Source of the DNA: Eukaryota sp. TZLM1-RC
Taxonomy: Eukaryota > Protista > Metamonada: BaSk clade
NCBI GenBank assembly: GCA_040285825.1
Contig: JAUPSS010000011.1
Coordinates: 620,001-684,000, forward strand
Length of the DNA stretch: 64,000 bases
Reading direction: 5' to 3'
A model generated the notes under the pieces. The model did no database searches. It was not told where the DNA came from and saw nothing but the letters and a program-made list of their open reading frames with translations. Both the position numbers and the translations under genes were made by a program. This document shows positions 1-64,000 of the stretch, in pieces (position 1 is the first letter of the stretch; each line of letters begins with the position of its first letter).

Positions 1-327
1 CGAGGTCTAGAACCTTGGTTGATTACGCAAAGTCAATCACAAAACACTTCGAAAATTTACTGCCTTCAGTCTTTTTGCAACAAACCAGGGATAAAATCTA
101 GGCAACAACCATTTTATTTCATTTTCTTGGATGATTTTGTTGAAATTGTAAAACAACGTACATGAAGAATTTTAACGAAACGTTTTGACAGAACAGAATT
201 GTAATTTCCATTTTTAAAGGTGTTGTCCCGTTATTGTCTTCTGCTCTATTATCTCTTATTTCGCCTTTATGAAAAAAACTTCCAGTCAATTTTTGTTGAC
301 TGATTTAGGATATGAAGATTTAGAATT

Positions 328-1896
328 ATTGGCCATGAACCAATTGATTTTTTCATTAATGATGTCAATGTCCCCTTTATCAATTATGATCAGTCTGGTT
401 TTCGTTTTTTGGGTTGTTATCTCGGAAATATTGATGAAGTCAAAAGCCAACTTTCGACTCTGTTGACTCAATTTGGAAATGAATTAGAATCAATAGAAAA
501 TTTAAATATTGAGAAACATTTGAAATTCTTTTTCCTCAAAATCTGTTATTCTGGAAAATTTACTCATATTTTGAGATCAACATCACCATCAATTTCCTTG
601 GAGTTCTGTCGCATTTTTAATGAACAAAGAACTAATTTTTAACAAAATTATTGGAAATTGATGCATCTCAGTTACGAAGCCACATTTTTTTGTGGTACAA
701 ATTTTGGTGGTGTTGATTTTCATAAGTCAAGCTACCTTTGTAAAGCTGCCTTTATTGGAAGTGGAAAGAATTTTATTTATGAATTTGTGAATCGTTTTCC
801 TGAAAAAATTCATCTCATTGAAAATTGTGGCAGCTCCTATCTTATTTCTTTGCAACAGGAAATTGAAACTCTTTCACCCAATATTTGGGCTAAATGTTTC
901 CCCTCTGATATTGTGGAACTTCCTTCAAGAAGCTTGCTCTCCTTACCATTGACTTTTGCAAAATTGCAGAAAAAATTTTGAAAGTTTTAGAAAACTTGGA
1001 TTATATTGTACGTCTTAGCTTGGCTAAGGAAAAAATCCCGTTTTTGCAAACTTTTGATTGATCTTGAAGACAGTTGCTCAAGTTGCTTAATCTCCCAAAT
1101 TCCCAACATTTACGGCCTTCTACTTAATGATCACCAATGGACCACTGCAATGAGATTGAGATGTTTTCTATGGCCTTGTTCATTACCAAATGATTTAATT
1201 TGTCGCTGCAAGAGTGTTGTTACGCTTTCCCATATTTTAAACTGTAAGTATTTTATAACTTATCGCTCACTTGTTCATGACTCAGTTCGTGATCAATTAT
1301 ATGCCATGTGCAAAAGTTTCAATATAGAGGCATTTATTGAGCCACTAGTACGTAAGCTGTCTTCAGATCAAACTGATGATTCCTTTGGTAAAAGAAGGGC
1401 AGATTTAGTAGCTCCAGGGATCGATGGTGTTCTCAATGTTATAGATGTTGTCTCAGTTTATGTTTTCAAAACTTCTGCTGCTCGTTTAGTGTATTCCGCT
1501 GATTCGCCGTTACCTAACGCCGAAAAAAAGAAGATAAAAAAATATGAAGAACCTTTGGCACAGTTAGGTAGAGTGGAACATGTGAAATATCAGTTTGTGC
1601 CGTTTGCAATTTCTCTTTTTGGCAATATTGGACCTTCAGGGTTGCACTTTTTGGAAAATTTTAAAAAAGTGTTACTGAATAGGTCTGGTAATACAATGAA
1701 CTCCACTTTCTGGTTAAATAGAATTGTTTTTTGCATTTTCAAGTCTATTCCACCAATGATTTCAAAGGCACTTTAGCTATTGGTGTAGAATATGAACGTA
1801 ATGCTGTGAGTAGGTTCAGTAATAGTGACGCTTGTTTGGAGGATATTGAATTTTAGATGGTTTTTTTATCTCAATAAATATTCCAGTTTAAAAAAA
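328..1896 (+). mobile_element. 5'-truncated CRE-like non-LTR retrotransposon (RT C-terminus, CCHC zinc finger, restriction-like endonuclease), frameshifted
   Basis: Motifs GFRFLGCYLG (late RT), CRC..LSHILNC, HDSVRDQL, RRADLV..VIDVVSV (RLE). AATAAA then A-tail at ~1890-1898. 13-bp TSD AAGATTTAGAATT at 315-327 and 1897-1909. Near-identical to the copy at 52828-54475. Confidence 0.88.
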
Positions 1897-2074
1897 AAGA
1901 TTTAGAATTTTGATTTTTGTGTACAGTTTTTGAAAGTATTAAATTAAAAATTTTCTAAAAAAACGATTTTATTCAATAATAAAAATTAAAATAGACAGTA
2001 TTATACAAAAAATAAAAAAATGAAATAAACAAATTTAAAACCAATAAATAGTTGAGTTCCCAATACATTGGAAA

Positions 2075-3745
2075 TTATTTCTTTTTCTTGGTACTTTTTT
2101 TAGAAGCCAATTCTGCGGCTAAATTAGCTTCCCTTATCGCCTCCAACTTACTTCTAATTCTTTTTTGAATTAAAATCGCTGAACTATGGGCCAATTCTGA
2201 AAGAACTTCCTCTTCAATTAAAAGAGTTAAAGTAAAGTTATTTGTAGCTACTAGATTGCTGAAATGAATTAAATCTGAAGTAGATATGAAAAATTCATTA
2301 CCAGTAACAATACTTAACAAGTCTAACAAACAACAAATACATTCATAAGGAGTGAAGTAGAATGCTTCATCAATATTCAGTAATTCACAAAAAGAGGGAA
2401 AAGAAAGGTCAATAATGTGGGTCAAGTTTATAGGAATTCCATTGAATTCAGCAGTAGTTGAAGTAATTGTAGATAGTTTTTGGTAAAGTCCCTTACATGA
2501 ACAATAATCATCAAAAAAGTTCAACAAATTGCCCACCTCCTTTTTGTTATATCTAAACAACTGAGACACCAAATCAATTTGATTGATTGATTGATTGGTA
2601 GTCAACATAAGATCAAAAGATTCGACCAAACTATTGAAAACCTCACCAAATGAGGTTTGGGGTTCGCAGTGTACAGCAAAGGAAAAACACATGTATTGAA
2701 TTAAATCAACAAACTCCCGAAAAGAAACACTTTCTAAAAGAATTGATTGCTCTAAGACTTTATTGGTCGAGTCTCTGTCAAGAACAGACTGGCATAAATT
2801 TAAGAATTCAAAAACAGGTTGGAAATCTTTCGCTTTAAAGAAAAAAACATTATTTAATTTCAAAGTGTGAAGAATTTTCCAAATTTCAACACTGCTTCGA
2901 CTGATGGCCGTGGTATCTGAAAGAAATAGAAAAGTTTTTGTCAATAAAAGCTTGTTTTGATTAATTAAATCCTGAATTAAGGGCAATTCCTCAGCAAAAA
3001 AGCGCTCAACTAATGGCAAAGTTCCAAAAGAGCAATACTCTTGCAAAATTTCACAAGAATCACTAGTCCAATTACCTAATAACTTTGTCCCATTCAGTAA
3101 ATTAGTCAGAACTCCAATACCATCTCTAGAGCCACTAGTGAAGTAACCTTTAAATAGGGAAGCTAACCCCTGACTGTCATTGATTGAAACCTGACCGTTG
3201 CCATGTCGATTACCACGATACCAGTTGCCGACGTAGACCACACCGCCAGGACCAGTAGATACCCCAAAACCATGCTTGGTATCTTCCTCGAAAATCCCCT
3301 CGAAAGATTCAGAATTAGATGACAATTTGCCCTTTCCGTATTTGAGGTCATTGAACCATTGCCCATCAAATGTTAGTTCTTTGCCATTAATATTAGCATT
3401 GTAGGTTCCTTTACCTTGTCGCCTTCCTTGATAGAACGTACCTTCATAACCCATTGAAGAACCTTGGCCATGAGGCAGCATACCCACTGCTTCTCCAGAG
3501 AAAAGTGTAGAGTCACCACGTTTAATTGTTGTAAAACCATTGCATCGGCCGTTGAAGAATGTAGAAATGATTGTAAGTCCTGAAGAAAACGTTAATGTTC
3601 CGGAACCATGAGGCAGACCGTGAAGGAAAGAACCTTCATAGTGGACTCCATTTAAGAAGGTGCATTGGCCTTGGCCGGAAGGAAGATTGTTTGATGTTTC
3701 ACCATCATAGTTGTGATAAAGAAGTTTGGTAGGAACATGAGTCAT
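2075..3745 (-). CDS. MORN-repeat protein with C-terminal IQ-like motif (radial-spoke/flagellar type possible)
   Basis: 556-aa ORF with many Y/FxGxF/WxxGxxHGxG repeats in the N-terminal half; AILIQKRIRS near the C-terminus. Confidence 0.85.
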   Translation of the reverse strand: MTHVPTKLLYHNYDGETSNNLPSGQGQCTFLNGVHYEGSFLHGLPHGSGTLTFSSGLTIISTFFNGRCNGFTTIKRGDSTLFSGEAVGMLPHGQGSSMGYEGTFYQGRRQGKGTYNANINGKELTFDGQWFNDLKYGKGKLSSNSESFEGIFEEDTKHGFGVSTGPGGVVYVGNWYRGNRHGNGQVSINDSQGLASLFKGYFTSGSRDGIGVLTNLLNGTKLLGNWTSDSCEILQEYCSFGTLPLVERFFAEELPLIQDLINQNKLLLTKTFLFLSDTTAISRSSVEIWKILHTLKLNNVFFFKAKDFQPVFEFLNLCQSVLDRDSTNKVLEQSILLESVSFREFVDLIQYMCFSFAVHCEPQTSFGEVFNSLVESFDLMLTTNQSINQIDLVSQLFRYNKKEVGNLLNFFDDYCSCKGLYQKLSTITSTTAEFNGIPINLTHIIDLSFPSFCELLNIDEAFYFTPYECICCLLDLLSIVTGNEFFISTSDLIHFSNLVATNNFTLTLLIEEEVLSELAHSSAILIQKRIRSKLEAIREANLAAELASKKSTKKKK

Positions 3746-3815
3746 TATTACAGATATTGTCTATAACAATGAAATGGGTGCCCTTTTACACCAATGAAGA
3801 GGGTCTGAGTTTTTA
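3746..3815 (-). ncRNA. Conserved family-A element end / candidate omega-RNA scaffold 3' part (copy A1)
   Basis: Minus strand CATTGGTGTAAAAGGGCACCCATTTCATTGTTATAGACAATATCTGTAATA|ATG; homologous to 15937-16005 and 39220-39307; terminal hairpin. Confidence 0.55.
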
Positions 3816-4470
3816 ATACTCTTAATACCTTCTTTTCAGAACCTTCATCAACCTTGGCTCTCTGTAGGTATACCGGTCTATCTCCGCCATTTACATGTGC
3901 TTCCATCATCATCAACATATTCAGCGAAGCATTTCGATCTCTATTCCACAAGCTTTCGCATGATTTACACATGGTAAGCCCGTGACGAATAGACATCTCG
4001 TGCCTCTTCCATGGCCTAGGATTTCTGCACCATCGGAATGTTTCAACTGTCTTCTCCGCTTTCTTACGGTTGAAACAACAGCAACTGGTTCGAAAGTCAT
4101 CAATTAAAAAGACCTTATAACCAGCCTTTTATCAATAGAATTCTCAAACCTTTTCCTTTGGTAGGTTCTTTGAATTTCATGTGTTTTCGTTGTTCCCAGT
4201 CTCCGATTCCAATAACTATTTGGCTGGGATCATCAATTACTGATTTGAATTTATGAATCATCTTTGCCTCAGATCTTGTGCGATTAATCTCAGCCCACCA
4301 CCTTAGTTTCCTAAATATTTTTTGATGATAGACTTGACCAACAATACTATTCACAAAATTCTTTTTTTTTGATATACTCCATAAATCTATCAAACCTGCA
4401 GCTTTTGGAATTGAAATGGGATAATGTTGCTTCCCATTCTGCTACAGATTTAGTCGTGTGATCATTATTT
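3746..4470 (-). pseudogene. Fanzor (family A) 3' fragment, frameshifted; 3' end abuts the MORN gene ATG
   Basis: Pieces FRKLRWWAEINRTRSE, VIGIGDWEQ..KEPTKGKG, RHGLTMCKSC..WNRDRNASLNM..GGDRPVYL are typical Fanzor RuvC-II, zinc finger and RuvC-III region. Last ORF stops at 3748, 2 nt from the ATG at 3745. Confidence 0.85.
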
Positions 4471-5168
4471 CTCAAATTTAACGAGTTATCAATTTCGTGG
4501 GGAATATTGATTTCTTGAGGTACTTTTCCTCTTAATAAACTAATTGTTCTTTCAGTCATTTGATTAATTATACTGCTGTTTAAATCCATCCTTTGTTGTT
4601 GCTCTTCAGATGGTTTATAATTATATAGATCAATCACTCTACCAGTAGAGTTACTTATTGTGATAAGACTGTCATTCCATATGCTGCCTCTGATTCTTTT
4701 GAATTTGTGTTTGAGCAATTATTTGCAAATTAAACTTGGTCTGTAATCATGTAACCAAAATTACCACAAAACGCAGGATATAGAATGATTAGAAGACACA
4801 AGTTGAAGAATTCAGTAGGAGAAATGCATCACATTAACACAATAGATTAAAGTAGACAACCGAAGTTAGTGAAGCAAATAACAAAAACATTACTTCATGC
4901 CTCGTCACCGAATTAAAAAAGTATTGATGTAATTAATTCATCACCATGAGGATTTAACAAAATTTCAACAAGGGAAAATAGCCAATTATAGTTGAAATTA
5001 ATTCTTAATTTACCCAATCCATAATAGTTGTTCTGAACATAGAATTTCTTAAATTGAATTTATTCCAAACAAATTAAATCTAGACAAACGATTATAACAA
5101 TTTATTTCAATGAAATAACTTTGTTAAAGGATCAATTAAATATTGCCTAGACTATAAAAAAACTAAAT

Positions 5169-6173
5169 CTAATCCAACTCAAATAAATCTTGCATTTTAT
5201 CATCCAATTCTTCAACTTGCGGAATTGCATCTTTATTTATAACTTCAACATCTTGAACATCAAAATCATCAAGCCTATTCAAAATGGAATTGCAAGTGTT
5301 GATGCAAGATGAAAAGTCTTCGTTCTGATCTTTGATTGGCTGCAATTGCTCAATCAAACCCTCAATCAATTTCCCCAGGTTAAAACCCCTCAGCAACTCC
5401 ATTCCTTTTTCCGAAGAGCATAACAAAAACAAGCTTTCAATTACCATTAATAAAATGTGACCATCTTCTTTTACTGGATCATTCACAATCACCCTTTCCA
5501 ATGACTTCCACAGTGTATCATTGGCATCAGTTAAGAGAGTAAGGTGAAGTGACTCATCAAATAGAATGTTACGAACTGCACATGCGGCACCTCCTCTTCG
5601 TCTGATGGAACAGGAAGAAAGTTGATCCAGGATGTGGGAAAACAGACTGGGTTGTTTTAAAGTCACCAATTCTTTAAACGATTTGAGCCTGGACACGTTA
5701 CCGAGAATAGGAGCGACAAAAGCAGCTTTATCATTCCCTTCATCAAAAGGTCGAGACATTTCCACTATGAGCTTAATGATAAATGACCCATTGGAAGCCA
5801 TTAGGGCATCGCATCCATCCTCAGACAAAGACAGGTTTGACAGTAACATTAATGCTATTTGAAGAAAAGGATATGACTTATCATTCATGATTCGCTCCAT
5901 TATTCGGGTAATTATACCCTCACTGATGATGTGGGATAAGAGGTCCTCTTCAGCAGAGAGATTAACCAATATATTATATGCCGAATGTACAACAATAGGG
6001 TCATCTAAAGACAACAGTCTACAAAGCTTAGGAAGTGCACCAATTTTGACAATGTCGTAACAAGTATCTGTATTGCTGTAAGAAGCTAATTCTCTGACGG
6101 CTAGACGTAGAACTTGACTGTTGTTTGTATTGGGATCAACAAAGCTTACAAGATCCACCAAAGATGAAGACAT
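5169..6173 (-). CDS. HGH1: HGH1 (FAM203) family ARM-like eEF2 chaperone
   Basis: 334 aa; LVNLS, MLLSNLS and RRGGAACAVRNILFD motifs; acidic C-terminal tail. Confidence 0.8.
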   Translation of the reverse strand: MSSSLVDLVSFVDPNTNNSQVLRLAVRELASYSNTDTCYDIVKIGALPKLCRLLSLDDPIVVHSAYNILVNLSAEEDLLSHIISEGIITRIMERIMNDKSYPFLQIALMLLSNLSLSEDGCDALMASNGSFIIKLIVEMSRPFDEGNDKAAFVAPILGNVSRLKSFKELVTLKQPSLFSHILDQLSSCSIRRRGGAACAVRNILFDESLHLTLLTDANDTLWKSLERVIVNDPVKEDGHILLMVIESLFLLCSSEKGMELLRGFNLGKLIEGLIEQLQPIKDQNEDFSSCINTCNSILNRLDDFDVQDVEVINKDAIPQVEELDDKMQDLFELD

Positions 6174-6199
6174 GGTAACAAATGAAGAATGAGATTAGT

Positions 6200-6387
6200 G
6201 CTGGAATTTTTTAAGACTCAACTGTGAATTTCTATCAAAACGCACTTCTAGCTTTTGACCAATTCATGCAATCTTGATAGACGTTAAGCTTACTTTAGAT
6301 CTATCACTATATGATATCACGATCAAATGATAGTTAAAGCAGCAACATCACAATACGCGTACAGGTACGCAATACATGGAAAAACAC
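6200..6387 (-). ncRNA. Candidate omega-RNA of the Fanzor at 6388-8301
   Basis: Directly 3' of the Fanzor stop. Inverted repeats TCTATCAA/TTGATAGA, CTATCA/TGATAG, GCGTAC/GTACGC. Shares GAAATTCACAGT (6221-6232, minus) with the region 3' of the paralogue (14032-14043). Confidence 0.5.
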
Positions 6388-8301
6388 TTATCTACGTGGT
6401 CTCCGGAACGCCTCAGGTCTTTCATTGTAGTAGTGCTCACTTATGGCAATCTCCAGCTGGTTTCTGGAAGATGAGATGTCCCTCGACCAGAATGTCTGAC
6501 ATTGAGGGCAAACAAACTTTTCATTGTTCACCCTCCCATCATCGTGATACAACTTTTGATTGAATACCTTACAGCAATTCGTTTTGGCAGATGTGTAGAA
6601 TTCATCTCCATTAGGCTTCACATATGTAAAATGTTTCTGAATCTCCTTCAAAAAGCGCTTCCTTGGGGTTTTCACAGATTGTCTTGATGGCCCATCACCT
6701 ACACTACCAAACCAAATTATGGTTTCTCTTCCATTAGCCATTAGTTTAATTTTTTCAATTAATCCCATTATTCTTTTTTGCCTTCTTATAAAGAAATCAA
6801 ACTTGTTGCGGCGCAGGGCTCGGCGATCTCCATTTATCAGCAGTTGGTCTAGTATAGTTCTCGGACGGAAGTCGGGATTGCTGATTTCTTCCTGTGTCGG
6901 TACCCACATCAAAGGCATTGCTACTTCATTAAGATATTTGTGTAAATTCTTAGCAAAATAGCAATTTGGTGATGCATGGGTCAGGACCGGGGGGTGAATG
7001 ATCTTCTTTGCGTTTGGATTCAGAACAAGGCCCGAAAGTTGATGATCAACATTGTTATTATCAATTCTTGATCCAATTGAATAACCACACAAATTTTTGT
7101 GATTAGGATCAATTGCACAAAATGAATATTCAATTGGATTAACTGGCGGAGGCTCATTGGCGTCGTCAGTTCTTCGACGTTGCCTAGGACGAACCTGTTG
7201 TTGAAGTCTAGAGTTTCGCTTTCGACTCTTTGCAGGTATATCGAGTTCACCACTGGCTATGGTGGTTGCCAATTCTCTGGCTGTCCGGCGATTCTTATTT
7301 TTTTTGGGGGCAAAAGAAAAAGTGAAGCGGATTGAAACAGCATCTGAACTGATTGTGTAAGTCAGATACTTCTTTTTTCTGAAAAAGGCAAACGGATCTT
7401 TCAGCAGACAGCGGTTGGCATTAAAAGAGACAAAATGCTTTTCCAGTTGTTGACTAAAAGAGATAAAGCCAGGTGAATAACTGGGGGATGGGGACACGGC
7501 ATTTCTTCGCATGGTGTCAGATGCAATATTTTCCAGAAAGGATAAAATATTTAGCCCAGCAGTGAATAAGAAGGTGATGTTGTCTGGACTGAGATCAACA
7601 TTGTCCAGCATTAACATAGCGTCAAAACGATGAGGGTCAGCAACCTGCTGAATAAATAGGTCCATTATGTACTCATGGTGACCTTCATCATACCATGCGC
7701 GCAAAGAGTCAGGGATAGTGGCTGCAGTCGTGTTCACCACTAATGAAGCATATTTCTTTGGGCAAGGGCACTCAAAGAAGGTAGCCATTGTCCGGAAGAA
7801 GTTCAGCTTCCAGGAGACAGGGCCATCAGTAAGTATTTGACAAAAGCTGTTCGCCATTTGCAGTGCGCGAAAGCTTCTAATGTCAGAATGGCACCAGTTG
7901 TCGGTTCCCTTCTGAAAGCCAATAGGAGGAAACGGCCAGCCAGGTCGGAAAGAGACATCATATAGTGCGCGGTACACTTCCATATGATTCTCGAATGGGC
8001 GTCTCACAGTCGGATGAGGTACCATTACAAAGTCTTGACATTGATACCAAAACTGTTGTTGATATAACCAGAAAGCCATTTCCGGATACTGCAGGACGAA
8101 CAGCTGTGCTAACCGGGCAGTAAGTACAGTGACAGATCGAATATAGCGAAACTGTCTTTCCATTGAAACAAGAGCTGCAGTAGAGAAGAACTGAGCAGCA
8201 CTTGCTGGAACTGTCGTCTTGCTGTCGTTTATTGGTTGCTCACGACGGTTAACCTCCCAGGGGAGTACACGCCCTCGACGTGGCAACTCTGGATTTGCCA
8301 T
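6388..8301 (-). CDS. Intact Fanzor-like RNA-guided RuvC nuclease (family B), 637 aa
   Basis: RuvC-I FCAIDPN, shifted RuvC-II DEFYTS, zinc site NCC...CPQC, RuvC-III WSRDISSSRN, C-terminal ERPEAF; basic NLS-like segment before RuvC-I. Confidence 0.85.
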   Translation of the reverse strand: MANPELPRRGRVLPWEVNRREQPINDSKTTVPASAAQFFSTAALVSMERQFRYIRSVTVLTARLAQLFVLQYPEMAFWLYQQQFWYQCQDFVMVPHPTVRRPFENHMEVYRALYDVSFRPGWPFPPIGFQKGTDNWCHSDIRSFRALQMANSFCQILTDGPVSWKLNFFRTMATFFECPCPKKYASLVVNTTAATIPDSLRAWYDEGHHEYIMDLFIQQVADPHRFDAMLMLDNVDLSPDNITFLFTAGLNILSFLENIASDTMRRNAVSPSPSYSPGFISFSQQLEKHFVSFNANRCLLKDPFAFFRKKKYLTYTISSDAVSIRFTFSFAPKKNKNRRTARELATTIASGELDIPAKSRKRNSRLQQQVRPRQRRRTDDANEPPPVNPIEYSFCAIDPNHKNLCGYSIGSRIDNNNVDHQLSGLVLNPNAKKIIHPPVLTHASPNCYFAKNLHKYLNEVAMPLMWVPTQEEISNPDFRPRTILDQLLINGDRRALRRNKFDFFIRRQKRIMGLIEKIKLMANGRETIIWFGSVGDGPSRQSVKTPRKRFLKEIQKHFTYVKPNGDEFYTSAKTNCCKVFNQKLYHDDGRVNNEKFVCPQCQTFWSRDISSSRNQLEIAISEHYYNERPEAFRRPRR

Positions 8302-9253
8302 TGGGGTGAATATGTCAGTCGAGAAAAGATCAGACAGTCAATAAAAATTTGATTTATTCACAACTTCTTACATCTATACAAATACAAAGCCTGAGCAAAA
8401 TGATAATTAAACACTATAATACGTGATATTTAAGCTGCCGCAACTATTTTCTTTCGTGAAAAGGTTACAGTTGAAGGAGTTTTTTAGGTGATAACATTAG
8501 CATATCCAATCAAGAAAACGTGTTGTTTCATTGTGTTCGTATAAAGTATATTTTCGTAATGGGATCAACTTGACACTTCTTTAATCTTGAAATAGAAACC
8601 ACTCAACCTAACAATGACTCTTGACAGGACAACATTCACAACCTCCTTCGTGACCCTGGTACCTCTACCATCCTGTCTTGTCCTGTGTCCTTAACTTCCT
8701 TCAACGTCAGCGGAAACAACATTTCTGACTCCCTTACACCTACAATTGTCTCGTTCCTAACTATTAATAGTACGCTAACCACATTCGCTCTTGGCCTTTC
8801 TCCTAGGAACCGACCTAAATAGACAAAAGCCTGATTTTTCAAGTTACTTCAAAACTATACATTGTTCTTCAACTTTCGCTTTCGCTACTGGTGACAATGT
8901 ATTGAGGTCAGGTTGTTGCATCGGACTCATAGCTATACCAGCACTTTCAGTACCCTTTCCAGCAGCCTTTAGACTGTCATCAGTAATTTCAATAACAATG
9001 GTTTGAGACTGTTGTTTCTTAAACACCTCTGATCTCTCTCTTCCATCCAGAATGTGTTCAGCCAACATCAGAATATCTAGAGCAGAATTGGTAGAAGATG
9101 TTCCTCCTGTCTTCACTTTTATTACCATCAGTTATCAATATACACCCTTGCACCTCTGGTATCGTTTTTTCAACGAATCAACTCAATGGTTATGAAAATC
9201 TGTGAACCCTGACTCTTTTGCGTCAAATTGAAAAATTTTTGAGGTTGTTCGAA

Positions 9254-10008
9254 TATTGTACCATCTTTACGTATTAAATCCAAACCCCCGTCGAACCCTC
9301 TACTGAGAAACAAAAGAAGATTTATCAAAAGCTCAATGAACGAAAATGACTGTTTGAATTTGTTTTCTTGCTTGGCTTCTGAATCCAGCTATTCTATGAT
9401 TTCAAGGAACTTTTACCTAAGAGCAGGTTGCGAAGAAGTAAAGACTCCTAGAGAGGGAGAAGGTGGATCTAGTGATGAATTGTCAAGCGATTTCAGTAAC
9501 CTAAAACTTGATTACGATCATTTTTCTCTTTTTGATTTCGAGCTTTATTCAAACTTTAGCATTCCCAAACTATTATTTGATTTAGTGTTAGACCTCAAAC
9601 AATCACTCTATGATAATCAATCAAATTTTGATTGGTTCGATCTTTCTGTCATCAATTCGCTCACTGATATAGCAATTTCGCTTGTTTTGTTTTTTTTATT
9701 GAAAAAATTAGACTATTCGTACTTGATGGATTTTGTTGATGCCCTTTCTTTTTTTACTCGGTTTGGGTCATTACGAGTAGCATTAACGGAAAGAATTGTT
9801 TTTAGTTTTCATCTATTCAATGAAAAAATTCAAATGTTTAGTTGTTTGGTGCTTTTATTGTTTTTTGAGTCGCCGTTTTCCACCATTATTAAAATTTTAA
9901 CTTTGGGTAAAAATTTCAAGAGGTCTGCTTTGATTGATCTATTTATACTAATCTTATTCAGAAATGAAAATTTAAAAAATTCGGACTATTTGAATCTTGT
10001 TGGTGATT
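9254..10008 (+). repeat. 755-bp near-identical duplicate of an internal piece of the kinase gene (44155-44909)
   Basis: Direct match from TATTGTACCATC to TGGTGATT with only a handful of substitutions; creates the spurious 230-aa ORF 9336-10028. Confidence 0.95.
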
Positions 10009-10043
10009 CAATGAGTACACAATACTGAATGAGTACATTGATT

Positions 10044-10578
10044 TTAAGACTCTAGGTAAATACACCACATTATACACCACAAAGATGAACACACACCACA
10101 CTCTTGGGTCTTAGTGACATAAACTTTGAAGACTCCCTTTGAAGTTGATGAGTATATTTGTTTCTTGACAGTGTGAATACAAGGGATTTCCAGTGTTGTA
10201 CGTTCAACACAACAACACTGTTCTCCCCTGTTGTTCACTGGTTGTACCATCATTTGATTTAATTTTTTAATAATAAAATGGCTGACCCTTTTTTATTTTG
10301 ATAAATAAGGGATTAGACAAAAGCTGACATTTGACTGCACTGGTTTCGATACAGATAGTTTTTCTGATTTCATCAGATTGGTGCAGTAAAACATCTTTGA
10401 ATTGAATTAAAGCTATCAAAAAGTTGGAACCTCGCAGTGCCAGGTCCCTTTTCAATTGAAAATGACTTCCTTCAACTCTAGAAATAGTATAATTGCCCAA
10501 ATGAGTGACCTCATCCATCTTAGACTTGATGAAATGTTGATAATAAAGCAACCAACCAGTAACCATTAACTTTGACAA
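10044..10578 (-). pseudogene. Mutator/MULE transposase C-terminal relic with SWIM-like zinc finger
   Basis: HLGNYTISRVEGSHFQLK resembles the MULE catalytic-Glu motif; CCC..LEIPCIH resembles SWIM CxC..PCxH. Confidence 0.7.
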
Positions 10579-11813
10579 CTCTGATTTTCAATTGACACTG
10601 TGTTTTCACTGTTGTGCGAGTTCTTTGACGAGAACCTTCGGGTAAAGGTTTGTAAGATCCAGAAGGTGAACATACAACATAAACAAAACCGTATTGTATA
10701 TCATTTTTGTATCATTTCATAAATTTCTTTCTTATTAACTCTATTTACACGCACTTCAAATACCGTTTTTGATAGACCTCTCTGCCATTTGAAGAATGGA
10801 AGGCAGTTTGTGAGGTTGTTGAAGTACTCTCAATGACCTTTGCTGGGTTTCGATGCAAATTATGTGATTTATCCAGAAAGGAACTGGTCCGATTCTAAAG
10901 TGGTATATACTAAAAAAAAGATTCAGATTGAGAAGTGAGTGAGCCAAGGACAATGTTGTTGTCAAGCAGCATGTGAGAAAGTGTAAAACTCCATCAAGGA
11001 AGTATTTTGAATGGATAAGACCCAATATCGTGGAAGTCGAAGGAGACAACTTGGAAGTTTTTAGAGGAGGAACTTGGCAGCAACGAAAAGAACGAGGAGG
11101 AAATTATAGTTCTGTGAAATTCTTATGAATCATGTCTGTTGGTTGACCGCCTTGCCATCGTGATTGCTTTTCAGCTCAGTTATTAACCTTTCCTTTTCAA
11201 TCAAATCATTTTCAAGTTCGGAAAGCTGCAGACTCTGAGATTGAGTAGTTTCATTTAATTTAGATACTTCACACTCAAGTTGCTGGTTTAGTGATTGAAC
11301 ACTGCTCATTTCTTGGTTAAGTTGTGATATGTGCGCATCATGAGAGTGTAGAGACGACAGAGCAAGGGAAAGAGAGGACTGTAGTTGAGATTCAATTGAA
11401 ACCTACGCATTTGAAACCTTCTGGAGTGTGTCTGGAGCGAAAAATACATCACTTACTTGTGGAAGAGGAAGATTATGTGATTTGCAGTAGTTTTGATAAG
11501 TAGTGATTGTGTGTTTAAGCTGAATCACCTTGGTTTGTAAAGAATTGAGTTTAGACATCGGCTAATAACACAAAACGTCAAACAGTGGTAACCTGTTGAG
11601 ATTGATGGAGGACGTGGATAAAATGAACTGAGATGCTGAACTACTCAGTTGGAGAATTCTTACAAAGTAAATGGAAAGTGTGGGAAAGTGTGGGAATAGT
11701 GAAAACCTCCCAAAACCAAGTTGAGGGTTAAAAACCTCCCAGAATAGGCAACCAGAAGTCGAAAATGGGTGACAAGTGTAAAATTTGATAGATGAGCTCT
11801 TTATTCTCACTAC

Positions 11814-13769
11814 ATGTCAGACACCCCCTCTGTATCACGTGTATTCACTCGGTCTTGTGCACTTAACTCGCTGCTGACCCCTGCAGCGGTGCAACAAATT
11901 CGGACTGACCTTCCAGTGGTCACCGAGATTTGTCATGAAGCTTCTTTATTACTTCAATCTTTTCTTCTAAATTTTCCGTTGGCATCAAGAGCTTTAGTGG
12001 AACAGGATGTATGGTATCTGTTTATGACCGTCATCACCACTGGTTCTTTTCCAAAGCCTTCCACATCTAAAGGCCAACGCCAATTACTCCATATCTTTTA
12101 CAATGGATTTCTTCCTGAATGCCCACAAGACAGGTCTCTTGTTTCTGTGTGGGAAAATTCTTTAGTGCCTTACAGAAATTCATTCAATCTTTTCCTCAAT
12201 GATTGGCTGCAGTCCCAGAACTGTAATTTTATCAATAGAAAAGGGCTTTCTTCTTATCTTGCCTGTCGTGCTCGTCAATTGGCCTCCAACGTTAAGACAT
12301 GTTTACCCAAAATTTGTCAATCCTGGACAAAAAACTTTATTCGTGCTCATTGTAGAGCCCTGAATAAAACAAATGTCTTTGCAAATAATATTCTTTCACT
12401 TTTGCCAGATGAACTACTAGCCCAACCCGAGGAAGTAGTAGTTGATTCTGTTCTTGAATACCTCATCAATTTCAATTTGAATAATTCAAGAGAAAGATTT
12501 TTTTTATTGAATGCATGTAGGTTTATCTTGAATCTCTTTCAAAGATTTCCTACCACTGCCTCCCTACTGTCCTCACATGATAAAATCACTTTTCATCAAA
12601 GGAAATTAGTGAGCTTTTTCTCTTCAATCTTAAAATTTCACAATACTTACTCACTTTCTTTTCTCATATGCATTGCTGGAAGAAATTTAGAATAATACCT
12701 TTAGCTTCCCATAAAGGTTCTAAATTTATTGAGGTACCTTCACAAATTTTCCACTCTGTGAAAAAATTTCCAATTATTGAAGGATCATCTTCCAAAACAA
12801 AGTTCATCAAAAATACATGTCTGAAACGAATATTCAAACAATGTCCTTACCAAAAATTCAATATCAACAGAAAAAGTTTGAAAAATAGATTTAACAAAAT
12901 TTTATTGAAAACTAATGGTAATGAACTGCTTTTGACCTTTGAAGGTAAAAATAATGACTCAGAAAACACAGATGAGCTGGATGAACCACCGAAAAAGAAA
13001 AGAAGATCAAGAAATGAAATGAAAAGTGACCCTAATGCCAACAAAACCAGAGAAACACAGTTGAAGGGTACTAAAAAAATGCCCCGTCGAAGACGTAGAC
13101 ATCCAGTCGAAATTTTACCTGAAAGGCCCCTTATCGGCGTTGATCTTGGCCAATCAAGATTATGTGGTTACTTCTTAAATGACAATCAATGTGGAGTTAT
13201 CCCTTGTCCAACTGGCAGGAGGTACAGGACAAAACCTTCACCCAGTAAACACTCTCCCAACCAATATTCCGTTCAAAATTTCAACCAATATTTGAACCAT
13301 TGGAATTTGGTCAGGAGGAAAGTGTATTTGGAAAGTAATCGCCAGAAATGGAAAATAATTAAATTTGATAACCGCAGACGAAAAGAGAGACGGTTCAGAG
13401 AGACTCTCAACAAATTTCAAAGGCTGGCTGGACATCCTGAAAAACTCTATCTTGCTGTGGGTTCTGCTAATTTCCCTTCTCATTGCCGAAAAGTCAATCG
13501 ATATGGATCAGCAAGGGCTTTCAGAAAATGGTTGTGTTATCAAAAGGACGTGAAGCACTTGTCAACCAGTGAATTTAATACAAGCAAAATGTCAAGTTGT
13601 TGCATGGCCGAGAATATTCAAGCAGGCTCATGGCAGATGCGTATTTGTACTGAGTGTCAAATAGTATATGACAGAGATATTTCCGCTGCAAAAAAATATT
13701 CAAATTAAGAAGAAAGCGGAATTGTGGCCGGAAAGATACATTTGCCCAGATGCTCTGCTGAGGAGATGA
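11814..13769 (+). pseudogene. Fanzor-like RuvC nuclease (family B paralogue), split by two indels (possibly sequencing errors)
   Basis: ORFs 11814-12695 and 12668-13708. IGVDLG, SEFNTS, SCC..CTEC, YDRDISAA. Removing one A in the run at ~13690 extends the frame to ..WPERYICPDALLRR* at 13769, resembling the 637-aa copy's C-terminus. Confidence 0.8.
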
Positions 13770-14120
13770 ATAGGGAACGTGAGCATACAGAAACAAAAAC
13801 TTTTGAGACCGATCTACAAATACCTTAGTAGCATTTGGTAGATCCACTTAGATACATCAAGTCGCGAGGCTTTGTTCTGTGAATGCAGTAGGTGTATTTA
13901 AGTGAGGTAGCCCATTGATGAAGATCATGATTGTCTTTGTCAAATGATGCTACATGTCTCTTACAGCCTGTGAGTAGACATTGAGAAAGTTGAAAACAGG
14001 AGTGAATTTCACAGGGGAATGCATGATAAGTGAAATTCACAGTATGAATCATGATTATCCACAGGTGGTGCTCACTAGCGCATGTTATTTGTTCAGTTTT
14101 TTGTAGTTATTAGTGAGTTG
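13770..14120 (+). ncRNA. Highly structured candidate omega-RNA downstream of the family-B Fanzor
   Basis: Consecutive stems: GATCTAC/GTAGATC (13811-13844), 14-bp CACTTAGATACATC/GGTGTATTTAAGTG (13845-13904), ATGTCT..AGACAT (13954-13981), perfect 11-bp GTGAATTTCAC/GTGAAATTCAC (14002-14040), CTCACTA/TAGTGAG. Confidence 0.6.
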
Positions 14121-14319
14121 TTACAATAATAAAGTCCTACATTATCTACAAGTGTTGATTAGTAATGGCTTGACCAATAGAAAAAGGCGTTGTATACGTT
14201 TACTGAGAAGTTTGAACTTTATGATTTATATTTCTAATGTAAAGTGAAAGTACTTGACAACTTTAGTGAAGCCTGTTCTTTCAATTTAGTTTTGATTCAT
14301 TGCTCTTTCAAAATACTAT

Positions 14320-15291
14320 ATGGATGTCAGTCAAACATCTTTTGATGCAGCCAGTGCCAAATTGTCAGCTTCCACTGTAGGCTACTTTCCAGATCCTTAT
14401 CTACCACATCTTGTTCCCACAGATAAACGTAGACGCTACGATCCGGTTATGCATCGTGGTTATTATTTACGTGTACACTTGGTTCGTTATTGTATTGATC
14501 AGTTTATTCAAAGATATCCTCAACACAAAATACAAATCGTTAATGTTGGATGTGGAGTAGATTCTCTGTTTCTTCATTATCTATTAGACCCATCATTCTC
14601 AAACTTAACTTGGCTAGAATTAGACTTGCCTTCAATTGTCAAGGAGAAATGCACATCCATAATTAAGCACTGGAAGAATGAACTACAATTGGTTAAATCA
14701 CGGAGTGTTTATGGAAGAGAGCTTCATGGACCTCGTTATCATTTAATCTCTGGAGATATTACTGCTAGTGAAAGCTTGACACACTGCCTGTCTTTTATAG
14801 ATCATCAGCAACCAACGTTGTTTCTTTTCGAATGCGTAGTCACATACCTTGATCCAGATAATATGAATGATAGTTTATCCAAGATTAGTGAACAATTCCA
14901 GAAATGCTATTGTTTTCTCTATGACCCATTCAGATCACATACTACCTTTGGGACTATCATGTTAAGAAATATTTCTGCAAGAGTGTCTTCATCATGTCCT
15001 TCATTGCAAAGATACAAGACACTGGTTGATTTCAAACAACGAATGTGCAATGTAGGTTTCAAGTGGGTAGTAGCAGGAGATCTCTTAACTATGGAGAAAT
15101 CAGTTGTAGATGAGAAAGAGATTGCTCGACTTTTGAAGCTTGAACCGTTCGCTGAAGTCGAAGAGTATCAAATGTTACTTTCTCACTATTGTGTAATAGT
15201 GGCAGGTAACGACTTGGACAATGGGCTCATAACATTTGGATTGGAACAAGTGTCCCTAATGGATGATAAGCCTGGATACAGCATTTGTTGA
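14320..15291 (+). CDS. LCMT1: Leucine carboxyl methyltransferase 1 (PP2A methyltransferase, PPM1)
   Basis: AKLSA..GYFPDPY, MHRGYYLR, IVNVGCGVD, ELD, FECVVTYL, LEPFAEVEE..HY motifs. Confidence 0.9.
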   Translation: MDVSQTSFDAASAKLSASTVGYFPDPYLPHLVPTDKRRRYDPVMHRGYYLRVHLVRYCIDQFIQRYPQHKIQIVNVGCGVDSLFLHYLLDPSFSNLTWLELDLPSIVKEKCTSIIKHWKNELQLVKSRSVYGRELHGPRYHLISGDITASESLTHCLSFIDHQQPTLFLFECVVTYLDPDNMNDSLSKISEQFQKCYCFLYDPFRSHTTFGTIMLRNISARVSSSCPSLQRYKTLVDFKQRMCNVGFKWVVAGDLLTMEKSVVDEKEIARLLKLEPFAEVEEYQMLLSHYCVIVAGNDLDNGLITFGLEQVSLMDDKPGYSIC

Positions 15292-15327
15292 TTTATAATA
15301 AACAATAAAAAACAGTATGGTCTATTA

Positions 15328-15936
15328 TTATACAATATTTCTAAGTGCAACAGCAGATTTGACTGCTTCAACCTTATGTCTCTGAGACCTATAAACCAAA
15401 AAACAAGAAATCAAAGAAAGAAGAGAGATCACAAACCACATACAAGACTCTGAAATAGTAGTAAACCTCCAAAAGAAAGACATGTCAGACATTTTGGCCG
15501 TCTCCCAATTGGAAATACCCTGGAAGTTTCTATGGTCGGAGATAGCTGCAATGTAGTAGAACACATTCATGGAGAGTTGAAGGAGTATGTATTTGAAGCC
15601 CCTGGAAGGACAACCAAAGCCAAGAGCTCTAAAACCAGAAAAGAACACATACAGAGCGAGAGATGAGATCATAACAAACACTGAGATAAGTAAGCGAATT
15701 GACATACTAAAGAAAGAGTTGACTGCACCTGTCCACGAAATATCACTGCCAAAAAGAAGAACAAAATTGCTAAAGAAATTAAAGATAAGGGCGATAAGGG
15801 TTGCAATGAAAGTCCAGTGCGAAAAGCGGGCTGCAATTCGTCGGCCCTCGTCTAATTCATCTATATTAACATGTACTATACGGAGACCAGGAGGATAGTT
15901 GAAATCATGCCAGTTGATTTGCTTTCGAGGGTTCAT
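15328..15936 (-). CDS. SCAMP-like four-transmembrane protein
   Basis: N-terminal FNYPP..IVHVNI resembles the SCAMP NWPP motif; four hydrophobic segments. Confidence 0.6.
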   Translation of the reverse strand: MNPRKQINWHDFNYPPGLRIVHVNIDELDEGRRIAARFSHWTFIATLIALIFNFFSNFVLLFGSDISWTGAVNSFFSMSIRLLISVFVMISSLALYVFFSGFRALGFGCPSRGFKYILLQLSMNVFYYIAAISDHRNFQGISNWETAKMSDMSFFWRFTTISESCMWFVISLLSLISCFLVYRSQRHKVEAVKSAVALRNIV

Positions 15937-16204
15937 TTATTAGATACTGTCTATAATAATGAGGTGTTCTTAGAGGGATTGAGTTGTTCAGAAGCGGAAG
16001 ATTTTCGCATTAATTCATTCATTTAAACCTCCAACAACCTTGGCTCTCTGTAGGTATACTGGTCTATCTCCGCCATTTACGTGAGCCTCCATCACTACAA
16101 ACATATTCAGCGAAGCATTTCGATCTCTATTCCACATATTTTCGCATGATTTACACATAATAAGCCCGTGACGAATAGACATCTTATGCCTCTTCCATGG
16201 CCTT
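15937..16204 (-). pseudogene. Fanzor (family A) 3' fragment plus conserved end (copy A2); abuts the SCAMP-like ATG
   Basis: RPWKRHKMSIRHGLIMCKSC..WNRDRNASLNM..GGDRPVYLQRAKV is nearly identical to 3748-4020; ends ..CATTATTATAGACAGTATCTAATAA|ATG. Confidence 0.88.
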
Positions 16205-17589
16205 GTAGTGCTTTTAATGGCACGGAAGAAAACATCTGTGGTCCTTGTACGGATTACCACTAAGGACGCCAAAGTCCTTGAGGTCCTTCAAAATTCAATT
16301 TTATTAACAAAGATGAGACTAGATTCAGTGTATTGAATACATATATAATCTGAAATTTTTTAGAGAGTCTTATAACCACTTCTTCTGTCTCGTTACATCT
16401 AAATGCAAAATAATTGTGTATATCATTTAGGCCTTCTGAATCATTGAGCCAAAGAATACCAACATCATTCATTACATTCAATACCATATTGGCGTCAATT
16501 ATGGTTGAAATATTTACGACTCTGAATACAGTATTTTTTTTAAAAAATGAGCCAATCAAAAGTTTAGTGAATTCATCAGAATAATCAAGAAAATCCACCA
16601 AAAGATGTGTTACCAATAAAAAACCTATAACTTTCAGGTTTGCAAACTCTATTTTTGAACCTATAATATTCGGACATTTTCAACAACAACAGTAGAATTT
16701 CCGTCAAGATTGAAATCTCCGTAATTGGCCAATTGGCATTCTGGGAAAGTCATACAGTTAAACAGAGTGGAAAAATATACCCAAAGTAGAATGAGCAATT
16801 GTTTAAACAGATTCTCTAAAGCACAATAGAACCGACAACCCGTGATTATTGAAAGTGGATTAATATTATAATAATATATCAGAACTGATAGATTCACTTA
16901 CAATTACTTACTATGAAATAAACCATTACTAGAATAGAAGCAAGATCTATAAATTGAGAATCAAGAAAATAAATTCCAAGGAAATCAAGTTGCCACATAT
17001 TTTGAGGGTTTTCACAATTTCGAAATTAAAGTTTTCCTGAAATAATTTTGAAAAATGTATGTTGGGAATCAAAAGTTTCAATAACAAATTTCCAAGTAAT
17101 CAACAACTGAATACTTACTAATTAAAGTATTTATTCTTATGGACCAATGAATAGTCAATTCAAAACATCCAAACCAAGAGCAGTATTATCATCATGTATT
17201 TCAAAAATATCTGTTGCTAAATCAGATAGATTGTGTCAAATCATCAGTGATAAACAGTATTGAAGGCCTTGTAAAATGATTCATTTGCTCATGAATGGCA
17301 GAATGGTAAGGTCATGAAACCATCAGCGTTGCCTCATAATGCTCTGAATCCATGTCCACAGCAGTTGAATAATAGAATCAATAATTAAAACAATGTCACA
17401 TAATCAAACCGATCAACATCAAATACTGGTGGGTATAGATGCAATTTTGAGAAACAACGTATAGTTTTGAAATAACTTAAACTTTCAAACCGGATTTCTT
17501 ATCAGAACAATACTTATTATTCTCATTGCCATATGGGAAATTCCCAAAAATATACGATCAATTTTCGTGTGGAATAATTACAAAAACTA

Positions 17590-20500
17590 TCAACTACACA
17601 GATACTGAGGCCTTTCATTACCACTCATTCTGGCTTCAGCAATTGCAAACATATTCAGACAAGCCAGCCTATTTCTATTGAAAAGCTTTGTTCAGCCCTT
17701 GTTACCGAGTTTACAACTCTCACTGTTACAAGCTAATAAACCATGACATGTAGTAACAGGAGTCTTTTCTCTTCTATAGAATCTGGGATTTGTTACTCTC
17801 AAAAACGTAGTAACCTTTTCAAAACAAACAGGACATTTTGCTGAAGTAAAAGCTTCATTAATCATCAATACTTCAAATCCATTCCTTTTCAGAAATTGAA
17901 TCCATCCAATTCCACGAGTAGGCCTTTGATGTTTTAAATTCTTGGAACCTTTTTTACTATAATCACCCATTAGAATTAAAGTGTCTTTTGGATTGCATAA
18001 CTGCTGGACAAGGTTTTTTAACAACCAACTTTCAGTCTTTTGCTTGTGAATGAAAGCTTGCATTTTATGAGTGCTCCACAAGCCAAAACTGTAAAAGTCA
18101 ATTGTCAAAAAACTTGCCGAAGTTTGGCAACCACAAAGTTGGAAAAATCTATAAAAGTTGCTGAATTGGCAGCAAACGTGAATAATTCGGTGTTGGCATC
18201 TTCAATTGTCATTTCGTTAGACTCTATCATTTGGTTCCTATCGGAACCTACCTCAGTATACTTTGTCGACCATCGTTTCTGTTTTTCATTCATCCTACTT
18301 TTCAAAGACCAGGACATCTGAGTCATTCTCAACCATTTGTACTTCTTGTCTTGATTCATCACCCGACTATTTCTTTGCTGTTCAGTTTCATGTTCAGGCA
18401 CCATGGCTAGTTCTTCATCAGTCTTTTTGCTGCCAAAATACAATAAGTCACGTTTTCCAGGATCACAAACAACAATTCGTTTGTCTTGAAAAGCATCAAC
18501 ATCAACATCATGAATATATAAATCAGAAATACTAGCCTTGTTGTCTGGCTTACATTTCTGACCTTGTAAATCCCGACGAACAAATTCTACTGCAATATTA
18601 AATCCATCTGTGTGTATAATGTTGTTGAATTTATAGCTCTTCTGTTTGAACATTGGTTGATTTAAATCGAGAATATTAGACCAAAAGTCAAATTGCTCAG
18701 GTGGTTTCAATTTCGTAATTTGGGCTAATGTATTGGACATTTTCAGCGTCTGTGTAGATGATAAATCATCAATACATGTTTGTCTAATAATTCTCCATAT
18801 TGTTCTTGTATCAATGGGAAAATATCCAGGGCCTACAGTGGTTGAAACAGGAGAAATATGATACGGTTTCTTCTCTTTCTACTGGAGATATATTGGGCAA
18901 TTGTAATTGCTGGTTTTAGGAATATTTGCGGATCTTTATCAACAGCGTCTGCAAGAAAATGATTATCCACTGGAAATATATTATCAACTAAATTCTCGTC
19001 AATGACCAAATTCTCAATTTGGCAAGTAAAAGGCTCAATAAGACCTTCAAATATGTCTCTAAGTTCATTATTTGTTATATCATGTTGTTCACATAAATCG
19101 AAAAGTTCATCATTCAGAAGGACTCTGAAATATTTTCAGGATGATGAAACAAAGAACTCAAGGAATCTCTATCATCAACTAAAAACAAGTTTTTGAATTG
19201 ACGAAGCCTAAATCTATATAGTGAAATAATTGTAGATAATCGCGTTGAGTATCCACCCAGCTTGTGCATTTCTGCTAACACACTTTCCACATCTACTTTG
19301 TCAAAGTAAACATTAATAAATCGATTGATTTGTTTTTCATAATTTAGTTTCAAATTATTCTCAAAATTGGCAAACATTACCGGGGCCATATACTGAGGTG
19401 GTCTACTGAAGCCATCAGTTGGAAATCGTGGAAAAAACTCAGGCCTTTATCTCAAATGGCCTACATAACTTATGGTTTTGTTCAACTTTTGTTGTTCAAA
19501 GGTGGTCGATAATCTATAATCTTCTTCACCATAATCAAAGTTTTCAAAATCCTCTGGAAGTACACTTTTTGGTTTCATCATTTCTTGCCCATAATACTCA
19601 GCTGAAATATAACAAATTCTGGCCATTAATGATTCATATAATTGGGCAGATATTCGTGGTAATGACAAATTACGTTCAAAACAAGACTGTAAATACAGCT
19701 TTAAGCAACATGTGATGTGAATACGTAACTGTTGAAATTTTAAAGCAGTTTCTCTCAATTTGAGTACCACATTTGAATGTTTGACCATTGAGTTGACGGT
19801 TGCTCGAATGGTTTTATAAGATGATAAAATAAATTTGTCTTTCTGAAACAGCCCAAAAAGTTTCAGACAAAGGATACAATCATGAAGCCCATATTGAATC
19901 GAATTTCGTATAAGAGGAGAAGTAGCTAAACAATCAATTGGCAAAATATGGGAAAATTCTTGATGAAGTTTGATTTTCTTTTCATTTATCATTTTATATG
20001 CCAGATTGCCTAATCCATGTCGTTAGGGTATTTTTATGAATTTTTTGGCAAAAACCAAAGTATCTAAAAGAACAAAGCTATTTTCCCTGATGACAACTTC
20101 TCTCCATCTCGGTGAAAGTTGATTGAGTACATCAATTGCTGTATCATCTGGAACAGTGGGAAATGGTAAATCAAAATAATTTAATCTATTTTTTAAAACC
20201 TATAAATCAAACTGCATTAAGTTTTGATTAAGAAAACAATGGGGTTGATAATTACCAATAATGTTTAAAAACCTACGAAGCAAGGCTTTTTCGTCAGAGA
20301 AAATTTCTGCCTGAACATCCATATCAATGTCTGGTAATGTAATTTGAGGACTCATCCTCAACATAAGTGAATATTTACTCTCCAAAAAGAAATTATGGCG
20401 ATCAAATTTACCAATAACAATCGAAATTAAAAAAACTTTTTGATCAGAAATTTGCTCACCCATTTGCTCATCAGTTTTCTTTTTCAAAAGATTTGCACCC

Positions 20501-21140
20501 ACTTTTCTCCTTTTGTCGGTTAATCTCGTCAGGAGGGAGAAATTGGCCATCTTGACTTTGATAAAGATGACCATCCTGATAGGTTTCAAGATCAAAGCAC
20601 ATAACAGTGGGAAAATTTTCATTTGAGGTCATTCATTTGAATTGAATCAAAGGATTAGGCTTGAATCCACTAAGACTTGGCTCAGTTTTTCCAACCATAC
20701 TCGGTTTCCATGGTTTGTTTGTCAAAATCTTCCTGTTCTCGATATTCAACATTGTATTCTCAATACAAATTTCTCGGTTCAGTGCTTTTTGTTGTTTTTT
20801 AGCTTACGCTTTGATGTTTGTTGGTCAAAAATCGCATTTCTAATATTTTTTTATGGAGGAGTTGATTTATAATTAGATCTTCTCTTTCTGGGACCAGGAT
20901 TTGCTTCAACATCTCCATACATTGTTAAATCAACAGTAAATGGGTTTGTTGATAGAAGATGTTGGCAGCTAATGGATTGAAAAGATAAATTATAAACATA
21001 ATTATCAAACTCAACATTATCAAAATAACAATTTTAGACACAACATCCCACATCTAAAGTGTAAGAATCTAAACCACAAAAATGAACAAACTCAAAAACA
21101 TCAAAATAACAATATAAAACAAAACATATTTAGAAGAAGC
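17590..21140 (-). pseudogene. Decayed polyprotein: leader - 2A - PolB-type DEDDy 3'-5' exonuclease - Fanzor (family D)
   Basis: Manual translation gives GDVEANPGP (20890-20916); ExoI CFDLET (~20582-20600); ExoII DEKALLRRFLNII..P..LNQNLMQFDL*VLKNR; ExoIII YGLHDCILCLKL running in frame into the Fanzor N-terminus YKTIRATV..LKLYL; RuvC-I VCDPGKRDL; GDYS..NEAFTSAKCPVC; HGLLAC..FNRNRLACLNM..ERPQYL*. Confidence 0.72.
20890..20916 (-). other. 2A ribosome-skipping (StopGo) motif
   Basis: Minus strand reads D-L-T-M-Y-G-D-V-E-A-N-P-G-P, an exact fit to the D(V/I)ExNPGP consensus. Confidence 0.75.
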
Positions 21141-22009
21141 ATCTCACATCTTGGCTCTGACCTTCCGTTTATTCCTGTAAATCAGGATGACTGTTCCCGA
21201 CTGAGGAGTTCGGGAAGAAGTACTCTGCTGTTCTTTGAAGAACAGGTTGAAGGAGGAGGTGCGAACTGAGTCCGTAACCTCGTTATCCTTTTTCTCGTTT
21301 TGCTGCATGATGTTAAAAAGAATGGGAAGAGTCAAGATAATCTCTCTGTCTGACACGATGTCTGATATGCTGATTGCAATTTCAAATTGATTGCTAATTT
21401 CCACTATGGTATCAAATGCCTATCCAATGTATCTCTAGTGGTCATCAGCATCAGCTCGTTACCCTCTAGCTCTTCTGGTCGTTGTTACTCCGTCTAAACT
21501 CTATGTTTTTTCCCAGTTTCCTTCTCCTTCCTTTACCTCTTGTTGTCTTCCCATTCAGCTATCTCAACAATTCTCCCTTCCCCTCTCCCTCTGTGTTTTG
21601 AGGGGACCTAAACAATTGCTTGTTTGGCCCAGAATCAACAAAATTCATAAGTGAGTAGATGGTCTATTGATTTCAGACGTCTCAAATTTACATGGACCAC
21701 AATGAGGTTGAGTCCCCACACCTGGACTTAGTTGGATGTTTCACTTACAAAATCAGAGAACATAACAGAGACTGATCATCTATCTGATTGGAGAGACAGT
21801 AGGTGAGTAACCCTTTCAATTTTCAGCAAAAGAAGTTGAATAGTTTTAAGTTTTTGGTTCAAAACTCCAGTTTTTGGAAAACCAGTAATTTCTCCAATGA
21901 TATTGATAACTATGTGAGTAAAAATTAAATCATTATAAGAAAAAGGAATCCAAATGTCTACTGTCAATCAACTTCCTCAATTTAGAGCTCTGTGAAGTAG
22001 GACAACATA

Positions 22010-22300
22010 GGATCAAAGAATTTGACCAAAGCTGCATTCATTGGTGGAAAAATTTTGATTTTGAATTTTGTAGAAGATATCCTTTTGCCAAAAATCTTCT
22101 TGAAACAACAAAGTCTATTCATGGATAACTGATTTGGTTCACCAGTGATGGTTATCTTGATGTATCCTCAATTCTCTTTGTTTAAATAAATACATCACAA
22201 ATTTCCATCTATCTTTGACATCGATTGCTGATTGTTTAAAGTTACACATAATTTTATGCTTCGAATAAACAGTTTGAAAATTACACTGAAATTGGCAAAT
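22010..22300 (+). pseudogene. Old diverged relic of a CRE-like non-LTR element
   Basis: Translates to LTKAAFIGG.KNF..EF..RYP, resembling LCKAAFIGSGKNFIYEFVNRFP of the young copies. Confidence 0.5.
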
Positions 22301-22552
22301 GCTGATAGGATTTGTTCACGTATTAATTTGTCAGGACGTGCCTCCTGAAAACTGTAAATTTGTAAATTATCAATTCAGATAAAAAACAAATTCTCATATT
22401 CAAAGTTCAAGCAGAATCAGTTAAGAGAGTGCCATAAACTTGAGGATTTGTTGTTACTAAGGCAGAAGAAGTACTATCACACATATCTTGTAAAAGATTT
22501 GCAAAAGCGGGATTCTTTTACCATTCTTCTTACATTCCATTCTTCTTCCATT

Positions 22553-23671
22553 ATGTGGATCTTCTTCCTACTCTGTTTAACGTTGTTGGTCTCTGCAGAC
22601 TCTTCTCTCCATGGTGTTATAGTTACCACTCGCCATGGAGATCGCTCACCCTTACGAACATATCCCCAACAATTTGCCACCTGGAACTGCACGATGAACT
22701 TGTTCTCTTCCCTTCATTTTGGAGAAAACTCTGTTCGATATCCTTATTTCCGAAAAAACTATGTTGCTGACAAACAAGCCCTGAGTGGTAGCTGCTTCCT
22801 CGGCCAGCTGACCAATAAAGGAGGGTTGCAACACTTTGACCTAGGTCGTCGTCTCCGTGAGCAATACAACTCAATTCTGCCCTCCATTCCTGATGAAACA
22901 ACCTATTTCAGATCCACTGATCTTCCTCGTACACAAGAAAGTCTTATCAGTAACATTTTAGGAACTTTCCCATCACTCCAGAGCAGCAGTCACGTACCTG
23001 ATATCAATATATTTGAAAGACCTCAGGAGACACTCTTAGCCAATGCTGGTGCCTGCCCAAGACTTAAAGCAAGATTGGATGATCTTTATAGTAGCAACGA
23101 ATGGGTTTCAAAAGAACAATCCCTTGAACATGTCAGAAGGAAGCTAGAAATTGCCTTGGGGGTTGAAGTGGTGACCTTAGACGACTGGAATAAAGGCTTT
23201 GATTATCTTTACACATTGGTGAACAATGCATTGCCTCTGCCTCGGCCAATTACTTACCAAGATTACCAAGAACTATTTGAGTTGAAATCTTGGCAGCTTT
23301 ATAGAATGTACTCTGAAGAATTTTTAACTTTATCTTTAGGAGTTTGGTTTAAGGAATTGAAAGACAGTATTCGAGAGGTTTTTGAAGGTAAGTCAATTGT
23401 AAAGTACAGAGTTTTCAGTGGTCATGACACAACTGTTATGCCTTTGCTTCAGGTATTAGACATCGCCAACCCTGAATGGCCTCCCTATGCAGCTAATGTT
23501 GCTCTTGAGTTGTGGTCGGTTGATGGCAAACCCACAATTCGAGCAGTTTACAATGGAGAACCAATTAAAATGAGGTATTGCTCTTCAGTAAATTGTCCTT
23601 TGCAAATGTTTGAAGAAAGAATAGGGCAATTCTCTGTCTCCAGGCAAGAATGGGAAACTCTTTGTATGTAG
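22553..23671 (+). CDS. Histidine acid phosphatase (secreted/lysosomal type)
   Basis: RHGDRSP, GQLT..G, FRST..RT, SGHDTT motifs. Signal peptide MWIFFLLCLTLLVSA starts at the ATG at 22553; the ORF-track start 22448 is a TTG. Confidence 0.9.
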   Translation: MWIFFLLCLTLLVSADSSLHGVIVTTRHGDRSPLRTYPQQFATWNCTMNLFSSLHFGENSVRYPYFRKNYVADKQALSGSCFLGQLTNKGGLQHFDLGRRLREQYNSILPSIPDETTYFRSTDLPRTQESLISNILGTFPSLQSSSHVPDINIFERPQETLLANAGACPRLKARLDDLYSSNEWVSKEQSLEHVRRKLEIALGVEVVTLDDWNKGFDYLYTLVNNALPLPRPITYQDYQELFELKSWQLYRMYSEEFLTLSLGVWFKELKDSIREVFEGKSIVKYRVFSGHDTTVMPLLQVLDIANPEWPPYAANVALELWSVDGKPTIRAVYNGEPIKMRYCSSVNCPLQMFEERIGQFSVSRQEWETLCM

Positions 23672-24479
23672 TTTTTTATTATAAAGTTGAAAATAAAGTT
23701 GACTTTTGTTTATTTTGATTTCTTGGAGCAAGAATTTCTGGGTTATTAGGGATCTGCAATGGGTTCAATTTTGAAAAGTGTGTTATCCAACTGAATATCG
23801 ATGTGAAATCACTCAGCTATAATCAAAGTACTTTTATCACCTTCAAAAGCTGCTGTTTTCAAAGTGTAGACGTTTTGCCAATTACCATCTTTGGAATCAG
23901 TATCTACAAATCAAACTTTCACCAAAGTCTCATCTGCTACTTTAGATATTGACTCAAACCTTGTCAAATATACTTCAATACAACTTCAGTGGTGAGACGC
24001 TGAATGGATAGTTGATGTTGTGAAGAAGCGAAGAAGCGTCATAATTGTTTATTGACTTGGTCTTTGGTTCTTACTAGCTGTGCGTGTGGTTGGCAGCAAA
24101 CGCAGCACGACCTGTCTTGAAACTTTTTCAAACAGTTTTTGTCTTCCTAGTCCTTTTCACAAAAATGAGTAGGAAGACATGACAATAATATTTGTGTTGA
24201 AACCATTGCTATTGCTACATTACCATCAAACAATTCATCAAAACCCGTCTCAATAACAATGCCAAATAAATTCTTGAAGACCCCAGCATTGATGGTACGT
24301 GTAGTAATAGCGCTTCTATTGATCCTACAACACAGTGATTTGGTTGTTCCTGGCTTAAATGGAAGCTTCACTATTTTAAATGCCATGTCTATTGACTCTT
24401 CAAGAGTCACTTCTTCTAATTCTTTCAATGAACATTTCATTAATTCTGATGACTTTTGCTGGCAAACACTGCAAGATTG

Positions 24480-24800
24480 CTGAACACGTGAAACCGATTT
24501 CTTTTGTTCTCAAAGCTTAAAACAATTTATGTTCCGTTGTTTTTTCTTTGCTCGGTTCTTTAGGTAACGTGGCTTTGGCATTCCTTGAAGTTCTCTGCAT
24601 AGTTGTAAAAGAAAGGACTGGAAGATTTTTCAATAGTGTTTACTGGCAAAACAGCATCACGTTTTCAATATATAACGGGATGGTGAAATTTATTTTTGAT
24701 TCACTTTCTACTTTTGGTAGATTTCCCAAATCTTAGGTAGTAAAAAAATTTCGAGTTCGAAAGACAGGTTTTGATGATGTGGAGCTCTAGTTGTGTATTT
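24480..24800 (+). pseudogene. Old diverged 3' relic of a CRE-like RLE element
   Basis: LGSLGNVALAFLE..RTGRFFNSVYWQNSITFSIY aligns with FGNIGPSGLHFLE..RSGNTMNSTFWLNRIVFCIF. Confidence 0.55.
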
Positions 24801-25596
24801 GATAATATGGTTCATATTCGTTGTGTATCGAATAATAGCAAAAGAAGGCCACGTTAACAAAACAAATGACTTCACTTAATTTTATTTCAATTCCTTGTCC
24901 CAACACTTATACCTTCTCTACTCCTTTTTTAAACATGTTTTCATCTTGAAAATATTGGTGTCTAAAACCAGGAAGTTTCAAGATCGAACGGACGATATAA
25001 CGACATCTGAAGTCTATGGTCAAAAGATTATCGAAACGTTAATCGAAAGTATCGGATACGATACTGCGGTTGTATGTTGATTTTTGAATAACAAAAGGAT
25101 GATTAAACAGAATAATTCTATATCTTCTATACCCAATTCAACCAAGAACAATTGACTGGAAGTTTTCCTTTCATGAAACGAACCCAGAAAAGAACAATAC
25201 AGATGATAATAAGACTATCACAACAAATTGATATGTAATATGATGTTCCGAATGTCATGAAGACATCCAATAGGAGTCATTATGACCTGAGATCACACAT
25301 TTTTATGGGTCAATGTCTCACTAACTTTGCTCATGTTAGTGTTGGTCTTCGTGCATTTGAGTTCATAAACTAAAATAAATAAAAGCACAGACGTTTATGC
25401 CAGAGTTAAGAAAATCAACTAAAAGGAAATAACAAAAACAAATTTAAACTACTGTTGCCTGTGGGCTAGAGTCAGACATATATGTGAACAGATAGTAATT
25501 TTATTACGACGAGAAATGAGCTATGGTGAATTTCAATACCATCACTAGTGAGGTCTCCATGAATAAACAATGAACATTAAGCTAATAAACAAGAAT

Positions 25597-25647
25597 AAAT
25601 AGATAAGTCTATCTACACTCTAGAATAGTGTAAAGACTAACACTACT
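25597..25647 (-). repeat. 3' LTR core (51-bp direct repeat)
   Basis: AAATAGATAAGTCTATCTACACTCTAGAATAGTGTAAAGACTAACACTACT, identical to 30947-30997. Confidence 0.85.
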
Positions 25648-28600
25648 TTTTCCCCTCCATTCGACGGTCTTTTCTAGCTCTTCTGCGAGGTTGTTTGCGA
25701 GTAGGTTGACTAGTTGGGGGTTGTGACTTATTAGTCTGGAGGAAGGCTCGGTAGGCCTTGGTGTTCTTAATGCGGTCGACAGGCTCAGTGCCTCGTACAT
25801 CTCCAGCGTATACGACTTGACACTCGTTGCCATCCTGGCTGAGAACTTCTAATAGAAGATGTTCCTCAGTATAACCTGAGGCCACGATACGATAAAACTC
25901 ATCATCAGTGGGTTTGTCAGAATGGTACAATTTGCATTGTGAAATGCTAGCCTTAGATTCGACACCTGTGATTAAATTCTTTAATAATAAAGTTGATTTA
26001 CTAGGTTTGTCGATGACCAGATATGGGCCCAGATAATTCCCATGTAATTTGGAGTTACTAGATGATTTGAGGATTAAACATCCAACTTCGAATAGCAGGT
26101 TACTCGTGCTTGGCTTCTCCTCTGGCGATTTCGATGTTTGGGTGATTTCTGCTTTTTCTCCTTTTTCTTTTAGTCGATTAAATTTAGATTGGATATCCAG
26201 AATGAAAGGAACCTCAGTGGTAGCCTTTTCGATGGTGGAAAAAATTGATAAAGGGTCAGCTCTGGGACTGACGTCTGACCCAAACATAAGCTCGAATGGA
26301 CTGAAACCTGTGACAGAGCTCTTAGACGAATTCGTTAAGAGTTGTACGTAAGGCATGTATTCTGACCAGTTGTCATAGGCGTTAAAATCGATTAGGAGCT
26401 TCCTAAGATTTTGTAAAATAACTCCATGACGTCGTTCAACTAGGCCATTTGATTGACTGAAATTTGGAATACTGTTCGTCATGTTGATAGACAGGAATTC
26501 GCACAGTAATTTAAACACGTTGTTGGCGAATTCTGGGCCGTTGTCACTGTGAATGCTGTAAGGTATACCAAAGATTGTGCACACACTCCAAATCAAAGCG
26601 TCGGCTGTCAGCCTTGCGTTTAATTCTTTGAGGGGCACGAGGACTGTATACCGAGTGAAACTGTCCACGAAAACTAAGATGTATTTATTGGCCTCTTGAT
26701 CTGGAGGAAGAGGACCAATGGTATCCACGTTCAATCTCGCGAAGGGTTTGTCAGCCCAGAGAGATCCGGTGGAAGGAGTGATAGATTTGGGGACAGGTGC
26801 CGTTTTCTGACATAATGGACAAGAACGCACGTGGTTCTTCATATCATCAGTCATACTGGGCCAGTAGTAGTCGCTAGAGGATAGCCTGCGTAAACTCTCA
26901 GACATACTAGGATGACCGCTTGATACATAACCATGTATGATCAAGAGCGTGTTGTTGATGAGTGATGACGGGATGATGATCTTGCCTGATTCGTTAACGT
27001 AGAGGTCAAGATGATTGACGGAACAGTTATTAAATGAACGTTCGTGAGCTGCAACAGCTTGTCTTTGCTCTGAACGGATTCTACTCAACCAAGGATCGAA
27101 CATGGGGGTTGCAGATGCACATTTCTCTTTTAGAATGAGGATTTTGTGGGTATCCCGAAGGTCGTCTGGGTCTGGAAGAGCAGAGTCGTCTGATGGATCA
27201 TAGTTTCTGATATAATAGATTGGGTGAAACGGTTCATAGGTGGTCTCGCTCGCTGATGAACGAGTATTGCCTGTGTTGATTGTGTTTATGCGTACAGGAT
27301 CGGTCGTTGGGACCTGTCTGGATAGCATGTCTGCCCAGTAGTTGTCTTCCCCCGAGGTGTGTACCAACTCGAAGTCGAACTCACTGAGTATTGGTAACCA
27401 ACGTGTGACAATTCGATTCTTATCAGGGGCTGTTACCAGATATGAGAGCAATGTCCATTGGATCTGGATCCATTGCTGGACAAGGATCCATTGCTATTGT
27501 GATCTGTGAATATCGTGAGCTTCCTGCTTTTGAGGTAACTCTCGATGCATGATTTTGTTAGGATGAGAAGTATAGCGTAAAGCTCTTTCTGCATCGTTGA
27601 CCAATTCTTTTGGGAATTGGAGAGAATCCTGCTAAAGAAACTGATAGGTCTGACCTTAGGGTCAATGAGAGGAGTGCCATTGTGTTCACAAGGATCATAT
27701 TCTTCCCAAATGACGCCGCCAATAGCAATGTCTGATGCGTCACAACTGATAGGGACACAGTTATCTGCTGGGGGTAAACTCAATGGCATATTCTCCTTTA
27801 CGAGTTGCTTGATCTTGTTGAAGCGAAGTTCATGATCTCAGGTCCACTCGATACGGCGGTGGTTTCCTCTAATAAGCTCGATGATAGGAGATAAGATTTC
27901 GGATACCGAAGGTAGCCAGTTTCTAATGTAGTTGATGGATCCTACAAAACTTCTGACGTCATTCACTGTCTTGGGAGCTGGAAGCTCGACTTGTCCAGTT
28001 AGTCGTGAGGGATCGATTTGGTGTGTACCGTTGACGAAGATACTACCAAGAATCTTGATTTCATGATCTTTAGACTTGAAATGGCATTTTGGTAGGCCAA
28101 GGCTGACCCGCTTCTCTTTAGCGCGGAAGAGGACGGCTTTGAGCCTGTCGATGAATTGAGGAAGGGTATTACCTATGATAATGATTTCGTCGATGTAGAT
28201 AAACACGCCTTCGATGCTAAAGATGTTGGACATTACATTTTGAAACACTGCCGGGACGTTCTTGAGACCGAAACATGCCCTGTTGAAGCTGATACTGCGA
28301 CCAGGAATGCTGAGGGTGGTTTTCTCGATGTCTCTTTCGTTGATCTTGAGCTGCCAATATGCTTTTGGGAGATCAAGTGTTCCAATGTAATTGGCTTGAG
28401 ATAAGAACTCTAATACATCAGAGATCTTGATTGGAGCAATGGAGATAGTGTTTGCATTGACTCCATTCGGACCACTGAAGTCGCCTGTAAGACGTGGTTT
28501 CCGATGATCAGGATAAACTACAAGAACGACTGGGGAGCTGAATCTACCGTTGGATTCTGTGGCGAAACCAGATTCGATTAACTCATCGAATATTTGGTTG

Positions 28601-29400
28601 GCGATTTTGAGTCGTTCAGGGTTTAACCTGCGAGGTGGACGATAAACAACAGTGTCTTCATCGTAGAAATCGATGTCCATGGGGTTACAGTCGATGCCGT
28701 CTTCATGGGGTTTCAACGTGAAAACATCTTTGAACTCTTCAAGAGTTGCGAGGAGCTGTTGATTTTCTGATTGATTGTTGAGCTTTATTTGACAACCTGA
28801 CGAGTTGACGTGATCTTCGAATGTTTTTGACACCTTGAGGTCAGATATCTGTGAAATTCTGTGGTCAAACTCAGATTCAGGTAACATTAGTGTTCTGTGA
28901 AGCTCATCGAGATGAATGTGTACCCTGTCGTTGTTCATGAGGCTGAGTTCATATAGGATGTATATTCCTATAATTAGAGTGTTGTTGCCTGGAACGATTG
29001 GTAAGGATTTGGTAAGATGCACAACTTTGGCAATGCTACCGACGTTGAAGGATAGGATTCCTTTGGTATTGTAGTCAGAGTTTGATGGTTCTTTGTTAAC
29101 ACCAATGAATTTGAAAGATTCAGTGCAGTGTTCCATCTTGCATTTTGTAGATAGGTCTTTCGAGATGACGGATATGGATGCTCCGCTATCAATAAGGCCA
29201 GATACCTTTATGTTATTAATCTGCAACCAGAGTTCAATAAACGTGGGACAATTAATAGATTTATTGGCACAAACAGAAGACAAACTAAAAATTCTATTGG
29301 TATGCGAAGATTCAGGGTCACATGTGCTCAAAGGATTTAAGAGGCGTTTGGGAGGAGAATGCGACGATGTCAAAAAACGATTGTTTGAGAGAGTCGGTAG
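25643..29400 (-). pseudogene. pol: Gypsy pol (protease, RT, RNase H, integrase, chromo-like tail) with stop/frameshift
   Basis: LIDSGAS; LDLPKAYWQ, FGLKNVP, YIDE (YxDD altered); CDASDIAIGG; H..GH..CPLC, VDTIGP, SDNGPEF, NGLVER. Confidence 0.88.
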
Positions 29401-30780
29401 TATGATCTGAAGATGGATTGACGTTGGTAGATTGTGGATTCTTGATGTTAATTGTATTGATCCTGTAACTACGAGAACGTTTACTATCACTACTACTATA
29501 ACTATCCAAACTACGGCGCTTATTCTTAGGAATTGCAGATCTCTTGCAATGTGGATGTAGGCATTCCTTGACAGAATGACCTGGCTCTTTGCAAAATCCA
29601 TAGATGTCAGAAGGGGACGCAGCAGATTTATCGTCTTTGGCAGAGCGTTTCTTTAGATTTTTGACTCTGCGTCTGAGCTGCTCCTTGTTGGTCGATACTT
29701 GTTCGACATAATCGTAAATGTCGATAAGCTTTTGGTCTTGGGGATGGGGTCTCCCACCGAACATAGGACCTTGAGCTCCTGGACCAGTGAAGTTTCTGAC
29801 GGATTTCCGAGCTCGCTTTTGTTCCTCGAAGGTTCTGGTATTACACCAGTTGTTATAAAACTTAGAGAGAACATCGATGAAATCACTTAGACGGCGTTTA
29901 ACGTAAAAAGAAGAGTACGTCCAAGGATTGAAGAGCTCGTTGAAGAGAGGGTCAATTCCGAGGTTGTCGAGAATAGAGAACGCAATGTCCCATTCTTCGA
30001 GCTTGATTACCTCTTGATGGGGTTGGAAGCGATCGATAGCTAGTGTATCTCTCATCCCCATTGATTGATTGACGACAAAGCCGACCTGCGATATATATTT
30101 AATCCATCTACTCTGGTAATTGGAGATATTCCAATCCATTTTGACTTGGGATAATGTGAGTTTGGCAGTGGCCAGATTTGGAAACTGGGAAGCGAAGAGA
30201 ATGTTCTCCCACAGTTCTTCATCGTTGATATGATGGAGATGGAGACCGGGCCTTGTACCATCTGCAGCCTCGGCAAGGGTAGATATGACATCGGTGTCAA
30301 CGCAAGAGCTGATGCCAGCTGGATTGATTTCAACGCCAGCTCTGAAAATGTCCCACTTGTGGGCTGGCTCATCGTATCGTTGATTTAACGAAATGTAGTT
30401 GGGAAGATGAGTAGCGCGGAGAGTACAGGCTCTGTGAGCTACTGTAAGTTGTGTGAGACGTGCAATTTCATTAGTTAGAGCGACTTCGCGAGGGTTGTTG
30501 GGGTCACATTTGAAATCTTGAGAAATTCTATCATTGTACGCCGAAGAGATGAAGTCATTAATAAATGCAATGACCTTGCCAGTACTGGTAATCGTGTCCT
30601 TCTTGAGACGAGGGCGATTACGATCTTATTGAAGTTTCTTGGCTCGGTCGTCATAGAAACTACGAGACGCTTTGGACATAGCCGCAAGAACAGCGTTAGT
30701 GGTAGTAGTGGCGTTTTGAGGAGGGAGACTAGCACCATAGACTGTTTTTCCGCAGTCTGATACTTTAGTCTAGCGCATCC
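29318..30780 (-). pseudogene. gag: Gypsy gag-like region, frameshifted
   Basis: Upstream of pol; degenerate zinc knuckle YGFCKEPGHSVKEC. Confidence 0.6.
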
Positions 30781-30946
30781 TGTCTACTTGTTCCATGGGT
30801 TTATCATATCGAGTGTGACTTGGAACACCATCAAAAGTAGGATCGACTTCTTGTCCATCTCTGGTGATTTTAGGGAAACAGCGAGAGGGGCTGTCCCTGA
30901 TTTTGGTGGTGGACTGTGATGTTTTAGGAATGTTAAGCGAGGAATG

Positions 30947-30997
30947 AAATAGATAAGTCTATCTACACTCTAGAATAGTGTAAAGACTAACACTACT
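30947..30997 (-). repeat. 5' LTR core (51-bp direct repeat)
   Basis: Identical to 25597-25647. Confidence 0.85.
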
Positions 30998-31149
30998 GAT
31001 GATGTGATACTTTCCTAATCTGGAGGGTCACCTTTAGCCAAGGCTAACATATAAAGGGATACCATTGAAACTGTTGATTAAGTACAACCTTATCAGCCAT
31101 GTACTATATTGAAAGTGAATAATATCAATTGTTACTAATTATTGATGCA

Positions 31150-33848
31150 ATACGCTACTAATTTATCAGCCAAAAAATGTCATTAAAAAATCCCATTAAC
31201 AACTCATCTATTTATCTCTTAAACAATCAAGGACCATGACATGCGTAATTTGCTTTTTAAGTGTGTTCACAATAGCCACTTAGCTACTGTCAGAGGAACA
31301 TCCTTCCTTAAATATTTTTTACTGTGCAGGAAGTTAGAGCTTGATTTTATGAATGGTTGTGATTACTATGCATTTCAAATTGAAGAAACAATTTCCCCAA
31401 TCGAAATTCCAAATTCAATGCATGAATACGACTATGATGCCTTTTCTATTTTAATGATTTCTCAATTCAATAACCCGATTTAAGCTCCATAATTTTCAAA
31501 GAATCAATTGAATTAGTTGCAAGGAGGAAGTATGTTGTAAAACCAAATAACGAAAAGATTCCAGATTTGTAACTATCAAAGATTGAAGCTAAAAAAGTAA
31601 ATAAAGATATGGATATTTCGAATTGCACTCTGAAACAGAAAATCAGTTATAATTTATTGAATTATTATATCCACTTTTACAAAATCTTGATACTGAGCTT
31701 GGTCAAAGAAGGATCAATTTCCAGATAATACATCAATGAATCGAGTTTCACACTATACGGCCAAACAACTTGCCATTAATTATGGAAATAATCTCCGCAA
31801 ACACTTTCATCGATACGTTTTGCGTTGGCTAAACATTATCACCTTGAAGTAGTTCAGACTAGAACAAATTCAGGAAAATCATTTGAGAAAGAATTATTGA
31901 CTAAACTCAAAAAAGTCAGGTGAAGCCATTATCCGTATGAACTTTGATGAACTTCCTATCAATGGTCACATTGTTTTTCCCTTTCCCCAGTCAGAGTTGA
32001 CTTCGAAGTTTTTTGCTTATGTGAAACATTGCTGAATTCCAACTTTTATTTAATGTAAAAATCTTTATTATACTCAATAAGCCAAGCCACTGAATTTTCT
32101 CTCTCATGCTATAGTTGTTAACAGAACCATTCAATCATTCTGTTCCCAGGATGGCAAACCTTTGTCAGTCAGTAATCCTTTTGCATTGACAACTACATTG
32201 ATTCCACAGAATATAAGACTTGATACTCATTGGGTCAATGAAAGATTGGGCAATTTCAAAGGGAGAGCAAATGACATAAGGTCATCAGTTTTTACCGAAA
32301 TGCTAACTGATAAGGCATTAGATTCTTACAAACGTGAGACTAAAGGTTGCTCTCAATTGTAACAGACAGGATTGCTTGTTCAGTCGTCTTAATTCGTAAA
32401 GACCAGGTTGATGAAAATGGAAATGTTTTCAAAAATTTTACTTCCAAGACGTTAGCGCACCCAGAGCGATGCATACATTCCTTGTCTGAAAATGTCGAAA
32501 AGGTGAAGTTAAAAGATAAAAGAATAGTTGCCATTGACCCTAACGAGTACGATTTAATGCACTGTGTTTCTCCAAATCCTACTGTAACTATTACCCCAGA
32601 ACAAATTTCACAAAATGTGTTTTATAAAAAAGGACAACTTCCAGAAATTAGAAGCAAAAAACACAAATGCATTAAAAGAAGAAAAAAACAATTACAAAAT
32701 CTATAAACCTATTCAAACTCTGACTCTGATTATGTACGGCTGAAACTCAAACACTGGAGGAACACGTTCAAATATACTGCCGGTGAACACCAATTTGACA
32801 GAAAAAGTACCAAATATCGTTCAACGGAAAAAAGGAAAAAAGAAAATTGGAAAGTACAATTACCTCATGGTGATTACTCAAGTCAGGATATTGGAAATCA
32901 ATTTTCTTTATTTGTATCAAACAGACAACAAAAATCTTGTTTCAGTCAACATTTTGGTCATTACATCAAGGAATTTGAGCAATGCAATGTTCATAAATAT
33001 ACTTTTTACCAAGATATATGGTTCAGAAAAAGAAAATTTCAAACGTATTCGAATAATCAAAGAAGTGAAAAAAACATGTTGAAAAGATTCAAATTGACCT
33101 TTGGCTCCCCTGAAAACGTAGTTACTGGTTATGGTGACTGGAGCTCGAAAGAAAAAACAAGGAAGGGAAAAAAGACAACCATAAGAGGAACCGAAATTCG
33201 CAAACTATTAAGAAGATTTGGTCATCGAATTTTCCTAGTTGATGAATATAGAACGAGTATATCTTGTCCTAGTTGTGCTGCCAAGGGAAATTTTGGAGAA
33301 TGTGTCAATGATTCTTGTATTAAAGTGTTAGGTCCTAAGTGCAAACGACAACTAAAAAGAAAAGCAAACAGTTAAAACAAGAAATTGATTTATTTAATCA
33401 AAACAATCCTACTAGAAAAAGAGATTTTCAACAAGAATGGGGTGAGCAGAAGGATTCACTAGAAGAAAAAGCAAAATCCACATCGTGGGGTTTAGTGAAG
33501 TGTCAGACGTGCAACACGTATTGGAATAGAGACTTCAACTGTGCCATAAATAAATATTCCATTATAACATCTGCAATCAACGGTAAAGGTAGACCAAAAA
33601 CTCAAACAAAAAATTTCGAAAATGGATCATCTACTTCACAGAGAGATCAGAAAAAGAAGACTGCTGAGAAGGACAAAAAACCGAAAAGATTTGGTAAATG
33701 TCGCGGAAAAGGCCACAACAGAAGAAACTGTCCATCGCAAGTTCCTGAAACTAGCATATCCTCATCGGGCACTAAAAGAAGACAAGGAGGAACTAAAAAG
33801 AGAGTAATCAAGACGATCTCTGTAGAAGAAAAAATCAGTCCATCTTAA
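31150..33848 (+). pseudogene. Full-length decayed Fanzor (family C) with C-terminal zinc-knuckle extension; stop is 3 nt before the next host ATG
   Basis: N-terminal ..HLATVRGTSFLKYFLL; RuvC-I IVAIDPN; GYGDWS..LVDEYRTSISCPSC; WGLVKCQTC..WNRDFNCAIN..GKGRP; tail FGKCRGKGHNRRNC. TAA at 33846-33848. Confidence 0.82.
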
Positions 33849-33851
33849 TCG

Positions 33852-34491
33852 ATGTGGCAGCTCAATTGTGTCAGGAGTTGTAATGAAGAATGGATTTCCA
33901 ATGTAGGTTTGGTGAATGCATATGGATTTGGACTCACAGTATTTATCTCTCTTCAAGCAAATGCATATTTTTCGCTCCTTCCAGTCTCTTTCTCTTCAAA
34001 GGCAACAGAAGTTCTTATGTTTGTGGGTGTGGTCCTCTTTTTTTGTGGTCATACCATTTTTTATATTCTTCCCTCGTTTCTTAAGTATAGATGACGACGT
34101 AGTACCACTTGTGTCAATTGGCATGGTTTCCGCTGGAGTGACTTGCCTCTTGTCTGCTATTTTTTCATCTAAACCCCAACACTCCTTACTTTGCTTTGTT
34201 TTTGTTTCAATCACATCTGTTTTACATGGTTTTGTCACTCTTGTTGTTTATGGCTTGACAAAATCATTTCATCTTCGCTGCCGAGACGACCCTGATACAT
34301 GTTCAGACTCTCGCTTTCTCATCACTTTCTTCATAGCTAGTGCAATGTATAGCTTTCTATTAGTCCCTCCTCTCTTCATTTCGACTTCAATACATATATC
34401 AACAATGCCACTACCACCATGGGAGCTCGCTGATGCTAAGCTTGATGCAAAAATAGAACAATGTGAGGAAAGTTCACATAATTTTGATTAA
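33852..34491 (+). CDS. Small multi-pass membrane protein (one probable homopolymer frameshift at ~34040)
   Basis: ORF 33852-34094 joins ORF 33916-34491 into ..GVVLFFVVIPFF.. if one T is removed from the T-run at 34038-34044, giving a coherent multi-TM protein. Confidence 0.6.
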
Positions 34492-34554
34492 AAAAATCTT
34501 TTTAAATAATTTATTTACAAATAATAATTTTCAACAATAAATAAAACAATAAAA

Positions 34555-37500
34555 TTAAATTATTTCTGAAATAATGCCAAACTCATTCGAATTTGAGATT
34601 AATAAATTCTTGAATTTTGATAAACTATCATTACCATCATTAAACAAATCAACTAATTTTAACATAGATTGATTTGAAGGAATGAAATCAACCAATTTAA
34701 TAAAGTTTTGAAATTCAGTATTTGATTGAACAGAATCAATCAAATTGATTGACAGTGACAACAATTGTATGAAACAATTTAAAATTTTATTTAAAAAGTT
34801 CTGATCAAATGAATCCAATGGAGCACGACCAACCAAAGCAGAAACGTTAATCAAAAGATTAATCAAATTTGGATTTGATTGATTGAAGTTTGATTGAGAG
34901 CTAATCACATTTGTATCAATTGGTAAACAATATTCCAACAAATTCACCAAATAATACTGATCAGTACCCATCAAGCAATGAGTTGAAAAAGGAAACAAAT
35001 TAACATTTGATTGATTAAAAAGAGTTTGAAACCTGGAAATATTAGAAAAGCAGTAAATCAAATCAAATGCAATCAAATCTAGGGTATTTTGATTGAATTC
35101 CGAGTAATTGGTGGTTAAAAATTTTGACAAAAATTGATCAATAAACATTGGTGAAGGTGAATTAATGGAAAAAAGAGTAGAAAAAATCGAAAACTCCTTA
35201 ATAAAACCCATTTTCAAATATTTGATAAATGTATCTGAAATTTTTAACAAAAAAACTTCCACTGCAGTTTCTGTTGACGAAAAGTACTTGATCAATAAAT
35301 CAATCAAATTTTGATAGAAGTCAACAACCAGGAAGGTGGGAGTAGACTGGTTTTCAGTTGGATCAGTAAAAGTACTAATAACAAAGTTGAGTAACCTCAC
35401 AGTAAATGATTCTGGAATTTGACAATAATCAATCAATCCTATCAAATTGATTGCCCATGAACCGAGAGTTAAGTTCATAAAATTTTGGTTGACAAGTTCA
35501 AAATTCTGAGCCAAAGTTGCAACAACAATTGAAAATAAATTAGAATTTTGAACTGCGTTAACATTGTTTGAGAATACATTGACTAAACAATTAACAAAAA
35601 GCAAATGGTTTTTTCTAGAAATCAAGTTCAAGCATAAAGTCCAAAATTCAAAGACTTCAGGTGACCGGAAAGTACCAAAATTGACTGAATTTATCAATAA
35701 TAAATAAATTGAACTAACTTCTGTATTTGGTTTGGTAAAATCGTCCATCAAGAGGTCAACTGACTGCCAAATTGATAATCCCCAGGTGGTGACAATTTTG
35801 GCTAGCGATGAATAAAATAGACTAGAAAGTCGTTGCCTAAGGGATACTTTGCAAAGGAATAGTAACACAGGAATAGCTGACGTCATTGCTAGATCAATAC
35901 TGGGTAGGTCAATAAGAAAATTGAGCCAATGGAGTGTCAAATTTTCAACAAAGAGATCAAAATTTGGTCCAAAATTGACATCAGACAAAACTTGAAAAAA
36001 TTGAGTGATGAAAGAAACTATATTAATTAGATTTAAATCAGACTTGAATGAAGTTTGCTGAAGATTTTCTGGGAATAATTTCAAGCAAAAAACGATCAAA
36101 GCTTTTGCAAAAGCACGAGAAGTAATTAATTTTGGAAATAAGTCAAAAAGAATTGACAAGGATGACTTCAAGTGTTCAGCAATAATATTTAAATCAAAAA
36201 ATCCAAGAATTTCAATCAAACAAATGGATAAGGAAGCCATAACATCAGTAGATAATTTCTTTTCCTTAAAAAGGACGATGGTGTTGTTGAAAATACTGAG
36301 AAAAAACTCAAAAAAGGAATCGGGAAGCAAAACATGACTTTGAGATGATAACAAAGTCACTAATCGGGAAAAAAAGGATAGATCATAATAAACGTGGTCC
36401 ATAACGTCATGGTCGCTCAACAATCTTGACGGGCTAAGATTTTGATCAAAAGAAAAAAGAAAACACGACTTAATTAGATTTTCAATGTAAAGGAAGTTAT
36501 TACCAATATTGTATTGAGAGAAAAAGACCACCAACGATGATAAAGTATTGTCTGGTGGAAAATTAAGAAACTTACAAATGTCACTTAAATGCAAAGACGG
36601 ACTTTGCAAAAATTCAGAATTTAAAAGATGACTAAATAAATTCGAAAGTGCTAAACCATTCAGAATGACAATTGAAACACCAAAGCTATCAAATACTGAT
36701 TTGAAAACCATACCAATAGTAGTTGATTGTTCGGTCATTTCCAAATCAAATCTGGCTAAAGAGGTGGATAGAAAAGCCGGTGAAGTTCTCGGTAACGTAA
36801 TACTGTATTCAGGATCAGAAACTTGACTGTCAGAATGATTGATTAACAGAAAATTGATGATTGACAGTTTATAAAAGGACTCTGACAAAAACTTTCCAAT
36901 TTCAAAGCAATTTCGATGATGTGCGAATTCAAGCACAATTTGAGGACTTAATTTACAAACAAAGGAAATCAGTAAAAGAAATGAATCATCTTTTTCGCAA
37001 CAATTATCAAAGAGTAATTCGAGACAAAAGTCGACGAATCTTTTGACTGATCCATTGGAGGGATTCAAATCAAACAGACACTTCGGAATTAATACAAGAA
37101 GAGAAGAAGGAAACGCTGAAACCTTATCTAAGTATCCATATAAAGATCTATCAAGAGATAAAAGGTCAAATAACGGCGAGTCAAAGTCAAGGGTACCTTC
37201 AGACCCTTCTTTTCCTTTTTCTACCTTTTCTTTTTCTTCTTTTTCTTTTTTGTGCTCAGAATTCCAGAAAAAGTCAGATTTTGAAATATTGTAGTTAGTA
37301 GTAATGTGATCAACTTCAAAAAGGGAAGAAGCACCAGATACTACAGAACCAATTGAACAAGATCTAGATCTACAATCTATACTGGAAACTGATGACTCAT
37401 CAGGGTCAGAAAATGATTGACTTGTTTCAGGAAAAGAATGTGCAAGATTTAATTCGCAATTAAATTGTGAATTTCCCTTAAATGGAGATAGAAGTGTTTC

Positions 37501-39219
37501 TTTGGTTGAAACTAATTCTGAATTGGATCTTTGACAAAAAAACTTGGAAACAGAAACGACAACATCCAACAAGACACAAGATTCAAGCTCCAGTAAATAA
37601 TTATTTTGAGGGCCAACAAAGATTAGCAAAGTATTAATTAACCATGATAGAGATGTTAGTAAAGGTAAAAATGAGGGGAGATCTAAACCTGAATTCGATT
37701 GGATTAAAGATTCAAATTTGACTAAAAAACAAACCAAAACACATAGGAAATCGGAAACCCAATCACAAAACTGATTATCTTCACTATCATTTTGATTTGA
37801 TTGGTAGCTTCTCAAGATCATACCGTTAATTCCACAGAAAAATAAAGCAAGATTAAGTGCTGAAACATTATTTGAATTACTTAAACAGTGCTTTAAAAGT
37901 CCCGAAATTAATTTTAAATCAATTAATTGATGGAGGTCCAAAAACTCGGAAAGAATAACAAAATGGTCAATTACTGTTACAATAAGAGAAGAGTCTCTAT
38001 GGCTGAGTGATTTTAACATTGATGAGTAAAATACTTGAGGAAAAGAATTGGAAACTTTCTTGAATAAATCTTTTGTATTAGAAACTAAATGTAAATTGAC
38101 AACATTAATTGAGTGATTATTTAACGACAAGTTTCTGACACTACCAATACAAATAAGGAAAAGTTCAAAAAATTCAGCTAATATTAAAGAATCAATATCT
38201 GAAAATTGAAAAAGAAACGTACATAATCTGCTTAGATGACAACTAAACACAATCATTTGGTCCAATCCATCAATTTTGATTGATTGACTATCATTGACAC
38301 AGCAACTGCCACGTAACCAGTCAGAAAACCCTTGAAACAGCTCATAATCTCTAACTAACAAGTGACTCAATGAATGAAAAAGTTTATGATAGACCTTTTC
38401 TGAAAATGCAGTTGAAGGCAACCTTCGAAAAAGGTCAAAAAGGCAAATAATACATGATTGGTGGCAGTTAATAACTGGGAAGAGTACACAGTCAATCAAA
38501 TCATTAACGACAGCAAGTGAATGCTTTAATGCATAGTCAAAAACTAAAGGAAACAAAGAACTAAATCGTTTTTCAAAATTTAAATTAAATTTACTACTAT
38601 TTTCAAGATAAACTCCAACTATTAATATAAAAAGATCAACTATTTTAAAAGATTTGGTTATTATTAAGTTACTTTTAAAATGATTTTCAAAGCAAAAAAG
38701 AATATTATCAAGTGTTATAAAAGTAAAGTCTTCAAAACGAGTCAGTAAATTGACCCATGTTATGGAGCTACTCTTTTCACCTGATGAGCTATCTGCCAAC
38801 TCATGACAAGACTCAGCCATTATTGCTGAGTAAACAGCCAGAGGAAGAGAAAGATCAAAAAAATCATCCTTTCCTTTCGGTGTAAAAAGCTCCATAAAAA
38901 AGCTTGGGCAGCTACTTTCAATTAAAAGACAAAGAGTTGTGTCAAGTGAAGTAATCATTGACTGAGTGAACAACTTTGAGTTTGGTGAGTTAAGGCATAG
39001 ACCTCTTACAACAGTCTGTACAACCGATGCTACAGCTGACACCGAAGCAGAGTCAGTGGTAAGGGTTCGTTGAAGATAGAAGCAAAGGTGTGAGGTGAAA
39101 AGTTGTTGGTCAGATTCAATGGATGTTACTGACTGTAGAAGAGTGAGCAACTCTTGGCAATGTGAAGCATTGTACCTGTGTTTTCTAAGATGTGTGAAGA
39201 TATTCTTCAAAGACTTCAT
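34555..39219 (-). CDS. Large (1554 aa) L/F/S-rich, probably alpha-solenoid protein of unknown function
   Basis: Long uninterrupted ORF; no recognisable motif. Confidence 0.8.
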   Translation of the reverse strand: MKSLKNIFTHLRKHRYNASHCQELLTLLQSVTSIESDQQLFTSHLCFYLQRTLTTDSASVSAVASVVQTVVRGLCLNSPNSKLFTQSMITSLDTTLCLLIESSCPSFFMELFTPKGKDDFFDLSLPLAVYSAIMAESCHELADSSSGEKSSSITWVNLLTRFEDFTFITLDNILFCFENHFKSNLIITKSFKIVDLFILIVGVYLENSSKFNLNFEKRFSSLFPLVFDYALKHSLAVVNDLIDCVLFPVINCHQSCIICLFDLFRRLPSTAFSEKVYHKLFHSLSHLLVRDYELFQGFSDWLRGSCCVNDSQSIKIDGLDQMIVFSCHLSRLCTFLFQFSDIDSLILAEFFELFLICIGSVRNLSLNNHSINVVNLHLVSNTKDLFKKVSNSFPQVFYSSMLKSLSHRDSSLIVTVIDHFVILSEFLDLHQLIDLKLISGLLKHCLSNSNNVSALNLALFFCGINGMILRSYQSNQNDSEDNQFCDWVSDFLCVLVCFLVKFESLIQSNSGLDLPSFLPLLTSLSWLINTLLIFVGPQNNYLLELESCVLLDVVVSVSKFFCQRSNSELVSTKETLLSPFKGNSQFNCELNLAHSFPETSQSFSDPDESSVSSIDCRSRSCSIGSVVSGASSLFEVDHITTNYNISKSDFFWNSEHKKEKEEKEKVEKGKEGSEGTLDFDSPLFDLLSLDRSLYGYLDKVSAFPSSLLVLIPKCLFDLNPSNGSVKRFVDFCLELLFDNCCEKDDSFLLLISFVCKLSPQIVLEFAHHRNCFEIGKFLSESFYKLSIINFLLINHSDSQVSDPEYSITLPRTSPAFLSTSLARFDLEMTEQSTTIGMVFKSVFDSFGVSIVILNGLALSNLFSHLLNSEFLQSPSLHLSDICKFLNFPPDNTLSSLVVFFSQYNIGNNFLYIENLIKSCFLFSFDQNLSPSRLLSDHDVMDHVYYDLSFFSRLVTLLSSQSHVLLPDSFFEFFLSIFNNTIVLFKEKKLSTDVMASLSICLIEILGFFDLNIIAEHLKSSLSILFDLFPKLITSRAFAKALIVFCLKLFPENLQQTSFKSDLNLINIVSFITQFFQVLSDVNFGPNFDLFVENLTLHWLNFLIDLPSIDLAMTSAIPVLLFLCKVSLRQRLSSLFYSSLAKIVTTWGLSIWQSVDLLMDDFTKPNTEVSSIYLLLINSVNFGTFRSPEVFEFWTLCLNLISRKNHLLFVNCLVNVFSNNVNAVQNSNLFSIVVATLAQNFELVNQNFMNLTLGSWAINLIGLIDYCQIPESFTVRLLNFVISTFTDPTENQSTPTFLVVDFYQNLIDLLIKYFSSTETAVEVFLLKISDTFIKYLKMGFIKEFSIFSTLFSINSPSPMFIDQFLSKFLTTNYSEFNQNTLDLIAFDLIYCFSNISRFQTLFNQSNVNLFPFSTHCLMGTDQYYLVNLLEYCLPIDTNVISSQSNFNQSNPNLINLLINVSALVGRAPLDSFDQNFLNKILNCFIQLLSLSINLIDSVQSNTEFQNFIKLVDFIPSNQSMLKLVDLFNDGNDSLSKFKNLLISNSNEFGIISEII

Positions 39220-39307
39220 TATTGCAGATATAGTCTATAACAAAGGTATAAGTGTTCTTTTTACACCAATGTGGAGGGAGTGAGTTTTTTGAGAAGTGGA
39301 AGATTTT
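39220..39307 (-). mobile_element. ORF-less family-A element end (copy A3) abutting the ATG of the 1554-aa gene
   Basis: CATTGGTGTAAAAAGAACACTTATACCTTTGTTATAGACTATATCTGCAATA|ATG aligns with A1; distal plus-strand GAGGGAGTGAGTT..GAAGTGGAAGATTTT aligns with A2. Confidence 0.78.
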
Positions 39308-40692
39308 GGTGTTGGGGATAAATTTGAATTTTTTTATTAAATTTCGAAATAGAATTATTTCTTAAACAACTAAGCCTCCACTTCCTCAAAAACTGCCTCT
39401 GCAACATCGAAATAATTTCTTAACGATATGTAAATCGACCAAAAGAGGACAGCGAATGTACAATTAATTTCACCATTTTCTCATAAATTGAAAACACAAT
39501 TTAATTTTGCAATAAAAATGACTTCCCCGCTTTGAAAATTTTTGAAGACGTGACCACAAAAGAAAATTGCACTTTCATTTTTGGTAACACATCATCAGAT
39601 TTTTAGTCCAAAAAGTTTAAATAATTCCCCCAAATAAACTCTAATTCAATACTAGAATTATTCCGACTCCTAATTACCGCCACATCATATCACGTCATCA
39701 TATCACGTCAATCATTATCGGTTCTCTAATGACATTGTTTATAGCATTGCTTTTGAGCATCATAAGATTTGTCTTCAACAATTTCCAGTAGTTCACCATT
39801 TCTAATGAACTAAATCAATATATCTGAAAGAAAAACTACAAGAGCTTTTTTCTTTGAGATGAGGAAAAATCTTAGGAGGAATAATCCATTTTTTTATATA
39901 AAAATAACAGTTTTTTTTACTTTTTTTTTATTCAAACGAAGTTATTAAAAACTAAAAATCAATTTCCTCAAACTCCAAATTCACCATTGGAAATTTACTC
40001 GGAGCATTTTCTTCACAAAATCTTTCTAGTGATAACTACGGGCTAGAAACAAGGCTATGCATTCCTTTAAAAATAGAAAACACAATTCTGTTTTGTCAAA
40101 CGGTTCGGTCAAATATTCTTCCAGTTCTATTTTCGACAACAGATGAAAAATCGTCTATAAAAGATAAGATAATGCAGTTTTACCCAAGGTTCCAAATAAA
40201 GAAAAAGCAAAAGGACAAAGAAGGTATTGAGTATGTGAGTTGGAGTTCAAATTATTGATCTTTTCAGCATATTTGATAATTTTCGCTTCTTTAGGTCTAC
40301 GTAAAGGTGTATTAAAAGATGGTAGCAGTACTTTATTTGAACTGTTTGATACATCAGTAGATCTGACGTCAATAATGATCGTTGATCATGATAATAAAAC
40401 TTTAACTTCACAAAAACTTATGCAATCAAATTTGGCAATGGTATTGATTCCCTATGAATTGTTAAATACTCAATCTATTTTGTCAAGAAGTTGTTCCTAA
40501 TCGAATAAATTCACCAGATTTATCATAATTTATTGTTAAAACAGAACCTTGTCACGTCATCATTGTTGTCCAAGAGTTTCAAATGATACTCTCCAAATTA
40601 ATCTTATTAGGATATCTGAAATTTAGAGAAATATCTTATTAGCGAATGATGTTGATTATTTAGTCCGACTTCATTTTGCTACTTGGTCAGGA

Positions 40693-42666
40693 ATGAGGAC
40701 AGCAGGGAAAGTGGCAGCGTCCCTTCTTACCGGGACTGTGGTTTTAGCTGGAGGAGTTGCTCTCTACCGTAAATTCGTTTCATCTAGCATTGATGTTTCA
40801 GATGATCTCTGTTTTCAATCTCTTCATAATGATCTCCCATGTTTACTCGATCTTCTAAATCATCGATCTTTAAGAAAACGCATAGTAGCAACAAAATTTC
40901 TGTCCAAGCTTTCCAACACAGAGTACATGACGAAGTTAATATCAAGTCCCACCTTCGTAGGTTACATTCCTACTTTGTTGTCTGATTCATCAACATGCAG
41001 TGACTTCTTCAACTTCACCACAAGGGTTCTCTCAACCACCGCGCCCCCTGAACCTTTTCTGTCGTCTATAATTTCCAACTTTCATCATTTTCTCCTCCGT
41101 TCTCGTTCAATAGACAAGGCGTCCCTGCTTCTCTTAGACCTAACACGTTCTTCTGAAGGCATATGTCGTAGTGTGATGAGTAATTCATGCCTGATTGACG
41201 TCATTTATCTCTGCATTCTTGACCCTGAGCCATCTGACACTTGTAAACATAATTTGGTTTACATTCTTGTTTTGTTGAGTAATGTGAAAGATTTTAGTAA
41301 ACTTTTATGTAATAAGGACATTTTATTTTTCTTGACTACCACAGAGTCAAGTTTTCACTTACCGACATGTTCTCTTTTAGCAAATCTTAGTAGATGTCAA
41401 GAAAATCATCAAGTTTTGATTAATTTTCTCGGATTCATTTCTCGGTTGATTAATTCTTCACTTGAAGAAAATCGTTTTGGTGAAAGCTTTTCAGAATGTT
41501 TACGAAGTTTAGCCAGTCTTTCTGTTTCTGATCAAGTCGTAGAGTTTCTTAAACAAAGTGATCTGATAAAGACTTTGATTAATGTCTCTACATCAATTTC
41601 TCCTAATCATTCGTATGATCTTTTATGGTGTTTTTGGATCTTTGCTAATTTTTGCAGAACATTAGAATTGAGTCAACTCTTAATTAAACTAAACATTATT
41701 AATTTTTCGTTAAACATACTGGGCGGGATTGATGAGCTCAAGAGAAGTACTTTTTCTATTAACAAGTTGAATCCATTTTTGAAGTTACAGATAGGTAGAT
41801 CATTTGGTAATATTGTTGAAGTTTTTGGCGACAAGCTCTCAAAAGATAATTTTTCTCAATCACTGTTGATCGTCCGAAGTCTTTTGACGTCAACAACTGA
41901 CAGGGTTAGAAACCAAGCATTCATTATTGTCGAACATTTACTTTCCATAAATTGCTATAAGGAAAGAGTCAGAGAGTTTCTTTCAATCAATTCTCCATTG
42001 TTGATCTTTATTGATCGAACCACTGCTTCTAGTGCTATCAAGTCTCGAATTCAGCATCTTGGTGTCAATTCTACTGGTAACGATTCTTTTGAAATTCCCT
42101 TTCCCTTAAAAACTGGCTACACTTGGCATTGTATCTTTAATGAACCTTTACCAATATATTTACCCATTCCAATGAATTATTACTATGCTATTGATCAAGA
42201 TAGTTCATCAAATACTATTTATCTTTCCAAAAGTCCCATATCTAATACAAGATTTATTGAATGTGGCATTTCTATTTCATTTTTAATGGGGGTTTCTTCA
42301 TTTGAAACAACACCTTCAGAACTAGGATTTCAATTTGTTTCCCGCTTTGTTGCTGGGGTTGAAGGTCGTTCTGATGTAGAATTGAGCAATGAAGTCACTA
42401 GCTCAAAATTTAGATGTTTTCAAACTTTTTCTGCGGTGATTACTGATCTTGAATCAAAGTACACAACAGAAGTAACTCAATCTCAAATAGATACGCCTAT
42501 TGACAAAATTGAAGGTAAAAGGTTCATAAAGAATTTTGTAGTTTGTTTAGACAAAACTGATTTCTTGATTGTCTTCAATACACAAAGCTCACAAGACAAT
42601 TGGAGTGAAGTTTTGCAAATAGAGCAGTTCATTTTGAATAGAATTCTTTTAGATGGTTTTGTTTGA
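40693..42666 (+). CDS. ARM-repeat-like protein with N-terminal hydrophobic anchor
   Basis: 657-aa ORF; LANLS, LASLS, FANFC helical-repeat signatures. Confidence 0.7.
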   Translation: MRTAGKVAASLLTGTVVLAGGVALYRKFVSSSIDVSDDLCFQSLHNDLPCLLDLLNHRSLRKRIVATKFLSKLSNTEYMTKLISSPTFVGYIPTLLSDSSTCSDFFNFTTRVLSTTAPPEPFLSSIISNFHHFLLRSRSIDKASLLLLDLTRSSEGICRSVMSNSCLIDVIYLCILDPEPSDTCKHNLVYILVLLSNVKDFSKLLCNKDILFFLTTTESSFHLPTCSLLANLSRCQENHQVLINFLGFISRLINSSLEENRFGESFSECLRSLASLSVSDQVVEFLKQSDLIKTLINVSTSISPNHSYDLLWCFWIFANFCRTLELSQLLIKLNIINFSLNILGGIDELKRSTFSINKLNPFLKLQIGRSFGNIVEVFGDKLSKDNFSQSLLIVRSLLTSTTDRVRNQAFIIVEHLLSINCYKERVREFLSINSPLLIFIDRTTASSAIKSRIQHLGVNSTGNDSFEIPFPLKTGYTWHCIFNEPLPIYLPIPMNYYYAIDQDSSSNTIYLSKSPISNTRFIECGISISFLMGVSSFETTPSELGFQFVSRFVAGVEGRSDVELSNEVTSSKFRCFQTFSAVITDLESKYTTEVTQSQIDTPIDKIEGKRFIKNFVVCLDKTDFLIVFNTQSSQDNWSEVLQIEQFILNRILLDGFV

Positions 42667-42757
42667 GTCTTTGTAAATATTTTTCCCAATTTTTTGATCT
42701 TTCAATTATAAAATAATCAATTGATTTAAATTTATGGATTAATTACTTGAAAACTTA

Positions 42758-43444
42758 TCAATCACCTTTTGAATCAATCAAATGCCAGCAGAGACGAACT
42801 CTTTTTAGATCTTGAACTGTATATTTGTGGTTGAAATACAATAATAAAAAAACAAACAAGTGTTCAAATATTGGAAAAACAAAAGCTCGGTATTTTGAGA
42901 AAATAAATCTTTCCCCAACAAGAAAAAACCCGGCAAAAGGAAGAATTGTTGCGTACAAAAGCCAATTAGTAACCAGCCTTCCCCAACCACAGAGACTATC
43001 TTTACAATGTCGAATTCTTAAACTTGTCAGAAAGCAGCATGTTGAACTACAAACAAAGAACATAGCAGTAGTGATCAAATGAAGAGTGGTATTGTGTTCG
43101 ATAGCAGCAAGAGCTCCCAGTGTAAAACCTAAAAACAAAGTCAAGAAAAAGTCTAGGGTTGATATCGAGAGACCGAAGAGTTTTCGAAAGGAACGTTGAG
43201 GAATGATATAGCAAGTGAAGTGAATTAGTGTGGTGAAGAACCAAAAAATTCCAGAAATTGCTAAAAATAATGAAAAAATGAATCGTTCAATCAATCCACC
43301 ATGTCCAATTGCACTTAAAGTGGATAATAATGGCAAACCTCTTTGAAACAATCTTGTTAATAGATGTGGCATAATGCAAGCAATGACTGAAGTGTAGATG
43401 GCTATTATACAGACATAGTGTGCACTAATGTAATTATTTGACAT
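42758..43444 (-). CDS. Frag1/DRAM/Sfk1 (TMEM150-like) multi-pass membrane protein
   Basis: About six TM segments; TLSAIG..IERFIF, LHLITTAMFF, FEH motifs. Confidence 0.6.
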   Translation of the reverse strand: MSNNYISAHYVCIIAIYTSVIACIMPHLLTRLFQRGLPLLSTLSAIGHGGLIERFIFSLFLAISGIFWFFTTLIHFTCYIIPQRSFRKLFGLSISTLDFFLTLFLGFTLGALAAIEHNTTLHLITTAMFFVCSSTCCFLTSLRIRHCKDSLCGWGRLVTNWLLYATILPFAGFFLVGERFIFSKYRAFVFPIFEHLFVFLLLYFNHKYTVQDLKRVRLCWHLIDSKGD

Positions 43445-43810
43445 GACAAGAAGAACGAACGAGAGAAAGGACAGCTGAAATGATACTTTTTGTTGAAGGT
43501 TAGTAGATCAGTAGTAACAGCGATTTCAGTTGTCATGACTTGATTTAACCAAATCACTTCATATGGTTGAAAGGGTAGACAAACTTGGTAATTGAAACAG
43601 GTTAAAAAATAGAACATACACATGAACAGCCAGGTTCACCTACATCAATGTCAATTGAAAAGACTAATAGTGTCTTGGTAGTTGAACTAAACCAATAAGG
43701 AGGGACATGAAACCTGTAATGACATCTGTTGCTCTTTATTTTGTAAACATTTTAGTTTGAGATTAAAAAATAAAATAGCAATAACATTTATTCCTCCTTG
43801 ATTCTCCTCC

Positions 43811-46800
43811 ATGAACTCTTCGCTTCCAGATCTCTGTTCTCAGGTACGTTGTTTGTGCCATGAATTGTGGAAAACCTCGTCACCATCTAGAGCTGATTTT
43901 GATTACACTACAACTACTCCACTACGATTTAATTCTTTAGCCCAACTACAAACTCCCCCGTTCAGCAGAAGCCCTTCTAAAGCCACTCTGAGTCGTTACA
44001 ACTCTCGTTCATCTTTCAAATCTTCACAACCTCATGCCTACATCCCAGTCAACAGTGCCAGCGTTTCTTGTCCTCAACGTGATACACATCTCTCTATAGG
44101 TCTTAATGAAACCAACAGTTCTCCTATCATTTTATCTTCTGCATTGAATTCTTCTATTGTACCATCTTTACGTATTAAATCCAAACCCCCGTCGAACCCT
44201 CTACTGAGAAACAAAAGAAGATTTATCAAAAGCTCAATGAACGAAAATGACTGTTTGAATTTGTTTTCTTGCTTGGCTTCTGAATCCAGCTTTTCTATGA
44301 TTTCAAGGAACTTTTACCTAAGAGCAGGTTGCGAAGAAGTAAAGACTCCTAGAGAGGGAGAAGGTGGATCTAGTGATGAATTGTCTAGCGATTTCAGTAA
44401 CCTAAAACTTGATTACGATCATTTTTCTCTTTTTGATTTCGAGCTTTATTCAAACTTTAGCATTCCCAAACTATTATTTGATTTAGTGTTAGACCTCAAA
44501 CAATCACTTTATGATAATCAATCAAATTTTGATTGGTTCGATCTTTCTGTCATCAATTCCCTCACTGATATAGCAATTTCGCTTGTTTTGTTTTTTTTAT
44601 TGAAAAAATTAGACTATTCGTACTTGATGGATTTTGTTGATGCCCTTTCTTTTTTTACTCGGTTTGGGTCATTACGAGTAGCATTAACGGAAAGAATTGT
44701 TTTTAGTTTTCATCTATTCAATGAAAAAATTCAAATGTTTAGTTGTTTGGTGCTTTTATTGTTTTTTGAGTCGCCGTTTTCCGTCAATATTAAGATTTTA
44801 ACTTTGGGTAAAAATTTCAAGAGGTCTGCTTTGATTGATCTATTTATACTAATCTTATTCAGAAATGAAAATTTAAAAAATTCGGACTATTTGAATCTTG
44901 TTGGTGATTTTTTTGGCGGTTCTGAATTTCTTATAAAGTTTTCCACTGAAATTTTGTTAGAAAAACATTCATTTTTCAGCCAACTCAATTCAATTATGGA
45001 TCATTTTAGAACAGACTTCTGGACGTTGGTCAAACAAAGTTTTTGGTTTTTGATTGATGTATCCTATCATTCAGTCCAGAATTCTGAAGATCGACCTTCT
45101 CTCTGTGATCTTTTGACCTTTATTTTCAAAACTGACAGCATTACTTGCAAATCCAAGAAAATTGAACTTTTAGGATTGATGTCGATGAATTTTCTTCAGG
45201 TAACAACTCAGTCCCAGTTGCTTTTATACCAAATTTGTAAGGATTTTGCCAAAGATTTAACAAAAGACCCAATTTCAGATCAGGTTACCATTTCCTTCTT
45301 TATGCATTTGTCCCAGGCGGTGTTGCTGAATCGTCAGTTGTTTTCAGAGTTCTTGAGACTGTTAGCAAATTCCGGATTAATTTCTGTAATTTTGGTTTCC
45401 TTAATGAATCTAACTGCTACATCAATCAATCAATCTTCAGTTTCCTTCAATAAGAGTGAGAGTGATTCTTTCGACGAAGAGCACTCTTTTGCTGATTATT
45501 ACGATTATTGTTCTTCTTCAGATGGGATTCCATTCAGTCCGCCTGAAACTCCCCCAGATATAGTAAACAAGCTCAGACTTGGAAGTGATCCAGAAATCAA
45601 TCATTTTGATCTTAATGACGTTACTTCTGAGGTCATTATTGAACCTGTTCCTAAGCATGATTCCACATTAACGTGTTTTGCCCTTCTTTTAGTTTTTGCA
45701 ATAGATTTTGATTTCAATCTTTCAGTTTTTGATTTGGCATTTTGCTATCTATATAATCTTGAACAGAAGTTTCATTGTCAACTAAGACAGATTGTCAGCA
45801 GCTTATCTTTAGATTATTCGAAAAGAACTTTCTTGTTAAAGTTCATTTCACAAAAGCGAAACTTGTTCTTGACAAAGTCCTGGCTTAGCAGCGGTACTTT
45901 TGGTCGAGTTTCTGAGGTGATTGGTTACAATTTGTTTCAAAATAATGTAGTTGTGAAGGAAATTAGTTGGGATGCTAAAGGTTTAGATCTTTCAAGTTCT
46001 CTGAGTGAGATTTTTTTACAGTCGCTTGTCTATAAAAAGAGTAAAGTTCCAGTAACTTCCAGAATTTACAATTTTGGTTTTGATCAACATGGTATCTGGA
46101 TATTGATGGAAAAAGGAATATCTCTAGATTGTTTTAGAAAGAGTCTTGGGTTCTCCATCGATGACGTTACATCTCAATCTTTTTTGACTTTCACTTTTGA
46201 CTTTTTCAGAAAACTGGCAGTTGTTCTGAAGACTTTGGATAGTTTAAGCATTGCACATTGCGATGTCAAACTTTCCAACATTCTGGTACTTCCTAATTCT
46301 CAATCATATGACGTTATTTTGATTGATTTTGGGGAGGCTAGGTTAGAGACTCACAGTCCCTCATTAGATAGAACTTTACCCACTGATAGAGAACGTGGAA
46401 CACAGTACATAAAGGGACCAGAAGTCATGAGAAGTCAAGGTGTTCAACGACAGTCAATCACGTTTTCTACCGACGTTTGGGCTTTTGGCATTGCTTTAAT
46501 TGAATTTGTCACAGGCAGACCCCCTGAAATTGATCATTCTCAAGACATTGGTAAAAATCGAGTGAAATTCAATGAATTTTTTCCATCAGGTACTCCCAAC
46601 CAAATTATTAGTCTTGCTGATTTTGTTTTGCATTCAAATCCACATCACCGACCTCATCCAAATCAAATTGTTGAATTTATTGATAACTTAAACATCCCAC
46701 CTGTTGAATTTAATCCGTGCGTTCTAAACCAAAAAGATTTAGTTCTAGATTCAACGGAGAAAAATGGTTTAAGGCTTGATTGTTGTTCCTTCTGTAAGTG

Positions 46801-47221
46801 TCAAGTAATCAATGTTTGCAAACAAAAGTTGACTGTGACAGTTTCCTCACTTGGTACTTTGCATTTGGTGCAAAATTCTTCTATTTTGTTCTATACTGCA
46901 GATGTTGATGACGTTTGTTGTAATACTTTTCCGTCAATGTTTAAACTTAATTCGATTGAAGATTTTTCCACCGTTGATATGGATAAGGTTAGTGCTGACC
47001 TTGAATTATTGGACAGTTTTTTGTTAGGCAATCCTTCGTCTTCATTTTGCTTTTTATCACCTGAAGGGACGGGTTTTTCTGTTTTCTTCTCTATTTACTG
47101 TCTTCTAAAGCTTGGCTATTGTGACAACATTGGGGATATGCTTGAAGAAATGTCCCGCCATAAACCTTGCCTAACGTTGTATCAAATTCCAAATACTCTT
47201 TTAAGCATTTTGGTTAATTAA
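43811..47221 (+). CDS. Protein kinase with long N-terminal helical region
   Basis: SGTFGRV, VVKE, HCDVKLSN, DFG, GPE, DVWAFG, RP in canonical order. Confidence 0.88.
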   Translation: MNSSLPDLCSQVRCLCHELWKTSSPSRADFDYTTTTPLRFNSLAQLQTPPFSRSPSKATLSRYNSRSSFKSSQPHAYIPVNSASVSCPQRDTHLSIGLNETNSSPIILSSALNSSIVPSLRIKSKPPSNPLLRNKRRFIKSSMNENDCLNLFSCLASESSFSMISRNFYLRAGCEEVKTPREGEGGSSDELSSDFSNLKLDYDHFSLFDFELYSNFSIPKLLFDLVLDLKQSLYDNQSNFDWFDLSVINSLTDIAISLVLFFLLKKLDYSYLMDFVDALSFFTRFGSLRVALTERIVFSFHLFNEKIQMFSCLVLLLFFESPFSVNIKILTLGKNFKRSALIDLFILILFRNENLKNSDYLNLVGDFFGGSEFLIKFSTEILLEKHSFFSQLNSIMDHFRTDFWTLVKQSFWFLIDVSYHSVQNSEDRPSLCDLLTFIFKTDSITCKSKKIELLGLMSMNFLQVTTQSQLLLYQICKDFAKDLTKDPISDQVTISFFMHLSQAVLLNRQLFSEFLRLLANSGLISVILVSLMNLTATSINQSSVSFNKSESDSFDEEHSFADYYDYCSSSDGIPFSPPETPPDIVNKLRLGSDPEINHFDLNDVTSEVIIEPVPKHDSTLTCFALLLVFAIDFDFNLSVFDLAFCYLYNLEQKFHCQLRQIVSSLSLDYSKRTFLLKFISQKRNLFLTKSWLSSGTFGRVSEVIGYNLFQNNVVVKEISWDAKGLDLSSSLSEIFLQSLVYKKSKVPVTSRIYNFGFDQHGIWILMEKGISLDCFRKSLGFSIDDVTSQSFLTFTFDFFRKLAVVLKTLDSLSIAHCDVKLSNILVLPNSQSYDVILIDFGEARLETHSPSLDRTLPTDRERGTQYIKGPEVMRSQGVQRQSITFSTDVWAFGIALIEFVTGRPPEIDHSQDIGKNRVKFNEFFPSGTPNQIISLADFVLHSNPHHRPHPNQIVEFIDNLNIPPVEFNPCVLNQKDLVLDSTEKNGLRLDCCSFCKCQVINVCKQKLTVTVSSLGTLHLVQNSSILFYTADVDDVCCNTFPSMFKLNSIEDFSTVDMDKVSADLELLDSFLLGNPSSSFCFLSPEGTGFSVFFSIYCLLKLGYCDNIGDMLEEMSRHKPCLTLYQIPNTLLSILVN

Positions 47222-47489
47222 ATGTTGTTGTTTTATCAGTTGAGGTTTTCTGTGTCGTAGTCTGATATACAGAGGTTGATTTTGATTGTTCTGATTTTGT
47301 CTTATTTAATTGTATGGTGGTTCAAATTTAAAAGTTGACTTTGTAATATATTAATATTTCCAACACCAGTACTGTTTTATTTAATCCTCAGAAAATCAAA
47401 TTATATATCAGTTAATTCTGTTTTTGAACATCTACGGAGATTTGGTTATTAAATTCCATCAATTTCTTTTTGTGATATAAACCAACTAT

Positions 47490-47820
47490 GACTAGCTTTT
47501 AGTCACCACACAGCCAGTAATCAAATACATCCAACATATTCAGACAACCCATTTCGTTACTATTCCAATACTTTGCATTCATTACATCTCTATATTGGGA
47601 CCGTTTGCGTCTTGATTTAAATTATTTATACAAACGGTTTTACATACAACAAAAACAAAAAACCCATAAGGCGCTTCCAGTGGTGATTTTCAGCACACTT
47701 TGGGTTTTTCTTTGCTCTTATCTTTGTTCCATATGCCTTTTCAATGAAGGCTCTTTGTGTTGGGATAGGTATGAGATTACTGAGTTTTTTACAACTCAAA
47801 TCACTATTGCCCAACACAAC
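47490..47820 (-). pseudogene. Heavily decayed Fanzor-like relic
   Basis: VVLGNSDLS..IPIPT resembles VxGxGDWS..PT; YWNSNEMGCLNMLDVFDYWLCG resembles WNRD..CLNM....L.G. Confidence 0.4.
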
Positions 47821-48962
47821 TTTGTCTTTACCACCTTATTTTGTCATGGAATTCTTGACAAGTCTTGCTTAATCTACAGAGTAAAGAACAATTTGAGTAA
47901 GGTTTTATTATGTTAGTGAAATTATTTTTTTGGAAAAATGGACATTGTATTGACATTGGTTTGCTAACTTAATTAATCCTGTTACTTTACATCAGGTTTC
48001 CTGTTTCAGGATTAAGGATATGGAGTGTATGATTTTAGTGTATGATGTCATGCCACATTTACACTTATGGTCATGTCATTGCTTGGAGATTAATTACATC
48101 ATTTGTCAATCTTTTGCAACATTTACATCAATCTATACAAGATTAATTGCCATTGAAAAAATCAAAACTGAGTGCGCATTTTACAATTCAAGCTTCCAAG
48201 TTCTTAAATAGTACCACTTGTCTTTCATGACATTTGGTGTGTATTCAAACAATGTTGGATGAGGTCTTACAATGATAAACAAATATTGTTTTTTTAATCA
48301 ACATAAATTCAATGTATATCCAAGAAACAATTTTAAAGCTAAAACTATGGGGCTCTTTTTTCCATTTGAAAAACTCCATTTATGAGGAAAAACTCGACAC
48401 TTGACAACAAACCTTTAAATTGTAATTTACATATAAGTTGCTTCACACACCTTTGTATGATATTGTTTCTTCACACTTCTTGTGAAAACGTGCCTATGCA
48501 TATTTGATACAATGCAGGTTTTATACATGAGTGAATGATTCATGTCTTCTGCTGTAATAGCAATCCTGAAGACAATGGTGTAAGCAGTAAAGATGATGTA
48601 TGTATTGAAAAGAATAATATACAGGAAAAGTGTATTACGAAAGAATCTACATCAAGAAAAGCGTACAGCGGTGTAGACATCAAGCCAATCAATGAACAAT
48701 TGACATCAAAAGATTGATTGAGTCAAACGAAACCCTTGAGAGACCCTATAGGTACAAAGGTTTGCGGTATACAAATGTAGAATGCGCTAGGCAAGTCTGC
48801 TGTGGAAGAAATCGTATTGTCTACTTTTGTACCTCCAATAATCATGACACTAAGGATATGTAGTGTTTGATGTTACTTACTCATCTTAAAGTTGAGTAAC
48901 CAAAGAAGAAAGACCACAGAATGTCGCTCAGGCTGGAAAACAAGATTTTTGGTGTGGTTCCA

Positions 48963-51900
48963 ATGTATTAGATGTGATCAACTTGTGATTAAACTTTGTG
49001 TGAAATTGTGTGTGAGTAATGTTGGCTATGTGTTACAAACAGATCAGTACAAACTCATGATTACATTTTCAATTGATTTTGTATATATTTGAATTAATTG
49101 AGTTTATTCATTTTTAAACATTAAATTGTAAAAATAGTAAAAAATCAAAAAGTATACAATTGAATGTTGCAAACTAATAAAACCATTGCTGTAAGTGTAA
49201 GAGTATCGTTTTTGATACGATTTACTGAGGCTCATATGAAGTTCCTAGTTTCGTATATTGACCAATGGTTGTTTATTACAATCATTGGTCACATCTTTAA
49301 AGTCCATTTTGGGACAATTAATATAACAATTGTGGTGTTAAAGTCCGTGCTATGATCATTTGAGTAGTCATTGGTGTGATTGGTTGAATGGTCATTGGTG
49401 TGATTAGGTGAGTTGCATGTAGTCCTTATGTACTAGATGTGATCAACTTGTGATCAAACTTTGTGTGAAATTGTGTGTGAATAATGTTGGCTATGTGTTC
49501 AGTACAAACTCATGATTACATTTTCAATTGATTTTGTATATATTTGAATTAATTGAGTTTATTAATTTTTAAACATTAAATTGTAAAAATAGTAAAAAAA
49601 TCAAAAAGTATACAATTGAATGTTGCAAACTAATAAAACCATTGCTGTAAGTGTAAGAGTATCGTTTTTGATACGATTTACTGAGGCTCATATGAAGTTC
49701 CTAGTTTCGTATATTGACCAATGGTTGTTTATTACAATCATTGGTCAAATCTTTAAAGTCCATTTTGGAACAATTAATATAACAATTGTGGTGTTAAAGT
49801 CCGTGCTATGGTCATTTGAGTAGTCATTGGTATGATTGGTTGAATGGTCATTGGTATGATTTGGTGAGTTGCATGTAGTCCTTATGTACTAGATGTGATC
49901 AACTTGTGATCAAACTTTGTGTGAAATTGTGTGTGAGTAATGTTGGCTATGTGTTACTTGATCAGTACAAACTCATGATTACATTTTCAATTGATTTTGT
50001 ACATATTTGAATTAATTGAGTTTATTAATTTTTAAACATTAAATTGTAAAAATAGTAAAAAATCAAAAAGTATACAATTGAATGTTGCAAACTAATAAAA
50101 CCATTGCTTTAAGTGTAAGAGTATCGTTTTTGATACGATTTACTGAGGCTCATATGAAGTTCCTAGTTTCGTATATTGACCAATGGTTGTTTATTACAAT
50201 CATTGGTCAAATCTTTAACGTCCATTTTGGGACAATTAATATAACAATTGTGGTGTTAAAGTCCGTGCTATGGTCATTTGAGTAGTCAATGGTATGATGG
50301 GTTGAATGGTCATTGGTATGATTTGGTGAGTTGCATGTAGTCCTTATGTACTAGATGTGATCAACTTGTGATCAAACTTTGTGTGAAATTGTGTGTGAGT
50401 AATGTTGGCTATGTGTTGATCAGTACAAACTCATGATTACATTTTCAATTGATTTTGTATATATTTGAATTAATGGAGTTTATTAATTTGTAAACATTAA
50501 ATTGTAAAAATAGTAAAAAATCAAAAAGTATACAATTGAATGTTGCAAACTAATAAAACCATTGCTGTAAGTGTAAGAGTATCGTTTTTGATACGATTTA
50601 CTGAGGCTCATATGAAGTTCCTAGTTTCGTATATTGACCAATGGTTGTTTATTACAATCATTGGTCAAATCTTTAAAGTCCATTTTGGGACAATTAATAT
50701 AACAATTGTGGTGTTAAAGTGCTTGCTATGGTCATTTGAGTAGTCATTGGTTTGATTGGTTGAATGGTCATTGGTGTGATTTGGTGAGTTGCATGTAGTC
50801 TTTATGTACTAGATGTGATCAACTTGTGATCAAACTTTGTGTGAAATTGTGTGTGAGTAATGTTGGCTATGTGTTACTTGATCAGTACAAACTCATGATT
50901 ACATTTTCAAATGATTTTGTATATATTTGAATTAATTGAGTGTATTAATTTTTAAACATTAAATTGTAAAAAAAGTAAAAAATCAAAAAGTATACAATTG
51001 AATGTTGTAAACTAATAAAACAATTGCTGTAAGTGTAAGAGTATCGTTTTTGATACGATTTACTGAGGCTCATATGAAGTTCCTAGTTTCGTATATTGAC
51101 CAATGGTTGTTTATTACAATCATTGGTCAAATCTTTAAAGTCCATTTTGGGACAATTAATATAACAATTGTGGTGTTAAAGTCCATGCTATGGTCATTTG
51201 AGTAGTCATTGGTATGATTGGTTGAATGGTCATTGGTATGATTTGGTGAGTTGCATGTAGTCCTTATGTACTAGATGTGATCAACTTGTGATCAAACTTT
51301 GTGTGAAATTGTGTGTGAGTAATGTTGGCTATGTGTTACTTGATCAGTACAAACTCATGATTACATTTTCAATTGATTTTGTATATATTTGAATAAATTG
51401 AGTGTATTAATTTTTAAACATTAAATTGTAAAAAAAGTAAAAAATCAAAAAGTATACAATTGAATGTTGTAAACTAATAAAACAATTGCTGTAAGTGTAA
51501 GAGTATCGTTTTTGATACGATTTACTGAGGCTCATATGAAGTTCCTAGTTTCGTATATTGACCAATGGTTGTTTATTACAATCATTGGTCAAATCTTTAA
51601 AGTCCATTTTGGAACAATTAATATAACAATTGTGGTGTTAAAGTCCTTGCTATGGTCATTTGAGTAGTCATTGGTTTGATTGGTTGAATGGTCATTGGTG
51701 TGATTTGGTGAGTTGCATGATGTAGTCCTTATGTACTAGATGTGATCAACTTGTGATCAAACTTTGTGTGAAATTGTGTGTGAGTAATGTTGGCTATGTG
51801 TTACTTGATCAGTACAAACTCATGATTACATTTTCAAATGATTTTGTATATATTTGAATTAATTGAGTGTATTAATTTTTAAACATTAAATTGTAAAAAA

Positions 51901-54900
51901 AGTAAAAAATCAAAAAGTATACAATTGAATGTTGTAAACTAATAAAACAATTGCTGTAAGTGTAAGAGTATCGTTTTTGATACGATTTACTGAGGCTCAT
52001 ATGAAGTTCCTAGTTTCGTATATTGACCAATGGTTGTTTATTACAATCATTGGTCAAATCTTTAAAGTCCATTTTGGGACAATTAATATAACAATTGTGG
52101 TGTTAAAGTCCTTGCTATGGTCATTTGAGTAGTCATTGGTTTGATTGGTTGAATGGTCATTGGTGTGATTTGGTGAGTTGCATGATGTAGTCCTTATGTA
52201 CTAGATGTGATCAACTTGTGATCAAACTTTGTGTGAAATTGTGTGTGAGTAATGTTGGCTATGTGTTACTTGATCAGTACAAACTCATGATTACATTTTC
52301 AAATGATTTTGTATATATTTGAATTAATTGAGTGTATTAATTTTTAAACATTAAATTGTAAAAAAAGTAAAAAATCAAAAGTATACAATTGAATGTTGTA
52401 AACTAATAAAACAATTGCTGTAAGTGTAAGAGTATCGTTTTTGATACGATTTACTGAGGCTCATATGAAGTTCCTAGTTTCGTATATTGACCAATGGTTG
52501 TTTATTACAATCATTGGTCAAATCTTTAAAGTCCATTTTGGGACAATTAATATAACAATTGTGGTGTTAAAGTCCGTGCTATGGTCATTTGATTAGTCAT
52601 TGGTATGATTGGTTGAATGGTCATTGGTGTGATGAGGTGAGTTGCATGATGTAGTCCTTATGTACTAGATGTGATCAACTTGTAATCAAACTTTGTGTGA
52701 AATTGTGTGTGAGTAATGTTGGCTATGTGTTACTTGATCAGTACAAACTCATGATTACATTTTCAAATGATTTTGTATATATTTGAATTAATTGAGTGTA
52801 TTAATTTTTAAACATTAAATTGTAAAACAAATAGCAACTTTTATTCAACAGCGTTATGAAGATATTGGTCTCTCATTGAATATCTCCAAATGTTTGATTA
52901 TTGGCCATGAACCAATTGATTTTTTCATTAATGATGTAAATGTCCCCTTTATCAATTATGATCAGTCTGGTTTTCGTTTTTTGGGTTGTTATCTCGGAAA
53001 TATTGATGAAGTGAAAAGCCAACTTTCGACTCTGTTGACTCAATTTGGAAATGAATTAGAATCAATAGAAAATTTAAATATTGAGAAACATTTGAAATTC
53101 TTTTCCTCAAAATCTGTTATTCTGGAAAATTTACTCATATTTTGAGATCAACATCACCATCAATTTCCTTGGAGTTCTGTCGCATTTTTAATGAACAAAG
53201 AACTAATTTTTTAGCAAAATTATTGGAAATTGATGCATCTCAGTTACGAAGCCACATTTTTGTGGTACAAATTTTGGTGGTGTTGATTTTCATAAGTCAA
53301 GCTACCTTTGTAAAGCTGCCTTTATTGGAGGTGGAAAGAATTTTATTTATGAATTTGTGAATCGTTTTCCTGAAAAAATTCATCTCATTGAAAATTGTAG
53401 CAGCTCCTATCTTATTTCTTTGCAACAGGAAATTGAAACTCTTTCACCCAATATTTGGGCTAAATGTTTCCCCTCTGATATTGTGGAACTTCCTTCAAGA
53501 AGCTTGCTCTCCTTACCATTGACTTTTGCAAAATTGCAGAAAAAATTTTGAAAGTTTTAGAAAACTTGGATTATATTGTACGTCTTAGCTTGGCTAAGGA
53601 AAAATCCCGTTTTTTGCAAACTTTTTGATTGATCTTGAAGACAGTTGCTCAAGTTGCTTAATCTCCCAAATTCCCAACATTTACGGCCTTCTACTTAATG
53701 ATCACCAATGGACCACTGCAATGAGATTGAGATGTTTTCTATGGCCTTGCTCATTGCCAAATGATTTAATTTGTCGCTGCAAGAGTGTTGTTACGCTTTC
53801 CCATATTTTAAACTGTAAGTATTTCATAACTTATCGCTCACTTGTTCATGACTCAGTTCGTGATCAATTATATGCCATGTGCAAAAAGTTTCAATATAGA
53901 GGCATTTATTGAGCCACTAGTACGTAAGCTGTCTTCAGATCAAACTGATGATTCCTTTGGTAAAAGAAGGGCAGATTTAGTAGCTCCAGGGATCGATGGT
54001 GTTCTCAATGTTGTAGACGTTGTCTCAGTGGATGTTTGCAAAAATTCTGCTGCTCGTTTAGTGTATTCCGCTGACTCGCCGTTATCTAACGCCGAAAAAA
54101 AGAAGATAAAAAATATGAAGAACCTTTGGCACAGTTAGGTAGAGTGGAACATGTGAAATATCAGTTTGTGCCGTTTGCAATTTCTCTTTTTGGCAATATT
54201 GGACCTTCAGGCTTGCACTTTTTGGAAAATTTTAAAAAAGTGTTACTGAATAGGTCTGGTAAAACAATGAACTCCACTTTCTGGTTAAATAGAATTGTTT
54301 TTTGCATTTTCAAGTCTATTCCAACAATGATTTCAAAGGCACTTTTAGCTATTGGTGTAGAATATGAACGTAATGCTGTGAGTAGGTTCAGTAATAGTGA
54401 CGCTTGTTTGGAGGATATTGAATTCTAGATGGTTATTTTTATCTCAATAAATATTCCAGTTTTTTTTTAAAAAAAAAATTGTAAAAAAAGTAAAAAATCA
54501 AAAAGTATACAATTGAATGTTGTAAACTAATAAAACAATTGCTGTAAGTGTAAGAGTATCGTTTTTGATACGATTTACTGAGGCTCATATGAAGTTCCTA
54601 GTTTCGTATATTGACCAATGGTTGTTTATTACAATCATTGGTCAAATCTTTAAAGTCCATTTTGGGACAATTAATATAACAATTGTGGTGTTAAAGTCCT
54701 TGCTATGGTCATTTGAGTAGTCATTGGTTTGATTGGTTGAATGGTCATTGGTGTGATTTGGTGAGTTGCATGATGTAGTCCTTATGTACTAGATGTGATC
54801 AACTTGTGATCAAACTTTGTGTGAAATTGTGTGTGAGTAATGTTGGCTATGTGTTACTTGATCAGTACAAACTCATGATTACATTTTCAAATGATTTTGT

Positions 54901-57900
54901 ATATATTTGAATTAATTGAGTGTATTAATTTTTAAACATTAAATTGTAAAAAAAGTAAAAAATCAAAAAGTATACAATTGAATGTTGTAAACTAATAAAA
55001 CAATTGCTGTAAGTGTAAGAGTATCGTTTTGATACGATTTACTGAGGCTCATATGAAGTTCCTAGTTTCGTATATTGACCAATGGTTGTTTATTACAATC
55101 ATTGATCAAATCTTTAAAGTCCATTTTGGGACAATTAATATAACAATTGTGGTGTTAAAGTCCTTGCTATGGTCATTTGAGTAGTCATTGGTTTGATTGG
55201 TTGAATGGTCATTGGTGTGATTTGGTGAGTTGCATGATGTAGTCCTTATGTACTAGATGTGATCAACTTGTGATCAAACTTTGTGTGAAATTGTGTGTGA
55301 GTAATGTTGGCTATGTGTTACTTGATCAGTACAAACTCATGATTACATTTTCAAATGATTTTGTATATATTTGAATTAATTGAGTGTATTAATTTTTAAA
55401 CATTAAATTGTAAAAAAAGTAAAAAATCAAAAAGTATACAATTGAATGTTGTAAACTAATAAAACAATTGCTGTAAGTGTAAGAGTATCGTTTTTGATAC
55501 GATTTACTGAGGCTCATATGAAGTTCCTAGTTTCGTATATTGACCAATGGTTGTTTATTACAATCATTGGTCAAATCTTTAAAGTCCATTTTGGGACAAT
55601 TAATATAACAATTGTGGTGTTAAAGTCCTTGCTATGGTCATTTGAGTAGTCATTGGTTTGATTGGTTGAATGGTCATTGGTGTGATTTGGTGAGTTGCAT
55701 GATGTAGTCCTTATGTACTAGATGTGATCAACTTGTGATCAAACTTTGTGTGAAATTGTGTGTGAGTAATGTTGGCTATGTGTTACTTGATCAGTACAAA
55801 CTCATGATTACATTTTCAAATGATTTTGTATATATTTGAATTAATTGAGTGTATTAATTATTAAACATTAAATTGTAAAAAAGTAAAAAATCAAAAAGTA
55901 TACAATTGAATGTTGTAAACTAATAAAACAATTGCTGTAAGTGTAAGAGTATCGTTTTTGATACGATTTACTGAGGCTCATATGAAGTTCCTAGTTTCGT
56001 ATATTGACCAATGGTTGTTTATTACAATCATTGGTCAAATCTTTAAAGTCCATTTTGGGACAATTAATATAACAATTGTGGTGTTAAAGTCCTTGCTATG
56101 GTCATTTGAGTAGTCATTGGTTTGATTGGTTGAATGGTCATTGGTGTGATTTGGTGAGTTGCATGATGTAGTCCTTATGTACTAGATGTGATCAACTTGT
56201 GATCAAACTTTGTGTGAAATTGTGTGTGAGTAATGTTGGCTATGTGTTACTTGATCAGTACAAACTCATGATTACATTTTCAAATGATTTTGTATATATT
56301 TGAATTAATTGAGTGTATTAATTTTTAAACATTAAATTGTAAAAAAAGTAAAAAATCAAAAAGTATACAATTGAATGTTGTAAACTAATAAAACAATTGC
56401 TGTAAGTGTAAGAGTATCGTTTTTGATACGATTTACTGAGGCTCATATGAAGTTCCTAGTTTCGTATATTGACCAATGGTTGTTTATTACAATCATTGGT
56501 CAAATCTTTAAAGTCCATTTTGGGACAATTAATATAACAATTGTGGTGTTAAAGTCCTTGTGCTATGGTCATTTGAGTAGTCATTGGTATGATTGGTTGA
56601 ATGGTCATTGGTATGATTTGGTGAGTTGCATGTAGTCCTTATGTACTAGATGTGATCAACTTGTGATCAAACTTTGTGTGAAATTGTGTGTGAGTAATGT
56701 TGGCTATGTGTTACTTGATCAGTACAAACTCATGATTACATTTTCAAATGATTTTGTATATATTTGAATTAATTGAGTGTATTAATTTTTAAACATTAAA
56801 TTGTAAAAAAAGTAAAAAATCAAAAAGTATACAATTGAATGTTGTAAACTAATAAAACAATTGCTGTAAGTGTAAGAGTATCGTTTTTGATACGATTTAC
56901 TGAGGCTCATATGAAGTTCTAGTTTCGTATATTGACCAATGGTTGTTTATTACAATCATTGGTCAAATCTTTAAAGTCCATTTTGGGACAATTAATATAA
57001 CAATTGTGGTGTTAAAGTCCGTGCTATGGTCATTTGAGTAGTCATTGGTTTGATTGGTTGAATGGTCATTGGTTTGATTTGGTGAGTTGCATGTAGTCCT
57101 TATGTACTAGATGTGATCAACTTGTGATCAAACTTTGTGTGAAATTGTGTGTGAGTAATGTTGGCTATGTGTTACTTGATCAGTACAAACTCATGATTAC
57201 ATTTTCAAATGATTTTGTATATATTTGAATTAATTGAGTGTATTAATTTTTAAACATTAAATTGTAAAAAAAGTAAAAAATCAAAAAGTATACAATTGAA
57301 TGTTGTAAACTAATAAAACAATTGCTGTAAGTGTAAGAGTATCGTTTTTGATACGATTTACTGAGGCTCATATGAAGTTCCTAGTTTCGTATATTGACCA
57401 ATGGTTGTTTATTACAATCATTGGTCAAATCTTTAAAGTCCATTTTGGGACAATTAATATAACAATTGTGGTGTTAAAGTCTGTGCTATGGTCATTTGAG
57501 TAGTCATTGGTTTGATTGGTTGAATGGTCATTGGTATGATTTGGTGAGTTGCATGTAGTCCTTATGTACTAGATGTGATCAACTTGTGATCAAACTTTGT
57601 GTGAAATTGTGTGTGAGTAATGTTGGCTATGTGTTACTTGATCAGTACAAACTCATGATTACATTTTCAATTGATTTTGTATATATTTGAATTAATTGAG
57701 TTTATTAATTTTTAAACATTAAATTGTAAAAAAAATAAAAAATGAAAAAGTATACAATTGAATGTTGTAAACTAATAAAACAATTGCTGTAAGTGTAAGA
57801 GTATCGTTTTTGATACGATTTACTGAGGCTCATATGAAGTTCCTAGTTTCGTATATTGACCAATGGTTGTTTATTACAATCATTGGTCAAATCTTTAAAG

Positions 57901-60900
57901 TCCATTTTGGGACAATTAATATAACAATTGTGGTGTTAAAGTCTGTGCTATGGTCATTTGAGTAGTCATTGGTATGATTGGTTGAATGGTCATTGGTATG
58001 ATTTGGTGAGTTGCATGTAGTCCTTATGTACTAGATGTGATCAACTTGTGATCAAACTTTGTGTGAAATTGTGTGTGAGTAATGTTGGCTATGTGTTACT
58101 TGATCAGTACAAACTCATGATTACATTTTCAAATGATTTTGTATATATTTGAATTAATTGAGTGTATTAATTTTTAAACATTAAATTGTAAAAAAAATAA
58201 AAAATGAAAAAGTATACAATTGAATGTTGTAAACTAATAAAACAATTGCTGTAAGTGTAAGAGTATCGTTTTTGATACGATTTACTGAGGCTCATATGAA
58301 GTTACTAGTTTCGTATATTGACCAATGGTTGTTTATTACAATCATTGGTCAAATCTTTAAAGTCCATTTTGGGACAATTAATATAACAATTGTGGTGTTA
58401 AAGTCCGTGCTATGGTCATTTGAGTAGTCATTGGTATGATTGGTTGAATGGTCATTGGTATGATTAGGTGAGTTGCATGTAGTCTTTATGTACTAGATGT
58501 GACCAACTTGTGATCAAACTTTGTGTGAAATTGTGTGTGAGTAATGTTGGCTATGTGTTACTTGATCAGTACAAACTCATGATTACATTTTCAATTGATT
58601 TTGTATATATTTGAATTAATTGAGTGTATTAATTTTTAAACATTAAATTGTAAAAAAAAAGTAAAAAATCAAAAAGTATACAATTGAATGTTGTAAACTA
58701 ATAAAACAATTGCTGTAAGTGTAAGAGTATCGTTTTTGATACGATTTACTGAGGCTCATATGAAGTTCCTAGTTTCGTATATTGACCAATGGTTGTTTAT
58801 TACAATCATTGGTCAAATCTTTAAAGTCCATTTTGGGACAATTAATATAACAATTGTGGTGTTAAAGTCTGTGCTATGGTCATTTGAGTAGTCATTGGTA
58901 TGATTGGTTGAATGGTCATTGGTATGATTAGGTGAGTTGCATGTAGTCCTTATGTACTAGATGTGACCAACTTGTGATCAAACTTTGTGTGAAATTGTGT
59001 GTGAGTAATGTTGGCTATGTGTTACTTGATCAGTACAAACTCATGATTACATTTTCAATTGATTTTGTATATATTTGAATTAATTGAGTTTATTAATTTT
59101 TAAACATTAAATTGTAAAAAAAAATAAAAAATGAAAAAGTATACAATTGAATGTTGTAAACTAATAAAACAATTGCTGTAAGTGTAAGAGTATCGTTTTT
59201 GATACGATTTACTGAGGCTCATATGAAGTTACTAGTTTCGTATATTGACCAATGGTTGTTTATTACAATCATTGGTCAAATCTTTAAAGTCCATTTTGGG
59301 ACAATTAATATAACAATTGTGGTGTTAAAGTCCGTGCTATGGTCATTTGAGTAGTCATTGGTATGATTGGTTGAATGGTCATTGGTATGATTAGATGAGT
59401 TGCATGTAGTCTTTATGTACTAGATGTGACCAACTTGTGATCAAACTTTGTGTGAAATTGTGTGTGAGTAATGTTGGCTATGTGTTACTTGATCAGTACA
59501 AACTCATGATTACATTTTCAATTGATTTTGTATATATTTGAATTAATTGAGTGTATTAATTTTTAAACATTAAATTGTAAAAAAAGTAAAAAATCAAAAA
59601 GTATACAATTGAATGTTGTAAACTAATAAAACAATTGCTGTAAGTGTAAGAGTATCGTTTTTGATACGATTTACTGAGGCTCATATGAAGTTCCTAGTTT
59701 CGTATATTGACCAATGGTTGTTTATTACAATCATTGGTCAAATCTTAAAGTCCATTTTGGGACAATTAATATAACAATTGTGGTGTTAAAGTCCGTGCTA
59801 TGGTCATTTGAGTAGTCATTGGTATGATTGGTTGAATGGTCATTGGTATGATTAGGTGAGTTGCATGTAGTCCTTATGTACTAGATGTGACCAACTTGTG
59901 ATCAAACTTTGTGTGAAATTGTGTGTGAGTAATGTTGGCTATGTGTTACTTGATCAGTACAAACTCATGATTACATTTTCAATTGATTTTGTATATATTT
60001 GAATTAATTGAGTTTATTAATTTTTAAACATTAAATTGTAAAAAAAATAAAAAATGAAAAAGTATACAATTGAATGTTGTAAACTAATAAAACAATTGCT
60101 GTAAGTGTAAGAGTATCGTTTTTGATACGATTTACTGAGGCTCATATGAAGTTCCTAGTTTCGTATATTGACCAATGGTTGTTTATTACAATCATTGGTC
60201 AAATCTTTAAAGTCCATTTTGGGACAATTAATATAACAATTGTGGTGTTAAAGTCCGTGCTATGGTCATTTGAGTAGTCATTGGTATGATTGGTTGAATG
60301 GTCATTGGTATGATTAGGTGAGTTGCATGTAGTCCTTATGTACTAGATGTGACCAACTTGTGATCAAACTTTGTGTGAAATTGTGTGTGAGTAATGTTGG
60401 CTATGTGTTACTTGATCAGTACAAACTCATGATTACATTTTCAATTGATTTTGTATATATTTGAATTAATTGAGTTTATTAATTTTTAAACATTAAATTG
60501 TAAAAAAATAAAAAATGAAAAAGTATACAATTGAATGTTGTAAACTAATAAAACAATTGCTGTAAGTGTAAGAGTTTTTGATACGATTTACTGAGGCTCA
60601 TATGAAGTTCCTAGTTTCGTATATTGACCAATGGTTGTTTATTACAATCATTGGTCAAATCTTTAAAGTCCATTTTGGGACAATTAATATAACAATTGTG
60701 GTGTTAAAGTCTGTGCTATGGTCATTTGAGTAGTCATTGGTATGATTGGTTGAATGGTCATTGGTATGATTAGGTGAGTTGCATGTAGTCTTTATGTACT
60801 AGATGTGACCAACTTGTGATCAAACTTTGTGTGAAATTGTGTGTGAGTAATGTTGGCTATGTGTTACTTGATCAGTACAAACTCATGATTACATTTTCAA

Positions 60901-62629
60901 TTGATTTTGTATATATTTGAATTAATTGAGTTTATTAATTTTTAAACATTAAATTGTAAAAAAAATAAAAAAAATGAAAAAGTATACAATTGAATGTTGT
61001 AAACTAATAAAACAATTGCTGTAAGTGTAAGAGTATCGTTTTTGATACGATTTACTGAGGCTCATATGAAGTTCCTAGTTTCGTATATTGACCAATGGTT
61101 GTTTATTACAATCATTGGTCAAATCTTTAAAGTCCATTTTGGGACAATTAATATAACAATTGTGGTGTTAAAGTCTGTGCTATGGTCATTTGAGTAGTCA
61201 TTGGTATGATTGGTTGAATGGTCATTGGTATGATTAGGTGAGTTGCATGTAGTCCTTATGTACTAGATGTGACCAACTTGTGATCAAACTTTGTGTGAAA
61301 TTGTGTGTGAGTAATGTTGGCTATGTGTTACTTGATCAGTACAAACTCATGATTACATTTTCAATTGATTTTGTATATATTTGAATTAATTGAGTTTATT
61401 AATTTTTAAACATTAAATTGTAAAAAAAATAAAAAAAATGAAAAAGTATACAATTGAATGTTGTAAACTAATAAAACAATTGCTGTAAGTGTAAGAGTAT
61501 CGTTTTTGATACGATTTACTGAGGCTCATATGAAGTTACTAGTTTCGTATATTGACCAATGGTTGTTTATTACAATCATTGGTCAAATCTTTAAAGTCCA
61601 TTTTGGGACAATTAATATAACAATTGTGGTGTTAAAGTCTGTGCTATGGTCATTTGAGTAGTCATTGGTATGATTGGTTGAATGGTCATTGGTATGATTA
61701 GGTGAGTTGCATGTAGTCCTTATGTACTAGATGTGACCAACTTGTGATCAAACTTTGTGTGAAATTGTGTGTGAGTAATGTTGGCTATGTGTTACTTGAT
61801 CAGTACAAACTCATGATTACATTTTCAATTGATTTTGTATATATTTGAATTAATTGAGTTTATTAATTTTTAAACATTAAATTGTAAAAAAAATAAAAAA
61901 TGAAAAAGTATACAATTGAATGTTGTAAACTAATAAAACAATTGCTGTAAGTGTAAGAGAATCGTTTTTGATACGATTTACTGAGGCTCATATGAAGTTC
62001 CTAGTTTCGTATATTGACCAATGGTTGTTTATTACAATCATTGGTCAAATCTTTAAAGTCCATTTTGGGACAATTAATATAACAATTGTGGTGTTAAAGT
62101 CTGTGCTATGGTCATTTGAGTAGTCATTGGTATGATTGGTTGAATGGTCATTGGTATGATTAGGTGAGTTGCATGTAGTCCTTATGTACTAGATGTGACC
62201 AACTTGTGATCAAACTTTGTGTGAAATTGTGTGTGAGTAATGTTGGCTATGTGTTACTTGATCAGTACAAACTCATGATTACATTTTCAATTGATTTTGT
62301 ATATATTTGAATTAATTGAGTTTATTAATTTTTAAACATTAAATTGTAAAAAAAATAAAAAATGAAAAAGTATACAATTGAATGTTGTAAACTAATAAAA
62401 CAATTGCTGTAAGTGTAAGAGAATCGTTTTTGATACGATTTACTGAGGCTCATATGAAGTTCCTAGTTTCGTATATTGACCAATGGTTGTTTATTACAAT
62501 CATTGGTCAAATCTTTAAAGTCCATTTTGGGACAATTATTATAACAATTGTGGTGTTAAAGTCTGTGCTATGGTCATTTGAGTAGTCATTGGTATGATTG
62601 GTTGAATGGTCATTGGTATGATTAGGTGA
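48963..62629. repeat. Tandem array of about 26 units of ~460-466 bp upstream of rDNA (probable intergenic-spacer subrepeats), interrupted by a retrotransposon
   Basis: Unit landmarks recur at 49164, 49620, 50082, 50540 ... 61920, 62382; units differ by few SNPs and short indels. Confidence 0.95.
52828..54475 (+). mobile_element. 5'-truncated CRE-like non-LTR retrotransposon inserted in the tandem array
   Basis: Same sequence as 328-1896 with ~60 more 5' bases (NISKCLII); A-tail; TSD AAATTGTAAAA at 52817-52827 and 54476-54486. Confidence 0.9.
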
Positions 62630-63208
62630 TCTGTTGTCCTGTTTTTTGTATAAACACGAATCAAAGATTTCTAGTTATAGCATTTGCTGGTGTTGTTTTA
62701 CAGTGATGACCATTATGGTCTAAAATTGTGGATTTTACGAAAAGGTTCTTTGTTTTATACAAATTGATTCAAAATCATCCAAATGAGATCAGACCACAAA
62801 AAATCGCGAAACGTGAAATGGGGGTCAGAAAATGAAAGAAATTTTCATTTTTTTATCCCATTTCGGAAAGTACTTGCTATTTGATCATTTTCAATTGATT
62901 GTTTTTAAATAATTTATGAAAATGTGAAAACAGCTCAATTGTTCATGTTGAACAAAATTTTGGTGTTGTATGTAAGCCTTAATGGAAACATTAAATTTTA
63001 CTACACGTGTCGAATTTTATGGGAAATCATTTTTGATTGAAAATTTAAATTGACACATCAATAAGATTTGATTACATTTATCAGGATGTAATGGATCTTT
63101 ATGGAAAGCACAAATGATCAACATTGATACAATCATATTTGATTGATTTCACAAAAGGTAACAGTTATGAAATTTTCTGGTTTTTTAATCGGAATGTTTT
63201 ATTGTTGA
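62630..63208 (+). promoter_or_regulatory. Putative Pol I promoter / 5' external transcribed spacer
   Basis: Unique 580 bp between the array and the 18S start; assigned by position only. Confidence 0.5.
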
Positions 63209-64000
63209 TACCTGGTTGATCCTGCCAGTAGGCATATGCTTGTCTCAAAGATTAAGCCATGCATGTCTAAGTTCAGGAGTTTTCTCCGAAACAGCGAATG
63301 GCTCATTAAATCAGTGATAATTTAGTTGATAGTACTTACTACTTGGATAACCGTGGTAATTCTAGAGCTAATACATGCAGCAAATACTTCTTTTGAAGTA
63401 TGCATTTATTAGATACAAAACCAATCCTGGCAACAGGTCTTTGGTGAATCATAATAACTATGCTGATCGCATGTCTTCGGACGGCGACATATCATTTAAA
63501 TCACTGCCCTATCAACTAAATCGTAAGGTAGTGGCTTACGATGGTGATGACGGGTAACGGGGAATTAGCTTTGATTCCGGAGAGGGAGCCTGAGAAATGG
63601 CTACCACATCCAAGGAAGGCAGCAGGCGCGAAAATTACCCAATCTCATTACGAGGAGGTAGTGACAAAAAATAACAATACTGGGCTCTTTTGAGTTCGTA
63701 ATTGGAATGAGTACAACTTAAAACCTTTAACGAGGAGCTACTAGAGGGCAAGTCTGGTGCCAGCAGCCGCGGTAATTCCAGCTCTAGTAGTGTATCTTAA
63801 AATTGCTGCGTTTAAATCGTCCGTAGTTGAATCTCAGAATTTGTGTATCTTCAGGTTTTCCTGTTGGTAAACAGATTCTTCTGTCTGAGGACACTAGTCA
63901 TTTGCTTCGGCGGTGGCTATTGAATTCAGACCGTTTACTTTGAAAAAATTAGAGTGTTCAAAGCAGGCTTTATGCAATTGAATAACTTAGCATGGAATAA
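63209..64000 (+). rRNA. 18S (SSU) rRNA gene, 5' part, runs off the window
   Basis: TACCTGGTTGATCCTGCCAG, GCTTGTCTCAAAGATTAAGCCATGC, GTGCCAGCAGCCGCGGTAATTCC universal eukaryotic SSU motifs. Confidence 0.99.

Follow-up and report, generated by a model that had tools for sequence, protein, structure and literature searches.

In the 64,000-nucleotide stretch of DNA analyzed here (the window), which comes from the free-living metamonad Skoliomonas litria TZLM1-RC, three genes begin directly at the end of a Fanzor-related repeat that we call family 1. We put at about one in two the probability that these ends, A1 to A3, are the 3′ termini of dead, 5′-truncated copies of one Fanzor1-carrying family, which integrates in a single orientation with its 3′ terminus immediately 5′ of a native start codon. 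Copies sit at start codons far more often than chance would allow: nhmmer with a profile of the ~90-nt end (the module) found 16 copies in 225 kb, 3 in the window and 13 elsewhere. All 16 are directly followed by ATG, and 15 of these ATGs open a real open reading frame (ORF), giving a binomial P of about 7e-54 for module placement at ORF starts compared with random placement. The sample covers 0.7% of the S. litria genome and was partly seeded via annotated Fanzor fragments; four module copies were met by chance in flanking DNA, which suggests hundreds of copies across the genome. Genes starting at the module have unrelated functions (MORN, EnY2, SGF29, RING-HSP70, UCH, acyltransferase, DUF3161, galactokinase-like, and others). 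The exception, L007:5659-5704, precedes an ATG that opens a 16-codon ORF only, and one long copy (equivalent to L007:5911-7018) lacks the terminal 60 to 100 nt. The original prediction, that one family's end lies at the start codons of unrelated genes, is thus borne out in 15 of 16 copies by the tabulation of downstream bases that it had itself proposed.

Family-1 copies in the window and their host genes

All three predicted ends are present on the minus strand, with the A of the host ATG at 3745, 15936, and 39219. A1 (3746 to 4706, minus strand) is a 5′-truncated, frameshifted family-1 Fanzor1 pseudogene of ~958 nt that extends right up to the ATG of host gene 1 (2075 to 3745, minus strand), an annotated gene in GCA_040285825.1 that encodes, as had been proposed, a MORN-repeat protein (556 aa; Pfam MORN, 2.9e-21). 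The ORF pieces of A1 are spread over three frames, tblastn matches it with P0151, P0255, and P0007, and local alignment to the longest copy, L006, gives 90% identity; its module, the final ~90 nt of Fanzor 3′ tail before the ATG, lies at 3746 to 3837 on the minus strand (nhmmer module profile, E = 2e-22, and alignments). A2 (15937 to 16296, minus strand; tblastn and alignments) is shorter and more diverged, its ~360 nt comprising a zinc-ribbon and RuvC-III coding remnant and the module (15937-16011, minus strand; nhmmer E = 6e-12). It abuts the ATG of host gene 2 (15328 to 15936, minus strand), a 202-aa entry in the ORF list with several hydrophobic stretches; the earlier label "SCAMP-like" was not confirmed for this ORF, which has no Pfam match. 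A3 (39220 to 39312, minus strand) is a solo module, the last ~92 nt of the element (nhmmer E = 1e-22, and alignments), with 90% identity to the module consensus and no Fanzor coding DNA found upstream by tblastn. It abuts host gene 3 (34555 to 39219, minus strand), a 1,554-aa ORF from the same list.

A1 and A2 had been described as continuous with near-identical Fanzor C termini, and upstream of both modules we found homologous C-terminal coding DNA, 89% identical over about 190 nt, with the RuvC-III motif WNRDRNASLN. In each of the three host genes, the abutting ATG is the earliest possible start in the ORF; an in-frame TAG lies within the conserved TTATAGAC motif, six codons 5′ of the ATG. 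The core TTATAGACWRTATCT occurs exactly three times in the 64 kb, solely at the ends of A1 to A3, and looser matches are at chance level.

Identity and truncation of family 1

Protein alignments show family 1 to be Fanzor1-like. P0151 matches PpFz1 (PDB 9CF0, E = 4.7e-20) and SpuFz1 (8GKH, E = 4.4e-18) with LIDEFRTS and WNRD aligned, and family-1 fragments hold DPGKSDL, LIDEFRTS, CCCFNC...CKSC, and WNRDRNASLN, which supply the RuvC-I D, RuvC-II E, RuvC-III D, and CxxC zinc ribbon; PF07282 (TNB domain) is matched in precomputed annotations. All family-1 copies examined are pseudogenes broken by stops and frameshifts. We found no transposase, terminal inverted repeat, target-site duplication, or element 5′ terminus in them, the longest copy (L006) being itself 5′ truncated, and no inverted copy of the end motif.

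Truncation falls at random points on the 5′ side, a feature absent from the original prediction: no two copies share a 5′ breakpoint, the 3′ end does not vary, and copy lengths are 46, 63, 92, 100, 222, ~360, ~460, 670, ~850, 958, ~1000, 1311, 1356, 1922, and >2560 nt. Identity to the consensus shows no correlation with copy length (Spearman rho, −0.01), and copies of 63 to 222 nt reach 96 to 98%, which shows that short copies are not older than long ones and that length is unrelated to age. This combination is the classic signature of 3′-primed copying, and family 1 might accordingly derive from Fanzor transcripts copied into cDNA from the 3′ end onward at a nick close to the start codon (target primed and LINE-like, with reverse transcriptase [RT] acting in trans) or from chimeric cDNAs that recombined with the host locus. 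RT genes exist in the genome, the U-G pairs of the terminal palindrome fit a sense-strand RNA, and a chimera of family 1 with another Fanzor family (family 3, in L008; see below) is joined at the exact family-3 3′ end with 3 extra nt, as template switching would leave it. The junctions, however, have no poly(A), simple-repeat, or LINE-type tail, no target-site duplication is consistent at the 5′ breakpoints, and the family has neither a linked RT or endonuclease nor an RT ORF inside its copies, so we regard an RNA-mediated origin as rather unlikely. Its retrogene version fails, as the host genes are single copy and have no parental copy.

Junctions at start codons

Read 5′ to 3′ with a slash at the junction, the consensus is ...ATATCTGT-NNNN/ATGR or, in its other written form, ...TTATAGACAATATCTGT-NNNN/ATGR. 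Identity between copies is 0.63 to 0.96 before the ATG and falls to 0.24 precisely at it. The last 4 nt 5′ of the ATG form two classes, AAKA-like and TTCA/TACA, which are independent of other module variants, so the exact boundary between element and target is ambiguous. Among native S. litria genes, 54% carry A at −1, and CA/ATG is frequent. The observation that all three window junctions continue as ATGA reflects a real enrichment, ATGA being found at 11 of 15 module junctions compared with 20 of 70 native genes (P = 4e-4) and a purine at +4 in 15/15 compared with 36/70 (51%) other genes (P = 4.7e-5). Pyrimidine-rich leaders, reported earlier upstream of other genes, were also seen.

The proposed comparison with empty sites was made for the galactokinase-like gene, the only host gene with detectable sister-species orthologues. 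Its protein has the same N-terminus as these orthologues (S. litria MTFCLRIHSPARVNLIGEH aligns with MTCSFYVKTPARVNIIGEH of TZLM3-RCL), so on this alignment its module-abutting ATG is the native start. The TZLM3-RCL orthologue reads ...ACTCACTCA/ATGACC, and neither module nor Fanzor is present in its upstream DNA. Site-specific placement of the family-1 3′ end at start codons is supported.

Intact genes now follow directly on 0.05 to 2.5 kb of Fanzor-derived DNA, so the element end must either contain the promoter and leader of the gene or at minimum be compatible with them. In L004, Fanzor-derived DNA occupies 5357-6725 of the divergent intergenic region at 5336-6725, that is, all but about 20 to 35 nt. 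From such arrangements we strongly infer that the family-1 end replaces the promoter; dead copies ending at so many start codons imply a mobile element directed to gene starts, which probably provides each gene with a new promoter. A plain host promoter motif without mobile origin was rejected: a motif common upstream of genes unlinked to Fanzor had been named as the contrary case, and the module was found at E <0.01 in 0 of 70 other annotated genes, with degenerate likeness in two. Fanzor coding DNA adjoins the module in 12 of the 16 copies, and the other four can be placed in the truncation series.

Precision could also be apparent only, if full-length elements inserted loosely near promoters and later deletions left those survivors that kept the gene expressed. 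Intergenic regions are compact although repeats make up 55% of the genome (PMC11316075), two long copies reach within about 20 to 100 nt of a divergent neighbor's ATG, and internal deletions are present in L003, L002, and A1. We nevertheless consider this very improbable because random deletions cannot give the same junction to the nucleotide in 15 independent genes; short copies are also as young as long ones, and constraint on the module is not visibly stronger, its identity being 0.63 to 0.70 compared with 0.85 to 0.96 for the coding part, which gives no sign of purifying selection on the module.

Two further Fanzor families

Two other Fanzor families, which the original prediction did not mention, lie just upstream of genes. 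Family 2 (6219 to 8301, minus strand) consists of an intact 637-aa Fanzor-like ORF (6388-8301) with a weak Pfam TNB-domain match and a 168-nt 3′ tail conserved in alignment with a second copy in L011; the window repeat stops about 46 nt before the ATG (6173) of a same-strand DUF383 gene, and the L011 copy stops 19 nt before the ATG of another gene. Family 3 (17534 to 20622, minus strand; precomputed Pfam hits and alignments) is a Fanzor pseudogene with a PolB-exonuclease-like N-terminal region. Both families lie 19 to 66 nt upstream of same-strand genes, not at the ATG. In L008, a second family-3 copy continues at its 3′ end into the final 63 nt of the family-1 module, just 5′ of a gene's ATG; these 63 nt are 97% identical to the family-1 consensus, and the two families share about 27% protein identity.

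This chimera and the similar upstream positions of families 2 and 3 would fit a module that is a separate, pre-existing, dispersed promoter cassette, into or beside which Fanzor homes or to which it was linked by recombination or gene conversion; similarity would then end at the ATG because the cassette ends there. Four of the 16 module copies (A3, L007:8800-8906, L007:5659-5704, and L008:1857-1933) have no Fanzor coding DNA, and degenerate module-like strings precede other genes at L003:1957 and L007:11485. Against a cassette, copy lengths are continuous from 46 to >2560 nt with no step at the module boundary, there is no break in identity between coding DNA and tail, coding remnants adjoin the module in the other 12 copies, and the arrival of a cassette exactly at many unrelated start codons is left unexplained. 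We consider it unlikely, though worth keeping in view.

Terminal hairpin and candidate guide RNA

The element end carries a palindrome, absent from the original prediction, that takes in the ATG and extends its pairing to the purine at +4. In A1 it reads CATTGTTATAGA-CAATA-TCTGTAATAATG (3743 to 3771, minus strand), with the host ATG in its 3′ arm, and folds as RNA into a stem of 13 bp (z = −2.9). The palindrome can be lengthened by pairing between A or G at +4 and the T immediately 5′ of CATTG. Across 14 copies, 86.8% of cells are paired, a level that shuffles match, and covariation is not above shuffles. The last 280 nt are without covariation support for a conserved RNA (RNAalifold, −15 kcal/mol; covariation term, +1.05) in copies too alike to give the test power, and no Rfam family matches the family-1 end.

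Fanzor guide RNAs overlap both the ORF 3′ end and the transposon end, the guide portion coming from the DNA downstream, and the preferred TAM corresponds to the sequence at the insertion site (Jiang et al. 2023, PMC10312701). The original prediction applied this layout to family 1, with an omega-RNA whose guide is the first 15 to 20 nt of the host coding sequence directing Fanzor to start codons for insertion or homing. The three 18-nt guides that it gave are indeed the first 18 nt of each ORF, correctly transcribed, the stem-loop stands at the element end directly before the flank, and the common ATGR could serve as a TAM-like motif. A flank-derived guide, however, is specific to the occupied locus, which it could re-target, and cannot find new genes; ATGR is found in filled and empty sites alike and so gives no discrimination. 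All family copies seen are pseudogenes, and the scaffold has neither covariation, as far as such similar copies can reveal it, nor an Rfam match. RNA-guided targeting of start codons is therefore not supported and, in our judgment, quite improbable.

Proposed route of integration

In the route that we favor for family 1, the integration machinery would pick the transcription-initiation region of a gene, which in S. litria seems to be no more than a few nt from the ATG, possibly with a short pairing check between the YCATTG hairpin foot of the element and CAATGR in the target. We estimate that start codons account for about 2% of AATGR sites; pairing over 4 to 5 nt alone cannot single these out, and recognition of gene starts would require a further, hypothetical determinant. 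Copying of new elements would begin at the 3′ end and often halt early, yielding 5′-truncated copies, and the terminal ~90 nt would then act as core promoter and leader of the downstream gene, making insertion tolerable. Any omega-RNA from a copy would be guided by the opening codons of the host gene, as a by-product of insertion, and would be useful at most for re-homing to its own locus, new genes being found otherwise.

Comparison with known systems

Like the Fanzor1/OMEGA (TnpB-like) systems of Spizellomyces punctatus (Fz1, 8GKH) and Parasitella parasitica (Fz1, 9CF0), with which its RuvC-II, RuvC-III, and zinc ribbon align (E, 1e-18 to 1e-20), family 1 has a noncoding tail that follows the ORF to the element end, where those systems encode the guide RNA (PMC10312701). 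Unlike them, its copies are all dead, and it apparently has an N-terminal PolB-exonuclease-like region, which is supported for family 3 and suggested for family 1. Start-codon placement, a spectrum of 5′-truncated copies, and missing detectable inverted terminal repeats are undescribed for Fanzor elements in the literature searched.

With HUH-type single-strand transposons (IS200/IS605, IS91, Helitrons, and Replitrons), family 1 shares orientation-specific placement beside a very short target, a subterminal hairpin, the lack of a target-site duplication, and one-ended or truncated copies. IS608 reportedly reads its target through pairing with bases at the hairpin foot, a finding attributed to Barabas et al. 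in 2008. Unlike HUH-type elements, family 1 has no Rep gene in the 225 kb, and a 4-nt target cannot explain its restriction to start codons. Helitrons are known Fanzor carriers (Craig 2023, PMC10288648). Family 1 differs from them in having neither 5′-TC nor CTRR-3′ termini and no insertion between A and T; it has a hairpin, which in Helitrons is placed about 10 nt before the 3′ end, but it ends in ...CTGT-NNNN and meets a flank that begins with ATG.

Position-specific retrotransposons, such as Ty3 at Pol III start sites and R2 and SLACS/CZAR in specific genes, are like family 1 placed to the nucleotide relative to a gene feature, and non-LTR elements share its constant 3′ end and random 5′ truncation. 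The cargo of family 1 is, in contrast, a DNA nuclease gene, with no linked RT or endonuclease and no 3′ tail repeat, and in place of one repeated target it would, by extrapolation, have hundreds of different Pol II genes.

As in elements with outward promoters (bacterial ISAba1 and IS1-type activation; eukaryotic TE-derived promoters), the family-1 end stands immediately 5′ of an intact gene, whose expression it has to drive or allow. Those elements insert at varying distances from the gene and have no start-codon specificity; the family-1 module is a putative promoter. TldR and other TnpB-derived RNA-guided transcription factors (PMC10705468) are likewise a case of TnpB-family loci tied to the promoters of specific genes. 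They are reported to be intact, nuclease-dead bacterial proteins guided to a promoter, whereas family 1 consists of pseudogenes whose link to the gene is physical insertion.

Sampling of the S. litria genome

Eukaryota sp. TZLM1-RC is Skoliomonas litria, a haloalkaliphilic, free-living metamonad (PMC11603281) with a 31.9 Mb genome in 16 contigs, of 35.8% GC and 55% repetitive, encoding 15,224 predicted proteins (PMC11316075); the contig of the window, JAUPSS010000011.1, belongs to assembly GCA_040285825.1, is not human, and involves no virus, toxin, or effector. An 85-aa Fanzor C-terminal piece was used as the query against a representative protein library, and the window plus ten further loci (L002 to L011), chosen partly via annotated Fanzor fragments, were scanned with a profile built on the 3'-terminal 95 nt of the element (225 kb in total, 0.7% of the genome). 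Broken Fanzor ORFs were searched as separate pieces or shown with stops, and spliced models were never joined. A second protein search returned 18 annotated family-1 fragments in S. litria and none in sister isolates.

Family-1 Fanzor ends abut start codons

The original prediction placed three ends of one Fanzor family (family 1; A1, A2, and A3) exactly at the start codons of unrelated host genes, and all three junctions exist, on the minus strand, with the ATGs at 3745, 15936, and 39219 opening ORFs of 556, 202, and 1554 aa. At A1 the junction reads ...TGTTATAGACAATATCTGTAATA|ATGAC, with the element ending at 3746 and the ATG at 3745-3743. Because TTATAGAC contains an in-frame TAG, each ATG is the first possible start. 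Across the window, the 15-nt core of the end is present in exactly three places, all of them these junctions. The DNA upstream of A1 and A2 does encode homologous TnpB/Fanzor-type C termini (zinc ribbon, WNRDRNASLN); A3 has in common with them only the last ~92 nt and is a solo copy of the 3' tail, hereafter the module. A 462-nt dispersed repeat unrelated to the module (81% identical between window positions ~39925-40387, minus strand, and L002 ~2788-3244) occupies the intergenic DNA 706-1168 nt upstream of the A3 ATG.

Scanning the 225 kb with the element end yielded 16 copies, every one of them followed by ATG, and an annotated or clearly real ORF starts at that ATG in 15 (P ~7e-54 for this coincidence under random placement); in the lone exception (L007:5659-5704) it opens just 16 codons. 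Identity among copies right after the ATG is 0.24, so the downstream sequences are unrelated and the insertion events are therefore independent. Four copies were met by chance in flanks (L006:1545-1759, L007:8800-8906, L007:5659-5704, and L008:1857-1933), about 1 per 36 kb, which by rough extrapolation gives hundreds genome-wide, an uncertain estimate because transposon flanks may be richer in transposons. Degenerate look-alikes of the module end also lie within the 30 nt upstream of two more genes (GTTATCGAGATCATATCTGACA|ATG at L003:1957 and CCATTGTTGTAGACATTTAGA|ATG at L007:11485); if they are older copies, as they may be, the share of affected genes would be higher.

Family 1 is a Fanzor1 relative whose copies share a 3' end

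Against the PDB, the family-1 protein P0151 matches Fz1 of Parasitella (9CF0; 4.7e-20) and Spizellomyces (8GKH; 4.4e-18) over RuvC-II (LIDEFRTS) and RuvC-III (WNRD), which identifies family 1 as a relative of Fanzor1. All copies examined are pseudogenes, the best (L005) with five in-frame stops, and no intact source copy was found in the 225 kb. The 3' end is common to all copies and the 5' breakpoints differ, giving lengths of 46, 63, 92, 100, 222, ~360, ~460, 670, ~850, 958, ~1000, 1311, 1356, 1922, and >2560 nt. Longer copies are neither closer to the module consensus nor further from it (Spearman rho -0.01 between length and identity), and those of 63-222 nt match it at 96-98%, so truncation was not produced by age; it seems to reflect how copies are made, beginning at the 3' end, or events very early in their history. 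Erosion combined with selection could also leave short remnants at gene starts, but conservation of the module lies below that of the coding part and gives no sign of selection on it, and of the explanations weighed here we rate this one the least probable. Short copies and solo modules such as A3 could likewise be read as a promoter cassette that existed beforehand and into which Fanzors home; this is unlikely, and the copies range in length from such modules to >2560 nt with one common end.

In the upstream direction, the longest copy (L006) runs into an ORF bearing a PolB-exonuclease-like motif and breaks off ~100 nt from the ATG of a divergent neighbor. A boundary common to L005 and L006 was considered as the 5' terminus of the element, but it is in fact a truncation in L005; L006 goes on upstream and is itself cut near the neighboring gene, so that the 5' terminus was not reached in any copy of the 225 kb. 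Neither inverted terminal repeats nor a plus-strand copy of the end motif was found. A target-site duplication was also rejected: three 5' breakpoints have an ATG no more than 3 nt away, but the bases beside it mismatch the 3' flank and the coincidence is not significant. In P0002 (EnY2; L003:6001-6525) and P0005 (RING-HSP70; L002:6001-8179), a Fanzor C terminus is annotated in frame with an unrelated protein; stand-alone fragments were found too. P0002 and P0005 are likely read-through fusions and, as such, public annotation errors that the arrangement itself flags.

The ATG is the native start of a host gene

The proposed comparison with empty sites succeeded in part. The galactokinase-like host protein at L008 begins MTFCLRIHSPARVNLIGEH, and its skoliomonad orthologues share this short N terminus (TZLM3-RCL, MTCSFYVKTPARVNIIGEH; GEM-RC1, MIIRTPSRVNIIGEH). 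The TZLM3-RCL locus, where neither a module nor a family-1 Fanzor lies within 21 kb, has the start context ...ACTCACTCA|ATGACC. The ATG is thus the native start and, to judge from these orthologues, coding sequence was neither gained nor lost by insertion, at least here; however, the sister species is just 45% identical at the protein level, the upstream DNA is therefore not alignable, and the empty site is only roughly pictured. The MORN protein as a query gave no skoliomonad orthologue and hence no empty site. The annotated start of the galactokinase-like gene (P9112_002954; L008:10530-11831) lies 27 codons too far downstream, cutting the PARVNLIGEHTDY signature, and this mis-set start is likely another public annotation error exposed by the arrangement.

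Junction anatomy and the RNA-guided model

The conserved part of the module ends ...TTATAGACAATATCTGT, and 4 nt separate it from the ATG, except in two copies with a spacing of 0 and 5. These 4-mers are of two classes, one AAKA-like (AATA, AAGA, GAGA, and AGTG) and one TTCA/TACA, that vary independently of other module variants, so the exact boundary between element and target is ambiguous. The last 4 nt may be host derived: the TTCA type fits native gene context, while AAKA-type 4-mers are far commoner beside modules than upstream of other genes. Among other genes, 54% carry A at -1, and the context CA|ATG is frequent. At +4, the base right after the ATG, all 15 gene-linked copies carry a purine (A in 11, G in 4), compared with 51% of 70 other genes (P 4.7e-5), and ATGA is enriched (P 4e-4). 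The end forms a terminal palindrome, (T)CATTGTTATAGA-CAATA-TCTGTAATAATG(R), with the ATG within its 3' arm; the T 5' of CATTG is able to pair with A or G at +4, and pairing is retained in 86.8% of cells.

An RNA-guided route to these sites, in which an omega-RNA takes its guide from the flank and sends the Fanzor to start codons, was the weakest part of the original prediction. A flank-copied guide re-targets only its own locus, ATGR would not tell filled sites from empty ones, and the copies are dead. Conserved RNA structure was not detected among copies so alike that the test has little power: the hairpin showed no covariation beyond shuffles, RNAalifold was likewise unsupportive, an Rfam scan returned only SSU rRNA, and ARAGORN found no tRNA genes. 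We regard the model as stated as very improbable.

Other Fanzor families and features of the window

The window contains five or more other Fanzor-like genes or remnants. Family 2 (6388-8301) has an intact 637-aa ORF in a GC-richer stretch (41.5%), with a 168-nt conserved tail, and is possibly still active; the protein had no sequence match in the PDB. Each of its two copies (the other at L011:10001-11043) stops short of the ATG of a same-strand gene, by 46 and 19 nt. In the annotated protein P0257, a family-1 piece at the N terminus is joined to a C-terminal part from family 2. Family 3 lies at 17534-20622, and at L008 its exact 3' end is linked by 3 extra nt to the terminal 63 nt of a family-1 module, in front of a gene. 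Fanzors of S. litria may therefore tend in general to lie close to genes and in sense orientation, with the ATG itself reached only by family 1. Three more Fanzor/TnpB-like genes or remnants of other families at 12668-13708 (plus), 32353-33600 (plus), and ~47400-47700 (minus), one of them a 346-aa ORF with a TNB-domain match, show no gene-proximal pattern, and none ends at a start codon.

Some S. litria Fanzors appear from domain matches to carry an N-terminal DNA-polymerase-B exonuclease-like region (window 17534-20622, L008:1-1857, and L006:4567-5325): the 787-aa protein of L008 has a precomputed PF03104 match, the match at window 20200-20622 is weak (E 2e-4), and family 1 has a motif of the YCLRDTDL type. 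A fusion of exonuclease and RNA-guided nuclease, if real, merits a separate look.

The window also holds a minus-strand Ty3/gypsy-type retroelement (25593-30997; protease/RT and integrase ORFs, PF00078 and PF00665) flanked by 55-nt direct repeats 98% identical, and a 755-nt duplication (9254-10008 and 44155-44909; 98.9% identical) in which a 230-aa ORF (9336-10028) repeats an internal part of a 1136-aa kinase-like gene (43811-47221). A tandem satellite of ~462 bp (at least 26 units, 65-100% identical; 49040-62725 and 63209-64000, interrupted at ~52.8-54.4 kb) immediately precedes a eukaryotic SSU rRNA gene running past the window end and is probably made of rDNA intergenic spacer repeats.

A proposed replacement promoter at gene starts

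In the intergenic region of L004 (5336-6725), positions 5357-6725 are Fanzor derived. Because intact, conserved genes have solely Fanzor-derived DNA in front of them, there is a strong case, predicted from sequence, that the module donates a promoter to the downstream gene. A short target alone cannot account for the pattern, since by our own estimate start codons make up ~2% of genomic AATGR sites. We favor, at about even odds (roughly 0.5), a mobile element specific for both site and orientation, with transcription-start targeting, an ATGR pairing check, 3'-first copying, and a promoter-leader end. Its integration machinery would work at the transcription-initiation region, which in S. litria would lie next to the ATG (transcription likely starts a few nt upstream, by analogy with related metamonads); a short pairing check against ATGR would follow; copying would start from the 3' end and frequently abort; and the terminal ~90 nt would act as a replacement core promoter and leader. 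Of this reading, the placement, the native start, the truncation pattern, and the family identity are established by observation; the machinery and the promoter role are inferences.

More tentatively, a Fanzor1-bearing element might recognize functional gene starts and settle in sense orientation exactly 5' of the native ATG, with ATGR pairing to the foot of the terminal hairpin, so that its ~90-nt cassette would have swapped the promoter of perhaps several hundred genes (~5%). If true, this would be a start-codon-specific transposon coupled to a genome-wide promoter swap, and one transposon-derived cassette may drive a sizeable share of one protist's genes. If placement is an insertion preference, it follows a "safe-harbor" logic, leaving coding sequence unbroken and carrying along a replacement promoter. 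The arrangement makes one ask how a process acting on DNA locates translation starts, and it offers a concrete, testable case for the role of Fanzor-carrying elements in eukaryotic genomes.

Comparison with known elements

We know of no mobile element that uses the start codon of ordinary protein-coding genes as its insertion site, and in the searchable literature we found no report of Fanzors or other elements inserting at start codons, nor any on metamonad Fanzors. Position-specific retrotransposons are alike in 5' truncation and precise placement, which would suit target-primed, RNA-mediated copying, but family 1 lacks both the non-LTR tail and a reverse transcriptase, and we consider such copying quite unlikely; a chimeric retrogene, with the host gene copied from mRNA, was rejected, as the host genes are single copy. 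Helitrons differ as well, their defining termini being absent from family 1. Fanzor1 elements are alike by sequence, outward-facing-promoter insertion sequences are alike in behavior, and HUH-type single-strand transposons share the short adjacent target, the hairpin, and one-ended copies without duplication.
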